A stretch of DNA of 48,896 nucleotides from Anaerohalosphaeraceae bacterium. GTDB lineage: Bacteria > Planctomycetota > Phycisphaerae > Sedimentisphaerales > Anaerohalosphaeraceae. Position 1 is the first letter of the stretch. Every line of letters begins with the position of its first letter. The position numbers were made by a program, and so were the translations under genes. Shown piece by piece: positions 1-48,896 of this stretch. The notes under the pieces are model-generated. The model had not been told where the DNA came from. It ran no database searches and saw nothing but the letters and a program-made list of their open reading frames with translations. The stretch is taken from the NCBI GenBank assembly GCA_050309605.1, contig JBNRMN010000062.1, forward strand, positions 1 through 48,896. Reading direction: 5' to 3'.

Positions 1-131
1 AACCATCGCAACCTGTAAAAAGCAGGGTCAAAATGTCTTTGACTTTATCCATGAATCAGTTGTTGCTCACTGGAGTAATAAAAAATACCCCTCATTAATC
101 TGCTAAAAACTGTGAACGGATACGAAAAAAC

Positions 132-1142
132 ATGCGAAAAATAAATCATCAACTGGGACAGGCCTTTCTAAGCGATCGAACGACAAAGCACTTACATCGT
201 CAATTTATCGCTTTGCTGGCGGATGATACGGTTGCCGAGGCGTTGTCAAAAATACAGCACCAGCAGTCGGATCAGCAGATCGTGTATTTTTATGTGCTGG
301 ATGAACAGCAGCGGCTTGTCGGTGTCGTACCCGTGCGCAAGCTGCTGTTTGAGAAGCCTGATACGAAAATCGCCGACTGTATGCTGCGCGATGTGGTAAC
401 GGTTGGCGATACCGCGACGATCGCTCAGGCCGGAGCGGTGATGCTTGAACATAAACTGCTGGCGATGCCGGTGGTCAATGAGCAGCGAAAGATGCTGGGT
501 GTGCTGGATCTGGGGCATTTTACCGAAGATGCACTGGATTCGCTTTCGATGGTGCAGCGGCCGCAGGTGGATCGGTTCTTTCAGATGCTCGGTCTGCACA
601 TCAGTCTGAATCGACACGTTTCACCCTGGGCGCGATTTAAGGAGCGTTTTCCGTGGCTGCTGTGCAACGTCGCCAGCGGTCTGCTGTGCGCACTGATCGC
701 GAGTTTTTATGAGCTGCTGATTCAACAGGTTGTCCTGCTGGCGATGTTTATTACGGTGGTGTTGGCGCTGGGCGAGAGTGTCAGTATGCAGGCGATGACC
801 ATTACGCTGCGGGCGCTGGATGTGCGTTTTTTTTCATGGGGTATCGTACGTCGTTTTCTCAGTAAGGAGCTGACGACATCGCTGCTGCTGGGAGTCGGCT
901 GCGGTTTGCTGCTCGGCGGTGCGGCATTGATCTGGAAAGGGCAGTTGATCCCAAGTGCAGCGATCGGTCTGAGTGTGGTGCTTTCTATCTTGACCGCCTG
1001 TGGGCTGGGGGTGCTGATTCCTTCGGCGATTCGGGCGCTGCGGATGGATCCCAAAATCGCCGCCGGCCCGATCGTGCTGGCCTGCGCCGATGTGGCGACT
1101 CTGCTGTATTACTTCAATATGATGAAGTGGCTGACGATGTAG
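132..1142 (+). CDS. mgtE: MgtE-family magnesium transporter (CBS pair plus MgtE membrane domain, N-domain absent)
   Basis: CBS motifs (YFYVLDEQQRLVGVV, LAMPVVNE), then RFPWL and five hydrophobic helices ending DPKIAAGPIVLACADV, similar to the MgtE DPAxxxGP..D motif. Confidence 0.85.
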   Translation: MRKINHQLGQAFLSDRTTKHLHRQFIALLADDTVAEALSKIQHQQSDQQIVYFYVLDEQQRLVGVVPVRKLLFEKPDTKIADCMLRDVVTVGDTATIAQAGAVMLEHKLLAMPVVNEQRKMLGVLDLGHFTEDALDSLSMVQRPQVDRFFQMLGLHISLNRHVSPWARFKERFPWLLCNVASGLLCALIASFYELLIQQVVLLAMFITVVLALGESVSMQAMTITLRALDVRFFSWGIVRRFLSKELTTSLLLGVGCGLLLGGAALIWKGQLIPSAAIGLSVVLSILTACGLGVLIPSAIRALRMDPKIAAGPIVLACADVATLLYYFNMMKWLTM

Positions 1143-1175
1143 GCCGCCGCGTCGGGCAGCGCGTAGATTTTGAGA

Positions 1176-1212
1176 TCAGAAGTCAAAAGACACACGTGTC
1201 TCTGACTTCCGA
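1176..1212. terminator. Hairpin between convergent mgtE and M16 peptidase genes, probable terminator
   Basis: gaagtca..agacac / gtgtct..tgacttc inverted repeat between two stop codons. Confidence 0.45.
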
Positions 1213-1236
1213 CCTTCGCTGTTTCGTCGCGAGCGG

Positions 1237-4044
1237 CTAAGGTTGAACGACGTGAACGGGAGCAACGGTTTCCAGACGCTCTTTCAGGACCGCCGCATCG
1301 CCGACGACGACAATCGTCAGCTTGTTCGGCTTGACAATCTTTTGCGTGATCCGAATGCAGTCATTCGGCGTCGCCGCTTCAATGACGCCGAACATTTTTT
1401 TGAAATAATCGCGTCCCAGCCGCTGCGATTCAATCAGCCACAAATCGCGTGCGATCTGCTGTGGTGTTTCCCGATTGCGTGCGAAACTGCCCAGTAAATA
1501 GCTGCGCGTATCGTTGAATTCCGTTTCAGTTGGGGCAACGGTACGAAATTCGGCAATCTGTTCAAAAATCACCTCAAGCGTTTCCATCACGCTCTCATTT
1601 CGCGTAAATGTCGAAATTTCAAATGTCCCGGCCATCCGCAGTGCATTGAACCAACCCTGGGCGCCATAGGTCAGCCCGCGTTTGACGCGAATGTTCTCGT
1701 TCAGTCGGCTGTTGAACGAGCCGCCGAAATAATTGGCGGCTGTCAGTGCATAAAAGTAATCCGGCTGCTGATCTCGGGTGATGCCCAAATGCCCGACGCG
1801 AAGCTGGGCCTGAGCACTGCCGGGACGATCCACGAGTAGAATGTGGTTCGGTCCGGGCTGCGGGATATCCGCAAGGATCAGTCCCGTTTCCACCAACTCC
1901 GTTTTCCACTGTCCGAAGTATTTTCGGGCCAGCGCTGTCGCCTGTCTCGGCGTGATGTCGCCTGCGAAGATCAGTGCGGCCTGATCGGGACGGGCAAACT
2001 TGCGCCACCATAGTTGCAGGTCATCCGGAGAAATCCGCTCAAGCTGCGGCGGCGTCCCTTTGATCGGACGACTGTACGGATGGTCATCGAAGACCGCCTT
2101 GTAAAACCACGTTTCGGCCAAATATCTCGGATCTTGCCGGCGAATCGTCAGTTCCGTAATTTCCTGGGCGAGCAGTTTTTCAAATTCATCCTGCGCAAAG
2201 GTCGGCTTCAAGACCACCTCGGCCATCAGGTTCATACCCTGCTCAAGATGTTCCGTCAGCGCGCTCATGGATACAGTGGCATTGTCTTTGTCGGCCGTGC
2301 CGTTCAGCGTGACGGCGTAATGATCCAGCCTTCGGGCCAGTTCGGCTTCGGTATAGTTTTCCGTGCCGCGGGTCAGCATCTCCAGCGTCATCGCCGCAAG
2401 GCCGGGCTTGTGCTCGGTCCAGGCCCCGTTCGGCAGGCCGAGCATGACCGAAACAAACGGCGTTTTATGGTTGGATACAGTCAACACCTTCAGCCTGTTG
2501 CCCAAAGTCGTTTCACGGTAAGGCAAGTCAAATATCTGCGTGTCGGATTGTGCAAAAGGCGGCGTTTCAGGGAAATCGTTCGGCCGTTCTACGCCCGGTC
2601 TGCCCGGCGGCGGCGATACAAGCTCAGGCTCGGCGGTCAACGGGGCCGCATCGTTGTCCAGGCGGGCGCTGAGCATTCCGTCTTCGTTCTTTTTCACAAT
2701 AAAGCGGAATACGCGGTTTTTTCCGAGCCATTCGTCGGCAACCCGCTGAACGTCGTCGGCGGTTACGGCGCGAATATCATCCAGCAACCGGTTGACACGC
2801 GACACATCGCCCATGGTGACCGCGGCCGTGCCGATCAGTCGGGCTTTGCTTTCAACGCTCAAGGTCGAAGTGACAACGTTTCTGAGCAGTTGGTTGCGGG
2901 CCTTTTCCAGTTCATCCTCGGTTATGCCGTGCTGTTGAATCATCTCAAGCTGTTCAGTTAAACCCGCCAGGACGGTTTCATAGTCTTCTGAGGTCGGCGA
3001 CAGCGTTGCATAGATGGAAAACAAACCCGCTTGCTGCAGGTTTTGCGACCAGCTTCCGGCTTCAACGGCGAGCTGCTGCTCGGCCACCAATCGGCGATAG
3101 ACGCGGCTGCTCTTGCCGCCGCCGAGAATTTCGCTCAGAAAATCCAGCGCTGTTTCATCGGGATGTCCCGTCGGCACGGTTCGCCACACCATCATGACCC
3201 GTCCGGCGGGGGCGTTTTCATCATCAATCACAATCGTGCGGGCAATGGACGGCCGGGACTGCTCAATGGACACACGCGGGGGCTGCGGGCCGGCAGGAAT
3301 CCATCCGAAATAACGCTCGGCCATCTGCCGGGCGTCCTGATGTTTGACCGCTCCGACAATAACCAATGTGGCATTGTTGGGCAGATAATACCGATTCCAA
3401 AACGCCCGCAGGTCCGCGACACTGGTCGCACGAAGATGAGCAATATTGCCGATGGGCGTCCAGCGGTAGGGATGTTGGGTGAACAATTCGGCGTAGATTT
3501 TCTTGAACAGCGTGCCATAAGGGCGATTTTCACCCATTCGCAGTTCTTCTTCGACGACTTTGCGTTCCGTGTCCACATTGTCCTGGTCGATTTTCAGAAA
3601 CGCCATCCGTTCGGCTTCCAGCCACAATGCCAGTTCGAGTTCGTGGGCCGGCAGGGTCTGGATATAGACCGTCTGGTCAAAGCTGGTGTAAGCGTTGCAC
3701 GTGCCGCCGACCTTTCGGATAGTGTTAAAATGGCCGTCGGCACTGACGCGGTCGGTGCCCTTGAACATCATATGTTCAAACATATGTGCATAGCCCTGAC
3801 GGTCGGACTGTTCGTCTTTGGAGCCGACCTCATACCAGACCTGTACCGCGGCGATGGGAGCCGAAAAATCCTCCACCGTAACGACCCGCATCCCGTTATC
3901 CAGGGTAACAAGCTGATAGTCAAAAAGCTTGTCAGACGCTGTGGAGGCATCGGGTATGACTGGATTGGACATTCCGAAACAGAACGCGGCCAGTGAAAGG
4001 ATTACCGCAACACTTACAACCTGGAGGTGTTTTGTCGGCTTCAT
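1237..4044 (-). CDS. M16-family (pitrilysin-like) zinc protease, exported, two-module form
   Basis: HxxEH motif (AHMFEHMMFKG), NAYTSFDQT, and a second module with SRLNENIRVKRGLTYG. Start moved from ORF-track 4227 to ATG 4044, which precedes a signal peptide and avoids overlap with gloB. Confidence 0.9.
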   Translation of the reverse strand: MKPTKHLQVVSVAVILSLAAFCFGMSNPVIPDASTASDKLFDYQLVTLDNGMRVVTVEDFSAPIAAVQVWYEVGSKDEQSDRQGYAHMFEHMMFKGTDRVSADGHFNTIRKVGGTCNAYTSFDQTVYIQTLPAHELELALWLEAERMAFLKIDQDNVDTERKVVEEELRMGENRPYGTLFKKIYAELFTQHPYRWTPIGNIAHLRATSVADLRAFWNRYYLPNNATLVIVGAVKHQDARQMAERYFGWIPAGPQPPRVSIEQSRPSIARTIVIDDENAPAGRVMMVWRTVPTGHPDETALDFLSEILGGGKSSRVYRRLVAEQQLAVEAGSWSQNLQQAGLFSIYATLSPTSEDYETVLAGLTEQLEMIQQHGITEDELEKARNQLLRNVVTSTLSVESKARLIGTAAVTMGDVSRVNRLLDDIRAVTADDVQRVADEWLGKNRVFRFIVKKNEDGMLSARLDNDAAPLTAEPELVSPPPGRPGVERPNDFPETPPFAQSDTQIFDLPYRETTLGNRLKVLTVSNHKTPFVSVMLGLPNGAWTEHKPGLAAMTLEMLTRGTENYTEAELARRLDHYAVTLNGTADKDNATVSMSALTEHLEQGMNLMAEVVLKPTFAQDEFEKLLAQEITELTIRRQDPRYLAETWFYKAVFDDHPYSRPIKGTPPQLERISPDDLQLWWRKFARPDQAALIFAGDITPRQATALARKYFGQWKTELVETGLILADIPQPGPNHILLVDRPGSAQAQLRVGHLGITRDQQPDYFYALTAANYFGGSFNSRLNENIRVKRGLTYGAQGWFNALRMAGTFEISTFTRNESVMETLEVIFEQIAEFRTVAPTETEFNDTRSYLLGSFARNRETPQQIARDLWLIESQRLGRDYFKKMFGVIEAATPNDCIRITQKIVKPNKLTIVVVGDAAVLKERLETVAPVHVVQP

Positions 4045-4141
4045 TTCTTTTCCCTTTTGATAAAAAATGAATTCAGATTTTGCCCAGTTATAATCCATGA
4101 CCACGGTTCGGTCAAGTTTGCATAAGCGACTTTTTATCGCT

Positions 4142-4885
4142 TCAGAATCGGTCTTTTCGTCGTCGAAGTTCCGCAAAGACCGCAACTGGGTCGTCAAGTT
4201 CGACGGCCTGACGGATGCTGTTTTCATGGCAACGCAGAAACGGATTGATGAGTTTTTCCTGTTTAAGGGTTGTCGGTAAAAAGGCGGATTGTGCCCGAAT
4301 GGCCGCGATCATTTTTTTAAGCGCCGGCCTGTCGGGTTCGAGCGTCAGAGCAAAGCGAATGTTATCTTCCGTGTAATTATGGCCCGGAAAAATGCGGGTT
4401 TCATCCGGCAGGGCGGCCAGCCGTTGGAGCGAATGATAGAGGGTTTCGGGCGCACACTCAAAGGCACGTCCGCAACCGCCGCTAAACAGCGTATCGCCGC
4501 TGTAGAGGACGGGCGGTTCGGTCGGATGGGTTCCATAATAACAGACACTGTCGGTCGTATGCCCCGGTACGGCCAGGACGGTGACAGTCCACTGGCCCAG
4601 TTTCAACACATCACCGTCTTTGACACGCACATCCGTGCCGGCGATGCGGCGGTCATCCGGGCTGAACACCCGGCAGTGAAACGTCTTTTTCAGGGCGGCG
4701 ATGCCGCCGATGTGGTCGGCGTGATGGTGGGTCGCCAGGATATGCGTCAAACAAAGCCCTTTGTCCGCAATGGGTTTCAGGACAGTTGCCGCATCCGAGG
4801 GATCCACCGTCCAGCAGCGGTCGGCTTGATACGGATGAATATAGACCCAGTTATCCCAATTGGCCTTGACGGTTATCACACGCAT
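4142..4885 (-). CDS. gloB: Hydroxyacylglutathione hydrolase (glyoxalase II), metallo-beta-lactamase fold
   Basis: THHHADHIGG, PGHT, SGDTLFSGGCGR, PGHNYT, EKLINPFLR and C-terminal FAELRRRKDRF. Start could also be 4903. Confidence 0.9.
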   Translation of the reverse strand: MRVITVKANWDNWVYIHPYQADRCWTVDPSDAATVLKPIADKGLCLTHILATHHHADHIGGIAALKKTFHCRVFSPDDRRIAGTDVRVKDGDVLKLGQWTVTVLAVPGHTTDSVCYYGTHPTEPPVLYSGDTLFSGGCGRAFECAPETLYHSLQRLAALPDETRIFPGHNYTEDNIRFALTLEPDRPALKKMIAAIRAQSAFLPTTLKQEKLINPFLRCHENSIRQAVELDDPVAVFAELRRRKDRF

Positions 4886-4960
4886 AGAAGAAGTATAATG
4901 CAAACAACCCCGTATGAAAAGTCGATTTTTGGAGTTTTGACCGAGGCCGACCCAAGACGA

Positions 4961-4995
4961 TAAAGGCCGACGGGAAACACGGTTCCCGCCGGCCT
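4961..4995 (-). terminator. GC-rich hairpin downstream of secDF
   Basis: aggccgacgggaa / ttcccgccggcct stem, followed on the minus strand by only a short T run. Confidence 0.55.
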
Positions 4996-5020
4996 GATAC
5001 GCTTATTGGATGGTTGAAAG

Positions 5021-8000
5021 TTACTTCTTGTTTTCTTTGGGGGCGCCGATCAGCAGCAGCGGCGAGGCAATCGTGATTGAAGAGTATGTACCGACCGCAA
5101 TACCAATCAGCATGGCAAAGGTAAATCCGCGAAGCCCTTCACCGCCCCAGATGTACATAATCAGCACGACGACAAACGTGGTCAGCGAAGTCAGCAGCGT
5201 ACGTCCGATGGTCTGGTTGATGCTGTCGGTAATCAGTTGCGGCGTCAGTGTCGTGGATTTGCCGCGGTTCTCACGGATGCGGTCAAAGATGACGATGGTG
5301 TCGTTCAGCGAGTATCCGATGATGGTCAAAAACGCCGCAATCATTTCCAGATTGATCTTGAAATCGTCGATCAGAAGGGCGCTGCCCAGGGACGTTCTTG
5401 CGATGTAGGTGCAGGCCGTAACCGCCCCCAGCGTGATGCACACGTCATGCACCAGCGCTACAATGGCCGCAACGCCGAAGCGTGCCGTGCCGAATCGAAT
5501 CCAAATATAGCCAATGATGCCGATCAGCGACAGAATGATCGCCACCAGCGCCTGCTGCTTGGCCTTGGCGCCGATAGACGGGTCGATCTGCGTGACCCGC
5601 GACAGGGATTTTTCCAGCGACGCAGCGTTGATCAGCTTGGTCTTTTCATTGGTGACAAAACGTTCCCATTCGTCTTCATCAAGGTCGCGGTAGCCCGCTT
5701 CGGGGTGAACGCTGACATAGACAAATTGCGTCAAACGTTCCTGCGGATTCGGTTCCAGCAAATTGTCGTCGAGAATATTATAACGATACCACGCCAAATC
5801 CTGCATATCCGGCTTAAAGCGAATGTCGCGAATACGGGCGTCCAGTTCCTCGGCGGTAACGCTGTTTTTAAGTGTACAAACCAGTTTGACGCCGCCCAGA
5901 AAGTCCGCCAGCAGGGCGGCTTCGTCCGCGCCGGGCAGGATACGGTCCGCTTGAGTAATTTCAATGTCCAGATTTTCACGCACCGTTAAATAGTCCTTGA
6001 ACGCCTCGCGGACCGCCTCGCTGACAATTTCGTGTACGATCGGTTCACTGACGATGACGTTTTCGTCTTCAAAAGCCGTTGTCAGAACGTCCTGCACCGC
6101 CGCGACATTGAATCGGCTCGTGGACACTTCAAAACCATTCGTTTCGACGGGGGCGACCTTCAATTGTCCCAGACGCTGGCCCAGTTGATCGGCAGCGCGA
6201 CGAATTTGCTCCAGAACCGTCTCGACTGTCGGCGTCTCGTCCGTCTCAAAGGTTAACCGGGCGGTGGTGGTGTTGGTCTCGGTAGTATTGATTTCAAATT
6301 GTCGGCCGGTCGTTCCCACCGCATTGACGCGCGCCGCGGCCAGAGCCATATTGCCGACGGAACGGGCGTACTCTCTGAATCGGCTCTCAACTTCCGCGCG
6401 ATCCAGTCCGACGCCTTCTTTCAAGTCGATCTGAACACTGGTTCCGCCGGTAAACTCAATGTCATATTTGCTGTTGGTCGCCTCATCGCGGGTAAAGAAG
6501 ACGGTCAGTCCCCCGACAATCAAAATTCCCGACACGACCACAAAGACCGGACGAAGTTTCATCCAGTTGATCGATACGTTCTGGAACAGGTCGAACATCG
6601 GCAGCGGCCCGGTCAGCAGCCGCGAGCCGGTCAGCAGATCGAACACCACCCGTGTGACAAACAGTGCCGTGAACATACTGGCCAAAATACCCAGCATCAG
6701 CACAATGGCGAAGCCTTTGATCTCTTCCGAGGCCGCCAGATACAGAATGGCTGCCACGCCGAAGGTGGTGACGTTGGCGTCAAAAATCGTACTGAACGCC
6801 CGCGAATATCCGTTGGAAATCGCCGAGCGAATGGATGAGCCGCGTTTTTGCTCTTCGCGAATGCGCTCAAAAATCAGCACGTTCGCATCTACGCTCATGC
6901 CGATGGTCAAGATCAGGCCGGCGATACCGGGCAGGGTAAACGTCGATTGCAGCAGCGACATCACACCCAGAACAAACAGAATGTTCATCATCAGGGCCAT
7001 GTCGGCAATTGCCCCGGCCAGCATATAATAAATGAGCATAAAGACCGCCACAATCGCCAGTCCGATCAGGCCGGCGCGGATGCCTTTTTGCAGGTTGTCA
7101 GCGCCCAGCGTTGCCCCGATGGTGCGCTCCGAGATCGGCACTTCACTGAGCCGCGCCGGCAGCGAGCCGGCGTTCAGCTTGTTGACCATGTCATCAATCT
7201 CGGTTTGTGTGAATCGCCCCGTGATCACGCCCTGTGAGCGAATGGCACTTTCGACGTTCGGCGCCGAAATGGCGCGGTCGTCCAGCAATATACACAGCGG
7301 ACGTCCAATATTCGCCCCGGTCAGACGATAGAACAGATTGGCCGCTGTCTCGTCGAAGGTAAAACCGATGGCCCGTGCCCCGTGTCGATCCACGGTCGGG
7401 TAGGCGCGTCGCAGCCGCCATTGACGCTGTCCGCGCTGCAGCATCGTTTCATTCGGCTGGTTCGAGGCCAGAACATACGTTTTATCTCCGAAGGTTCCCG
7501 TGATGCCCAGGCCGGACGGCCAGGTCGCCGGATTTTCGATTTCGCACCACACATACCGATTATCGGAGGCCTGTTTGGGACCTTTTTCATTCAGTGCATC
7601 GACATAAGCCATCAGCGCATCGATGCTGCCGTCTTCGGCTGTCGGCAGAATGCGAAATTCGAGCACGCCGGCGCCTTTGAGCATTCGCTTGAGGTCTTCC
7701 GGGTCATCCAGCCGTCCGCCGACGGCGATGTATGCGTCATAGGCTTGCACGACGGCGTCAATTTTGTCGGTGCGGTCGGGAAACTGAGATTTCAATGTCT
7801 CAATCATCTCACGCCGATTGGCGGAAACCGCCGGCATATCGAGAATATCGCGGAGCTGATCGATGTTTAAATTCAGCGTTTGCAGCGTTCGAATGGCATT
7901 GTGCCATTGGACATTCAATCCGTCCTCCGGATCGGCCAGTTCATTGACGATGGGTTCCCATCGCTGATAGAGCGCGATATAGTCGCCGATCAGGTTGCGC

Positions 8001-8713
8001 GCCCGCGTTTGCTTTTCGCTGAGCTGATCTTCCGCTTCGATATCGTCGCGAATATGGGTTTTGACATAAGATTCAATTTCTTCGCGCCGTTCGTCGCTGT
8101 CCAGCTTCAGCCATTGGGTCAGACTGTATTGCAGTGTCTCATAATCCAGCCCAACATCGTCAAACTGTTCGCGAATGGTATCCATTTCATCGGCAAGCAT
8201 ATCGCGATGCTCTTGTTTTTGTCGGCGCAGGTCGAATATCTCGGCCAGTTCGTCCAGCACGGCCTGACGGTCGGGATTGTCGCGGGCAAATTCCTCAAAT
8301 TGCCGCTGTCGTTCGGTCGGGTCGAGATTCAGCGCCTGTCGAATACGAAGCAGATTGATATTGTCTTCTTCCAGCGCCAGCAGCGCCTGTTCGTAGGCGT
8401 CGCGCCGCCGGCGCGTTTCGGCGCTGGCCAGCGGCAGTTGTATCTCAATACGGGTATCGCCCTGCGGACGCATCACGATATTGGCCACGTGGGTCGGGTC
8501 AATACGCCGCAGCAGAATCGGAATCATATTCTGAGCCAGCCCGCGCTGTTCATGCGACTCCAGACCGGTCGTGTCAATCTCATAGACCAGACTGGTTCCG
8601 CCGGCCAGATCCAGACCCAGCTTGAGTTTTTCGTGCGGCGGATAGACGTACAGCGCAGAGACCGCGACCGCTATCAAAATTACGACGATCTTCCACAGTT
8701 GATCTTTAACCAT
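5021..8713 (-). CDS. secDF: Fused protein translocase subunit SecDF with enlarged periplasmic domains
   Basis: LKLGLDLAGG, LNAGSLPA, TLPGIAGLILTIGMSVDANVLIFERIREE (SecD); DIEFTGG and GYSLNDTIVIFDRIREN (SecF). Confidence 0.95.
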   Translation of the reverse strand: MVKDQLWKIVVILIAVAVSALYVYPPHEKLKLGLDLAGGTSLVYEIDTTGLESHEQRGLAQNMIPILLRRIDPTHVANIVMRPQGDTRIEIQLPLASAETRRRRDAYEQALLALEEDNINLLRIRQALNLDPTERQRQFEEFARDNPDRQAVLDELAEIFDLRRQKQEHRDMLADEMDTIREQFDDVGLDYETLQYSLTQWLKLDSDERREEIESYVKTHIRDDIEAEDQLSEKQTRARNLIGDYIALYQRWEPIVNELADPEDGLNVQWHNAIRTLQTLNLNIDQLRDILDMPAVSANRREMIETLKSQFPDRTDKIDAVVQAYDAYIAVGGRLDDPEDLKRMLKGAGVLEFRILPTAEDGSIDALMAYVDALNEKGPKQASDNRYVWCEIENPATWPSGLGITGTFGDKTYVLASNQPNETMLQRGQRQWRLRRAYPTVDRHGARAIGFTFDETAANLFYRLTGANIGRPLCILLDDRAISAPNVESAIRSQGVITGRFTQTEIDDMVNKLNAGSLPARLSEVPISERTIGATLGADNLQKGIRAGLIGLAIVAVFMLIYYMLAGAIADMALMMNILFVLGVMSLLQSTFTLPGIAGLILTIGMSVDANVLIFERIREEQKRGSSIRSAISNGYSRAFSTIFDANVTTFGVAAILYLAASEEIKGFAIVLMLGILASMFTALFVTRVVFDLLTGSRLLTGPLPMFDLFQNVSINWMKLRPVFVVVSGILIVGGLTVFFTRDEATNSKYDIEFTGGTSVQIDLKEGVGLDRAEVESRFREYARSVGNMALAAARVNAVGTTGRQFEINTTETNTTTARLTFETDETPTVETVLEQIRRAADQLGQRLGQLKVAPVETNGFEVSTSRFNVAAVQDVLTTAFEDENVIVSEPIVHEIVSEAVREAFKDYLTVRENLDIEITQADRILPGADEAALLADFLGGVKLVCTLKNSVTAEELDARIRDIRFKPDMQDLAWYRYNILDDNLLEPNPQERLTQFVYVSVHPEAGYRDLDEDEWERFVTNEKTKLINAASLEKSLSRVTQIDPSIGAKAKQQALVAIILSLIGIIGYIWIRFGTARFGVAAIVALVHDVCITLGAVTACTYIARTSLGSALLIDDFKINLEMIAAFLTIIGYSLNDTIVIFDRIRENRGKSTTLTPQLITDSINQTIGRTLLTSLTTFVVVLIMYIWGGEGLRGFTFAMLIGIAVGTYSSITIASPLLLIGAPKENKK

Positions 8714-8756
8714 AATCAGTTCCCGTCAAAAGAGTAAATGCGTAAGCTGTAATTGA

Positions 8757-9194
8757 TTATTCTGTTTTGCTGCTGCTCAGCACCGTGGCGATGGCCGAGG
8801 GAATAACGCGAATTTTGGTGTTGCTGCCCTCATCGACCTTCAGTACAATTTCATCGTCCCGCACGTCAAGGACGGTGCCGAAAATACCGCCGATGGTGCG
8901 CACGCGATCGTTCTTCTTCAGCGAAGAAACCATTTTCTGGTGTTCCTGCTGTTTTTTGCGCGGGCCGCGGAACATGAACAAAAAGATATATACGCCCAGA
9001 ATCAGAAACATCACCCACATCAGCGGGTTGGGCTGATATTCTTCCCGTCCGGGTTCATCCGGCGCCGGCGCAGCGCCGTTCTCCTGCGTTGTTGTCGTCG
9101 TTGTCGGAGCGGCCTCTTCCATGGTAATGACCGTTCCTTCCGGCGCTGAATTGCCGGACTCCTGCGCCGAAGCAAGCATCCATAATGATTTCAT
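8757..9194 (-). CDS. yajC: Preprotein translocase subunit YajC
   Basis: Single TM followed by LKKNDRVRTIGGIFGTV; lies between tgt and secDF. Confidence 0.93.
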   Translation of the reverse strand: MKSLWMLASAQESGNSAPEGTVITMEEAAPTTTTTTQENGAAPAPDEPGREEYQPNPLMWVMFLILGVYIFLFMFRGPRKKQQEHQKMVSSLKKNDRVRTIGGIFGTVLDVRDDEIVLKVDEGSNTKIRVIPSAIATVLSSSKTE

Positions 9195-10339
9195 GGCATC
9201 ATTCCTTCGCTATTTGTCAGTTCACATTGATTTTCGTTTTTATGTTTTTCGACAAAGGCATCCGCCCACGTGTCGAATGTTCCGTCTTCTATCTGTTTTC
9301 GAATCTGTGTCATCAGACGCTGATAATACGTCAAATTGTGCAGCGATACCAAAATCGGTCCGAGCATCTCGCCGACATTGAAAAAATGCCGAATGGCGCC
9401 GCGGCTGAACCGCCGGCACGCCGGACACGGACAATCCGCTTCAATCGGCCCGGTGTCCTGCGCATAAGCGCTGTTACGCATCCGTATTGGGCCGTCGGCG
9501 GTGAACGCGAAGGCGTTGCGGCCGTTTCGCGTCGGCAGCACACAATCGAACATATCCACGCCGGCGCGAACCGCCTCGACCATATCCACCGGCATCCCCA
9601 CCCCCATCAGGTAGCGGGGCTTGTCCTCCGGCAGCAGGGCGGCGGTATGCCGTACCGTTGCCGTCATCAGGTCGTGTCCTTCGCCGACACTCAGGCCGCC
9701 GATGGCATAGCCGTCAAAATCCATCGGCACCAGCGCCTCGGCGCATCGCGATCGAAACGTCAAATCCACACCGCCTTGTACGATACCGAACAGCATCTGT
9801 CGGTCATTGCCGTGGGCCGCTTTACATTGCTCGGCCCAGCGAATCGTGCGCTCGACGGCTTGTTTCAGCCGTTGCTGCGGGCACGGCCACGGCGTGCATT
9901 CATCAAAACACATAATGATGTCCGCGCCCAGCCGATTTTGCGTTTCAGTAGCGATTTTGGCGTCCAGATAAATCTTCGCGCCGTCAATATGACTGGCAAA
10001 CTCCACGCCGTCGTCACCCACGCGATTGAGCGTGCTGAGCGAAAAGACCTGATACCCGCCGCTGTCGGTCAGTATCGGCCCGATCCAGCCGGTCAGCCCA
10101 TGCAGATCGCCCAGCGCCGCGACCACGTCCGTTCCCGGACGCAGCAGCAGGTGGTACGTATTGGCCAATACCATCTCGGCGCCCGTCTGCCGCACCTGCT
10201 CAGGCAGCAGTCCTTTGACCGAGCCGCGCGTGCCGACCGGCATAAAGGCCGGCGTTTCTACGGCGCCGTGCGGTGTGGTCAGTCGTCCACGTCGGGCGGC
10301 ACTGTACCGGTCTGTTCGAATCAGCTCAAAATGCTTCAT
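9191..10339 (-). CDS. tgt: Queuine tRNA-ribosyltransferase
   Basis: TPAFMPVGT, LANTYHL, TDSGGYQVFSL, DECTP, GGLSVGE, DMFDCVLPTRNGR and Zn site CPCPAC. Confidence 0.97.
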   Translation of the reverse strand: MKHFELIRTDRYSAARRGRLTTPHGAVETPAFMPVGTRGSVKGLLPEQVRQTGAEMVLANTYHLLLRPGTDVVAALGDLHGLTGWIGPILTDSGGYQVFSLSTLNRVGDDGVEFASHIDGAKIYLDAKIATETQNRLGADIIMCFDECTPWPCPQQRLKQAVERTIRWAEQCKAAHGNDRQMLFGIVQGGVDLTFRSRCAEALVPMDFDGYAIGGLSVGEGHDLMTATVRHTAALLPEDKPRYLMGVGMPVDMVEAVRAGVDMFDCVLPTRNGRNAFAFTADGPIRMRNSAYAQDTGPIEADCPCPACRRFSRGAIRHFFNVGEMLGPILVSLHNLTYYQRLMTQIRKQIEDGTFDTWADAFVEKHKNENQCELTNSEGMMP

Positions 10340-11643
10340 TGTGCCGCCGTTGTCTGAATCGTTACCAGTCTTGCCTCGGGATAGTAGAACGACAGAATCT
10401 CATCGTAATGATGTCCCTGTCGCGCCAAACCCTGCGCGCCATACTGACACAGCCCGACGCCGTGTCCGAATCCGCGTCCGTTCTCAAAGCGAATTTGGCC
10501 GTTGATTTTCACTAAATCGACCAGCGTACTTCGCAGCCGCCGACCGGTCGGATCGAGCGACAGCCGAAAATCCTCGCCGCGAACCCGATCTCTTTGGCCG
10601 TTTTCGCCAATCAGTTCCACTTGAGTCATTCGACCCAGGGCTCCGGTTTCGAGAATATTGACATCGATGATGCGTTCCAATCGACTCAGCGATGAGTAAC
10701 GCTGTATCAGTCGGCGCGACACCTCGTCCATCGAATACTCAACCGGGCCCCAGAAAAAATCACTGCGTCGTGATGTTCGTTCACACCACGGACACGCCGT
10801 GCCCGGCAGATTAACCCAATCGTCGCCGAAAACGGCCCGGCTGTTTTCCGTGTGTCCGCCGCAGGACGAGCTGTAATAGGCCGGAAAAATGACGTCTCTG
10901 CCATCCGGTCCGGCAGCGACCAGAATTTGACCGGTGGTCTCCAGCACCGCCCGTCGAATCCGAGCGTTTTCCGCCGCCAGACCATGGTACATCTGGTTGG
11001 ACTGGGTGCGCGTCACATCCCAGGCACGCGCCGGGCCGAACCGGTGCTGGATCGCCAGGCAGTACGTCCGCGCGGCGACGGTTTGGGCCTTCAGCGCTTC
11101 AGGCTCCCAATAGCTGTACATCTCGGCGCCGACCACGCCCAGCAAATACGACTCCAGCGGAACATGGTTGATCACCTGAATGCTGTTGGCGTCTTCATTG
11201 ACCCGCAGATGCAGATTGCCGCGAAATCCAATGCCGTCAAGAACGACGTAATAGGGGTCTTTGGGACGCAGCATCACCTCCTGGCAGACGCGATGCTCGC
11301 CGATTCGAATCCGCCCGTTCTTAAGACCCACGTGCATCCGGCCGGTATCGGAGAAATCTGCCGTAACGCCGTTGCCGACGCCTTCCACGGTAAACCCGGC
11401 CGGAGCCGCCACCGTGCCTTGGTCCAGATTGCCAAAGAGCAAAACGCGAACCCATGTGCGTTCCGGGCTGTCAATCCCAACCGCCGGTTCCACGGTGTCG
11501 CGTTTTCCGCATCCTGTTAAAAAGGCCAGGGCGATCATGCAGACCCACATCCCGGATAAAAAAGATGCAGCCACTCTGCCGCCGGCCGTTGTCAACGTTT
11601 GTATGTCCTTGCAATAATCCATAAATGGCCGCACGGATCCCAC
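10336..11643 (-). CDS. SpoIID/LytB-domain protein (peptidoglycan lytic transglycosylase-like), probable lipoprotein
   Basis: LESYLLGVVGAEM, EALKAQTVAARTY, YSSSCGGHTE, GRGFGHGVGLCQYGA, EILSFYYP; lipobox-like FLTGC. True start may be downstream of 11643. Confidence 0.88.
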   Translation of the reverse strand: MGSVRPFMDYCKDIQTLTTAGGRVAASFLSGMWVCMIALAFLTGCGKRDTVEPAVGIDSPERTWVRVLLFGNLDQGTVAAPAGFTVEGVGNGVTADFSDTGRMHVGLKNGRIRIGEHRVCQEVMLRPKDPYYVVLDGIGFRGNLHLRVNEDANSIQVINHVPLESYLLGVVGAEMYSYWEPEALKAQTVAARTYCLAIQHRFGPARAWDVTRTQSNQMYHGLAAENARIRRAVLETTGQILVAAGPDGRDVIFPAYYSSSCGGHTENSRAVFGDDWVNLPGTACPWCERTSRRSDFFWGPVEYSMDEVSRRLIQRYSSLSRLERIIDVNILETGALGRMTQVELIGENGQRDRVRGEDFRLSLDPTGRRLRSTLVDLVKINGQIRFENGRGFGHGVGLCQYGAQGLARQGHHYDEILSFYYPEARLVTIQTTAAQ

Positions 11644-11661
11644 GGCGGCGCGATGTCGGAT

Positions 11662-12960
11662 TTAGTCGATTTTACGAAGGCTCAGCCCGAACTTGGTCAG
11701 TTTTTCCTTGATTTCGTTCAGACTGGTGACGCCGAAGTTTTTGCAGCCGAGCAATTCCGGCTCCGTTTTGGTGACCAGGTCGAAAAAGGTCTTGACGCCC
11801 AGCCGATCCAGCGCCCGACGGGCACGCACCGACAACTCCAGTTCGTCAATGCCTTTTTGAAGAATTTCGGAATTTTCCTGACGTTCCGGCCCAGACGAAG
11901 CGGTTTTCGCGGAATTTTTTTCTTCGAGGGCCATGCCCAGACGCAGGTTTTTGGAGGAGAGAATTTTTTTGATTTCAAACAGGCTGGTTTCGCCGAAATT
12001 TTTGTACGACAGCAATTCCGCCTCCGTCGTTCGCAACAGGTCGCCCAGCGTGGTAATGTTCATCTTCTTCAGACAGTTGCGGCTGCGCACCGACAGCTCA
12101 AAGTCCGAAATCGGAATTTCGAGTATCTTGTTATGGCGGTCGCGGCGCTTTTCTTTTTCCTCGTCATAGACCATATGGCGTGAGCTTTCGATGTCCTTGC
12201 GGAACAGCGCGGCCTTGGCATGGTTCGGGTGCGAGGCCAGCACCATCTTGACGCACACTTCGGCCTTGTCGTAGTCGCCGCGGTCCTCATGCAGCACCGC
12301 CAGATTCAGCAGGGCGTTCACCGGCGGCGGCACACGTTTGGCAAGCTGCTTGTAGTACTGAATCGCCAGCTCTTCGTCCCCGCGCAGGTCACAACTGTAG
12401 GCCAATTGAAACAACGCCTCCACATGATCGGAGTCCAGCTCCACGGCCTTGGCAAAGTGTTCCATGGCCTGTTCATACTGGCCCTGTGTGTCGCAGAGCC
12501 GGCCGAGCTGGTAATGATAGGCGGCGCTGATGTTTTCGTAATTGGCGCATTGTTTCAATTCTTTTTGAGCCTCGTCCGTCCGTCCGGCGCGACGATAGGT
12601 CTCGGCCTTTTCCAGCGACACGGCCAGCGCGTCGGCCCCGGCCTTGGCGGCCTTGTCAAAGTGTTCCACTGCCGCGTCGAATTGCTTTTGACGACGGCGA
12701 ATACACCCCAGCGCCATCCATTTCTGCGGGCAATCCTTGCCTTTATCGAGCAGCTCGGCCGCCGCGGCGAACTGGCCGCACAAATACAGCCCCAGCCCGC
12801 TGAGCAGGGGATCTTTCTGTTTTTCGCTTTCCCGGCGAAACGCAATCCGATTGCGTTCGCTGGCGTTAACACGCTGTCCGAGTTTTCGGATTTCATCAAA
12901 GCCGGGCAGTTGCCCCTCAAACAGTTTGGCCGGTGCTTGGGCTAATGATAATGATACCAT
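11662..12960 (-). CDS. TPR-repeat protein with two C-terminal RNA polymerase alpha-CTD-like domains
   Basis: TPR helices, then ISDFELSVRSRNCLKK..KNFGETSLFEIK and IDELELSVRARRAL..KNFGVTSLNEIK. ATG 12960 has GGGAG upstream; ORF-track start is 12999. Confidence 0.88.
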   Translation of the reverse strand: MVSLSLAQAPAKLFEGQLPGFDEIRKLGQRVNASERNRIAFRRESEKQKDPLLSGLGLYLCGQFAAAAELLDKGKDCPQKWMALGCIRRRQKQFDAAVEHFDKAAKAGADALAVSLEKAETYRRAGRTDEAQKELKQCANYENISAAYHYQLGRLCDTQGQYEQAMEHFAKAVELDSDHVEALFQLAYSCDLRGDEELAIQYYKQLAKRVPPPVNALLNLAVLHEDRGDYDKAEVCVKMVLASHPNHAKAALFRKDIESSRHMVYDEEKEKRRDRHNKILEIPISDFELSVRSRNCLKKMNITTLGDLLRTTEAELLSYKNFGETSLFEIKKILSSKNLRLGMALEEKNSAKTASSGPERQENSEILQKGIDELELSVRARRALDRLGVKTFFDLVTKTEPELLGCKNFGVTSLNEIKEKLTKFGLSLRKID

Positions 12961-13081
12961 CTGGTTTCGGCTCCCGAATACCTGTTTCTTCGTTTTCATT
13001 TAGCGCCCGAATCGTCATTTTCGCCGACAAAAAGGCGAAAATACCACGTTCGAGCGGGGTTCCGTTTCGATTAAACGGAAC

Positions 13082-13109
13082 ATTATAGACAACTTCGGAA
13101 ATTATGCAA
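13082..13109 (-). promoter_or_regulatory. Putative sigma70 promoter for the TPR-alphaCTD/spoIID/tgt/yajC/secDF block
   Basis: TTGCAT-16 nt-TATAAT on the minus strand. Confidence 0.5.
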
Positions 13110-13474
13110 CAGGAATTTTTCGGGCAAAAGAAGATTCAATATACCCCAATCTCTTTGGCACGCCCGGGGATTATTTCGAAATACCAGCCGAGCGATGCGA
13201 GTGAGCCGGATTGCGACACGTAACAATAGCCGAGCCGCGCAAGTGAGCCGGATAATCTGGCGTCTTGCAAAACGCCCCATCTATCTGCATCGTTATCGGG
13301 CCGCTCGCGCGGCCGCGCTATTGTGCCGTGCTGTTGCGTCATTGTACAACAGCCGAGCGGCGCGAGCCGCCGGATAATACGGCGACTTGGAAAATGCCCC
13401 ATCTATCCGCATCCCCCTATCGGGCGGCTTGCGCCGCCGCGCTATTGTGCGAGCTGGTGTGTCGCGATCGTGTC

Positions 13475-13629
13475 GCCCCGAAGGGGCAGCATATCCCAGC
13501 CCAGGGCAACGCCCTGGGTTAAATCGGCCATACCCCGACGCTCTGAAAGAGCAGCCTATATTAGGGCGACCAGCGACCTCATGACCCAGCCCGTTGGGCT
13601 GGGCTAAGGTATCATTGCCCTTTCAGGGC
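13475..13629. repeat. Second REP-like family, an inverted pair nested inside the array
   Basis: GCCCCGAAGGGGC..AGCCCAGGGCAACGCCCTGGG (13475-13518) and inverted copy CCCAGCCCGTTGGGCTGGGCT..GCCCTTTCAGGGC (13585-13629). Confidence 0.75.
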
Positions 13630-13672
13630 ATTTTTGACCTTTCAGGCCGAGTCGAATTGTTCTTGTTTTATA

Positions 13673-13713
13673 CCCCCTCCCCCCTTCGGGGTACTCCCCC
13701 TTGACAGGGGGAG
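13673..13713. repeat. Third palindromic REP-like element
   Basis: CCCCTTCGGGG hairpin followed by CTCCCCCT-TGAC-AGGGGGAG hairpin. Confidence 0.55.
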
Positions 13714-14324
13714 AGTTTACAACAGCCGAGCCGCGCGAGCGGCCGGATAATACGGCGACTTGGAAAATGCCCCATCTATCCGCATCCCCGTATCGGGCCG
13801 CTCGCGCCGCCGCGCTGTTGCGCGCGATGTTGCGTTGCGTCATCGTACAATAGCCGAGCCGCGCGAGCGGCCGGATAGCGATACCCACGGCGTAACGCCT
13901 TATCGGGCGGCTTGCGCCGCCGCGCTATTGCGCGGGATGTTGCGTTGCGTCATCGTACAATAGCCGAGCCGCGCGAGCGGCCGGATCATGTGGCGTCTTG
14001 GAAAACGTCCCATCTATCCGTATCCCGTATCGGGCGGCTTGCGCCGCCGCGCTGTTGCGCGCGATGTTGCGTTGCGTCATCGTACAATAGCCGAGCCGCG
14101 CAAGCGGCCGGATAATCTGGCGTCTTGGAAAACGCCCCATCTATCCGTATCCCGTATCGGGCGGCTTGCGCCGCCGCGCTGGTGCGCCGCGCTGTTGCGC
14201 TATCGAGGGTATTTGAGACAGCCATATAAAAGTTGACAAACGCACTGTTGAAAGCCGGAGAAATGAAGGTAAAATATAGCCTTTGCGGCGTTACTATCGA
14301 TCAAAACGGCGAGGATATTTATCA

Positions 14325-16025
14325 ATGAATGAGCGGCAAGTGCGGCCTGAAAGCAGGAAAAACGGGGGTTCGTCGCCCAAGGATGGGCATGCGGGGCTGT
14401 TAACGGCACTGGCGGCGCTGGTTATTCCGGCCGCGGCGGTCATCGGGATGGTCCATCTGATCGGTGTGTTTCAGCCGGGCGCGGCTTCCGAACGACTCGA
14501 TAAGGCCCTGAAAGCGGGCAATTATCGAACCGCCGGGGCGATTTATCGGGAGTTGATCGCCGGGGAGTTCTTCGAGATTGCGCATCATCGCGGTCTGCTG
14601 CGAAGTACCCTTCGACAGGCCGAACGGGCCGGTCGTGTCGGGTCGGAAGCGACCGCGGCACTCCGACAGGAATACACCGGCTACACCCAATCGGACGACT
14701 CGGCTATTGTGGACATCGGCTGGTACGGACTGGGGTTTCTGGCCTCATTGCTGAACGATTGGCCGGAGGCGCTGGCGGCCTTTGAACGGGTGCAAAACCG
14801 CGATCTTGCCTACCTGAATAATTCGTTGGGGTATATTTATTTTGAATTGCAGGATTTTCAGCGTGCCGAGGCGGCTTTTCACCGTGAGATCAATGTGGGC
14901 GGCAATATCGAGGGCGCCTATTCCAATCTCGCCCGGCTGTATTTTGTTGCCGATGATTTCGAGGCGCTGGAAGGGCTGCTGCACGACGAGGTTGCCGGAG
15001 GGGTTATGCCTCGGCGTCTGTGGCGACTGACAGCGCTGAAGAGTGGCTACATTCGGTTGTATTTGGTTGAATCGCTGCGTATGGAATACATAACGGTCTG
15101 CGGATTGGCCGCGGCTGCGGTGGTGCTGGTGCTGTGGTTTGAGTATTTGCGGCGGCTGGACGTCTTTGAGCCGGAGCCGATTGCGGCATTGCTGCTGACA
15201 CTGGCGATGGGGATGGGCTTTTCGCTGGGGTGCGGGCCGCTCTATGACGCGATTGATTTCGGCCTGGGACTGCGGCTGGGGCAGGGTCTGTGGCGCGATT
15301 TGGCGTATTGTATCTTCGGCATCGGGCTGGTCGAAGAGACGCTCAAGATCATTCCGTTTTTGCTGATGCTGCGATTTTCGCGTCAGATCAACGAATCCAT
15401 TGATTATGTCATTTACGCCGGTGTGGCGGCGCTGGGGTTTGCATTTATGGAAAACCTGCTGTGCTTTCAGGACCCGGGGTTGGGGCGGATACTGGGACGC
15501 ACGTACAGCGCGGTGCCGCTGCATATGTCGCTGACGGCCTTTGCGGCTTATGGGCTGTTTTATGCTCGTTATCGCCGGCAGGGTCGCGGCCAGTGGGGTT
15601 TTTTTGCGCTGACGTTTACGGCCGCATGCGTCGTGCATGGGCTGTACGATTTCTGGCTGCTGGCCGACGGGCTGGACGGCCGCTGGAGGCTGCTGTCGCT
15701 GTTGATATTGATCCTGGGTGTGCAGGTGTTCAGCAATATGATGAAAAACGGCCTGAATCAATCGGAGTTCAATCCCGACGCCAGAGAACGCATTGAACAT
15801 CGCACGCGCTATCTGGTTTATGGCCTCTCGGCGGTGTTTTGGCTTCAATATCTGCTCCAGGCCTGGCGATGGGGACCGGACAATGCGAATGTCGGGATTC
15901 TGCAGGCGGCGCTGTTTCTGTATTTTCCGCTGCTGGTGATCTTCGGCAACCTCGGCGTCATCCCCATCCGGAAAAACCACTGGGTGCCGCTGCTGGGGCG
16001 CCGGAAGGTATCCACGCCTCACTGA
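14325..16025 (+). CDS. PrsW-family intramembrane glutamic protease with N-terminal TM and TPR domain
   Basis: FEPEP, GLVEETLK, GFAFMEN, PLH and HGLYD PrsW motifs; TPR-like N-half. ATG 14325 follows GAGG. Confidence 0.88.
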   Translation: MNERQVRPESRKNGGSSPKDGHAGLLTALAALVIPAAAVIGMVHLIGVFQPGAASERLDKALKAGNYRTAGAIYRELIAGEFFEIAHHRGLLRSTLRQAERAGRVGSEATAALRQEYTGYTQSDDSAIVDIGWYGLGFLASLLNDWPEALAAFERVQNRDLAYLNNSLGYIYFELQDFQRAEAAFHREINVGGNIEGAYSNLARLYFVADDFEALEGLLHDEVAGGVMPRRLWRLTALKSGYIRLYLVESLRMEYITVCGLAAAAVVLVLWFEYLRRLDVFEPEPIAALLLTLAMGMGFSLGCGPLYDAIDFGLGLRLGQGLWRDLAYCIFGIGLVEETLKIIPFLLMLRFSRQINESIDYVIYAGVAALGFAFMENLLCFQDPGLGRILGRTYSAVPLHMSLTAFAAYGLFYARYRRQGRGQWGFFALTFTAACVVHGLYDFWLLADGLDGRWRLLSLLILILGVQVFSNMMKNGLNQSEFNPDARERIEHRTRYLVYGLSAVFWLQYLLQAWRWGPDNANVGILQAALFLYFPLLVIFGNLGVIPIRKNHWVPLLGRRKVSTPH

Positions 16026-16116
16026 CGTATCCGGCGGAGGTTGTCCAAGTTCGAAAGACAAAAAATCCTGATATTTTATGTTTGCAATCTCGGTTCGCTA
16101 TTTGGTAAATTAAGGT

Positions 16117-17268
16117 ATGATGAAAAAAATTCCCAAGGTGGCCTTGCTGGTTGAAACCTCGCGAGAATTCGGCCGGTCGTTTTTGTACGGCGTGGCGCGA
16201 TATGCCCGTACTCACGGGCCGTGGGTCTTTTACCGGGAAACGGGAGGGCTGGAGCGTTCCATCCCCAAAATCAAAAACTGGGGCGCCGATGCCGTGATGA
16301 CCCGCACCCTTAAACACAGTGAACACCTGCATTCCCTTGGTGTTCCCATTGTGTATATTATTCATCGCGAAATAGCCGATTCTCCTTATCCGGCGGTCGT
16401 GACGGACGGTGAGAATATCGCTAAAATGGCGGCTGAGCATTTTTGGGACAGGGGATTTCGCAATTTTGCGTTTTGCGGATTCGACACGATGTCCTGGTCG
16501 GTTCAGCGAGGTCGCTTTTTTTCCCATTTTATCAAAAAGGCAGGGATTGGTGTTGATCTTTACAGGCAACCAACGTCGAAAAATCTTCAACGATGGGAAA
16601 ATGAACAAGCTTTTCTGGCCGAATGGCTTAAGGGACTGCCCAAGCCGGTGGCGGTAATGGCCTGCAACGACGACCGCGGCCAGCATGTCATCGAGGCCTG
16701 CAAAATGGTCAACATCAAAATCCCCGAAGAAGTCGCGGTGTTGGGGGTGGACAATGATGTGCTGGTGTGCGATTTGTGTGAGCCGCCGCTGTCGAGTATC
16801 GCTTTGAATACAGAAAAGGCCGGCTACGACGCCGCCGAATTGCTGGATAACTTAATGCACGGCGGAAAAATGGTCGGGCAGAAGATTCTTGTCGAACCGA
16901 CACACATTGTCACGCGCCGTTCGACGGATATTTTGAGCATACAGGATACGGATGTCGCCGATGCGCTGCGTTTTATTCGCAACAACTGCCGCAGCCAGAT
17001 CACCGTTGAAGATGTGGTCAATGCGCTGACGATCTCGCGGCGGGTGCTTGAAAAGCGTTTTCGCAAGCTGCTCAACCGCTCGGTCCTTGAAGAAATCCGA
17101 AAGGCCCGCACCGACGCGGCCGCACGGATGCTGGTTGAGACGGAAATGTCCGTCTCCCAAATCGCCGAAAAACTCGGCTATACCGAAACCGCCCATCTGT
17201 CGCGCTACTTCCACAAAGAAAAAGGCGTCAGCCCCATCGCCTTTCGAAAACGCATTCGGCCCAAATAA
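16117..17268 (+). CDS. XylR-type regulator (LacI-like periplasmic-binding sensor plus C-terminal AraC HTH)
   Basis: LPKPVAVMACNDDRG, IPEEVAVLGVDND, PPLSSI, RRSTD, ISRRVLEKRF and terminal AraC HTH. Confidence 0.9.
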   Translation: MMKKIPKVALLVETSREFGRSFLYGVARYARTHGPWVFYRETGGLERSIPKIKNWGADAVMTRTLKHSEHLHSLGVPIVYIIHREIADSPYPAVVTDGENIAKMAAEHFWDRGFRNFAFCGFDTMSWSVQRGRFFSHFIKKAGIGVDLYRQPTSKNLQRWENEQAFLAEWLKGLPKPVAVMACNDDRGQHVIEACKMVNIKIPEEVAVLGVDNDVLVCDLCEPPLSSIALNTEKAGYDAAELLDNLMHGGKMVGQKILVEPTHIVTRRSTDILSIQDTDVADALRFIRNNCRSQITVEDVVNALTISRRVLEKRFRKLLNRSVLEEIRKARTDAAARMLVETEMSVSQIAEKLGYTETAHLSRYFHKEKGVSPIAFRKRIRPK

Positions 17269-17375
17269 CCGGTCGCTATGGATAATTAACCCATCGCTGC
17301 GTAAATGAAATTCGCTTTTCTCGTTTTGCCGCCAATCCTCGACGGGGATGCGGATAAGTCAGATCCGTCACGAAA

Positions 17376-18428
17376 TCAGGCCGAGACGGCGGCTTGGGAT
17401 GCGGGTTGCACCATGCTGTCTTCTCGGAATTGAGATGGGGTTCGGCCTGTTTTTTTGCGAAATACCGTCGCAAAGTACTGGCTGGATTCAAAGCCGCAAG
17501 ACAGGGCAATATCCAGGATATTCATATCCGGTTTATCGCAAAGCAGTATCTTGGCCTTCTCGATCCGGCAGTGCGTCAGATATTCGGCGGCGGTCATATT
17601 GGTAATGCGTTTGCAATAATGCGCAAAGCGGCTGCGGCCGAGATTGCAGTGGCGGGCCATATCTTCAAGCGTCCAGGGAAAATCCACATGTTCGGTCAGG
17701 CCGTGCAGAAACATTTCGACACTGCGGCGGGTGCTGCTCAGGCGGGCGTTCAATTCGACCTGGTTCTTTTGCAGCATTTCGAAGACCTCAAGGAATAACT
17801 CGGTGACATACAGTTGCAGGCGGGTTTGGGCGGTTTCCGGCGTTTCGGTGCGCTCGACATTTTCGGCGATTTTTTCAAAACAGCGTTCGATTTGCTTGTT
17901 GCCCTGCCAAACCACCTGTTCATTGTGGCTCAGCAGGCGGGTCAATTTGTGCAGGTCACGCGGGGCAAAATTGATCCAGTTTGGCCACTTCCACGGGTCA
18001 TTCGGCCGGCGTACCCCCACGTCTAAAATCAGCCAATGCATTCGACTGGCGGTAATCAACGGGTTTCCGACCTGATGGGGCTGCCACGGACGGGTAACGG
18101 TCAAATCGCCCGCTTTGAGCTTGTAGTGGGTCTCTTCGACGATAAAATCCAGATTTCCCCGCGTCAGATAACCGAATTCAATCCCTTCATTACGGTGCAT
18201 CGGCAGACCCCAGCTTTGGTCTTTATTGGCGTCCCAGACACAGGCGACGCACAGTTCCGGCAGCATTTTGACAGGCATCTTTCGTCCCGGATAGCAGCCG
18301 TGTGCATAGGCGGCGTGGTACAGTTCACCGCGTGCCTTGGCGGCCTTGAGATTTTCACAGGTGTCGGCTTTGTGCGTGCCGTTGACGTCGTAAAAAATCG
18401 CCGGCTGAGGTTTGGATTGTTTTCGCAT
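17376..18428 (-). CDS. AraC-family transcriptional regulator with cupin sensor
   Basis: HRNEGIE and TRPWQPH cupin motifs; WTLEDMA..ILDIALSCGFESSQYFATVFRK double HTH. Confidence 0.9.
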   Translation of the reverse strand: MRKQSKPQPAIFYDVNGTHKADTCENLKAAKARGELYHAAYAHGCYPGRKMPVKMLPELCVACVWDANKDQSWGLPMHRNEGIEFGYLTRGNLDFIVEETHYKLKAGDLTVTRPWQPHQVGNPLITASRMHWLILDVGVRRPNDPWKWPNWINFAPRDLHKLTRLLSHNEQVVWQGNKQIERCFEKIAENVERTETPETAQTRLQLYVTELFLEVFEMLQKNQVELNARLSSTRRSVEMFLHGLTEHVDFPWTLEDMARHCNLGRSRFAHYCKRITNMTAAEYLTHCRIEKAKILLCDKPDMNILDIALSCGFESSQYFATVFRKKTGRTPSQFREDSMVQPASQAAVSA

Positions 18429-18587
18429 GGACGTTCCCTGTTTTTTTATTTGTGTTTAATATTTACCACTGGCCGATATTTGTAGATTTTCTTATAAAAA
18501 CGCTTATAGTCAAGATAATTTCTTGGTAACATTTTGGTTATCGATTGAAAATCCGCATGGCCGGGATTTGACAAAACGCCGGCGGGG

Positions 18588-18616
18588 TTGCATTTGGCTG
18601 TGTGAACGGCTAAAAT
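18588..18616 (+). promoter_or_regulatory. Putative sigma70 promoter for the sugar oxidoreductase cluster
   Basis: TTGCAT-17 nt-TAAAAT in the divergent intergenic region. Confidence 0.45.
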
Positions 18617-18755
18617 ACAATGTCTATAGCAGGATTTGTCCCAAAATGAAAATGAAGGTGGTGCAAGACGGACGTCATCACGTATGTCGCGACAGGGCAT
18701 ATGTGTTCGCGAGCGAATTGATGAAAATCCAACACGACAATGAAAGGGACTGAGT

Positions 18756-19928
18756 ATGAACATTGGCAGGACGTTAAAGATGGGCATGATCGGGGGTGGT
18801 CCGGGCGCTTTTATCGGCGAAGTACACCGCAAGGCCGCCCGCATGGACGGAGGCATTGAGATTGTCGGAGGAGCGTTCGATATTGATCCGAAAAAGTCCA
18901 AACAGATGGGCAAACAACTCAACCTTGACCCCGCACGTGTGTATTCCGATTACAAAGAAATGATTGCCGCCGAGCAGAAACTGCCGGAAGGCGAGCGCAT
19001 GGACTTTGTGTCGGTGTGTACGCCGAACAACTGTCACTTTCCCATGGCCAAAGCCCTGTTGGAGGCCGGGTTTCATGTGATGTGCGAAAAGCCGATGACG
19101 ATCAGTGTCGCTGAGGCCGAGGCGCTTGTGCAGGTCGTCAAAAAGACCAAACGGGTCTTCGGGCTGATGCACAATTACACCGGTTACCCCATGGTCAAAC
19201 TGGCCCGCGATATGGTTAAAAAGGGCGACATTGGCAAGGTACGCAAAATTGTTGTGCAGTATCCGCAGGGCTGGCTCGCAACGGCTCTGGAAAAGGCCGG
19301 CAATCAGCAGGCCTCGTGGCGCACCGATCCCAAACAAAGCGGCGGTTCCGGCTGCGGCGGCGACATCGGTACGCATGCCGAGAATCTGGCCGAGTACATT
19401 ACCGGCCTGAAAATGACCCATCTGTGCGCCGAATTGACCACCTTTGTCAAAGGCCGCAAGCTTGATGACGATGTGAACTGTCTGGTCAAGTTCAACAACG
19501 GCGCACGCGGCGTGCTGCATGCCAGTCAGATTTCCGTGGGCGAGGAAAACAATCTGGCCATTTGGATTTACGGGGAAAAGGGCGGTTTGGAATGGCATCA
19601 GGAGAATCCCAACTATCTGTATGTCAAGAGGATGGGCCAACCCGACCAGACATACAAACGCGGCAATCCCTATGTCGCTGAGTACAGTGCGGCGGCGGGA
19701 CGGACGACGCGGCTGCCCTGCGGCCATCCCGAAGCGTTCATCGAGGCGATGGCGAATATCTATCTCAATTTTGCCGACGCGGTCAGGGCCGACGTACTGA
19801 AGAAAAAGCCCGATCCGCTGGCACTGGATTTTCCGAATGTGCAGGATGGTCTGCGGGGGATGCAATTCCTTGAGACGCTGCTGGCCAGCGCCAAAAGCAG
19901 CCAGAAATGGACGGCATTTAAGAAATAA
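18756..19928 (+). CDS. Gfo/Idh/MocA NAD(P)-dependent oxidoreductase, cytoplasmic
   Basis: GMIGGGPGAFIG, TPNNCH, CEKP and GDIGTH; no signal peptide. Confidence 0.92.
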   Translation: MNIGRTLKMGMIGGGPGAFIGEVHRKAARMDGGIEIVGGAFDIDPKKSKQMGKQLNLDPARVYSDYKEMIAAEQKLPEGERMDFVSVCTPNNCHFPMAKALLEAGFHVMCEKPMTISVAEAEALVQVVKKTKRVFGLMHNYTGYPMVKLARDMVKKGDIGKVRKIVVQYPQGWLATALEKAGNQQASWRTDPKQSGGSGCGGDIGTHAENLAEYITGLKMTHLCAELTTFVKGRKLDDDVNCLVKFNNGARGVLHASQISVGEENNLAIWIYGEKGGLEWHQENPNYLYVKRMGQPDQTYKRGNPYVAEYSAAAGRTTRLPCGHPEAFIEAMANIYLNFADAVRADVLKKKPDPLALDFPNVQDGLRGMQFLETLLASAKSSQKWTAFKK

Positions 19929-19970
19929 CGAGCTGATAACGAACGTTCTATCGATTGGAGATTGACGATT

Positions 19971-20963
19971 ATGGCACGACCTGTAACGCTATTTACCGGA
20001 CAATGGGCGGATTTGCCGCTGGAAGAACTGGCACAAATCATGGCCGGCTTCGGCTACGACGGACTGGAACTGGCCTGCTGGGGCGACCATTTGGATGTGT
20101 TTAAGGCGGCAAAAGATCTTGATTATTGTAAAAAACAAAAAGCCATTCTGGATAAGCATAACCTAAAGTTATTTTCTATCAGCAATCATCTGGCCGGGCA
20201 GCTTGTCTGCGACTTGAACAACGACAGCCGTTCGGATATGTTTGCCCCCGAAGACTGCGCCGGCGATGCCGAGAAAAAACGCGCCTGGGCGGTCGAGGCG
20301 ATGAAAGCCACGGCTCAGGCGGCTAAAAATATGGGCGTGTCGGTGGTCAATGGTTTTACCGGCTCAAGCATCTGGCACTTGCTGTACAGCTTTCCGCCGG
20401 TCTCCGACCAGATGATCGAGGACGGGTTTGCCTATTTTGCCAAGATGTGGACTCCGATTCTGGATGTGTTTGATGAGTGCGGCGTGAAATTTGCGCTTGA
20501 AGTGCATCCGACCGAGATCGCCTTTGACATCGTTACCGCCAAGAAGGCGCTGGAAGCGGTTAAACATCGCAAGACCTTCGGTTTTAATTTCGACCCCAGC
20601 CACCTGCATTGGCAGATGGTTAACCCGGTGCGGTTTCTGCAGGAATTTTCAGACCGGATTTATCACGTTCACATGAAAGACGCCGCCCTGCAGCTTGACG
20701 GCTACAGCGGGATTCTCGGCTCGCATCTGAATTTCGGCAAGCCGAATCGCGGCTGGGATTTTCGTTCGCTGGGGCACGGGGGCGTGGACTTTGAAGAGAT
20801 CATTCGGATACTCAATCAGATCGGCTATCAGGGACCGCTTTCAGTGGAATGGGAAGACAGCGGGATGGATCGGATGCACGGCGCCAAAGAAGCGTGTGAA
20901 TTTGTCAAGAAAGTGGATTTTGCACCGTCACAGGTCGCGTTTGATGCGGCGTTTGACAAATAA
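19971..20963 (+). CDS. Sugar phosphate isomerase/epimerase (AP_endonuc_2 TIM barrel), cytoplasmic
   Basis: GYDGLEL, FALEVHP, NFDPSH, HVHMKD and LSVEWED metal ligands. Confidence 0.9.
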
Positions 20964-21018
20964 ACTGCTGTTGTGCAGTTATGCAACGGTATGATTTCTA
21001 ATGACGAGGATAGAGACG

Positions 21019-22329
21019 ATGGTTCAAAAATATAGTCGCAGAACTTTTTTGAAGCGTACCTCCATAGCCGCGGCCGGGGCGATTGGGTTTCCCTATATCG
21101 TTCAGCCTTCGGCTCTGGGGTTGAATCGAGCCATTGCGCCAAGCAATCGGCTTCAACTTGCCCAGATTGGCTGCGGGGCGCAGGGGTCGGGCAATATGAA
21201 TGGGTTTTTGAACCTGGGGCCTGAGGTTCAGGTGGTCGCTGTCTGTGATGTGGACAGCCGTCATGTCAATAACGCAAAACGGACTGTGGATAATCATTAC
21301 CGTAACCAGGATTGCCGCACGTTTGGTAATTACCGCGAGATGCTTGATCATGTGCCGTTGGACATTGTCAGTCAGGCAACGCCGGATCACTGGCACGCAC
21401 TGATCGCGTTGGACTGTGCTCGAAAGGGCATTGATATGTACGGCGAAAAACCGCTGTCCCGTACCATCGGCGAGGGGCGTCTGATGTGCGATGCGGTCAA
21501 ACGGTATGGCATAATCTGGCAGACCGGCAGTTGGCAGCGTTCGGTCGGGAATTTTCGCCGGGCCGCCGAGCTGGTCATCAACGGACGCATCGGCAAGGTT
21601 GAATATGTCGAAGTGGGGCTTCCCAACGGCAGCCGGGGCAGGCAGGCTCGTCTGCTTTCGGTGCCGGACTATCTGGATTGGGATATGTGGCTGGGGCCGG
21701 CGCCGTGGCGACCCTATCAGGATTTCGGACGCGGCGATTGCCATTGGGATTGGCGCTGGATTCTGGATTATTCCGGCGGTCAACTGACCGACTGGGCGGG
21801 CCATCATGTCGATGTCGCCCACTGGGGATTGGGGTTGGATTACGCCGGTCCGGTGGAGGTGGAAGGTACCGGCGAGTACTCCGAAGACGGCCTATGGGAT
21901 GTGCCTTATGCGTATGAGTTTGTCTGTACTTATGCCGACGGTCTGAAGATGCGCGTCGCAAATTCGTCCAAGCTGCCGCATGGCATGGGAACCTGCTGGT
22001 ATGGCGACCGCGGCTGGATCCATGTGTCGCGCGGCGGACTGAGTGCTTCGGATCCCGCGATATTACAAGAGCGCATCGGGCCGGAGGAAATTCAGCTTTA
22101 CAAGAGCGACCACCATCAGCGCAATTTTGTTGAATGTGTCCGGACACGTCAGGACGCGATTGCCCCGGCGGAAATTGCCCATCGGTCGATTACGGTCGGG
22201 TTTTTAGGTGAAATTGCAATGCTGCTGGGACGGAAACTGCGGTGGGATCCGAAGTCGGAACAATTTGTCAACGATTCCCAGGCGAACCGTTACTTAAGAC
22301 GTGCTTATCGCAGTCCGTGGATGCTTTAG
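21019..22329 (+). CDS. Tat-exported Gfo/Idh/MocA oxidoreductase
   Basis: SRRTFLK twin-arginine motif, IGCGAQG, TPDHWH, EKP, LDWDMWLGPAP and DWAGHHVD. Confidence 0.92.
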   Translation: MVQKYSRRTFLKRTSIAAAGAIGFPYIVQPSALGLNRAIAPSNRLQLAQIGCGAQGSGNMNGFLNLGPEVQVVAVCDVDSRHVNNAKRTVDNHYRNQDCRTFGNYREMLDHVPLDIVSQATPDHWHALIALDCARKGIDMYGEKPLSRTIGEGRLMCDAVKRYGIIWQTGSWQRSVGNFRRAAELVINGRIGKVEYVEVGLPNGSRGRQARLLSVPDYLDWDMWLGPAPWRPYQDFGRGDCHWDWRWILDYSGGQLTDWAGHHVDVAHWGLGLDYAGPVEVEGTGEYSEDGLWDVPYAYEFVCTYADGLKMRVANSSKLPHGMGTCWYGDRGWIHVSRGGLSASDPAILQERIGPEEIQLYKSDHHQRNFVECVRTRQDAIAPAEIAHRSITVGFLGEIAMLLGRKLRWDPKSEQFVNDSQANRYLRRAYRSPWML

Positions 22330-22363
22330 GTGGAACGAGATAGATCCTGAATAGAGGTCAGAG

Positions 22364-25300
22364 ATGAATTTGACAAAAAAAATAATGATGCTTATTGTCG
22401 GGTTTTCCGCTGCGATTATGCCTGCACAGGCGGTCACAGAGGACGAAATCGCCAAAATGCGGCAAGCTATGCCGGATGCACCTGTTGTTCAGCCGGAGCG
22501 CCCGCGGCGAATGCTTGTATTTAATCTCAGCCAGGGATTCAAGCACAGCAGTATTCCGTACTGGGCCAAAGCGCTGGAGATTATGGCAGAAAAGACCGGG
22601 GCCTTCTCGATTGAACACAGCGAGGATTTGGCCGTCTTTACACCCGAAACGCTGAGTCGTTTTGATGCGGTGTGTTTTAATAACACCACCGAGCTGAAGT
22701 TGACAGATGACCAAAAAGAAGCGTTGCTGGCGTTTATTAAAAACGGGAAAGGCATCGTCGGCATCCACGCGGCGACGGACAACTTCAAAGACTGGCCTGA
22801 AGGAATGCATATGATGGGCGGCGTTTTTCAGGGACATCCCTGGACCGCCGGTGGGACGTGGGCAATTAAACTGGACGACCCTGAGCATCCTTTGCTGAAA
22901 CCCTTTGCCGGGAAGGGCTTTAAGGTCAACGACGAAATCTACCGCACCAATTTGCCGTATTATTCACGAGATAAGCAGCGGGTGCTGATGAGCCTGGATA
23001 TGAGCGATCCGGCTACCCGCAACGCCAATGGGGTCACGCCGGAGGACATGGATACGGGGATCACCTGGATTAAGCCGTATGGTCAAGGGCGGCTGTTTTA
23101 TTGTTCGCTCGGTCACAACCATCATCTGACGTGGACCACGCCGATCTTGGAGCATTATCTGGCAGGCATTCAATACGCACTGGGCGATCTGGAAGTGGAT
23201 GATACCCCGCTGGGCCAGCCGGCGCCTGAATTGGATGTCGCGGCGGTGCGGTCGCTGGTCGAAAAGATCAAGGCTTACGATTGGGATAAGTCCCGCGCGG
23301 ATTTGACGGCTCTGCAAAGGCTCATTCGACAATACAGCGCCTTTGATAACCATCTTGTAAGAATTGAGCAGTTGATGCAGCCGCTGCTGGCCAAGGACAC
23401 GAGCCGGGCGGTGAAAGATGTTGCGTGTCGAGAATTAAGCATCATCGGTACAGACATCTCCGTGCCGGCTCTGGCTGCGCTGTTGAATGATCCCGAGACC
23501 GAACATATGGCTCGGTATGCCCTTGAGCGGATTCAGGGGCAAAAGGCCGAAGCTGCATTGCTCGACACACTTCTCCAGACCTCGGATACCGGCACGAAGA
23601 TTGGTTTGATTTCTTCTTTGGGGGCTTGTCGCAGCGGCCCGGCGGTCGGCCCGATTGCCCGACTGGCGGCGGATTCGCACGCTGATACGGCTTATGCGGC
23701 AATTCAGGCGCTCGGCTTGATTGGTACCTCGGAGGCAGCGGCGGCACTGCGGAACCTGCACTCATCATTGGTTTCTGATCGGCGGCGGCCTGTACTGGAT
23801 GCGATGGCGGTCTGTGCGAATCATCTGTCCAAAGACGGAAAGACGGATGAGGCGTTGTCGCTGTATAAGATACTGTACGCCGACGATAACCCTGCTTTGA
23901 TTCGTGTTGCCGGGTTGACAGGTATTGCTCAAACCAGCCCGGATTCGCTTGGCCGTTTGTTGCCGGCGGCGATTATTCAGGATGATGCGGTGTTGCAGGC
24001 CGGAGCGATTCGACTGGTGGCTCAGGTACAGGATACGGCCTTGATCGAGGCGGCTGTGTCGGCACTGTCTGAGCTTTCCGATGCGGCTAAGGTTTCGCTG
24101 CTGGCGGCGCTGGCGTCCAATGGCCACCCTGCCGGACGTCAAGCGGGCCGGGATACGATGACCAGTGCAGATCAAGCAGTGCGGATTGCCGCCTACCGCA
24201 CCCTGGCCGTGACAGGCAACAGCGATGACGTCCTGCCGCTGGCACAGGCGGCGGCAGGAACAACCGACCGCAACGAAAGTCAGGCGGCTCGTGAGGCACT
24301 GTACCAGATACGGGGAGCCGACGTGACTGCTGCGATTGAACGGGGCATTCGTCAAATGAGCGATTCGTCCGGCAGCGATCGAGTCGCGGCTGAATTGATT
24401 CGTGCAATTCCCGAACGCGGCATTACGACGGCCAATTCTTTATTGTTTGAAATGGCGCGGCATTCGAGCGGCCGTGTGGCTCAAGAGGCTGTCCGTTCGC
24501 TTCAGGCGACGGTGACACAAAACGATATGCCCGCTGTTATGCGTCTGCTGGCCGATCGTCCCGGTGCGGCGGTTGAGACCGTTGCGATTGCGGCCGCCGA
24601 GCAGATTTCCGATCACAATCGTCGGGCCAGGGCGCTGTTGGCCGCCCTGGAGACGGTTGAGTCATCGGCTGCCAAGGCGTCGATGATCCGTGTGATCGGC
24701 CGGCTGGGCGATTCCCAGGCTGTCGGTACGATTCGACGTTTGCGAGATTCGTCTGATGATATCGTCAGCCAAGCGGCTTTTCGAGCCATGCTGGAGTGGC
24801 CGGGAATGGACTTTTTTGATGAAATTCAGGAACTGGCCATAAGCGGGCCGGAAGGCACAGATAAAGTGCTTGCCTTTCGAGCCTATATTCGTTTGTTGGC
24901 CGGGGCCAGGAACAAGACCGATGCGCAGATTGTCCAGGACCTGGCCGAGGCAATGACCTTGACCAATCGGGTACAGGAACAGCGGTTGATCCTGGCGGCC
25001 CTGGGCGAACGTGGCACCTTAAGCGCACTGCAATTGGCTCAGCAGTATTTGAACCGTTCTGACCTAAGGGCTGAAGCGGAGGTGGCGGTGACAGGCATTG
25101 CGCAGCGGCTGATGGAACGTGATCCGGAAGCGGCCGCCAATGCGTTACAGGCGGTCGCTGAACAGACCGATAACACGACACTCAGACAACGGGTTCGCAG
25201 GCTTGTCTCACAGGCTGAAAGTCGTCTCGGACATATTCTCGTCTGGCAGATCAGCGGCCCTTACACCCAGGACAATAAAGGACCCGAAGAGCTTTTTGAT

Positions 25301-25702
25301 GTTCCGTTTTTGCCGGAGACAGATCCGGGACAGGCCCAGTGGCAACCGATGTCCGCTTCCGGCGGCCGGGGGAATTTTTGGCTGATGGATTTGAACCAGG
25401 CGATTGGCGGTTCTGATCGTGTTGCGTATGCCCGCACGATAATTGTATCGCCGCAAGAAACACAGGCAAGATTTGAGCTTGGCAGCGATGACGGGGTCAA
25501 GGTCTGGCTTAACGGTCAACTGGTTCACCGAAACAACGCACTGCGTGCGGTTCAGCAGGGCGAGGATAAAGTGGATGTTCAGCTTCGTCGCGGCGAGAAT
25601 GAGGTTCTTCTGAAAATCACGCAGGGCGGCCAGGACTGGGGATTTTGCTTGCGTGTGACCGATCTCGACGGTTCGCCGATGCGCGGCCTTCGTGTCAAAT
25701 AA
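22364..25702 (+). CDS. Exported ThuA-domain plus HEAT-repeat plus C-terminal beta-sandwich protein
   Basis: Signal peptide; ThuA-like GFKHSSI, GIHAATD, GRLFYCSLGH; long Ala/Leu-rich HEAT region; LGSDDGVKVWLNG in a PA14/galactose-binding-like domain. Confidence 0.82.
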   Translation: MNLTKKIMMLIVGFSAAIMPAQAVTEDEIAKMRQAMPDAPVVQPERPRRMLVFNLSQGFKHSSIPYWAKALEIMAEKTGAFSIEHSEDLAVFTPETLSRFDAVCFNNTTELKLTDDQKEALLAFIKNGKGIVGIHAATDNFKDWPEGMHMMGGVFQGHPWTAGGTWAIKLDDPEHPLLKPFAGKGFKVNDEIYRTNLPYYSRDKQRVLMSLDMSDPATRNANGVTPEDMDTGITWIKPYGQGRLFYCSLGHNHHLTWTTPILEHYLAGIQYALGDLEVDDTPLGQPAPELDVAAVRSLVEKIKAYDWDKSRADLTALQRLIRQYSAFDNHLVRIEQLMQPLLAKDTSRAVKDVACRELSIIGTDISVPALAALLNDPETEHMARYALERIQGQKAEAALLDTLLQTSDTGTKIGLISSLGACRSGPAVGPIARLAADSHADTAYAAIQALGLIGTSEAAAALRNLHSSLVSDRRRPVLDAMAVCANHLSKDGKTDEALSLYKILYADDNPALIRVAGLTGIAQTSPDSLGRLLPAAIIQDDAVLQAGAIRLVAQVQDTALIEAAVSALSELSDAAKVSLLAALASNGHPAGRQAGRDTMTSADQAVRIAAYRTLAVTGNSDDVLPLAQAAAGTTDRNESQAAREALYQIRGADVTAAIERGIRQMSDSSGSDRVAAELIRAIPERGITTANSLLFEMARHSSGRVAQEAVRSLQATVTQNDMPAVMRLLADRPGAAVETVAIAAAEQISDHNRRARALLAALETVESSAAKASMIRVIGRLGDSQAVGTIRRLRDSSDDIVSQAAFRAMLEWPGMDFFDEIQELAISGPEGTDKVLAFRAYIRLLAGARNKTDAQIVQDLAEAMTLTNRVQEQRLILAALGERGTLSALQLAQQYLNRSDLRAEAEVAVTGIAQRLMERDPEAAANALQAVAEQTDNTTLRQRVRRLVSQAESRLGHILVWQISGPYTQDNKGPEELFDVPFLPETDPGQAQWQPMSASGGRGNFWLMDLNQAIGGSDRVAYARTIIVSPQETQARFELGSDDGVKVWLNGQLVHRNNALRAVQQGEDKVDVQLRRGENEVLLKITQGGQDWGFCLRVTDLDGSPMRGLRVK

Positions 25703-25741
25703 ATAGTGTAAACAACAAAAATTAACTATGGAGATACAATT

Positions 25742-27112
25742 ATGAAATCCAAGAACCCCCAAACGTTGACACGACGTGATTTTCTCGGTTCGGCAGCGAC
25801 CGGCGCTGCGCTGTTTACTTTTATTCCCGGACGTGTTCTGGGTGCCAACGGGGCAGTCTCGGCCAACAACAAGCTGAATATCGCCGGTGTCGGCGTCGGC
25901 GGGATGGGCAAGAATAATTTAGAGCAAATGCAATCAGAGAATATCGTTGCGCTGTGCGATGTTGATTGGGACTATGCCAAAGGAGTTTTCGAGAAATATC
26001 CCAATGCCAAGCGGTACAAAGATTACCGCAAGATGCTCGATGAGATGGGCAATCAGATTGATGCGGTAGTCATTGCCACGCCGGACCATACGCATGCCGT
26101 GGTGGCGATGGAGTGTATGCGTCGCGGCAAACACGTCTATGTCCAAAAACCGCTGACCAAGACGGTCTATGAGGCGCGTAAGCTCACCGAGGCCGCTCGT
26201 CAATACAAGGTCGTTACCCAGATGGGTAACCAGGGACACAGCGGCGACGGGATTCGCAATATTTGTGAGTGGATTTGGGACGGCGCCATCGGCCAGGTGC
26301 GTGAGGTGCACGCCTGGACGAATCGTCCGGTCTGGCCGCAGGGAATGGCTCGGCCTACAGAGCAAATGGCGGTTCCGGAGACGCTGGACTGGGATCTATG
26401 GATCGGGCCGGCGCCGATGCGCCCTTATCACCGCGCCTATCACCCGTGGGACTGGCGCGCATGGGTGGATTTCGGTACAGGCGCCCTCGGCGATATGGCC
26501 TGCCATGTGATGGATCCGATTTTCTGGGCGCTGAAACTGAAATATCCTGTGGGTGCGCAGGGCAGCTATGTCGGCAACGTGGAAGAGCACTGGAGGAAAA
26601 TCGGTGTGGAAGAATCGTATCCGCTCGGTTCGATCATCCATCTCGATTATCCGGCGCGGGAAGGGATGCCGGCGGTGAAAGTGCATTGGTATGACGGCGG
26701 ACTGATGCCGGAACGCCCGGACGAGCTGGAACACAGCCGGCGGATGGGTGACAGCGACGGCGGCGTGTTGTTTGTCGGCGACAAAGGCAAACTGATGTGC
26801 GGCTGTTACGGGCGTCGTCCGGAGCTGATCCCGTACTCACGAATGCGCGAGTTTCAGCGGCCTGAGCCGACGCTCGAACGCATCAAGACCAGTCATGAGA
26901 TGAACTGGGTCAATGCCTGCAAAGCGGGAACCGAGGCCTCGACGCCGTTTGACTATGCCGGGCCGTTTACGGAAATGGTGCTGATGGGCAATCTGTGTCT
27001 GTTCCGTCCCGGTGAGAAGATCGTATGGGACGGCGACAATATGCAGTGTACAAATATTCCCGAACTGAACCAGTACGTCAACCCCCCGTATCGCGAAGGG
27101 TGGACGCTTTAA
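25742..27112 (+). CDS. Tat-exported Gfo/Idh/MocA oxidoreductase (glycoside 3-dehydrogenase-like)
   Basis: TRRDFLG, GVGGMG, TPDHTH, QKP, TQMGNQG and GALGDMACH. Confidence 0.92.
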   Translation: MKSKNPQTLTRRDFLGSAATGAALFTFIPGRVLGANGAVSANNKLNIAGVGVGGMGKNNLEQMQSENIVALCDVDWDYAKGVFEKYPNAKRYKDYRKMLDEMGNQIDAVVIATPDHTHAVVAMECMRRGKHVYVQKPLTKTVYEARKLTEAARQYKVVTQMGNQGHSGDGIRNICEWIWDGAIGQVREVHAWTNRPVWPQGMARPTEQMAVPETLDWDLWIGPAPMRPYHRAYHPWDWRAWVDFGTGALGDMACHVMDPIFWALKLKYPVGAQGSYVGNVEEHWRKIGVEESYPLGSIIHLDYPAREGMPAVKVHWYDGGLMPERPDELEHSRRMGDSDGGVLFVGDKGKLMCGCYGRRPELIPYSRMREFQRPEPTLERIKTSHEMNWVNACKAGTEASTPFDYAGPFTEMVLMGNLCLFRPGEKIVWDGDNMQCTNIPELNQYVNPPYREGWTL

Positions 27113-27140
27113 GATAATCCTATCCAAGCAGGAGTTTGCC

Positions 27141-28559
27141 ATGACGAAGTTATGTTTGCAAACGGGTGGTATGATGATGGTCTTGACGATGAGTGCGGCG
27201 CTTCAAGCTGAAATGTCCCATCCGGCGACGGATGTCTATGACGGCTGGCGACTGGGTACTCAGGCGTGGTCGTTTAATCGGTTCACATTTTTCGAGGCTG
27301 TCGATAAAACGCGCGAACTGGGGCTGAACTGGATTCAGGCGTATCCCGGCCAACGGGTATCACCGCAGATCGATGCTCAAATGGGATTTGATTTGCCCGG
27401 CGAGATACGTGAGCAGATTAAAGCCAAACTGGCCGAGGCCAATGTGTCCATAGCGGCATTCGGCGTTGTCGGAGTGCCGCGCCAGGAAACGCAGGCCCGG
27501 CGCCTGTTTGAGTTTGCCAAAGCAATGGGTATTGAGGTGATTGTGTCCGAGCCGGCAGAAGATCAGTTTGATTTGATTGATACGTTGTGTCAGGAATACC
27601 AAATCAAGCTGGCGGTTCACAACCATCCCAGACCATCGCACTACTGGAATCCGGATACGGTCTTGAAAGTCGTTGAAGGCCGCAGCAAGTGGCTTGGCGC
27701 GTGTGCTGATGTGGGGCATTGGGTGCGCAGCGGCCTGGATCCGGTCGAATGTCTCAACAAGCTCGAAGGCCGTATTCACGACATTCATATCAAGGAAATT
27801 GATACGAATGTCGGTCACGATGTGGTGTGGGGAACCGGTCAGGGGCGCGTCAAAGGCATTCTTGAAGAATTGCATCGACAGGGTTATAAAGGGACATTTG
27901 CCATTGAATATGAGCATAGTTGGGACAATAATGTGCCGTTGATTCGCCGGAGTGTTGCTTATTTCAATGAAGTGGCCTCATCGCTGAATCCGAGCGGCTG
28001 GAAGGCTGTTTTTAAGTCGGATTTATCCAATGCCGATTTTGAGCCGGAAAGCTGGACGTTTCAGGATGGTGTTCTCGAACTGAAAGGCGGCGGCGACATC
28101 TGGACAAAAAGCCAATACGGCGACTTTATACTGGACTTTGACTTCAAAGTTGATCGTCGCACGAACAGCGGCGTCTTTTTGCGAGCGGCTAACCACGAAT
28201 GGCTGCCGTGGGTCGAAGTTCAAATTGGCGACACCTATGGACAGGATATTTCCCGGCATATATGCGGTGCTTTATTTGACGTTCAAGCGCCGTCTGTCAA
28301 TGCGGTTAAACCGGCCGGCCAATGGAATCGGATGACGATTTGGGCGCAGGGGCCAAAAATCAAAGTCGCTCTGAACAATCGGGTGATTATTGATGTAAAT
28401 CTGGATGACTGGACCGAAGCCGGCAGGAATCCGGACGGTTCACGCAATAAATTCGATATTGCCTACAAAGATTTGCCGCGCAAGGGTTTTCTGGGTTTTC
28501 AGGACCATCGCGACGGCACAAAGGTGTGGTATCGTAATCTGAAAATCAAAGAACTATAA
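27141..28559 (+). CDS. Exported fusion of AP_endonuc_2 sugar isomerase/lyase domain and DUF1080 (3-keto-disaccharide hydrolase/hydratase) domain
   Basis: N-part QAWSFNRF, HNH, DVGHW, HIKE, IEYE; C-part NSGVF, EVQIGD, GQWN, GFQDH..VWYRNLKIKEL. Confidence 0.85.
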   Translation: MTKLCLQTGGMMMVLTMSAALQAEMSHPATDVYDGWRLGTQAWSFNRFTFFEAVDKTRELGLNWIQAYPGQRVSPQIDAQMGFDLPGEIREQIKAKLAEANVSIAAFGVVGVPRQETQARRLFEFAKAMGIEVIVSEPAEDQFDLIDTLCQEYQIKLAVHNHPRPSHYWNPDTVLKVVEGRSKWLGACADVGHWVRSGLDPVECLNKLEGRIHDIHIKEIDTNVGHDVVWGTGQGRVKGILEELHRQGYKGTFAIEYEHSWDNNVPLIRRSVAYFNEVASSLNPSGWKAVFKSDLSNADFEPESWTFQDGVLELKGGGDIWTKSQYGDFILDFDFKVDRRTNSGVFLRAANHEWLPWVEVQIGDTYGQDISRHICGALFDVQAPSVNAVKPAGQWNRMTIWAQGPKIKVALNNRVIIDVNLDDWTEAGRNPDGSRNKFDIAYKDLPRKGFLGFQDHRDGTKVWYRNLKIKEL

Positions 28560-28579
28560 ATGGAAAGGTCTAACTGAAG

Positions 28580-29941
28580 ATGCAAAATGGTTTAAATCGT
28601 CGTGATTTTATGCGTTCCACGGCTGCGATTGGCGCGGGACTGTTCGTCAGCGGCGGCGCTTTGGGTCAGACCGGCGCCAACAAAGACACCCTCAATGTTG
28701 CTCTGATCGGCGCCGGTGAGCAGGGACAGGTCCTCTCGGATGCCATTCTTCGTCTCGGACGCGATTCCGGTATTCGGTTTGTCGCGGTCTGCGACATTTG
28801 GGAGCAGGTCAATCTCAGGCGTGTATCGCGTCGTCTGGATGCCTATAAGGCGTTCGGCCATAAAGGGACGCCCTATGTGGATTACAAGGAAATGCTGGAT
28901 ACCGAAGAAGACCTGGACGCCGTGATTGTGGCGACGCCGGATTTTTGGCACGCCGAGCATACGATTGCGGCATTGGAGAAAGGGTGCCATGTGTATTGCG
29001 AAAAGGAGATGAGCAATACGATCGAAGACGCCCGCCGTATGGTTGAAGCCGCTCGAAAAAGCGGAAAACTGCTTCAAATCGGCCATCAGCGGCGAAGCAA
29101 TCCGCGGTATCTGCACTGTTATGATAAATATATTCGTGAAGCGCAGTTGCTGGGCCGAATCACGACGATCAACGGCCAGTGGAATCGCAGCCGCTCTTCG
29201 TGCGAAGACCTCGGCTGGCCGGACGGAACCGCCATCGATGAGGCCGTGCTTAATAAGTTCGGCTTTAAGGATATGCATCAGTTTCGCAACTGGCGCTGGT
29301 TCAAGGGGTTGGGCGGCGGTCCGATTGTCGATCTGGGAAGCCACCAGATTGATATTTACAGTTGGTTCCTCGATGCCCAGCCGACAAGCGTTATGGCCAG
29401 CGGCGGCATCGACTACTGGAGCGGTCACGAATGGTATGATAACGTGATGGCGATCTATGAATACAAGACCAAGCTCGGTCCGGTTCGTGCGTTTTATCAG
29501 ACGCTGACCACCAACAGCGCCAACGGCTACTTTGAGTCGTTTATGGGCGATAAGGGAACATTGGTGATCTCTGAGTCTGCCAATCGCGGCAGCGTGTACC
29601 GTGAAAACTGGGTTCCGGAAGACGAATGGCAAAAATGGGCAGATCGAGGTTATCTGGTAAAAGTCGAGGGGCTTGCCGCCGCCGACGCCGCCGCCGATGA
29701 GGCCGTGCTGGACGTACGCGAAGGGACGGTTGCCGCTGCTGAATACAGTATTCCTGTGACGATGGATGTGCCGTATCATCAGCCGCATCTGGTCAACTTC
29801 TTTGATGCGATTCGCGGCAAGGCCAAGCTGACCTGCCCGGCGGAAATTGGTTACGAAACTGCTGTTACCGTGCTGAAGGTCAACGAGGCGGTTGAGAAAG
29901 CCTGTCGTTTGGAATTCAAACCGGAAGAATTTCAGGTCTAA
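28580..29941 (+). CDS. Tat-exported Gfo/Idh/MocA oxidoreductase
   Basis: NRRDFMR, IGAGEQG, TPDFWH, CEKEM, GHQRRS and DLGSHQID. Confidence 0.92.
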   Translation: MQNGLNRRDFMRSTAAIGAGLFVSGGALGQTGANKDTLNVALIGAGEQGQVLSDAILRLGRDSGIRFVAVCDIWEQVNLRRVSRRLDAYKAFGHKGTPYVDYKEMLDTEEDLDAVIVATPDFWHAEHTIAALEKGCHVYCEKEMSNTIEDARRMVEAARKSGKLLQIGHQRRSNPRYLHCYDKYIREAQLLGRITTINGQWNRSRSSCEDLGWPDGTAIDEAVLNKFGFKDMHQFRNWRWFKGLGGGPIVDLGSHQIDIYSWFLDAQPTSVMASGGIDYWSGHEWYDNVMAIYEYKTKLGPVRAFYQTLTTNSANGYFESFMGDKGTLVISESANRGSVYRENWVPEDEWQKWADRGYLVKVEGLAAADAAADEAVLDVREGTVAAAEYSIPVTMDVPYHQPHLVNFFDAIRGKAKLTCPAEIGYETAVTVLKVNEAVEKACRLEFKPEEFQV

Positions 29942-29964
29942 TCATCCACGGATGGAGAAGAACA

Positions 29965-31794
29965 TTGAATCGGAACATTCTGATTATCGGGTTGCTTGCC
30001 GTTGCCGGCAGCCTCAGTAGTGCTCAGGACGATGTTGAGCTGATCGGTGACCATCCCGACGGCAGCCGCAGTGTGCCGGTTCATCTGATTGAGCTGTATG
30101 ATGAGGATGGACGACAGATTCGAGCGACGGATCAAGACCCCAAACCGTTCTCGACGCGGCAGACCTGCGGCCAGTGTCACAGTTATGAGACGATCCGTCA
30201 GGGATGGCATTTTAATGCCCATAAGGCCGATGTGCCGGCGGGGCGGTCCGGTGAGCCGTGGGTACTGACGGATTTCAGGGCACGCACCCTGATCCCTGTA
30301 TCGGGACGCGCCTGGCCGGGGACATTCAGGCCGGAACAGATCGGGCTGACGTCCTGGGATTTCATGACTCGCTTTGGGATGCATTTCCCCGGCGGCAGTT
30401 ACGGTGAAATGGAAGCCGAAGACCCCGAACAGGTCATTCGTCAAAACATCAGCGGCACGTATGAAATCAATTGCCTGATGTGCCACCATGCGGATTTTCG
30501 TCAGGATGCCAGCGAAACGGCGATGCAATTGGCACGTCAGAATTATCGATGGGCCGCAGCCGGCGGCAGCGGAAAGGCGATCATCAGCGGCGTGGCGATG
30601 GAACTGTCGAGCTTTTTCGATCCGGAGTTTGACGAAGGCATCAAAACCACCTATCGGGACGGGGTGTTTGATAAGGACAATAAAGTCTTTTTCGACATTG
30701 CCGCCACCCCGCAGGATCGTCAGTGTTATTATTGCCATTCCAACCATGATACGCGGGTCAGCGAATATGAGGAATGGACGCGCGACGAGGATGTCCATTT
30801 GACCTCCGGGATGACGTGTACAGATTGCCATCGCAACGGTTTGGATCACTGGATTGCACGCGGCAATGAAGATGCGCACGGCACGGCCAAAACGCTGTCC
30901 TGCAAGGGGTGTCATCTTCTGGATGATGCCGAGATGATCCCGCAGGCCGGCCGTCTCGGCGCGCCGATGCCGCGTCATGCCGGGATCCCGCCGATTCATT
31001 TCGACAAGATGAACTGCACGGCTTGTCATTCGGGAACATGGCCCGAAGAACAGCCTGGACGATGGCGAACCGCCCGGATTCATCGGCTTGGTCTGCACGA
31101 TAAGCACAAGCAGGATTTGCGTCTTCCGCATATCTATGCCCCCGTTCTGCTCAAGGGCCAGGACGGTAAAATCGGCGCCCATTATCTGATGTGGCCGGCG
31201 TTTTGGGCGACCCTGAAAGATGATGAGCTGGTGCCGATTCCGCCGGAAACGGTTCGAGCGGCGGCGGGCAGGATTCTTTTGGCTGATGTCGAATTGGTTG
31301 ATGACTGGCGGCCGCTGACCGAGGAACAGATCGGCGATGTGCTGACGTTGCTCCGGGGCGAACCGGATCGGAGCGATCCGGTGTACATTTCAGGCGGCCT
31401 GCTGTACCGTCTAAACGCCGATGGATCCGTGCAGTCGCAGGAACATTCCGCGGCGGGGGCGTATGCCTGGCCGATGGCGCACGATGTGCGACCGGCTTCC
31501 CAGTCGCTGGGCGTGCGCGGCTGCGCAGATTGTCATACAACCGACTCGCCGTTTTTCTTTGCCGGAGTGCAGCGGGATACGCCCATTCAGGGCGATAAGC
31601 AATTTGTCCAAATGGTCACACTTCAGGGCATCGATCGGCTCTATATGTGGTTATTTAATGCCTCATTCGTGTTTCGGCCTGTCCTGAAGGTGGTCGCGTT
31701 TACAGCGTGCGGCCTGATCGGGCTGGTGTTGCTGATCTATGGATTGAAAGCCCTGGTCGTGGTCTCCAGGGCCTGTGCACAGGAGGCTGAATAA
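29965..31794 (+). CDS. Membrane-anchored multiheme c-type cytochrome (7 CxxCH motifs)
   Basis: Signal peptide; CGQCH, CLMCH, CYYCH, CTDCH, CKGCH, CTACH, CADCH; C-terminal hydrophobic helix; TTG start after GGAGAAG. Confidence 0.88.
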   Translation: MNRNILIIGLLAVAGSLSSAQDDVELIGDHPDGSRSVPVHLIELYDEDGRQIRATDQDPKPFSTRQTCGQCHSYETIRQGWHFNAHKADVPAGRSGEPWVLTDFRARTLIPVSGRAWPGTFRPEQIGLTSWDFMTRFGMHFPGGSYGEMEAEDPEQVIRQNISGTYEINCLMCHHADFRQDASETAMQLARQNYRWAAAGGSGKAIISGVAMELSSFFDPEFDEGIKTTYRDGVFDKDNKVFFDIAATPQDRQCYYCHSNHDTRVSEYEEWTRDEDVHLTSGMTCTDCHRNGLDHWIARGNEDAHGTAKTLSCKGCHLLDDAEMIPQAGRLGAPMPRHAGIPPIHFDKMNCTACHSGTWPEEQPGRWRTARIHRLGLHDKHKQDLRLPHIYAPVLLKGQDGKIGAHYLMWPAFWATLKDDELVPIPPETVRAAAGRILLADVELVDDWRPLTEEQIGDVLTLLRGEPDRSDPVYISGGLLYRLNADGSVQSQEHSAAGAYAWPMAHDVRPASQSLGVRGCADCHTTDSPFFFAGVQRDTPIQGDKQFVQMVTLQGIDRLYMWLFNASFVFRPVLKVVAFTACGLIGLVLLIYGLKALVVVSRACAQEAE

Positions 31795-32451
31795 ATGTTC
31801 AGAATCATATCGCTTATCGTATTTGCGGCGGTTGTGGGCGGCGTTGTGCTGCATGGTCTGCTGTTCCCTTGTAGTCGGGGACGGCGTTTTACCGGGGGTG
31901 CGATCATCCGAAAAAAAGTGCATTTGTTTACACTGCTGTTTCTGGAGCAGTCGCTCAATTGGGGCGGACGGTTGCGGAAGCTGGCGTTTTTACTGGGCTT
32001 GCTCAGTTTTGCCGTGCTGCTGTTGACCGGTTTTCTGCCCCCGCTGCTGGGCGGACGGCTGGAAGGATACTGGCTGATGCTTCACGCGACATTTGCACCG
32101 ATTTTCATTGCCTGTGCGGCGGTGGTGGTCGTAACCGGCGCCGAGCGGTATCGACTGCTCAAGTACGATGCCGAGAACCTAGCTGATTTGTTGAAAAACC
32201 GAAAAATCAAAAACACTTGCTGGCTGACCGACTGTTCGGCGGCGCCGAAAGCGGGCTTTTGGCTGCTGGCGGCGTTGTCGCTGCCGTTGACGCTGACGAT
32301 GGTCATCAGTATGACCACGCTGTTCGGCACGGAAGGGCAGGAATGGCTTTTTGAGGCCCATCGCTGGAGCGCGCTGGCATTTGCGGTGGTGGCGGTGTTA
32401 ACATTGTATGTTCTGATTCGCAAAGAGATCAGGAAGGATACGCAAATCTAA
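31795..32451 (+). CDS. Cytochrome b-like (FdnI/HyaC-type) integral membrane protein
   Basis: About five hydrophobic segments with His in or next to helices (VLHG, KVHLF, LMLHATF, EAHRWS); starts directly after the cytochrome stop (TAA-ATG). Confidence 0.6.
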   Translation: MFRIISLIVFAAVVGGVVLHGLLFPCSRGRRFTGGAIIRKKVHLFTLLFLEQSLNWGGRLRKLAFLLGLLSFAVLLLTGFLPPLLGGRLEGYWLMLHATFAPIFIACAAVVVVTGAERYRLLKYDAENLADLLKNRKIKNTCWLTDCSAAPKAGFWLLAALSLPLTLTMVISMTTLFGTEGQEWLFEAHRWSALAFAVVAVLTLYVLIRKEIRKDTQI

Positions 32452-32477
32452 TACACCATTTTTAAGGGAGGTTTACT

Positions 32478-33851
32478 ATGGCAAACGAAAGCTTACCGAA
32501 TTATCTGGCGGCGGCAAAACCTAATCCGATGGAAAATCGGGCGCCGTGGTACAAAAATACGGCGCCGTCTTATGCGGGCATTTTTCTGTCTGTGCCGTTT
32601 ATGGCCGGCATGGCCGGTGCGCTTCAGTTCGGCAGTGTATGGGCCGGATTTGTGGGGTTGCTGATTGGGGCGCTGTTCTGTTTTCTGCTGTACTATGTCC
32701 CCGGCATACTCGGTTTCAAAACGGGAATGCCGCTGTATGTGGTCGGCTCGTCAACGTTCGGCACGCAGGGCGGAATTGTGATGCCGGGGTTATTGATGGG
32801 GGCGCTTCAGATCGGTTGGCATGCGGTGTTTACGTTTTCGGCGGCCTCATTTTTTATGCAGGCCATCGGTCGGGACGCCGGGCCTAACTCGGCATTTTTC
32901 TGGCTGATTTGTGCGGTTTGGGGATTGATTTTTGCGTTTGTGGGGGCGGTTGGCATTAGCTGGCTGGGCTGGCTGTCAAGCTGGATTCCCGTCTTTCCTT
33001 TGGCCGCCATTGTGATTGCGGGGTTTGCCAATATGGGCGGCATCGGCAAATTCGAGTCGGTCGCCGACATCGCTCGCTCGGCGGCCATCATTCCCGTCAT
33101 GGGGCTGGGTGCGTTTGCGGCGATACAGGCCGCGGCCGGCTTTTTTGCGACGGCCGGTGCTGCCGGTGCTGATTTTACGATGAACAGTCGTTCTCAGAAA
33201 GACGTGGTGCTGGGCGGATTTTGGGGCATTACGATTGCGGCGCTGGTCGCCGGTACGTTTGCCCTGTTTACGATTGCCGGAGCCGTCGGCAACAATCCGC
33301 AACTGGCGATTCAGCACGGGGTGGGAACGGATAAAATGGCCGGAATTCCGCTGTTTATCAGCTCGCTCGGCGAGGTCGGCGGCTTATCGAAGATCATGTT
33401 CTGGGTGTTCTTGATTGCCTGTATTTGTCCGACGGGTTTTTGTGCGTTTTTGGCGGCCAATTCATTCTCGACGATGTTCCCCAAGCTGCCGCGTACCGGT
33501 ATGACGATGGCAGCCGGCGTCGTGGGCGTGATTCTGGCTGCGACGGGGCTGGCCAACAATCTGGCGGTGTTCTTCGGCTTGATCGGGGCTTCTTTCGGTC
33601 CGATTATCGGCGCCATGACCGCTGACTATATCCGCAGCGGAGGCTGGAGCGGGCCGCGGAAAGGGATTAACTGGGCCGGCTATATCGCTTGGGCTGTGGG
33701 GTTTGTTGTGGGTATCTTTGGTGTCCTTCCAGGCGTCGGATTCAGTTACGGCCTTGAAACGCTCGTCTCGTTCATTCTCGGATTCTCAATCTATCTGCTG
33801 GCCGCGGAAATGGGACTGGAGCCGGAAACGGTATCCTTGGAAAACAAGTAA
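32478..33851 (+). CDS. NCS1/cytosine-permease-family transporter
   Basis: About 12 TMs; GFKTGMPLYVVGSSTFGTQG, QIGWH, ADFTMNSR, SFGPIIGAMTADY; strong RBS AAGGGAGG. Confidence 0.75.
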   Translation: MANESLPNYLAAAKPNPMENRAPWYKNTAPSYAGIFLSVPFMAGMAGALQFGSVWAGFVGLLIGALFCFLLYYVPGILGFKTGMPLYVVGSSTFGTQGGIVMPGLLMGALQIGWHAVFTFSAASFFMQAIGRDAGPNSAFFWLICAVWGLIFAFVGAVGISWLGWLSSWIPVFPLAAIVIAGFANMGGIGKFESVADIARSAAIIPVMGLGAFAAIQAAAGFFATAGAAGADFTMNSRSQKDVVLGGFWGITIAALVAGTFALFTIAGAVGNNPQLAIQHGVGTDKMAGIPLFISSLGEVGGLSKIMFWVFLIACICPTGFCAFLAANSFSTMFPKLPRTGMTMAAGVVGVILAATGLANNLAVFFGLIGASFGPIIGAMTADYIRSGGWSGPRKGINWAGYIAWAVGFVVGIFGVLPGVGFSYGLETLVSFILGFSIYLLAAEMGLEPETVSLENK

Positions 33852-33912
33852 ACCCAACGAGGTTTCGATTTCGTATTCATAAGGTATTATGAATACAGAA
33901 TAAGATGTTTTG

Positions 33913-33956
33913 ACGTCGCGGCTTTCTGGAGGGTTCAGCGGCCGCGACGTTTTTTT
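33913..33956 (+). terminator. Rho-independent terminator ending the oxidoreductase/cytochrome/permease operon
   Basis: acgtcgcggc / gccgcgacgt 10-bp stem followed by a T run. Confidence 0.7.
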
Positions 33957-34010
33957 GTCGGAAGAAAGCCACGGACAATCGATTAGTGAAGGCATGAAAA
34001 AAACCGGAAT

Positions 34011-34038
34011 TTGACTTTTTGGATTTTTCAGTTACAAT
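34011..34038 (+). promoter_or_regulatory. Putative sigma70 promoter for the lipoprotein and GT-C/ApbE genes
   Basis: TTGACT-16 nt-TACAAT. Confidence 0.5.
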
Positions 34039-34100
34039 AGTTTCAATCAAATAAGTATAAGAAACAGACAATAATGGTATATAACTGGGAGACAGTCAAA

Positions 34101-34877
34101 ATGAAAAAATTGGTGTGGTTGAGTGTGGTACTGACAATCGGTCTGGTCGCTTTTGGATGCAAAAAAAGTTCGCCTCCTCCGGCCCAACCGGAAGACGAGC
34201 AGGCAACCCGTCCGGTCGATAGTGAACCGGCGACATCAACGGAACAGGTTCCCGCGACCTCGGATACTGAACCGGCAAACGAGGATGAGAATCTTGTTCC
34301 GATACCGCTGACGTTGCCCAAGCCGATGTTTGTCGGAACGCCGCAGAATCTGGAAGGTGTGCAGAATCTTGAAAAACCGCTCGGCAGGCCGCGCCCGCCG
34401 TTTCTGGCGCCCGAAGGGGTCACTAATGTGGCGCTCAACAAGCCGGTGACCAGCTCGGAGCCGTTTCCGATAATGGGTGAGCTGGAGATGATTGTCGATG
34501 GCGACAAGGAAGCCACCGAAGGCAGTGTGGTGGAACTGGGGCCGTTTGCCCAGTGGGTGATGATTGACCTTGAAAAAGAACACGACATTTATGCCATTGT
34601 CGTCTGGCACTATCATCGCACGCCGGCGGTGTATTTCAATGTGGTCGTCGAGATTTCCGACGATCCGGAATTTATTGAATCGACGGTGGTCTTCAACAAT
34701 GATCACAACAATTCGCTGGGCCTGGGTGTGGGAACCGACCAAAACTATGTTGAAACCTCGGAAGGCAAGCTCATCGATTGCAAAGGGATCAGCGGTCGCT
34801 ATGTTCGCCTGTGGAGCGAGGGCAACAACCAGAACGACTACAACCACTATATTGAAGTGGAAGTGTATGGCAAATAG
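34101..34877 (+). CDS. Lipoprotein with Pro/Ser/Thr/acidic linker and discoidin (F5/8 type C)-like domain
   Basis: MKK..VAFGC lipobox; NVALNKPVTSS, WVMIDL, GRYVRLWS, HYIEVEVYG. Confidence 0.75.
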   Translation: MKKLVWLSVVLTIGLVAFGCKKSSPPPAQPEDEQATRPVDSEPATSTEQVPATSDTEPANEDENLVPIPLTLPKPMFVGTPQNLEGVQNLEKPLGRPRPPFLAPEGVTNVALNKPVTSSEPFPIMGELEMIVDGDKEATEGSVVELGPFAQWVMIDLEKEHDIYAIVVWHYHRTPAVYFNVVVEISDDPEFIESTVVFNNDHNNSLGLGVGTDQNYVETSEGKLIDCKGISGRYVRLWSEGNNQNDYNHYIEVEVYGK

Positions 34878-34883
34878 CCGCCT

Positions 34884-37412
34884 ATGAGGTTATCACGGAC
34901 AGGATGTCTGCTGTTCGGTATGACGCTTGCATTTGGCCTCTGGTTCAGGATTTATGCCCTGGACCTGAGGCCGATGCATACCGATGAAGCGGTTCATGCC
35001 GAAAAATTCGGTGCTCTGCTGGATGAGGGCTTTTACGCCTATGACCCCGACGAGTACCACGGTCCGACGCTGAATTATCTGACGCTTCCGGTGGCCTGGT
35101 TCCGCGGACAAGCGTCCTATATCGACATTGACGAAAAAACACTTCGCTTTGTGCCGGCGATTTTCGGAACGCTGCTTCTATTGACCCCGCTTTTGTTTTT
35201 TGACGGTATTGGTCTGCGCGCGGCGGTGTTTTCAACCGTGCTGCTGGCGTTCTCGCCCGCTTTTGTCTATTACAGCCGCTATTATATTCAGGAGATGCTG
35301 CTGGTTTGTTTTACGGCCGGCTTTCTGGGCGGGATGTGGCGTTATATGCGGTCTTGTCGCCTCAGATGGATCCTCTTTGCCGGCGTGTGTGCCGGTCTGA
35401 TGCACGCGACGAAAGAAACTTGTGCGCTGACGTTTGCCGCGGTGATGCTGGCGGCGCTGCTGACGCTGGTCTTGGCGGGCTGGCCGGTGCGTTTTTCGCT
35501 GTACAACCGGAATGGACTGTTGGGCCTGCTGGCCGCGGCAGTGACCAGTATGGTCTTTTTTTCTTCCTTCGGCAAACATCCCGACGGCATTCTGGATTCG
35601 GTGCTGACCTATACCTACTGGCTCAATCGCGCCGGCCAGCACAGCATCCACGCTCATCCGTGGTATTGGTATCTGGATTTAATGGTGTGGGTTGAGTTTT
35701 TCCAGCCGATTTCGTGGAATGAAGACATCATTGCTGCCGGCGCCCTGTTTGGATTCTTTTTTGCATTTCAACGTCGCCCAGGGCTGTCGCATCGCCGCCC
35801 ATTCGGTGTGTTTCTGGCTCTGTTTACGTTGATTTTAACGATTATTTATTCGAGCATCCCATATAAAACGCCGTGGTGTGCGTTAAATTTTATGTACGGG
35901 ATGGTTTTGCTCGCGGGGTTGGCCGCCGACCGGATGCTGCGCTGGGATGTGATGCGATGGCAGAAAATCATGCTGTGCATCGTACTGGCCGGCTTCGGGG
36001 TTGTCAGTCCGCTGCTTCAGTCGGTGTTTCTGAACACCCGGTACGCCGCCCATCCGAGCAACCCGTGGGTGTATGCTCACACCGGCCCGGATGTGTTCAA
36101 GATCGAGCAGACTGTCCGCCGCGTTGCGGACGTCCATCCGGACGGTAAGCGAATGTTTATTCAGGTTGTTGCGCCGGGACATGATTACTGGCCGCTGCCG
36201 TGGTATCTGCGGGATTTTGAGGCGGCAGCCTATACCGACACCGCCGATTCGCATTTGCCCAATGCGCCGTTGGTGATTGGCCATGTCGATGTCAAGCAGG
36301 ATGTGCTGCGAAAACTGTATGAGACCCCGCCGCCGGGTCAGCGTGAACTTTATGTGCCGTTGTTTGATGAGTATATCGAGCTGCGCCCCGGCGTCGAATG
36401 GCGGGGCGTGGTGACGCGATCCCTGTGGGAAAAAGTATTTGCTCAGCCGCCGCCGGCCGTTGAATTGTCTCATGATCAAGCGAATGAGGGACCTATTGTG
36501 CATATTCAGCCCGACCGTAACGAGATTTTGAAAACGGCCAAGTTCAGCCATCAGGCAATGAATACGGTCTTTGAAATCTGGATTCAGCATGCGGACGGCT
36601 CCTATGCCGGCCGTGCCGCCCGTGCGGCATTTAACGAGGTCAATCGGCTGGAGCAGGAGCTGAGTCGTTTCATTGAGAACAGCGATATTGGCCGCATTAA
36701 TCAGGCGCAGCCGGGCGAATCGGTGGTGGTCTCGCCGGATACCATGGGGTGTTTGAAAATTGCCGAAGACGTTTACACACGGACAGACGGCGCGTTTGAT
36801 ATATCGGTCGGCCCGCTGGTTCGGCTTTGGCGGCAGGGCGAACCGACTCCGGATCAGATCGCCCGACTGTTGCCGACGCGAGAGAGCAGACCGTTTGAAC
36901 TCAACACAGAAGAGCTAACCGTTACCGTAGTGCGGTCGGATTTGGAGTTAGATTTAGGCGGCGTGGCCAAAGGCTACGCGATTGATCGGATGGCCGAAAT
37001 TTTGGACCAGTGGGCCATTGAACATGCCCTGATACACGGCGGAGCAAGCTCAGTGCGCGCGTTGGGGCCGCCGCAAGAAAGGAAGGGCTGGCCGATTCGG
37101 TTGTCCAATCCACACGACCCAGCCCAAACGCTGGTTCGCCTGGCGTTAGCCGATTGCGTGCTGAGCTGTTCAGGACTTCAGCGAGGGGGGCATATCATCA
37201 ATCCTGCCGCCGGACACCCCGTCTCCGATAGAAGGGCGGTCTGGCTGCTGACGGATTGTTCCGCAGCTCAAGCCGACGCCCTGAGTACCGCTTTTATGGT
37301 GATGCCAATCGAGGCGATTGAACAATTTGCCGAAGAACATCCGCAGGTCGGCTTGATGCTGATTCCGAACGATCCGGATCAATCGCCGTTGAAATGGGGG
37401 CTGTGGCCTTAG
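34884..37412 (+). CDS. Fusion of GT-C membrane glycosyltransferase (TIGR03663/Agl23/PMT-like) and ApbE FAD:protein FMN transferase
   Basis: N-part RPMHTDEAVH, YDPDEYHGP, YSRYYIQE, ATKE, YKTPW, DYWPLPWYLR. C-part (from ~36540) AMNT, GAFDISVGPL, LDLGGVAKGYAID, GHIINP, ADALSTA. One continuous 842-aa frame. Confidence 0.82.
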   Translation: MRLSRTGCLLFGMTLAFGLWFRIYALDLRPMHTDEAVHAEKFGALLDEGFYAYDPDEYHGPTLNYLTLPVAWFRGQASYIDIDEKTLRFVPAIFGTLLLLTPLLFFDGIGLRAAVFSTVLLAFSPAFVYYSRYYIQEMLLVCFTAGFLGGMWRYMRSCRLRWILFAGVCAGLMHATKETCALTFAAVMLAALLTLVLAGWPVRFSLYNRNGLLGLLAAAVTSMVFFSSFGKHPDGILDSVLTYTYWLNRAGQHSIHAHPWYWYLDLMVWVEFFQPISWNEDIIAAGALFGFFFAFQRRPGLSHRRPFGVFLALFTLILTIIYSSIPYKTPWCALNFMYGMVLLAGLAADRMLRWDVMRWQKIMLCIVLAGFGVVSPLLQSVFLNTRYAAHPSNPWVYAHTGPDVFKIEQTVRRVADVHPDGKRMFIQVVAPGHDYWPLPWYLRDFEAAAYTDTADSHLPNAPLVIGHVDVKQDVLRKLYETPPPGQRELYVPLFDEYIELRPGVEWRGVVTRSLWEKVFAQPPPAVELSHDQANEGPIVHIQPDRNEILKTAKFSHQAMNTVFEIWIQHADGSYAGRAARAAFNEVNRLEQELSRFIENSDIGRINQAQPGESVVVSPDTMGCLKIAEDVYTRTDGAFDISVGPLVRLWRQGEPTPDQIARLLPTRESRPFELNTEELTVTVVRSDLELDLGGVAKGYAIDRMAEILDQWAIEHALIHGGASSVRALGPPQERKGWPIRLSNPHDPAQTLVRLALADCVLSCSGLQRGGHIINPAAGHPVSDRRAVWLLTDCSAAQADALSTAFMVMPIEAIEQFAEEHPQVGLMLIPNDPDQSPLKWGLWP

Positions 37413-37418
37413 CACGGC

Positions 37419-38165
37419 CTAACAATAGATCATTTTTCTTGTCATTCCGCCGTCAATGATAAAATTCTGGCCGGTGATAAAGCCGGCTTTCTCCGAACAC
37501 AAATAAAGGGCCATTTCGGCGATGTCTTCCGGTTGTCCGACTCGGCCGACCGGGTGCTGAGCGTGATCTCGGTCGGTTAATGTCTCTGCGGGGACGTCCT
37601 GCTGCCATGCGTTTGTAACGATCCAGCCCGGGCTGATGCAGTTGACGCGCACCGGAGCCAGACTCATCGCCAGCGAATGAGTCAGCCCTGCCAATCCGGC
37701 CTTGGAGGCTGAATAGGCCTCTGTGTGCGGCTCACTCATCAACGCTCGCGTTGAGGCGATCAGTACGATGGCGCCGGCGGTTTTTTTGAGGAAAGCAGCG
37801 GCGTGCTTGGCACACAAAAACGCGCCGGACAGGTTGACATTCAAAACCTGCTGCCATTGATTGTAGTCAAGTTGCTCAATCGGGCGATTGTCAGCGATAG
37901 CGGCATTATGCACGATCGCATCCAGACGACCGGACCATTGAACCGCCTGTCGTATGACCGCTTCGACATCGGCTTCCATCGCGACATCAGTCTGTACAAA
38001 TAAAGCCCGCTCGGTCTGTTTCAATCTGTCCAAGGCGAAAGTTTTTAACTGTCGGTTTTTCTCGGCCAGTACGACAGAGGCTCCGGCCTGAATAAAACGA
38101 TATGCGATGCACAACCCAATGCCTCGGCCGGCGCCTGTGATGAGAATTGTTTTTCCGGCAACCAT
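37419..38165 (-). CDS. Short-chain dehydrogenase/reductase
   Basis: TGAGRGIG, HNAA, YSASK, VNCISPG, DGG. Confidence 0.93.
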   Translation of the reverse strand: MVAGKTILITGAGRGIGLCIAYRFIQAGASVVLAEKNRQLKTFALDRLKQTERALFVQTDVAMEADVEAVIRQAVQWSGRLDAIVHNAAIADNRPIEQLDYNQWQQVLNVNLSGAFLCAKHAAAFLKKTAGAIVLIASTRALMSEPHTEAYSASKAGLAGLTHSLAMSLAPVRVNCISPGWIVTNAWQQDVPAETLTDRDHAQHPVGRVGQPEDIAEMALYLCSEKAGFITGQNFIIDGGMTRKMIYC

Positions 38166-38178
38166 AGCGGATTGTCCC

Positions 38179-38961
38179 TTACTGTGCGGCTGATTTTGAC
38201 TGGTTTCGCTGGGTACTCAGCACATCGCCGTATTGGTGCTTGAGCCAAATTAAATCCCGCAGCACCTTAATTGCTTCGTGGGCGGGTTTGAGTCGGCTGT
38301 CCGGGTCCCAGGACCAATCCACGGGAAATTCGCATATCCTGTAGCCGTATTTCATTGCCAGCAGGATAATCTCCACGTCAAACATAAATCCGTCGATGGT
38401 ACTGGCTGCATACAGACATCGGGCAATCTGGCCGTCATAGACCTTAAAACCGCACTGCGTGTCGGTCAGATTGGCCAGGCGTTTGAGGTCGTGAATCAGC
38501 AGCCAATGAAACAGGCGCGAGCAAAGCCGACGATACCAGGACTGCGGACGGTGGATGTGGCTGACGCTCATTTTGCGGGAGCCGTGGGCGATCTGGCATT
38601 GGCCGCTTTGAATCAGTTCGAGGCCCGTCATCGCTTCGTTATACGGCACGCAGCAGCCGCTGTCGGCAAACATCACATACCGGCCGCGACTTTCGAGAAT
38701 CCCCGTACGTACCGCGCAGCCTTTGCCGCGGTTGCGTTCCAACCGAAGTACACGCACCGGTACCGGGGACCGAGCGGCGCATTGCTCGGCGATGTCGGCG
38801 GTCTGATCTCGACTGCCGTCATCGGCAATCAGGATTTCGCCGCCGTCGGGGAATCGGGTCAGAAACTCCGACGCAGCCGCAATATCACCGCCGACTTTCC
38901 TGGCCTCCTCAAAGGTCGGAATGACAATCGAAAGACCGTTTGTCTCTGTTGTTGTATCCAT
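38179..38961 (-). CDS. GT2 polyprenyl/dolichyl-phosphate glycosyltransferase (DPM/DPG synthase-like)
   Basis: SIVIPTFEE, DDGSRDQT, NRGKGCAVRTG, DTQCGFK, GFMFDVE. Confidence 0.88.
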   Translation of the reverse strand: MDTTTETNGLSIVIPTFEEARKVGGDIAAASEFLTRFPDGGEILIADDGSRDQTADIAEQCAARSPVPVRVLRLERNRGKGCAVRTGILESRGRYVMFADSGCCVPYNEAMTGLELIQSGQCQIAHGSRKMSVSHIHRPQSWYRRLCSRLFHWLLIHDLKRLANLTDTQCGFKVYDGQIARCLYAASTIDGFMFDVEIILLAMKYGYRICEFPVDWSWDPDSRLKPAHEAIKVLRDLIWLKHQYGDVLSTQRNQSKSAAQ

Positions 38962-39328
38962 ATAATAATCCGTTTATGCTGTCTGCTTACTGTACCTCAA
39001 AGCCCGGATTCTGTGAAGTGTTTTCTCAGTATATGAGACAAAATAAAGACAGAAATTCCCTGATTGTTTGTATCTTTGTTGTTGAATCTTGACTTGAAAT
39101 CCGGATAATACGGAACATACCCAAATAATTAAATCAGACGTTTAAGGAGAAAGAAAATGGGGATTTGGGGTATCCCATCCGGTTAGTGATGGATTCTTTT
39201 TCGTTTTGCATTGCACTGGATCGAGTTGGACATCACGCGCCGCTGAGAGGTCCGGGTGTTGTTTTAATCTCGAGAGTTATCGAATTCAAATATCGATTGA
39301 TGTGTCGTGTTGTGAAAGGAACCAAACT

Positions 39329-41242
39329 ATGCAGTTAAGTCTTTTTGACGGTTTGATCATTCTTGTATTTTTTACGTGCGTGATCGCACTGGGCCTTTAC
39401 AAGAGCCGAAAAGAAGAAACCTCAGAGGATTATTTCCTTGCCGGTCGTGGACTGAAGTGGTGGCTGATCGGTTTTTCTCTCATTGCCGCCAACATTTCCG
39501 CCGAACAATTTGTGGGGATGGCCGGACAGGCAGCCTCGCCGGAAATCGGGCTTGCAGTGGCCAGTTATGAGTGGATTGCGGCAATCACTCTGGTGGTGGT
39601 GGCGTTCTTTTTCCTGCCGAAATTTCTCAAAAGCGGCATTTTTACGATTCCTGAATATCTCGAATACCGTTTCAATCATTCCTCTCGCTTGGTGATGTCC
39701 GCGTTAATGGTCATTGTTTTTGCGGGGGTGACGATTCCCACCGTTATTTATCTCGGCGCACGCACGCTGGGGCCGTTGTTTCCCGAAACGGTACTGGGAC
39801 TGCCTGTGAACATTACGACGCTGTCGTGGTTTGTGGGTATTCTTGCCGCTTTGTATGTGGCGGCGGGTGGACTAAAAGCGTGCGCGTGGGCGGATTTGAT
39901 TCAGGGATCAGCCCTCATCGTTGGCGGCGCCGTCATCATGATCCTTGCTTTTATGGCGCTGGACAATCCGTCAAACTATGAACTGATTAGTGAAGCGTCG
40001 GTTCATGAGATGCTGAATGTGCAGGAAGGCGCCACACTGGGCGAAAAATTTGCGGTCCTCAAACAAGAGCAGATGCACATGGTTTTGCCGTCCGACAGTA
40101 CCTTTTTGCCGTGGACGGCGCTGCTGTTGGGCATCTGGATTCCGAACTTTTACTACTGGGGGCTGAATCAGTTTATTATGCAGCGTACACTGGGGGCGCA
40201 TTCGCTTCGTGAAGGGCAGCGGGGCGTTGTGTTCGCTGCCTTTTTGAAGCTGCTGATACCGTTTATTGTATGTGTGCCGGGGATTATTGCGTTTACGTTA
40301 TATGCCCCCTTGATGCATGATAATGCAATGCAGATGGAAGGACTCAATAAACCAACCCTTGAAACCTTTGAGCAGCTTCGACAGTCCCCTGCAGAGGCCG
40401 GCGTGGTCTTCCGATTTAACGGCGATTTTGCGCAGCGGCAGCCGGAGTTGAGCGAGCAAATCGTTCAATTCAATGCGGTGTTACTGGGCAAAGAAATCCC
40501 CGCCAGTCCAGATCCTGTTCAGGCCAATCGAACACTGCTTGAAAACGTCCGGCGACAGCGTCCCGATCTGTCTTTAAGCCGGGAATTGGTCGGCTATGAT
40601 TATGATGGTGCGTTTCCGCTTCTGATTCGGTACTTGACGCCGAACGGATTGCGGGGATTTGTGCTGGCGTCGTTGATGGGGGCGGTGATCAGTTCGCTGG
40701 CGTCGATGCTCAATGCGGGGTCAACCATTTTTACGATGGATTTGTATAAAGATTGGTTTACAAAGAAAGAAACCGTCAACCACAAACTGCTGATTTTAAT
40801 CGGCCGTATTTGCGTGGGGGTTTTGGTCATTATCGGGTGCATCATTGCACCGATTCTTGCCGACCCCCGGTTTGGCGGCGCGTTTGCCTTTATTCAGGAG
40901 TTCCAGGGCTTTATTTCGCCCGGCATTTTGGTCATTTTTCTGTATGGCCTGTTTGTTAAAAAGGCGCCGCGTGTGTGCGGCGTATTGGGATTGGTCCTGA
41001 GTCCGATTATTTACGGCGCCTTGTTTTTCGGTTGGAGCGAGCTGGCGTTTTTGAACCGTATGGCGCTGACCGTTGGGCTTATCGCCGTCGTACTGGCCAT
41101 TGTCACGGTGATGCGTCCGCTGCCTGCACCTGTTACACTGCCCGAACAGACGAAAATCGAGATGGAATGGTCGAAGGGGTCAATGTACCTGGGCGGCGTT
41201 GTTATTCTGGCTACCATTGCGTTGTACATTATTTTCTGGTAA
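39329..41242 (+). CDS. Sodium:solute symporter (SGLT/SSS family sugar transporter)
   Basis: DYFLAGR, SLIAANISAEQFVGMAG, TIPEYLEYRF, YWGLNQFIMQRTL. ATG 39329 follows AAAGGA. Confidence 0.93.
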   Translation: MQLSLFDGLIILVFFTCVIALGLYKSRKEETSEDYFLAGRGLKWWLIGFSLIAANISAEQFVGMAGQAASPEIGLAVASYEWIAAITLVVVAFFFLPKFLKSGIFTIPEYLEYRFNHSSRLVMSALMVIVFAGVTIPTVIYLGARTLGPLFPETVLGLPVNITTLSWFVGILAALYVAAGGLKACAWADLIQGSALIVGGAVIMILAFMALDNPSNYELISEASVHEMLNVQEGATLGEKFAVLKQEQMHMVLPSDSTFLPWTALLLGIWIPNFYYWGLNQFIMQRTLGAHSLREGQRGVVFAAFLKLLIPFIVCVPGIIAFTLYAPLMHDNAMQMEGLNKPTLETFEQLRQSPAEAGVVFRFNGDFAQRQPELSEQIVQFNAVLLGKEIPASPDPVQANRTLLENVRRQRPDLSLSRELVGYDYDGAFPLLIRYLTPNGLRGFVLASLMGAVISSLASMLNAGSTIFTMDLYKDWFTKKETVNHKLLILIGRICVGVLVIIGCIIAPILADPRFGGAFAFIQEFQGFISPGILVIFLYGLFVKKAPRVCGVLGLVLSPIIYGALFFGWSELAFLNRMALTVGLIAVVLAIVTVMRPLPAPVTLPEQTKIEMEWSKGSMYLGGVVILATIALYIIFW

Positions 41243-41256
41243 GAGCAAGATAAGGG

Positions 41257-42507
41257 TTGAGGTTTATGGTATCTTCACAAGAACAAAAAGTGATTGAGGA
41301 AATAAAGGCGCTGGCGTCACAAGTCAATCTGGATATCGCCGGCGCCAAGGTGCGTCGGTCTTCGTCCCGATTTTGTCTGGGCGTCGAACATGGCGACTAC
41401 AATGGAACCGAACTGTTCGGCGTAGGAACCGACCGGTTTATCTGGATGGCCTACAAGCCCAACGGCACGAATAGGATGCGTCTGTACAGCGGCAACTTTC
41501 CCGATGACGGGGTGGTGGAGTTTGAACTGGGCAGAGTGCCCGATCCACAATCCGCCGAGATTGCCGATATCTGGGCGCGGTTTCCCTGCGGCGTGGATTT
41601 TATCCTGCGTCGGGAAGGACTGCCGCTTGACAAGGGCATGGATGCGGTGCTTGTCGGCAATATCCCCGGCGGCGGAATGAGCCGCAGCGCGTCGCTGACG
41701 CTGAATCTGATTCTCTCGGCGCTGGACGTAAACGGCATTGCCGCGCCGGATATGATGCAGGTGGTCGATTTGGCTCAAATGGTCGAGAACGACTACATCG
41801 GTTCACCCTGTGGCAAGCTTGATCAGATCATGATCGCCTTTGCCAAAGACGGTATGGGCACGCACTACAAGCCCGCCGATCGTTCAATTGAGTATGTTCC
41901 GCTGGGCGCCGGCGCCGACGATTTTCGCATTATGGTCATGGATACCGGCACGGTGCGTCCGGGGCTGGAAAAATCCACCTACAAAGTCCGACGCGCTGAG
42001 TGCGAGGAACTGGTCACAAAAGCCAGGCAGGCCGGCTTTGAGATTTCCTGTCTGGCTGACATTCGTGACAAGCGCCTGTTCGACAGAATGAAGGCGCATT
42101 TTGAAAAGGATGTCCCGCACCTGATCGCCCGGATGGACTACATCTATAACGCCCAAAAACGCTTTTATGAGATGATGGAGGCCTGGAAGGCCGGTGACAT
42201 CGAGACCGTCGGGCGGATTTTCCGTCAGGACGGCATCGGGCTTCGCGACGATTATGTCATCTCCGGTCCGGAGCTGGAAACGATGTGCGACATCGTCCGT
42301 ACCGTGCCCGGCGTTCTCGGCGAGCGAATGCTCGGCGGCGGCGATAAAGGCGCTGCCGGCGCGTTGGTGCTGGCCGACAGCGCCGAGGCGGCCAAACAGG
42401 CCGTCGATACTGCCTATCCGCGCAGCCGTCCGGCCTTTGCCGACAAATACGCCGTTCATACCTGTAAAGTTGTGGATGGCATTCAACTCTTTGAGGACGT
42501 TTTGTAA
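41257..42507 (+). CDS. Galactokinase-like GHMP sugar kinase (divergent motifs)
   Basis: VEHGDYNG, IPGGGMSRSAS, CGKLDQ, RRAECE, ISGPELE, GERMLGGG. Confidence 0.78.
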   Translation: MRFMVSSQEQKVIEEIKALASQVNLDIAGAKVRRSSSRFCLGVEHGDYNGTELFGVGTDRFIWMAYKPNGTNRMRLYSGNFPDDGVVEFELGRVPDPQSAEIADIWARFPCGVDFILRREGLPLDKGMDAVLVGNIPGGGMSRSASLTLNLILSALDVNGIAAPDMMQVVDLAQMVENDYIGSPCGKLDQIMIAFAKDGMGTHYKPADRSIEYVPLGAGADDFRIMVMDTGTVRPGLEKSTYKVRRAECEELVTKARQAGFEISCLADIRDKRLFDRMKAHFEKDVPHLIARMDYIYNAQKRFYEMMEAWKAGDIETVGRIFRQDGIGLRDDYVISGPELETMCDIVRTVPGVLGERMLGGGDKGAAGALVLADSAEAAKQAVDTAYPRSRPAFADKYAVHTCKVVDGIQLFEDVL

Positions 42508-42539
42508 CAGCAGGTTGTTGATTGTAGGAGAGCAGTTCT

Positions 42540-43448
42540 ATGCGAAACTGGATATGGCCTTTGGGGTGTGTGCTGGCGGCGGCCCTTGTCGGTTGTGCCG
42601 CACCGGAGCAAATGGCTCGGCGGGATGTACCGTTTCAGACCGAAGGGGACAATATCAAGGTGCTGACCTTCAATATACGCTACGGCACGGCCAAAGACGG
42701 GCCGGATCAGTGGGAACATCGTCGCGAGATGGTCTTTGATTTGATCGCTCGGCATGGGGTTGATGTCGTCGGCTTGCAGGAGGCATTGGATTTTCAGGTA
42801 GAACAGATACACAACACTCTGAAAGGATATGACTTGGTCACGGTCGGCCGCGACGACGGCAAATCGGCCGGCGAACATTGCACGGTGCTGTATCGGCGCG
42901 ACCGTTTCCGTTTGGCTGATTCCGGCACATTCTGGTTTTCCAATTCGCCGTGGGCGCCCGGCTCGCGACACTGGGGCAACCGCATCCCGCGCATCTGCAC
43001 GTGGGTGCGATTGGTTGAGCATGATACGAACCGGGCGATGTATGTCTATAATCTGCATCTGGATCATCAATCCCAAACGTCGCGATTCAAAAGCGCAGAA
43101 CTTTTGGCCCGCGTCGTCTCGCGCCGCGAGTCAAAAGATCCGGTGATCGTGATGGGAGATTTCAATATGGGGCTGGATAATCCGGCGATGCTGTATCTGA
43201 GGCGCTTGGGGTACCCGAATGCTCCTGTGGAACTGTTGGATTCGTGGCGGCTGAGGTATCCGGACAAACCGGATACGCGAACCTTCCACGGCTTTGAAGG
43301 CGGCACCGACGGCGTCAAGATTGACCATATTCTCATTGAGCGAACGACCACGGTGCTGGATGCCCAAATAGATCGCTATGCAAACGAACAAGGGCGTTAC
43401 CCCTCTGACCATTATCCCGTCAGCGCCACGCTGAAATTGTGGAATTAA
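42540..43448 (+). CDS. Endonuclease/exonuclease/phosphatase (EEP) family lipoprotein
   Basis: LVGC lipobox; TFNIR, GLQE, NLHLDH, MGDFN, IDHI, PSDHYPV. Confidence 0.9.
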   Translation: MRNWIWPLGCVLAAALVGCAAPEQMARRDVPFQTEGDNIKVLTFNIRYGTAKDGPDQWEHRREMVFDLIARHGVDVVGLQEALDFQVEQIHNTLKGYDLVTVGRDDGKSAGEHCTVLYRRDRFRLADSGTFWFSNSPWAPGSRHWGNRIPRICTWVRLVEHDTNRAMYVYNLHLDHQSQTSRFKSAELLARVVSRRESKDPVIVMGDFNMGLDNPAMLYLRRLGYPNAPVELLDSWRLRYPDKPDTRTFHGFEGGTDGVKIDHILIERTTTVLDAQIDRYANEQGRYPSDHYPVSATLKLWN

Positions 43449-43475
43449 GCGCAGTATGAGCCTGTGTTTATGGGG

Positions 43476-43780
43476 GCTTGTTTTTAGGCTCAACTCCCAA
43501 AAAGTTGGTGAGTTTAAAGACATGAAAAAAAATGGATTTATCGCTTTGGGGACTCCAGCATATTCACATAAGTGGGCGGCTCCACGAAGGATACCGCCCC
43601 TTGCTGTTTGTCACCATAGAGGCGCTCAGGTCGCTTCCCAGCGTTGCCCTATCCTCCCCTATGGCAAGAGCATTATACGAGAATATGCTGGTGTCTTAAA
43701 GCGTTAAATCCAAAAATCTTATGTTTTTAAAAAGAGCAATTTCAACCAACTTTATTGGATAAGAGCTTGTTTTTAAGGCT
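43476..43780. repeat. Long imperfect inverted repeats with flanking ~15 bp direct repeats
   Basis: 43533-43565 is the imperfect reverse complement of 43681-43712, extending to 43497-43524 versus 43721-43758. GCTTGTTTTTA(A)GGCT occurs at 43476 and 43765. Confidence 0.65.
43574..43664 (-). ncRNA. Candidate structured small RNA (two stem-loops)
   Basis: CCAUAGGGG..CCUCUAUGG closing stem with inner CGCU-GGGA-AGCG, then a GGGCGG..CCGCCC hairpin; minus-strand TATAAT at 43672-43677. Confidence 0.45.
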
Positions 43781-43786
43781 TAGGGC

Positions 43787-43815
43787 TTGACTTTGGCCGG
43801 AGGCGACGGTATAAC
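43787..43815 (+). promoter_or_regulatory. Putative sigma70 promoter for the Na/Pi cotransporter
   Basis: TTGACT-17 nt-TATAAC. Confidence 0.5.
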
Positions 43816-43890
43816 GTGCCGCAATAATCGCCAATAATCGTCTTGTATTAATCTGACGCTAATCCTGTGCTCATATACGCAGGGGGTTGA

Positions 43891-45576
43891 ATGAACGCAC
43901 AAATGGTTTTCGAGATTCTCGGCGGGTTTGGTCTGTTTCTCTTGGGAATGAAAAACATGTCCGAAGGGATGCAGGCGGTGGCCGGAGAACGACTGCGCCG
44001 TATGATCGGTGCGGTCACGAATAATCGTCTGATGGCCTGCGGAGTGGGCACGACGGTAACCTGTCTGATTCAGTCCAGCTCGATTACCACGGTAATGGTG
44101 GTGGGAATGGTCAACGCCGGCGTGATGACGCTGTTGCAGGCGATCGGGGTCATTGCCGGAGCCAACATCGGTACGACGATTACCGGCTGGGTGGTCACGC
44201 TCAGCGTGGACAAATACGGCCTGCCGCTGATAGGGTCGGCGGCCTTGATCTATTTGTTCATCAAGCGCGACCGGGTGCGCTTTACGGCGATGTTCGTGTT
44301 GGGTCTGGGGATGGTGTTTTACGGGCTTCAATTGATGAAAACCGGCTTTTCTCCCTTCAAAGATATGCCGGGCTTTGTCGAACTGTTTCATCGATTTGAG
44401 CCGACGTCATATTTTGGTGTGTTGAGATGTTGTATGATCGGTGCATTGCTGACCGCATTGATTCAGTCCTCCTCGGCCGCGCTGGCGATTACAATGACAC
44501 TGGCGTTCAGCGGGGCGATTACATATCAGACCGCCGCGGCCCTGGTGCTGGGCGAGAACATCGGAACGACGATCACGGCGTTTCTGGCCTCCCTGGGGAC
44601 TTCTCCGAATGCCCGTCGTGCCGCTTATGCGCATATTATGTTTAACGTCTTCGGCGTGTTGTGGATTACCGCCATCTTTTCGTGGTACACCGACGGGGTC
44701 TTGTGGTTTCTTGACGTCTTTCACCATACCGAACGGCCGGATGTGGCGGTCTATACCGATGCCGGCGTGACCTATCCGTACGTTATGGCCGCCATTGCCG
44801 TCACCCATTCGGCATTTAATATTGTCAATACGATCTTGTTCCTGCCGTTGATAGGCTATGTCGCCCGTTTTCTCAACTGGGCGGTGCCGGATCGAAAGAA
44901 ACCGACCGCGCCGCGTCTGACCTATCTGGATGTGCGCGTTTTTGATACGCCGAGTATCGCCCTGGAGCAATCCGGCAAAGAAGTCGTCAAGATGGGACAC
45001 CGGGTGGATCAGATGCTCGCGCTCTTGCGTGAGGTGTTCGCCACCGGAAATCTGGAATCGGACAAGGTCGAGCCGATTTTTCAGGCTGAAAACGATCTGG
45101 ATATTGTCCAAAAAGAAATCGTCGAATTTATCGGTCATATCATGTCAGGCAATATCTCCCATGAAACCATGAAGACCGCGCGCGAGCAGCTTCGCATGTC
45201 CGATGAATTCGAATCGATCAGCGATTATGTCGTTACCATTCTGAAACTTCGCCTGAAAATGCGGGACACCGATCAGGTCCTCAGCCCTGAAGCACTTGAG
45301 GAAATCCTCCAATTACATGATATGGTAACCGGCTACATCCGCGACGTGAACCTTGCGGTGGAATCTGAAAACGGCGCCTTTTTAAGAGAAGCGATGACCC
45401 GAGGTACCGAGATTACCGCAACGATGAAAGACTGCCGCAGCAAACACCTGGCCCGTGTCGGCGACGGCAAAGCCACGCCGCTCAAGAGTCTGATTTATAC
45501 CGATATGCTGACTTCGTATCGGCGGATCAAAGACCACGCCTTCAACATTGCCGAGGTGCTGGCCGGAGAGAAATAA
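43891..45576 (+). CDS. Na+/Pi cotransporter family protein with C-terminal PhoU-like domains
   Basis: GGFGLFLLGM; duplicated QSSS and G(A/E)NIGTTIT motifs; C-terminal RIKDHAFNIAE. Confidence 0.93.
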   Translation: MNAQMVFEILGGFGLFLLGMKNMSEGMQAVAGERLRRMIGAVTNNRLMACGVGTTVTCLIQSSSITTVMVVGMVNAGVMTLLQAIGVIAGANIGTTITGWVVTLSVDKYGLPLIGSAALIYLFIKRDRVRFTAMFVLGLGMVFYGLQLMKTGFSPFKDMPGFVELFHRFEPTSYFGVLRCCMIGALLTALIQSSSAALAITMTLAFSGAITYQTAAALVLGENIGTTITAFLASLGTSPNARRAAYAHIMFNVFGVLWITAIFSWYTDGVLWFLDVFHHTERPDVAVYTDAGVTYPYVMAAIAVTHSAFNIVNTILFLPLIGYVARFLNWAVPDRKKPTAPRLTYLDVRVFDTPSIALEQSGKEVVKMGHRVDQMLALLREVFATGNLESDKVEPIFQAENDLDIVQKEIVEFIGHIMSGNISHETMKTAREQLRMSDEFESISDYVVTILKLRLKMRDTDQVLSPEALEEILQLHDMVTGYIRDVNLAVESENGAFLREAMTRGTEITATMKDCRSKHLARVGDGKATPLKSLIYTDMLTSYRRIKDHAFNIAEVLAGEK

Positions 45577-45587
45577 ACACCGCGCTC

Positions 45588-45824
45588 TTACAGCACCAAA
45601 GCCAAAAACATCAGCAGCATGGCCGTGATGATACCGCCCCAGGTCACACGGCACCAGGCGTGATAGCGCGCCAGGCCGGGGTGCTGATCCTCGAATTCGT
45701 GGTAATAGTCGTCCAGATCGGAGTCGTCGCGCGGGCGCAGACGCACCTTGGCGTAGATATAACCTGCCGTCGATGCCAAAAACAGCAACCCGCCAATCAA
45801 AATGAACATCATCCTAAGCGGCAT
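45588..45824 (-). CDS. Small hypothetical membrane protein (2 TM, acidic His-containing loop)
   Basis: Fills the gap between convergent genes; two hydrophobic helices around DDSDLDDYYHEFEDQH. Confidence 0.55.
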   Translation of the reverse strand: MPLRMMFILIGGLLFLASTAGYIYAKVRLRPRDDSDLDDYYHEFEDQHPGLARYHAWCRVTWGGIITAMLLMFLALVL

Positions 45825-45901
45825 AGCGTCCAGTATAGCAGATCACGCGGCTTTGTGAAAAAAAATTCACGTCGTCGAAAGGGGGCAGAGCATATCACCA
45901 T

Positions 45902-47161
45902 TCAAAAGATCATCATGGCCCGAAGACCGACGACAACGGCGTCCTTGGTTTCGCCGGAGCCGCCGGGGTTGGCGACGTACTGCACCGACGGGCTAAGCTG
46001 GAGCCACGGCGTGATGCTGGTATTGTAATAGGCTTCCAGAACACTTTCGTGGTGATCGCGGAAGACTGCCGAGGCGCGATGGCTGAACCGGCCGCGGGCG
46101 TAGCCGACGCCGAGCACATCGTCGTCGCGGCCGTCAAAGAGGCCCTGGTACTGCAAGCCGACGCTGTAAAAATCAGTGATGTCATTGGTCTTGGCACTGG
46201 CTTGGCCGTAACGGAAGAAAGCCCCCAATCCCTGACTGTCATCCGGGTCGTTGTTTTCTTTGACCATGAGTTGGTCAAAGCTCAGATAAAATCCGATATC
46301 ATCGCGCCAGGCCTTGCCCTCATCGGCTGCCTGTTCGTTGGCGCGGGGTTCGGGGCTGTACCACAATCCGAACCGATAAGCGCCCTGCAGCGGCCCGTTG
46401 GCCGAGTTGAATCGAGGTGTGATGCCCGTCTCGGCCATATAGACAAAGTAATCTTCGCCGTGGAAGGCGGTGTTAAAGCCGGTTTCACGTTTGTCGGCCT
46501 GCGCATCGGCGGCTCCAACCGACAGATACCAATCATTCACCGGATTCCAGAAGACAATCACGCCAAGCCCATAGTCCGGAAACGGAATGGTCGGGTTGTT
46601 GACCAGCGCATCGTTGAGAAATTGCGTGTTCTCGTTATTGGCGTACCTGTTGCCGTCAAAGGAGACGGGGCAACCGCTGCAGTCAAACCCGCCGGTCATA
46701 TCAATTTTTCCGAGGCGGATTTGCAGCGTGTCATCGAACAGCGACTGCTGATACCACAGCTCAATGACGTTGATCGCCTCGCGCGGAGCAAAATCCGCGT
46801 TGACGCCGAACGCACTGCCGACGGAGGTTTCATCAATGTCTTTGCGCGACCAGGTTCCCTCGGCCAGCATATAGATTTCAGCACCCTCTGCACCCAACAG
46901 CCGCTCCAGATCGGCGGTCATCTCAAAGTCGTAACTGCCGCTGAAACGCCCCTGGCGACGGCTGGTGCTCATTCCGCCGCGGGCATTGAGTTGATAGAGA
47001 TTCGTCAGACTCAGCCCAAACTCAATGCCGCTCGATTCCAACGCTTCATTCAATCCCCAAAATCCATCGGTCAGAGATTCTTTTTCAGAGGGATTTTGAT
47101 GGGCAAATACCGACATACTGAGAACCAATCCGATGCCGTACCCCAGGGCGATACGCCTCAT
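45902..47161 (-). CDS. OprB-family carbohydrate-selective porin
   Basis: Signal peptide; ELWYQQ, RLGKID, FLNDALVNNPTIPFP, ESVLEAYY, QYVANPG; terminal Phe. Confidence 0.9.
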   Translation of the reverse strand: MRRIALGYGIGLVLSMSVFAHQNPSEKESLTDGFWGLNEALESSGIEFGLSLTNLYQLNARGGMSTSRRQGRFSGSYDFEMTADLERLLGAEGAEIYMLAEGTWSRKDIDETSVGSAFGVNADFAPREAINVIELWYQQSLFDDTLQIRLGKIDMTGGFDCSGCPVSFDGNRYANNENTQFLNDALVNNPTIPFPDYGLGVIVFWNPVNDWYLSVGAADAQADKRETGFNTAFHGEDYFVYMAETGITPRFNSANGPLQGAYRFGLWYSPEPRANEQAADEGKAWRDDIGFYLSFDQLMVKENNDPDDSQGLGAFFRYGQASAKTNDITDFYSVGLQYQGLFDGRDDDVLGVGYARGRFSHRASAVFRDHHESVLEAYYNTSITPWLQLSPSVQYVANPGGSGETKDAVVVGLRAMMIF

Positions 47162-47255
47162 TTGCTGTCCTTTCCGAAAAGTGATATTGTCAGTTTAGGT
47201 ATATTTCACGTTTCTTTATGTAAACCCTACCAAATTTCTACTATTGTGTCAATTT

Positions 47256-47729
47256 TTATAGCAGCGGTGAGTTGTTGTTCGATCTCTGCATCCGCTCTTT
47301 GTTCTGGATAGCAAATGCCAGACTTTGCCGTACAGCATCAGACATCGCTATTGATGACATTGTAGCGCCGGTTACCGACTGTATATCGTTTCCCACCTGA
47401 ATGGGATCATTGACGGTTTTGCCGGTGAACCGGCTTAAGAAATCCGGCTGTAAAATGCCGCGTCCTCGTGTTAAAGGATAGGACAGAATTCTGGTTTCCT
47501 GAATCACCATATCCGGATCGATAACGACCTCCAGTGTAAACGTACCGGAGCGCGTCGCGGCTGTTGTTCTGACAGCAAACCGATCCTGTCCATTTCCCGT
47601 TGCTTTATACATCATAAATTGCTCATTTTCTGCAATGATATTGACGGCTGTTTGTTCCGGCCTGCTGCAACTGTTACACATTAAACTCAGCAGTACCGCC
47701 GTACTGAATACCACCGTTTGATGCGGCAT
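47256..47729 (-). CDS. FMN-binding domain lipoprotein (flavinylation substrate)
   Basis: Lipobox-like CNSC; FLSRFTGK..IQSVTGATMSS matches the [S/T]GA[S/T] ApbE flavinylation motif. Confidence 0.78.
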   Translation of the reverse strand: MPHQTVVFSTAVLLSLMCNSCSRPEQTAVNIIAENEQFMMYKATGNGQDRFAVRTTAATRSGTFTLEVVIDPDMVIQETRILSYPLTRGRGILQPDFLSRFTGKTVNDPIQVGNDIQSVTGATMSSIAMSDAVRQSLAFAIQNKERMQRSNNNSPLL

Positions 47730-47740
47730 CGTCTTATCTC

Positions 47741-48680
47741 CTAAAATGAAAATCCCAGACCAAAGTTGAGCCAATTTTCTTTTTTTCCGGCGCGGTCTTT
47801 CTGTATCTGGTAATCGGTTTTGAAAACGACATTGGAAGTCAAATCAAAATTCATTCCAAACGTCCAGGCATTTCGGTCTCCGGCAGGATCCGCCGCAATT
47901 CCGGAAGGCATTTTATGCTGTGTGTCAAAATGATCGTAGCGCACAAAGGCCACCGCATCGGAATCGGTAAACTTGCCGACCTTGAATGAGTCCGGCCAAA
48001 AGTGATATCCGCCTTCCAGATACCAACCGAACATTTCACTGGCGGTGCCGTTTCCAATCTGACGTGCATTGCTGATATCGGTGTGCACGATAACGCCGCG
48101 AAAGTCCCACTTGTCAATCGAATACTCAAAATCCGCCGACAACATTCGAATCTCACCGCTGATGCCCGGATTTCGGCCCCGATTGCCGTTGTTCAATCCG
48201 CCGTAATAGCCGGATACCCCCAGCCGCAAATCCTGTCCCGGACTCATGTGCGGAAAATAGTCCAGTCGCCCCGTGACGGCGGGATCATTGAGGCCGGGCC
48301 GTTCACGCTGTCGGCCGGAGCGAATGCCGTTGACGGCATTGAATTTTGAACCGTCCAGGCCGCCGACCACATACATCTCATAGGCCAGATGCGAACCCAA
48401 ATTGCCGAACAAACCAACGCCGTCCGACGGCCATGTCGTGGGAATGATATAGCGCGCGACAGAAGGACGCTCCACACCGAAGAACGTGTCTGGCTCGTGC
48501 CGTTTGTTAATGATTCCCATCGGCGTCAGGATACGACCTGCTCGAACGTTAAACATATCGGACAACAGAAAATCGAAATAAGCCTGTTCAATCAGCAAAT
48601 AGCCGCCGGTTGAACCGTCCGCCGTATCAGAAACGAGGGCATGTTCGACTTCCCACTCGGAAAAAAATCTGATCCAGTCT
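47741..48680 (-). pseudogene. Outer-membrane porin gene, 3' part, interrupted by IS insertion
   Basis: Frame stays open upstream of the ORF-track start as DWIRFFSEWEVEHALV..GYLLIEQAY and stops exactly at the IS end. No signal peptide; HEPDTFFGVERP motif; terminal FGLGFSF. Confidence 0.8.
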
Positions 48681-48896
48681 CAGTACTGTCCGGTTAACTT
48701 TTAATGTTATTTTCGTAAACAATTTCATAGTATAATGTTACAGCAAAAAACAACTGTTATCGATTTGAACTGGCTGTTATCCTACAGCGGTATTTTGATA
48801 CTGTCTGTCAGGAGAGCTATGGTCCATGAGCAACGAACGAACAGTGTTTTCACAGATTCTCGATTTTGTTCCAAAGCATCAATTCCGAGTGTGCGT
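48681..48896 (+). mobile_element. IS4-family insertion sequence, left end (runs off window)
   Basis: Terminal CAGTACTGTCCGGTTAA, as seen in DUF4372-type IS4 elements, followed by a transposase start. Confidence 0.8.
48826..48896 (+). CDS. IS4-family transposase N-terminus (DUF4372-like), partial
   Basis: Translates MSNERTVFSQILDFVPKHQFRVC, matching the xTVFxQLxxFLPxxxFxxCV start of DUF4372 transposases; not in the ORF track. Confidence 0.78.
   Translation, partial: MSNERTVFSQILDFVPKHQFRVC

Follow-up and report, generated by a model that had tools for sequence, protein, structure and literature searches.

The window, meaning the whole 48,896-nt stretch of DNA that was analysed, comes from contig JBNRMN010000062.1 of an Anaerohalosphaeraceae bacterium (assembly GCA_050309605.1). 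Ten plus-strand open reading frames, g1–g10, occupy positions 18756–33851, with intergenic gaps of 33, 37, 34, 39, 28, 20, 23, 0 and 26 nt (Table 1). The hairpin and T7 run 3' of g10 fold at −41.6 kcal/mol (z −3.98; 0 of 200 shuffles folded equally well), and a simple terminator scan missed them because the loop is long. An earlier note had described ten co-oriented genes ending at one terminator; the gaps of 0–39 nt and the strong hairpin with its T-run bear out that arrangement, and the ten genes belong to the families it named, including the exported Gfo/Idh/MocA (GFO) enzymes. Its boundary had to be moved, as the conserved unit does not end at the terminator and reaches 37412, including d1 and d2. 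A 312-nt contig from a compost RNA library matches with 0 mismatches across the junction between the stop codon of g7 and the start codon of g8, a weak hint of expression; the RNA libraries may contain DNA. Homologues of the divergent AraC-family regulator (77–79% identity) adjoin g1 in two related loci (L011 and L061).

Table 1. Genes and other features of the cluster, with positions counted from the first letter of the window.
Feature	Description	Position	Strand	Basis
AraC	AraC-family regulator (cupin + HTH), divergent from operon	17376..18428	-	Pfam
g1	cytoplasmic GFO oxidoreductase, no signal peptide	18756..19928	+	Pfam, NCBIfam
g2	cytoplasmic xylose-isomerase-like TIM barrel (AP_endonuc_2)	19962..20963	+	PF01261, 139.7 bits
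g3	Tat-exported GFO oxidoreductase	21001..22329	+	RRTFLK; TIGR01409 18.3 bits (cut-off 16.7)
g4	secreted ThuA + HEAT-repeat protein, Sec-type signal	22364..25702	+	PF06283 134 bits; HEAT_2 84.9 bits
g5	Tat-exported glycoside 3-dehydrogenase-like GFO, BT2158 type	25742..27112	+	RRDFLG; NF058561; PDB match
g6	secreted TIM barrel (AP_endonuc_2) + 3keto-disac_hyd (DUF1080) fusion	27141..28559	+	PF01261 + PF06439
g7	Tat-exported GFO	28580..29941	+	RRDFMR; Pfam; residue conservation
g8	7-heme c-type cytochrome, N-terminal signal peptide, C-terminal TM anchor	29965..31794	+	motif + signal/TM analysis
g9	five-helix membrane protein, 218 aa, four His	31795..32451	+	start codon abuts g8 stop codon
g10	NCS1-like permease (Transp_cyt_pur)	32478..33851	+	PF02133 38 bits (cut-off 23.5)
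hairpin	intrinsic-terminator-like, 12 + 5 bp, then T7	33912..33958	+	folding
d1	lipoprotein, lipobox AFGC, Ser/Thr/Pro-rich linker, F5/8-type-C (discoidin) lectin domain	34074..34877	+	Pfam
d2	GT-C membrane glycosyltransferase (TIGR03663/Agl23-PMT type) fused to ApbE FAD:protein FMN transferase (ApbE domain about 36558-37349)	34884..37412	+	Pfam, NCBIfam
GT2	GT2 glycosyltransferase, loosely attached	38179..38961	-	Pfam

Much of the cluster is like BT2156–BT2159 of Bacteroides thetaiotaomicron, with a Tat-exported GFO (here g5), a DUF1080 hydrolase, a xylose-isomerase-like TIM barrel and a further GFO, acting in the periplasm. Against the BT_2158 model NF058561, g5 scored 620.5 bits, below the cut-off of 750, and it matched the solved relatives PDB 8TDF and 8TDH at E 1e-140; the match of g1 to the LevoglcsnDh model was weak (126.8 bits, cut-off 650), and g4 contains no CxxCH heme motif. 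Unlike BT2156–BT2159, a cluster with no cytochrome, cytochrome b or ApbE, the present one ties a fourth GFO type, g7, to all three.

Gene neighbourhoods were compared in 79 loci from species genomes; 263 relatives had been confirmed, of which the best 80 were used. Among 47 related loci, g1 was found upstream in 5, g2 in 13, g3 in 24, g4 in 33, g5 (often duplicated) in 38 and g6 in 39. The permease g10 was present in 24 of 51, its slot elsewhere holding an MFS transporter (~390 aa, MFS_1), and other genes near the relatives' clusters encode transporters, an FGGY kinase, an isomerase and AraC regulators. In 67 of the 70 loci with enough flank, the gene directly upstream of the seven-heme cytochrome is a g7-type Tat-GFO. 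Of the exported dehydrogenases that the earlier note proposed to couple to the cytochromes, g7 is thus linked to them by its position and g3 and g5 are not, all of g1–g6 being variable across loci. The earlier note had said that cytochrome homologues standing mostly apart from such oxidoreductases would count against it; the loci show the opposite. Conserved residues of g7 comprise GxGxxG, Asp72, Lys142 and Asp251/His255, and the protein has an EKE motif. It is only distantly similar to solved GFOs: among PDB entries DgpA comes closest (E 8e-23), with a match confined to the Rossmann part, and Zymomonas glucose-fructose oxidoreductase structures match at E 4e-14 to 8e-14.

The CxxCH motifs of g8 lie at residues 68, 170, 254, 285, 313, 351 and 520, with a beta-rich domain without heme at about residues 390–500. 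All seven are invariant in 25 orthologues, and the 3.4-Mb genome holds just three open frames with at least two CxxCH, two of them NrfH and NrfA, so the motifs are not due to chance. Eight further invariant histidines, kept even in distant homologues, are available for distal ligation; from the sequence, the visible hemes all look bis-His, fitting electron transfer rather than catalysis. The family comprises 503 clusters at E ≤ 1e-30. Sequence searches with g8 found nothing related in the PDB and no NCBIfam model above E 1e-5, fold comparison gave no match beyond Z 3.4, and its predicted structure is poor (mean pLDDT 55).

A g9-type gene directly follows the cytochrome in 56 of 70 loci by tblastn at 1e-8, and most of the others were found by blastp at 1e-5. 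The match of g9 to Ni_hydr_CYTB is weak (22.9 bits, cut-off 30.1). Its model (pLDDT 86.9) has an FdnI/CybB-like four-helix core, with FdnI the top Foldseek match (probability 1.0) and best fold matches to FdnI (Z 11.8, rmsd 3.3 over 157 residues), CybB (Z 10.2) and HyaC (Z 8.7), although helical bundles with Z < 13 can reflect a generic arrangement. By this modelled fold, g9 resembles a b-type cytochrome with a quinone site, and with two invariant histidines (His97 and His189) it is probably a one-heme protein. The earlier note's membrane cytochrome b is therefore retained on the FdnI-like fold, probably with one heme; a transmembrane diheme conduit is ruled out by there being just two invariant histidines.

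Within 8 kb of the cytochrome, d1 lies downstream in 40 of 51 loci, the ApbE part of d2 is found in 40 of 51 and the GT-C part in 38 of 51; the fused GT-C/ApbE form is common in Planctomycetota. The GT2 glycosyltransferase could be a polyprenyl-phosphate-sugar synthase that partners the GT-C domain; in 18 of 37 loci a homologue of it follows ApbE at a distance of up to 4.5 kb. GFO, ApbE and cytochrome stay together in at least four different gene orders and at identities as low as about 30%. The gene orders include d1-d2-g7-g8-g9 (L041, L073) and g7-g8(-g9)-ApbE with d1 and the GT-C domain absent (L038, L048, L059, L069), and in four divergent loci of ~30% identity (L086, L087, L088, L091) the flanking genes of a 7-CxxCH cytochrome, which has a TM helix at its C-terminus, are a Tat-GFO and ApbE, and in L086 the cytochrome is also followed by a small two-His membrane protein. 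Of 12 distant loci, only four retain both partners of the cytochrome, GFO and ApbE; another two have GFO, and four have neither (short contigs or partial matches). Strong cytochrome matches occurred in 18 of the 401 Planctomycetota genomes searched, 16 of which also had a strong g7 match, at most 1.3 kb from the cytochrome in 15. There are exceptions: two genomes carry g7 with d1-d2 and without g8/g9 (L101, L102; d1 adjoins g7 in both), and in another (G269) the cytochrome stands beside d1-d2 with the best g7 match 2 Mb away.

NADH is unable to reduce heme without a flavin, so ApbE would supply the missing chemistry. A canonical ApbE is encoded elsewhere in the genome, making d2 a second, dedicated copy. 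In one recorded ORF (P0371), ApbE is fused with a complete GFO of the g7 type (31% identity, E 3e-53). Known ApbE substrates, as given in the available parts of Meheust et al. 2021 (PMC8238504) and Huang et al. 2024 (PMC11334425), carry an [S/T]GA[S/T]-like motif in FMN-bind, NqrB/RnfD, DUF2271, flavodoxin-like or FMN_red domains. Unlike those systems, the present cluster has none of these motif-bearing domains: the canonical motif occurs in 0 of 12 cluster proteins other than the cytoplasmic g2, and in related loci in d1 0/49, g7 1/81, g8 7/79 (at non-conserved positions) and g9 2/58.

The genome encodes MenA adjoining a UbiE/MenG methyltransferase, NrfH and NrfA (menaquinol-dependent NrfHA), a c-type cytochrome maturation gene and three RnfD/NqrB-type genes. 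Neither cytochrome bd nor a heme-copper oxidase was found in its inventory, nor were MenB and MqnA, which on paper leaves gaps in quinone synthesis. Only 5 of 18 cytochrome-bearing genomes have NrfA (with three further partial-profile matches), and both same-genus genomes lack it; this patchiness means that the electron sink is not conserved. The link to the quinone pool in the earlier note is thus supported by MenA and MenG, NrfHA and the quinone-site-like fold of g9, and not by a conserved final acceptor.

The reading we favour, which we consider to have an even chance of being right, is that g7, g8 and g9 form a membrane-anchored periplasmic sugar dehydrogenase whose bound NAD(H) is re-oxidised by passing electrons to a flavin that ApbE supplies and on, over seven c hemes and one b heme, towards menaquinone. 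Glycosides would be oxidised by exported GFO dehydrogenases carrying bound NAD(P), the TIM-barrel and DUF1080 enzymes would cut the keto products, and the permease would take up the resulting sugars for breakdown to be completed by cytoplasmic g1 and g2. We infer that g7 oxidises such a sugar within a physical complex, leaving bound NAD(P)H to be re-oxidised by a flavin that d2 supplies or attaches. Single electrons would then pass from the flavin through the bis-His hemes of g8 to the b heme of g9, held by His97/His189 near the periplasmic face, and on to menaquinone, with NrfHA a possible exit in this genome. Transfer from NADH (−320 mV) to menaquinone (−74 mV) is downhill; the reverse direction is not. 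This reading is weakened by the lack of a canonical flavinylation motif, by the non-conserved acceptor and by g7 and ApbE occurring also without the cytochrome.

We consider it unlikely, though the most plausible of the alternatives, that the glycoside pathway is redox-neutral, with NAD(H) recycled by keto-sugar reduction, and that g8-g9 works on its own as a CbcBA-like menaquinol:periplasm oxidoreductase, feeding soluble or extracellular acceptors and sharing only its regulation with sugar catabolism. Sugar-to-sugar recycling, with a second sugar restoring the cofactor, was proposed for BT2158 (Liu et al. 2021, PMC8121099, available part), and g8-g9 shares with Geobacter CbcA/CbcB a c-type cytochrome that has seven hemes and a C-terminal TM helix, together with a small b-type membrane protein (bioRxiv 10.1101/2021.04.15.440034). 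The separate occurrences of g7 and cytochrome, and the missing flavin acceptor motif, fit as well. This leaves the ApbE link unexplained, however, and sits poorly with the adjacency of g7 to the cytochrome in several gene orders while other catabolic genes vary. The genome also has no outer-membrane or further multiheme cytochromes for onward transfer beyond NrfH/NrfA. In the described architecture (bioRxiv 10.1101/2021.04.15.440034, available part), Geobacter sulfurreducens CbcBA is thought to link menaquinone with the periplasm, and the diheme CbcB itself provides three histidines while the TM helix of CbcA contributes the fourth, whereas g9 lacks a second heme pair and the g8 TM helix has no histidine; CbcBA oxidises quinol for metal reduction, with neither dehydrogenase nor ApbE partner described.

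Flow in the opposite direction, in which menaquinol, or a cytoplasmic donor via g9, would reduce g8 and then g7 or another periplasmic enzyme, with keto-sugars or unsaturated elimination products as terminal acceptors, seems to us improbable. A built-in acceptor would be useful to fermenters that lack oxidases and whose cytochrome-bearing relatives often lack NrfA, and the three RnfD/NqrB-type genes could supply the membrane, but reduction of NAD+ or of a ketone/alcohol couple by menaquinol would be uphill, the visible hemes look suited to transfer rather than catalysis, and GFO does not have the fold of an ene-reductase. We place equally little weight on g7, d1, d2 and GT2 being a set that modifies envelope glycoconjugates (with a lipid-linked sugar donor, GT-C transferase, lectin-like lipoprotein and sugar oxidoreductase) and in which the cytochromes serve another need and the catabolic link is incidental. 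GT-C mannosyltransferases modify Ser/Thr/Pro-rich linkers of the type seen in d1, g7-d1-d2 occur together without the cytochrome in L101 and L102, and GT2, recurrent after d2, immediately precedes the GT-C gene in L102. Yet the remaining neighbours are catabolic (DUF1080, TIM barrels and transporters, with FGGY kinase, isomerase and AraC regulators in relatives), distant clusters retain GFO, ApbE and cytochrome rather than d1 or the GT-C domain, and d1 and d2 sit past the terminator, as accessory or maturation genes commonly do.

FAD- and PQQ-dependent membrane-bound sugar dehydrogenases with heme c subunits are known. LacABC and ThuAB are described in the available part of PMC8121099 as cytochrome-c-dependent periplasmic glycoside 3-dehydrogenases. 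Like these enzymes, the proposed system would oxidise sugar hydroxyls in the periplasm and pass electrons through c-type heme to the respiratory chain, and a ThuA-domain protein (g4) is present. Those enzymes have FAD or PQQ as primary cofactor and subunits of one to three hemes; unlike LacABC and ThuAB, the present system has a nicotinamide-binding GFO, a seven-heme cytochrome with its own TM anchor and a flavin, if any, from ApbE. Zymomonas glucose-fructose oxidoreductase (PDB 1OFG, 1H6A) is, like g7, a Tat-exported GFO, and carries tightly bound NADP into the periplasm (summarised in PMC8121099, available part); unlike g7 as read here, it recycles cofactor by reducing a second sugar without redox partners. 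In ApbE-dependent extracytosolic electron-transfer systems, too, apbE clusters with genes for periplasmic redox proteins and for a b-type cytochrome in the membrane; their membrane cytochromes (MsrQ-, PepSY- and DUF4405-like) rest, as g9 does, on few conserved histidines, according to the available parts of PMC8238504 and PMC11334425. Multiheme cytochromes, Planctomycetes and glycosyltransferases did not come up in a term search of the available part of PMC8238504.

Searches of open-access literature found no description of a GFO–cytochrome coupling, in agreement with the earlier note, which knew of no such system. In the favoured reading, the host is a strictly anaerobic, sugar-consuming member of Phycisphaerae (Planctomycetota) and the operon is sugar-inducible and of the 3-keto-glycoside type; its combination of an exported sugar-oxidising enzyme with cytochromes and ApbE suggests an undescribed route by which electrons of extracytoplasmic sugars would reach the membrane.

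The ten co-oriented genes are separated by gaps of only 0–39 nt and end at a hairpin of 12 + 5 bp with a T7 run, 3' of g10 (−41.6 kcal/mol, z −3.98). An AraC-type regulator (Pfam) is divergently transcribed upstream of the operon. ORF calls, Pfam and NCBIfam agreed with every item of the ten-gene description in an earlier note, which had been made from the sequence alone.

Features of the window and of related loci, with coordinates where available (GFO, Gfo/Idh/MocA oxidoreductase; window positions unless a genome, G, or locus, L, is named)
Feature	Positions	Strand	Description	Basis
SecD/SecF	5021–8713	−	Single 1230-aa SecD/SecF fusion protein	
TPR protein	11662–12999	−	445 aa, TPR repeats and two RNA polymerase alpha-subunit C-terminal domains (PF03118, 145.7 bits)	
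Regulator	16117–17268	+	Periplasmic-binding-protein-like sugar sensor fused to AraC HTH, just upstream of the divergent AraC gene	
g1		+	Cytoplasmic GFO oxidoreductase	Pfam/NCBIfam
g2		+	Cytoplasmic xylose-isomerase-like TIM barrel	Pfam/NCBIfam
g3		+	GFO, twin-arginine signal RRTFLK	Pfam/NCBIfam
g4		+	Secreted ThuA + HEAT protein, zero CxxCH	Pfam/NCBIfam
g5		+	GFO, twin-arginine signal RRDFLG	Pfam/NCBIfam
g6		+	Secreted, TIM barrel fused to 3-keto-disaccharide hydrolase (DUF1080) domain	Pfam/NCBIfam
g7	28580–29941	+	GFO, twin-arginine signal RRDFMR	Pfam/NCBIfam
g8	29965–31794	+	609 aa, signal peptide, seven CxxCH, C-terminal TM helix	
g9	31795–32451	+	218-aa membrane protein, ATG abuts g8 stop codon	
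g10		+	NCS1-like permease	
d1	34074–34877		Lipoprotein, Ser/Thr/Pro-rich linker, F5/8-type-C domain	
d2	34884–37412		TIGR03663/PMT-type GT-C membrane protein fused to ApbE FMN transferase domain	
SDR	37419–38165	−	SDR, opposite strand, after d2	
GT2	38179–38961	−	GT2 glycosyltransferase, opposite strand, after d2	
SSF–GHMP–EEP	39206–43448	+	Sodium:solute symporter (678 aa), GHMP-type kinase, endonuclease/exonuclease/phosphatase-family protein	
NrfH–NrfA	G000:C9:26457–28467 (L095:3467–5471)		In the window's own genome, fumarase C-terminal-domain gene adjoins	
Insertion	L027:12608–15461		Isomerase-like protein (weak AraA/fucose-isomerase match) and FGGY sugar kinase, between g9 and permease	
Insertion	L056:12804–15573		As L027	
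FGE-sulfatase-domain protein	L086:7910–9142	+	Directly upstream of 7-heme cytochrome gene, overlapping	
FGE-sulfatase-domain protein	L091:8261–9418	+	As L086	
Small membrane protein	L101:9778–10293	−	171–175 aa, overlaps or abuts g7 start, no-cytochrome genome	
Small membrane protein	L102:4528–5055	+	As L101	

All four GFO proteins matched the Rossmann N-domain PF01408 (83.6, 44.2, 75.1 and 77 bits for g1, g3, g5 and g7; cut-off 24) and gave GFO C-domain matches above the Pfam gathering criterion. A twin-arginine motif with a hydrophobic N-terminal stretch is present in g3 (SRRTFLK), g5 (TRRDFLG) and g7 (NRRDFMR), of which only g3 passed TIGR01409 (18.3 bits, cut-off 16.7). g5 is closely related (E 1e-140) to 8TDF/8TDH, solved glycoside 3-dehydrogenases of the BT2158 type, and scored under the equivalog cut-off of NF058561, the model for BT_2158-type glycoside 3-dehydrogenases (620.5 vs 750 bits, 435/487 model positions). 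The C-terminal half of g6 matched PF06439 (3-keto-disaccharide hydrolase, DUF1080; 128.5 bits, cut-off 26.8), the N-terminal domain of g4 matched PF06283 (ThuA; 134 bits, cut-off 33.4), and g10 passed PF02133 (38 bits, cut-off 23.5) and failed TIGR00800 (38.5 bits, cut-off 353.1). The catabolic half is related, at member level, to the Bacteroides BT2156-2159 system. On the model of the 3-keto route in the literature, glycoside oxidation would fall to g5 and its paralogues and cleavage of the keto products to g6; g10 would import the products, and g1 and g2 would carry out the cytoplasmic steps. Elsewhere in the window, the combination of TPR repeats with alpha-subunit C-terminal domains is an unusual architecture.

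Using an alignment of 12 homologues of the cytochrome g8 as query against contigs from one genome per species, we confirmed 263 relatives, with names including Phycisphaerae, Anaerohalosphaeraceae and Sedimentisphaerales. The best 80 of these (79 loci) were kept together with 16 hand-picked loci, and window proteins were mapped onto the related loci by tblastn, on which the counts rest. Of the loci from the best 80 of 263, 70 have ≥1.5 kb of sequence ahead of the cytochrome, and in 67 of them a g7-type GFO is its immediate upstream neighbour; this does not hold for L035, L078 or L076, the last having one ORF in between. In the same best 80, g9 directly follows the cytochrome in 56/70 loci (tblastn E 1e-8), and at most of the remaining loci it was detected at blastp 1e-5. 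The catabolic genes are less constant (of 47 loci, g6 in 39, g5 in 38, g4 in 33, g3 in 24, g2 in 13 and g1 in 5), and the transporter slot holds an NCS1-like protein in 24/51 loci and elsewhere often an MFS transporter. Since the adjacency of g7 is nearly constant and the other catabolic genes vary, the cytochrome pair is tied to g7 and not to all exported dehydrogenases; the linkage that the earlier note had drawn for the exported enzymes as a group therefore holds for g7 but not in general.

The conserved set also reaches past the terminator, where the unit had been taken to end: the operon boundary stands as a hairpin, but d1 and d2 recur in related loci (d1 in 40/51, the GT-C part of d2 in 38/51 and its ApbE part in 40/51). 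The order is d1-d2-g7-g8-g9 in L041 and L073 (both from records with Verrucomicrobia as title), and g7-g8(-g9)-ApbE, with d1 and the GT-C domain absent, in L038, L048, L059 and L069. Record titles include Calditrichia (L076), Omnitrophota (L069) and Deferribacteres (L067). The linkage thus outlasts rearrangement. In two loci (L027 and L056), the inserted isomerase-like and FGGY kinase genes hint at the kind of sugar imported.

In d2, TIGR03663 covers the N-terminal domain (179.8 bits, cut-off 126.25, model positions 4–434 of 435) and PF02424 the C-terminal domain (193.8 and 197.5 bits, profile positions 1–262 of 266). A canonical ApbE is encoded elsewhere in the genome, so the d2 domain is a dedicated copy. 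Beyond ApbE, GT2 recurs in 18/37 related loci and the SDR in 1/37, and in L102 a GT2 gene sits immediately ahead of the GT-C gene, which is also how lipid-linked sugar donor/transferase pairs are arranged. The GT-C domain, d1 and the often-adjacent GT2 resemble helpers for maturation or envelope glycosylation. Homologues of the sodium:solute symporter and of the GHMP-type kinase each occur near the module in 10/37 loci.

Across 25 orthologues, g7 conserves the dinucleotide-fold signature GxGxxG and Asp72, together with EK(E) and Asp251/His255, and R7, R8 and F10 are likewise invariant; its Pfam TAT_signal match scored 18.8 bits, under the 22.7 cut-off. Against the BT_2158-type model it gave 81 bits over the N-terminal 263 positions only, with no full-length similarity, and its best solved relative is DgpA, a C-glycoside 3-oxidoreductase (E 8e-23, Rossmann part only). 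Judged by its conserved residues, g7 looks like an active NAD-preferring sugar dehydrogenase.

None of the seven CxxCH motifs of g8 varies among 25 orthologues or 3 homologues of ~30% identity, and eight further His are invariant even in ~30%-identical relatives, a pattern that would fit seven bis-His electron-transfer hemes. CxxCH motifs, signal peptide and distal-ligand His place g8 among multiheme c-type cytochromes. A profile search against PDB sequences returned only NrfA heme-motif matches (E 0.002–0.004). AlphaFold modelled g8 poorly (mean pLDDT 55) and was confident solely for a beta-rich non-heme domain (residues ~390–500); Foldseek against the PDB gave nothing at E ≤ 0.001, and the best wide VIA-align Z was 3.4.

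The model of g9 is better (pLDDT 86.9). Its four-helix core aligned with FdnI at Z 11.8 (rmsd 3.3 Å, 157 residues), CybB at 10.2 and HyaC at 8.7, although Z < ~13 can be generic for helical bundles, and FdnI was the top Foldseek match (probability 1.0, E 0.07). g9 scored below the PF01292 (Ni_hydr_CYTB) gathering score (22.9 vs 30.1 bits), and PF01292 is present in 16% of members among its Atlas look-alikes. The four conserved His expected for two b hemes are not found in g9: across 24 orthologues, invariance is limited to His97 and His189, with His20 in 17/24 aligned rows (alignment read by eye). The positive-inside rule predicts His97 and His189 close to the periplasmic termini of helices 3 and 5, which we take to be the position of the outer heme of FdnI. 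With no second heme pair, g9 would serve most plausibly as a b-type anchor holding one heme, and not as a transmembrane diheme conduit.

A profile search with g8 in 401 Planctomycetota genomes gave strong full-length cytochrome matches in 18, plus a tail of distant ones, from which 12 loci were fetched. A g7 profile (E ≤ 1e-90) matched 21 of the same 401 genomes, including 16 of the 18 with a strong cytochrome; of the two lacking it, one is 69% complete and one is in 920 contigs. The two genes lie ≤1.3 kb apart in 15 of the 16 genomes having both. Among the distant loci, four (L086, L087, L088 and L091) have a Tat-exported GFO and an ApbE lipoprotein flanking a 7-CxxCH cytochrome with a C-terminal TM helix, ~30% identical to g8, and in L086 a small two-His membrane protein follows the cytochrome. 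A GFO still adjoins the cytochrome in L084 and L085 and lies 8 kb from it in L094, and L083 has other GFOs and a ThuA protein. Neither GFO nor ApbE was found in L089, L090, L092 and L093, which are short contigs or partial matches. FGE-sulfatase domains turned up beside two of the distant cytochromes (L086 and L091) and, in the 578-aa protein P0374, fused to ApbE. In P0371 (704 aa), ApbE shares one ORF with a full g7-type GFO (31% identity, E 3e-53) whose twin-arginine motif lies internally; this is either a genuine fusion or a pair of neighbouring genes with no stop called between the two. Both ORFs, P0371 and P0374, agree with the pattern of the distant loci.

Three genomes count against strict coupling. 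In G269 the cytochrome sits beside a g9-like gene, d1 and d2, with the best g7 match 2 Mb off, and in G258 and G161 (loci L101 and L102) g7 is followed by d1, a GT-C domain and ApbE, with the cytochrome absent. The latter arrangement implies that g7 became tied to the cytochrome no earlier than to ApbE and d1. The small membrane protein at the start of g7 in these two loci, which in one of them has a weak, below-cut-off match to MauE (DoxX clan; E 3e-4), could serve the dehydrogenase as a different membrane partner.

The window's genome (3.4 Mb, 99.7% complete) gave no match for cytochrome bd or a heme-copper oxidase, and has three RnfD/NqrB-type genes and a cytochrome c maturation gene. A MenA-type prenyltransferase adjoins a UbiE/MenG methyltransferase, and neither MenB nor MqnA was found, so that quinone biosynthesis appears, on paper, incomplete. 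Only three open frames in the whole genome carry at least two CxxCH motifs, g8 and a Pfam-confirmed NrfH/NrfA pair, which places g8 among the very few c-type cytochromes of this fermentative anaerobe. NrfHA was considered as a general electron sink and rejected: of the 18 genomes that carry the cytochrome, 5 have NrfA and 3 more have partial-profile matches, and both same-genus genomes lack it. A fumarate reductase operon was likewise rejected, as the Succ_DH_flav_C match stands alone among unrelated genes and looks like an aspartate-oxidase-type flavoprotein. Two compost 'transcriptomic' runs, one of them probably DNA, yielded short contigs only (17 and 31), whose uncovered stretches are uninformative; the sole hint of expression comes from these zero-mismatch contigs, one of which (29719–30030) bridges g7 and g8, with DNA carry-over possible.

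We propose that g7 would oxidize a sugar and place the hydride on bound NAD(P). With NAD(P)H trapped in an exported GFO, reduction of heme at a useful rate would need a two-electron/one-electron converter, which may be a flavin supplied via the dedicated ApbE. A dedicated ApbE beside a dehydrogenase and a cytochrome is as expected if the converter is a flavin. Electrons would then pass from the flavin through the seven c hemes of g8 and the b heme of g9 to menaquinone and, in the window's genome, would leave via NrfH/NrfA to nitrite. The standard potential of NADH (−320 mV) lies below that of menaquinone (−74 mV), so the direction would be from sugar to menaquinone.

No [S/T]GA[S/T]-like flavinylation motif was found in g3–g10, d1 or d2 of the window, and no conserved [S/T]GA[S/T] site across orthologues of the cluster proteins; SGST or TGAS does occur around residue 208 in a small number of g8 orthologues, where g8 of the window has SGVA. 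Speculative acceptor candidates, at most, are Thr179 of g9 (in an FGTxGQ loop, ~90% conserved) and Thr369 in g8. The electron-transfer reading of the earlier note is partly supported: it gains from the conserved g7–cytochrome linkage but loses from the absent canonical flavin-acceptor motif and the poorly conserved NrfA sink. We put functional coupling of g7, the cytochromes and ApbE at about even chances, and each single step lower. The module is best called a variant of the membrane-bound periplasmic sugar dehydrogenases that combines a nicotinamide enzyme with a private heme wire and a flavin transferase. That it represents a new class of respiratory dehydrogenase (a Tat-exported GFO nicotinoprotein that keeps NAD(P) permanently bound, an ApbE-installed flavin at a non-canonical site that turns the hydride into single electrons, a seven-heme wire and a one-heme b anchor to the quinone pool) is a tentative proposal, which we consider rather unlikely.

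Parts of the module resemble described systems. For BT2158, Liu et al. 2021 (PMC8121099) leave the electron acceptor unidentified, in contrast to the cytochrome-c-dependent LacABC/ThuAB, and propose only an unidentified second sugar for cofactor re-oxidation. g8-g9 share with Geobacter CbcBA a c-type cytochrome carrying seven hemes and a C-terminal TM helix, alongside a b-type subunit, but not the His pattern described for CbcBA (bioRxiv 10.1101/2021.04.15.440034): g8 has zero His in residues 560–609, with CbcBA compared by description only. ApbE-linked membrane cytochromes with different substrates are known (PMC11334425). We found no paper describing a GFO-multiheme-ApbE module in the open-access literature, within which the original statement that no such system had been described still stands.

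Periplasmic NAD-dependent glycoside 3-dehydrogenases are now recognized as a broad route of glycan breakdown, and re-oxidation of their trapped cofactor is an acknowledged gap, to which the module gives a concrete, testable answer. Its cytochrome belongs to a large, uncharacterized family (503 clusters at 50% identity, E ≤ 1e-30) in abundant anaerobic polysaccharide degraders, and experiments may be possible, as the record of at least one related locus (L021) is titled as a strain and not as a MAG. If the module is a new class of respiratory dehydrogenase, it would explain how these dehydrogenases are re-oxidized and let Planctomycetota that are strictly fermentative, together with scattered members of Verrucomicrobiota, Calditrichota and Omnitrophota, burn sugars outside the cytoplasm. 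If the electron-transfer reading is right, it would give anaerobic respiratory chains an electron entry point of a new type and reveal a new ApbE substrate class or a non-canonical site; in sediments, digesters and compost, the module would be a marker for fermentation with 'respiratory help'.

Follow-up and report, generated by a model that had tools for sequence, protein, structure and literature searches.

A fused GT-C glycosyltransferase-ApbE gene from a planctomycete: repeated joining of operon neighbours within a conserved gene set

The window, i.e., the whole stretch of 48,896 nucleotides analysed here (contig JBNRMN010000062.1 of an Anaerohalosphaeraceae bacterium), contains a gene in which a GT-C domain and an ApbE domain are fused. 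The fusion joins operon neighbours and has recurred: it is dispensable, has several origins and was reversed once. The fusion is real and conserved, and it is a variant of known enzyme kinds inside an undescribed gene set. The products of the two neighbour genes could act separately in maturing one exported sugar-oxidation chain, the ApbE by attaching FMN to a loop of a Tat dehydrogenase and the GT-C by attaching a sugar to a lipoprotein; judging from conserved residues and gene content, we regard this two-part reading as close to an even prospect. The features discussed are the following:

21001..28559, forward strand: upstream genes of 3-ketoglycoside type (Tat Gfo, ThuA-HEAT protein, BT2158-like Gfo, TIM-barrel and DUF1080)
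28580..29941, forward strand: Tat-signal Gfo/Idh/MocA dehydrogenase, named gfo3; its loop residue Thr383 (codon 29726-29728) is a candidate FMN site
29965..31794, forward strand: multiheme cytochrome c with 7 CxxCH
31795..32451, forward strand: cytochrome b-like membrane protein (PF01292 below cut-off)
32478..33851, forward strand: NCS1-like permease; variable slot, occupied by an MFS protein in other genomes
34101..34877, forward strand: discoidin (F5/8-type) lipoprotein with an invariant arm Thr (codon 34338-34340); likely GT-C acceptor
34884..37412, forward strand: fused ORF of 842 aa, TIGR03663 GT-C domain, linker and ApbE domain (open frame, profiles, homologues, junction-crossing contigs)
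34884..36443, forward strand: GT-C domain, residues 1-520, with 11 predicted TM helices and an outer C-terminal domain (profile, loop charges, model)
34983-34988, forward strand: invariant D34-E35 in the first outer loop of the GT-C domain (homologue alignment)
36450..36491, forward strand: disordered linker, residues 523-536 (structure model)
36486..36500, forward strand: candidate internal ribosome-binding site (36486-36490) and in-frame GTG (36498-36500), which would yield a free 304-aa ApbE without signal peptide
36528..37409, forward strand: ApbE domain, residues 549-842, with F596 (flavin-stacking position), K696, S722, the triad S763/H770/D798, T802 and a short Ser-His loop
38179..38961, reverse strand: GT2 resembling polyprenol-phosphate sugar synthases; likely maker of the GT-C donor

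An earlier, sequence-only reading of this DNA had described one uninterrupted frame with GT-C and ApbE parts. A single open frame indeed runs from 34884 to 37412 on the forward strand and encodes 842 aa, all the motifs named in that reading are found in it, and both profiles proposed there as a check pass their cut-offs. TIGR03663 matches residues 11-449 with 179.8 bits (cut-off 126.25) and the ApbE profile PF02424 matches residues 559-822 with 193.8 bits (cut-off 25.6); PMT and PMT_2 are likewise above cut-off. PF02424 is present in every one of the 120 homologues listed (38-91% identity, 553-886 aa), and 116 of them cover at least 86% of the query. The names on these homologues suggest Sedimentisphaerales, Planctomycetota. 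The fusion point, which the same reading had wanted verified, is crossed in frame by contigs of two of the four runs compared (X3 and X4, from two other studies), with a 3-nt in-frame deletion at 36446 as the sole difference; a short contig of run X5 carries this deletion too, and run X10 has a gap at the junction. That the fused frame arose through misassembly or as a single isolated mutation is therefore almost inconceivable. Recent-looking fusions, in which the former start Met still lies within the linker, do exist among the homologues (P0081, P0105), but the junction is spanned by independent contigs, and frames longer than 800 aa occur in 25 of the 95 genomes above the TIGR03663 cut-off in a sample of 151 genomes of the order. 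Together with the homologues, these frames and contigs rule out an artefact or a frameshift as the origin of the fused frame.

A structural model of the fused protein, built from 101 fused homologues, exhibits 11 membrane helices and a disordered linker at residues 523-536. With a pTM of 0.65 and no fixed interface in this model, the two halves appear to be independent domains. Residues 5-520 match ArnT, outer domain included (Z 29.9, rmsd 3.8, 446 aligned), and residues 549-842 match ApbE/Ftp (Z 32.3, rmsd 2.2, 290 aligned), with a double T-fold modelled at a pLDDT of 93.6 (TM 0.84, Z 32). The GT-C half thus shows the 11-TM core, the acidic pair in the first outer loop and the outer C-terminal domain of this fold, and D34 and E35 are invariant in its homologues. 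In 121 homologues, the linker measures 20-50 aa and contains no hydrophobic stretch, and loop charges indicate an inside position for the N-terminus and for the even-numbered loops, and an outside position for the DE loop and the C-terminal domain. An extra TM helix that would turn the ApbE domain inward was ruled out, since the maximal 19-residue hydropathy beyond residue 386 is 1.59 across these 121 proteins. The extracytoplasmic location previously proposed for the ApbE domain would consequently hold for the full-length product, based on loop charges, model and structural matches.

The two domains are encoded by separate genes in most relatives. Besides the 25 long frames, two shorter ones in the order sample, cut by contig ends, are fused as well; among the best 30 order loci, ApbE is the next gene in 26, is fused in 3 and is absent within 1.5 kb in 1. 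In a sample of 151 genomes of the class, of which 48 are above the TIGR03663 cut-off, arrangements tallied by hand from coordinates gave ApbE fused in 12, directly downstream in 27, within 5 kb in 4 and unlinked in 5 (43/48 fused or near). This count, suggested in the sequence-only reading, shows that the fusion is not unique to the assembly. A tree of 73 loci requires 7 changes between fused and split states, including a re-split in genus g4 that is nested inside the main fused clade. A single fused clade, and thereby a single origin of the fusion, is rejected with a p-AU of 2.7e-5, a test that used a quick LG+G4 tree of 38 of the 73 rows, with 11 rows of unusual composition. Based on the order and class counts, on this tree with its re-split and on the p-AU value, the fusion is real, repeated and dispensable. 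Where the genes are split, they overlap by an ordinary ATGA or are separated by short gaps, in several phases, which speaks against a programmed frameshift joining them. Direct coupling of the two activities, or a required anchoring of ApbE by the membrane domain, as the sequence-only reading had supposed, is not supported: most relatives have two separate genes and a separate ApbE without signal peptide, and the several origins, the one undoing and an ApbE that tracks a Gfo dehydrogenase more closely than the GT-C all disfavour it. Nevertheless, the fusion has been kept across 38-50% divergence in family f1, and this long persistence suggests that the outer ApbE copy may matter.

The conserved core around the fused gene consists of a Tat-exported Gfo/Idh/MocA dehydrogenase, a discoidin lipoprotein, the GT-C, the ApbE, often a GT2, and a swappable electron sink. 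This core is kept in Planctomycetota, Verrucomicrobiota, Acidobacteriota/Aminicenantes and Kiritimatiellota. Loci anchored on the lipoprotein come from Verrucomicrobiota, Aminicenantes, Acidobacteriota, Kiritimatiellota, Lentisphaerota and Planctomycetota, plus a few records of doubtful label, and the best 80 of at least 577 include no fused GT-C-ApbE. The 48 of these with enough flank contain GT-C in 45, GT-C and ApbE in 42, gfo3 in 33, GT2 in 20 and cytochrome c in 17. The GT2 is adjacent in only 20/48 and 16/42 loci; it usually appears as a further neighbour, and anammox-type loci that lack ApbE (L068) have it too. Within the class, gfo3 occurs in 46 of the 151 genomes sampled; GT-C and lipoprotein accompany it in every one of them and an ApbE of the subfamily found here in 45, while 101 of the 151 genomes have none of these four genes, kin genomes not being independent in this count. 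Three genomes with GT-C and lipoprotein and no gfo3 gave five ApbE matches: the three that were read belong to the canonical type, and two have low scores with the subfamily profile. Conversely, other planctomycetes (L060, L062) exhibit a subfamily ApbE beside a Tat Gfo and DoxX, with no GT-C, and in two planctomycete genomes (L064, L067) the subfamily ApbE forms the part of a Gfo fusion protein that precedes the twin-arginine signal and hence lies on the cytoplasmic side. The subfamily ApbE follows the Gfo dehydrogenase more closely than it follows the GT-C.

The electron sink is exchangeable. In 78 gfo3 loci, we found cytochrome c in 44, a DoxX-like protein in 27, both in 0 and neither in 7, and an NQR/RNF-like operon takes their place in genome G151 and in a Victivallales locus. 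The NQR/RNF-like variant was seen at L213 and L129. Cytochromes were rejected as a core partner of ApbE, as they are absent in Opitutaceae. In the window, the BT2158-like Gfo reaches 620 bits with NF058561 (cut-off 750), and the DUF1080 and TIM-barrel genes are above the cut-offs of PF06439 and PF01261. The genome encodes 13 Gfo proteins with twin-arginine motifs, and outside the cluster it has four FMN_bind proteins and another ApbE, which bears a signal.

With regard to the ApbE domain, the fold (Z about 32), the Asp-Ser-His triad, the metal-site Asp/Thr, a Lys at the E169 position and an aromatic residue at the Y60 position are shared with the ApbE/Ftp of V. cholerae (6nxi), E. coli (4xgv) and T. 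pallidum (4ifw). The V. cholerae triad Asp285-Ser241-His257 (PMC12052999) corresponds to D798, S763 and H770, and the E. coli metal-site residues and Y60 correspond to D798, T802, K696 and F596. D798, S763 and T802 are kept in 130/130 subfamily domains and H770 in 121/130, with an Asp replacing the catalytic His in fused and split genes of genus g4 alike. All 130 domains exhibit F/Y at the position of E. coli Y60, where an aromatic ring marks enzymes that bind FAD rather than hydrolyse it, as described in PMC4767422. The subfamily differs from ApbE/Ftp by an invariant Ser instead of the usual Asp/Glu following GG, and by a Ser-to-His active-site loop of 7-8 residues in 119/130 domains, 9 shorter than the 16 of the genome's canonical ApbE. 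This flexible loop is thought, in the account of PMC4767422, to shift and admit the target Thr in E. coli ApbE. Its shortening more likely alters the protein target than the reaction. Since the FAD and Mg residues and the catalytic triad are intact, the domain probably performs ordinary FMN transfer on an unusual target.

The opposite idea, that the chemistry differs, was put forward in the sequence-only reading from the HGGASS and SCSG motifs; the domain would then only bind or hydrolyse FAD, or transfer another nucleotide, possibly coupled to the GT-C. This idea draws on the invariant Ser, the short loop, the His-to-Asp change in one genus and the lack of any canonical [S/T]GA[S/T] target motif among the proteins of the window cluster. 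It does not fit well with the retained triad, Mg ligands and flavin-stacking aromatic, the last being the mark of the FAD-binding transferase class according to PMC4767422, nor with E. coli ApbE itself, which reads GGA at the 'GGD' position. Loss of catalysis through the GG-x and ATSG changes was rejected on these kept residues, and coupling to the GT-C is further disfavoured by the absence of a fixed interface in the model and by the separation of the genes in most genomes. We therefore consider altered chemistry improbable.

The subfamily also differs from ApbE/Ftp in occurring fused to GT-C or to a Tat Gfo, and in its N-terminus. A hydrophobic signal is absent in 77/77 subfamily ApbE ORFs that are not fused to GT-C, whereas the canonical control has one, and none of the 77 carries a signal peptide or a lipobox, so that they do not fall among the secreted ApbE systems of Meheust et al. 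2021. Many of the free forms begin 2-10 residues ahead of the domain. Cytoplasmic ApbEs are known (PMC12052999). The resulting conflict in topology is that the full-length fusion would place ApbE outside and the free form inside. An internal start could resolve it: in 18/31 fused genes, an in-frame ATG/GTG lies 13-14 codons ahead of the ApbE domain, preceded in the linker by a candidate ribosome-binding site. The anti-SD energy at these starts has a median of -5.5 kcal/mol, compared with -2.0 for 983 other in-frame ATG/GTG codons of the same genes, and reaches -5 kcal/mol or better in 61% of the 18 versus 12% of the 983, for a site that was picked after looking and in fused genes that are related. 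The GTG at 36498 in the window, at -6.1, lies inside the range of the operon's own starts, and the Val at this site is encoded by GTG in 6/6 genes of genus g1, against a GTG background of 26%. The site has no ATG/GTG in 13/31 fused genes, and a hydrophobic residue is found there in split genes too, as expected on structural grounds. A conserved internal Met was rejected (26/121 at -14/-13), the signal being present only at the codon level. On balance, these codon data slightly favour an internal start that would give free ApbE from fused genes.

The probable target of this ApbE is gfo3. The protein exhibits an RRxF motif in 69/74 cases, and its variable loop ends in Ser/Thr in all 74 by a pattern written after inspecting the sequences (DVRET 31, DVRVT 10, DVRES 6 and DVREGT 4, the last including the window). 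At this loop, a canonical TGAT/SGAT is found in 4 distant homologues of 128 loops read; a fifth flagged loop (P0218) was excluded as an out-of-family sequence. Of the 102 other Gfo proteins in the loci, 1 has the canonical motif, and it is one of these 4 homologues. The residue that receives FMN from the subfamily ApbE is likely a Ser/Thr in this non-canonical gfo3 loop. Tat substrates fold and take up cofactors before export. Cofactor loading prior to Tat export is stated for GFOR in PMC8121099.

The discoidin lipoprotein has no solved structural relative below E 0.029. Its arm reads L-P-x-x-x-F-x-G-T-P, with the Thr present in 171/171 sequences. In a sister family of this domain (120 proteins, at least 32 unparsed), the fusion partners are FMN-binding domains or multiheme cytochromes, and the arm exhibits a flavinylation-type motif, D-x-x-T-x-A-T, in 71/88 parsed domains, one of them exactly canonical, followed by G-Y-P instead of G-T-P. 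The GT-C-linked lipoprotein lacks D-x-x-T-x-A-T, and its invariant Thr aligns with the Tyr three residues past the motif. The arm resembles an attachment point for a covalently bound group, which would be FMN in the sister family and a sugar delivered by the GT-C in the lipoprotein, and the GT-C likely moves a lipid-linked sugar onto this neighbour.

Two other assignments of roles were weighed against this one. The ApbE could act outside and flavinylate the arm Thr of the lipoprotein, with the GT-C anchoring and exporting it when fused and the free form riding out on the Tat dehydrogenase. The outer location of ApbE in the full-length product, the sister-family motif with its FMN-binding and multiheme partners and the persistence of the fusion in family f1 are all compatible with such a role. 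However, the motif is missing from the GT-C-linked lipoprotein, the subfamily ApbE is absent where the lipoprotein occurs without gfo3 and present with Gfo where the lipoprotein is absent, and it precedes the Tat signal in the two Gfo fusions, so that we find this unlikely. The membrane domain could also be a flippase or scramblase for a lipid-linked sugar with no role at the lipoprotein Thr. NCBIfam names the TIGR03663 family after Agl23, and its only tested member, purified Agl23 of H. hispanica, moved a lipid-linked oligosaccharide across liposomes, a flippase activity (PMC11182771); a GT2 adjoins the GT-C even in genomes without ApbE. The invariant DE pair and the ArnT/OST-like outer domain with invariant residues are instead transferase features, and the close adjacency to the invariant-Thr lipoprotein in 45/48 loci adds to the case against a flippase, which has in our view a small chance of being correct.

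In the preferred reading, with ApbE acting on gfo3 and GT-C on the lipoprotein, gfo3 would be flavinylated in the cytoplasm before Tat exports it; the enzyme would be the free ApbE or, where the genes are fused, the internal-start copy. The outer ApbE copy of the full-length product may be a by-product that is tolerated, or may work as a second copy. The GT2 would supply a lipid-P-sugar, from which the GT-C would deliver the sugar to the arm Thr. Flavins accept hydride and release single electrons. The FMN on gfo3 could accordingly pass hydride from trapped NAD(P)H as single electrons to heme or quinone, through the cytochrome c/b, DoxX or NQR-like sink. A bolder extension, for which we see a low probability and which is drawn from gene context, is a redox cofactor made of a tethered sugar: a glycoside would be hung on the arm Thr by GT2 and GT-C, and the swinging arm, alternating between hydroxyl and 3-keto states, would carry hydride from the many Tat dehydrogenases with trapped NAD to gfo3-FMN and then to cytochrome or quinone. 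It is proposed because Gfo-type 3-ketoglycoside enzymes have tightly bound NAD, which is re-oxidised in vitro by added 3-ketoglucoside, the in vivo acceptor being left open in the accounts of bioRxiv 2024.03.25.586180, PMC8121099 and PMC9007349.

Several known systems come close to this gene set. Cytoplasmic ApbEs, such as those of the Klebsiella fumarate reductase system and the ApbE domain of kinetoplastid fumarate reductase (PMC12052999), are also signal-less or fused to their target, a soluble oxidoreductase; the likely target here is instead a Tat-exported, NAD(P)-binding Gfo/Idh/MocA protein with a non-standard motif. Agl22/Agl23 of Haloarcula hispanica (PMC11182771), ArnT, PMT and OST share TIGR03663 above cut-off, the 11-TM GT-C fold, the DE pair and a GT2 neighbour; in contrast to Agl22/Agl23, the present system is bacterial and is linked to redox genes and to a discoidin lipoprotein. 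The 3-ketoglycoside pathway (BT2156-BT2159; LacABC and DUF1080) likewise has Tat Gfo dehydrogenases with DUF1080 and TIM-barrel genes in the operon, but as described it lacks an ApbE, a GT-C and a lipoprotein carrier, and in vivo NAD re-oxidation is left open in its descriptions (PMC8121099; bioRxiv 2024.03.25.586180). In the extracytosolic flavinylation systems of Meheust et al. 2021 and Huang et al. 2024, ApbE similarly lies beside interchangeable membrane electron modules; the survey of 2021, however, removed genes without signal peptide, the class to which the present ApbE belongs (PMC8238504). Terms for this gene system do not occur in the main texts of these two papers, and Gfo and glycosyl are absent from the part of PMC11334425 covered here. 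The open-access literature covered here, a scope that ends before subscription papers and the gene-cluster table in Supplement 1 of PMC8238504, which could list fused cases, holds no account of a GT-C-ApbE fusion or of an ApbE-Gfo/Idh/MocA-lipoprotein gene set.

These observations bring to light a signal-less ApbE subfamily that was, as described in PMC8238504, filtered out by design in a large survey, together with what is likely a new flavinylation motif and a new target class, Tat-exported NAD(P) dehydrogenases. For a bacterial TIGR03663 protein, they suggest a possible acceptor for the first time, and one gene may give products on both sides of the membrane. If true, the tethered keto-sugar would be the sugar counterpart of lipoyl domains, with a sister family bearing FMN at this arm, and it would supply the acceptor, so far missing, that re-oxidises periplasmic 3-ketoglycoside enzymes in vivo. 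The gene set provides a testable answer to how periplasmic trapped-NAD dehydrogenases may hand over electrons to the membrane.

The gene for the fusion of a TIGR03663 GT-C domain with an ApbE domain is separated from the convergent GT2 gene in the window by an SDR gene, whereas in many relatives the two abut. The following other genes of the window were annotated, the TPR-rich protein by eye.

37419-38165 (-), the intervening SDR gene
22364-25702 (+), protein with ThuA, HEAT repeats and a beta-sandwich
11662-12999 (-), TPR-rich protein whose C-terminus carries two domains like the RNA polymerase alpha C-terminal domain
47256-47774 (-) and 47741-48598 (-), FMN-binding protein bearing a D-x-x-x-x-TGAT stretch of canonical type, and adjoining porin-like gene

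The ThuA-HEAT-beta-sandwich protein recurs together with Tat-exported Gfo/Idh/MocA (Gfo) genes in such clusters. The FMN-binding protein is probably a target of the canonical ApbE of the source genome.

One planctomycete family exhibits a TIGR03663 protein with a C-terminal PA14 domain (L068:10363-12363); a convergent GT2 lies beside this gene, while ApbE and the lipoprotein are both absent. Elsewhere, ApbE is N-terminal to an internal twin-arginine signal and a Gfo domain within a single protein:

L064:1-1986
L067:3314-5485

In further planctomycetes (L058, L060, L062, L063), ApbE starts with an RRDFL-type motif lacking a hydrophobic stretch, which resembles a vestigial Tat signal; two of these ApbEs belong to an ApbE-DoxX-Gfo triplet. 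The catalytic His of ApbE is substituted in L075, L076, L174-L178 and L090, with Asp taking its place in genus g4. This substitution occurs in the lineage whose fused gene was split again.

Records L116, L130, L145, L170, L138 and L146 are labelled Eubacteriales, Actinomycetota or Deferribacteres. Their clusters are Aminicenantes-like or nested among Sedimentisphaerales, reflecting either mislabelling or transfer.

The discoidin domain of the upstream lipoprotein also forms the outer part, in one to four copies, of anti-sigma-factor-like proteins (L199, L201-L208, L211, L212, L215). ECF sigma genes adjoin some of these, and the arm Thr is gone in some. In another family (P0273-P0392), which is encoded within NQR/RNF-like operons in Lentisphaerae, Kiritimatiellae and Phycisphaerae, the discoidin domain is fused to FMN-binding (NqrC/RnfG-like) or multiheme cytochrome domains, as in these examples:

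L213:10442-11803
L129:8526-9899

The discoidin-domain arm of this family exhibits a D-A-V-T-R-A-T motif, and the domain carrying such an arm is likely a new flavinylated domain.
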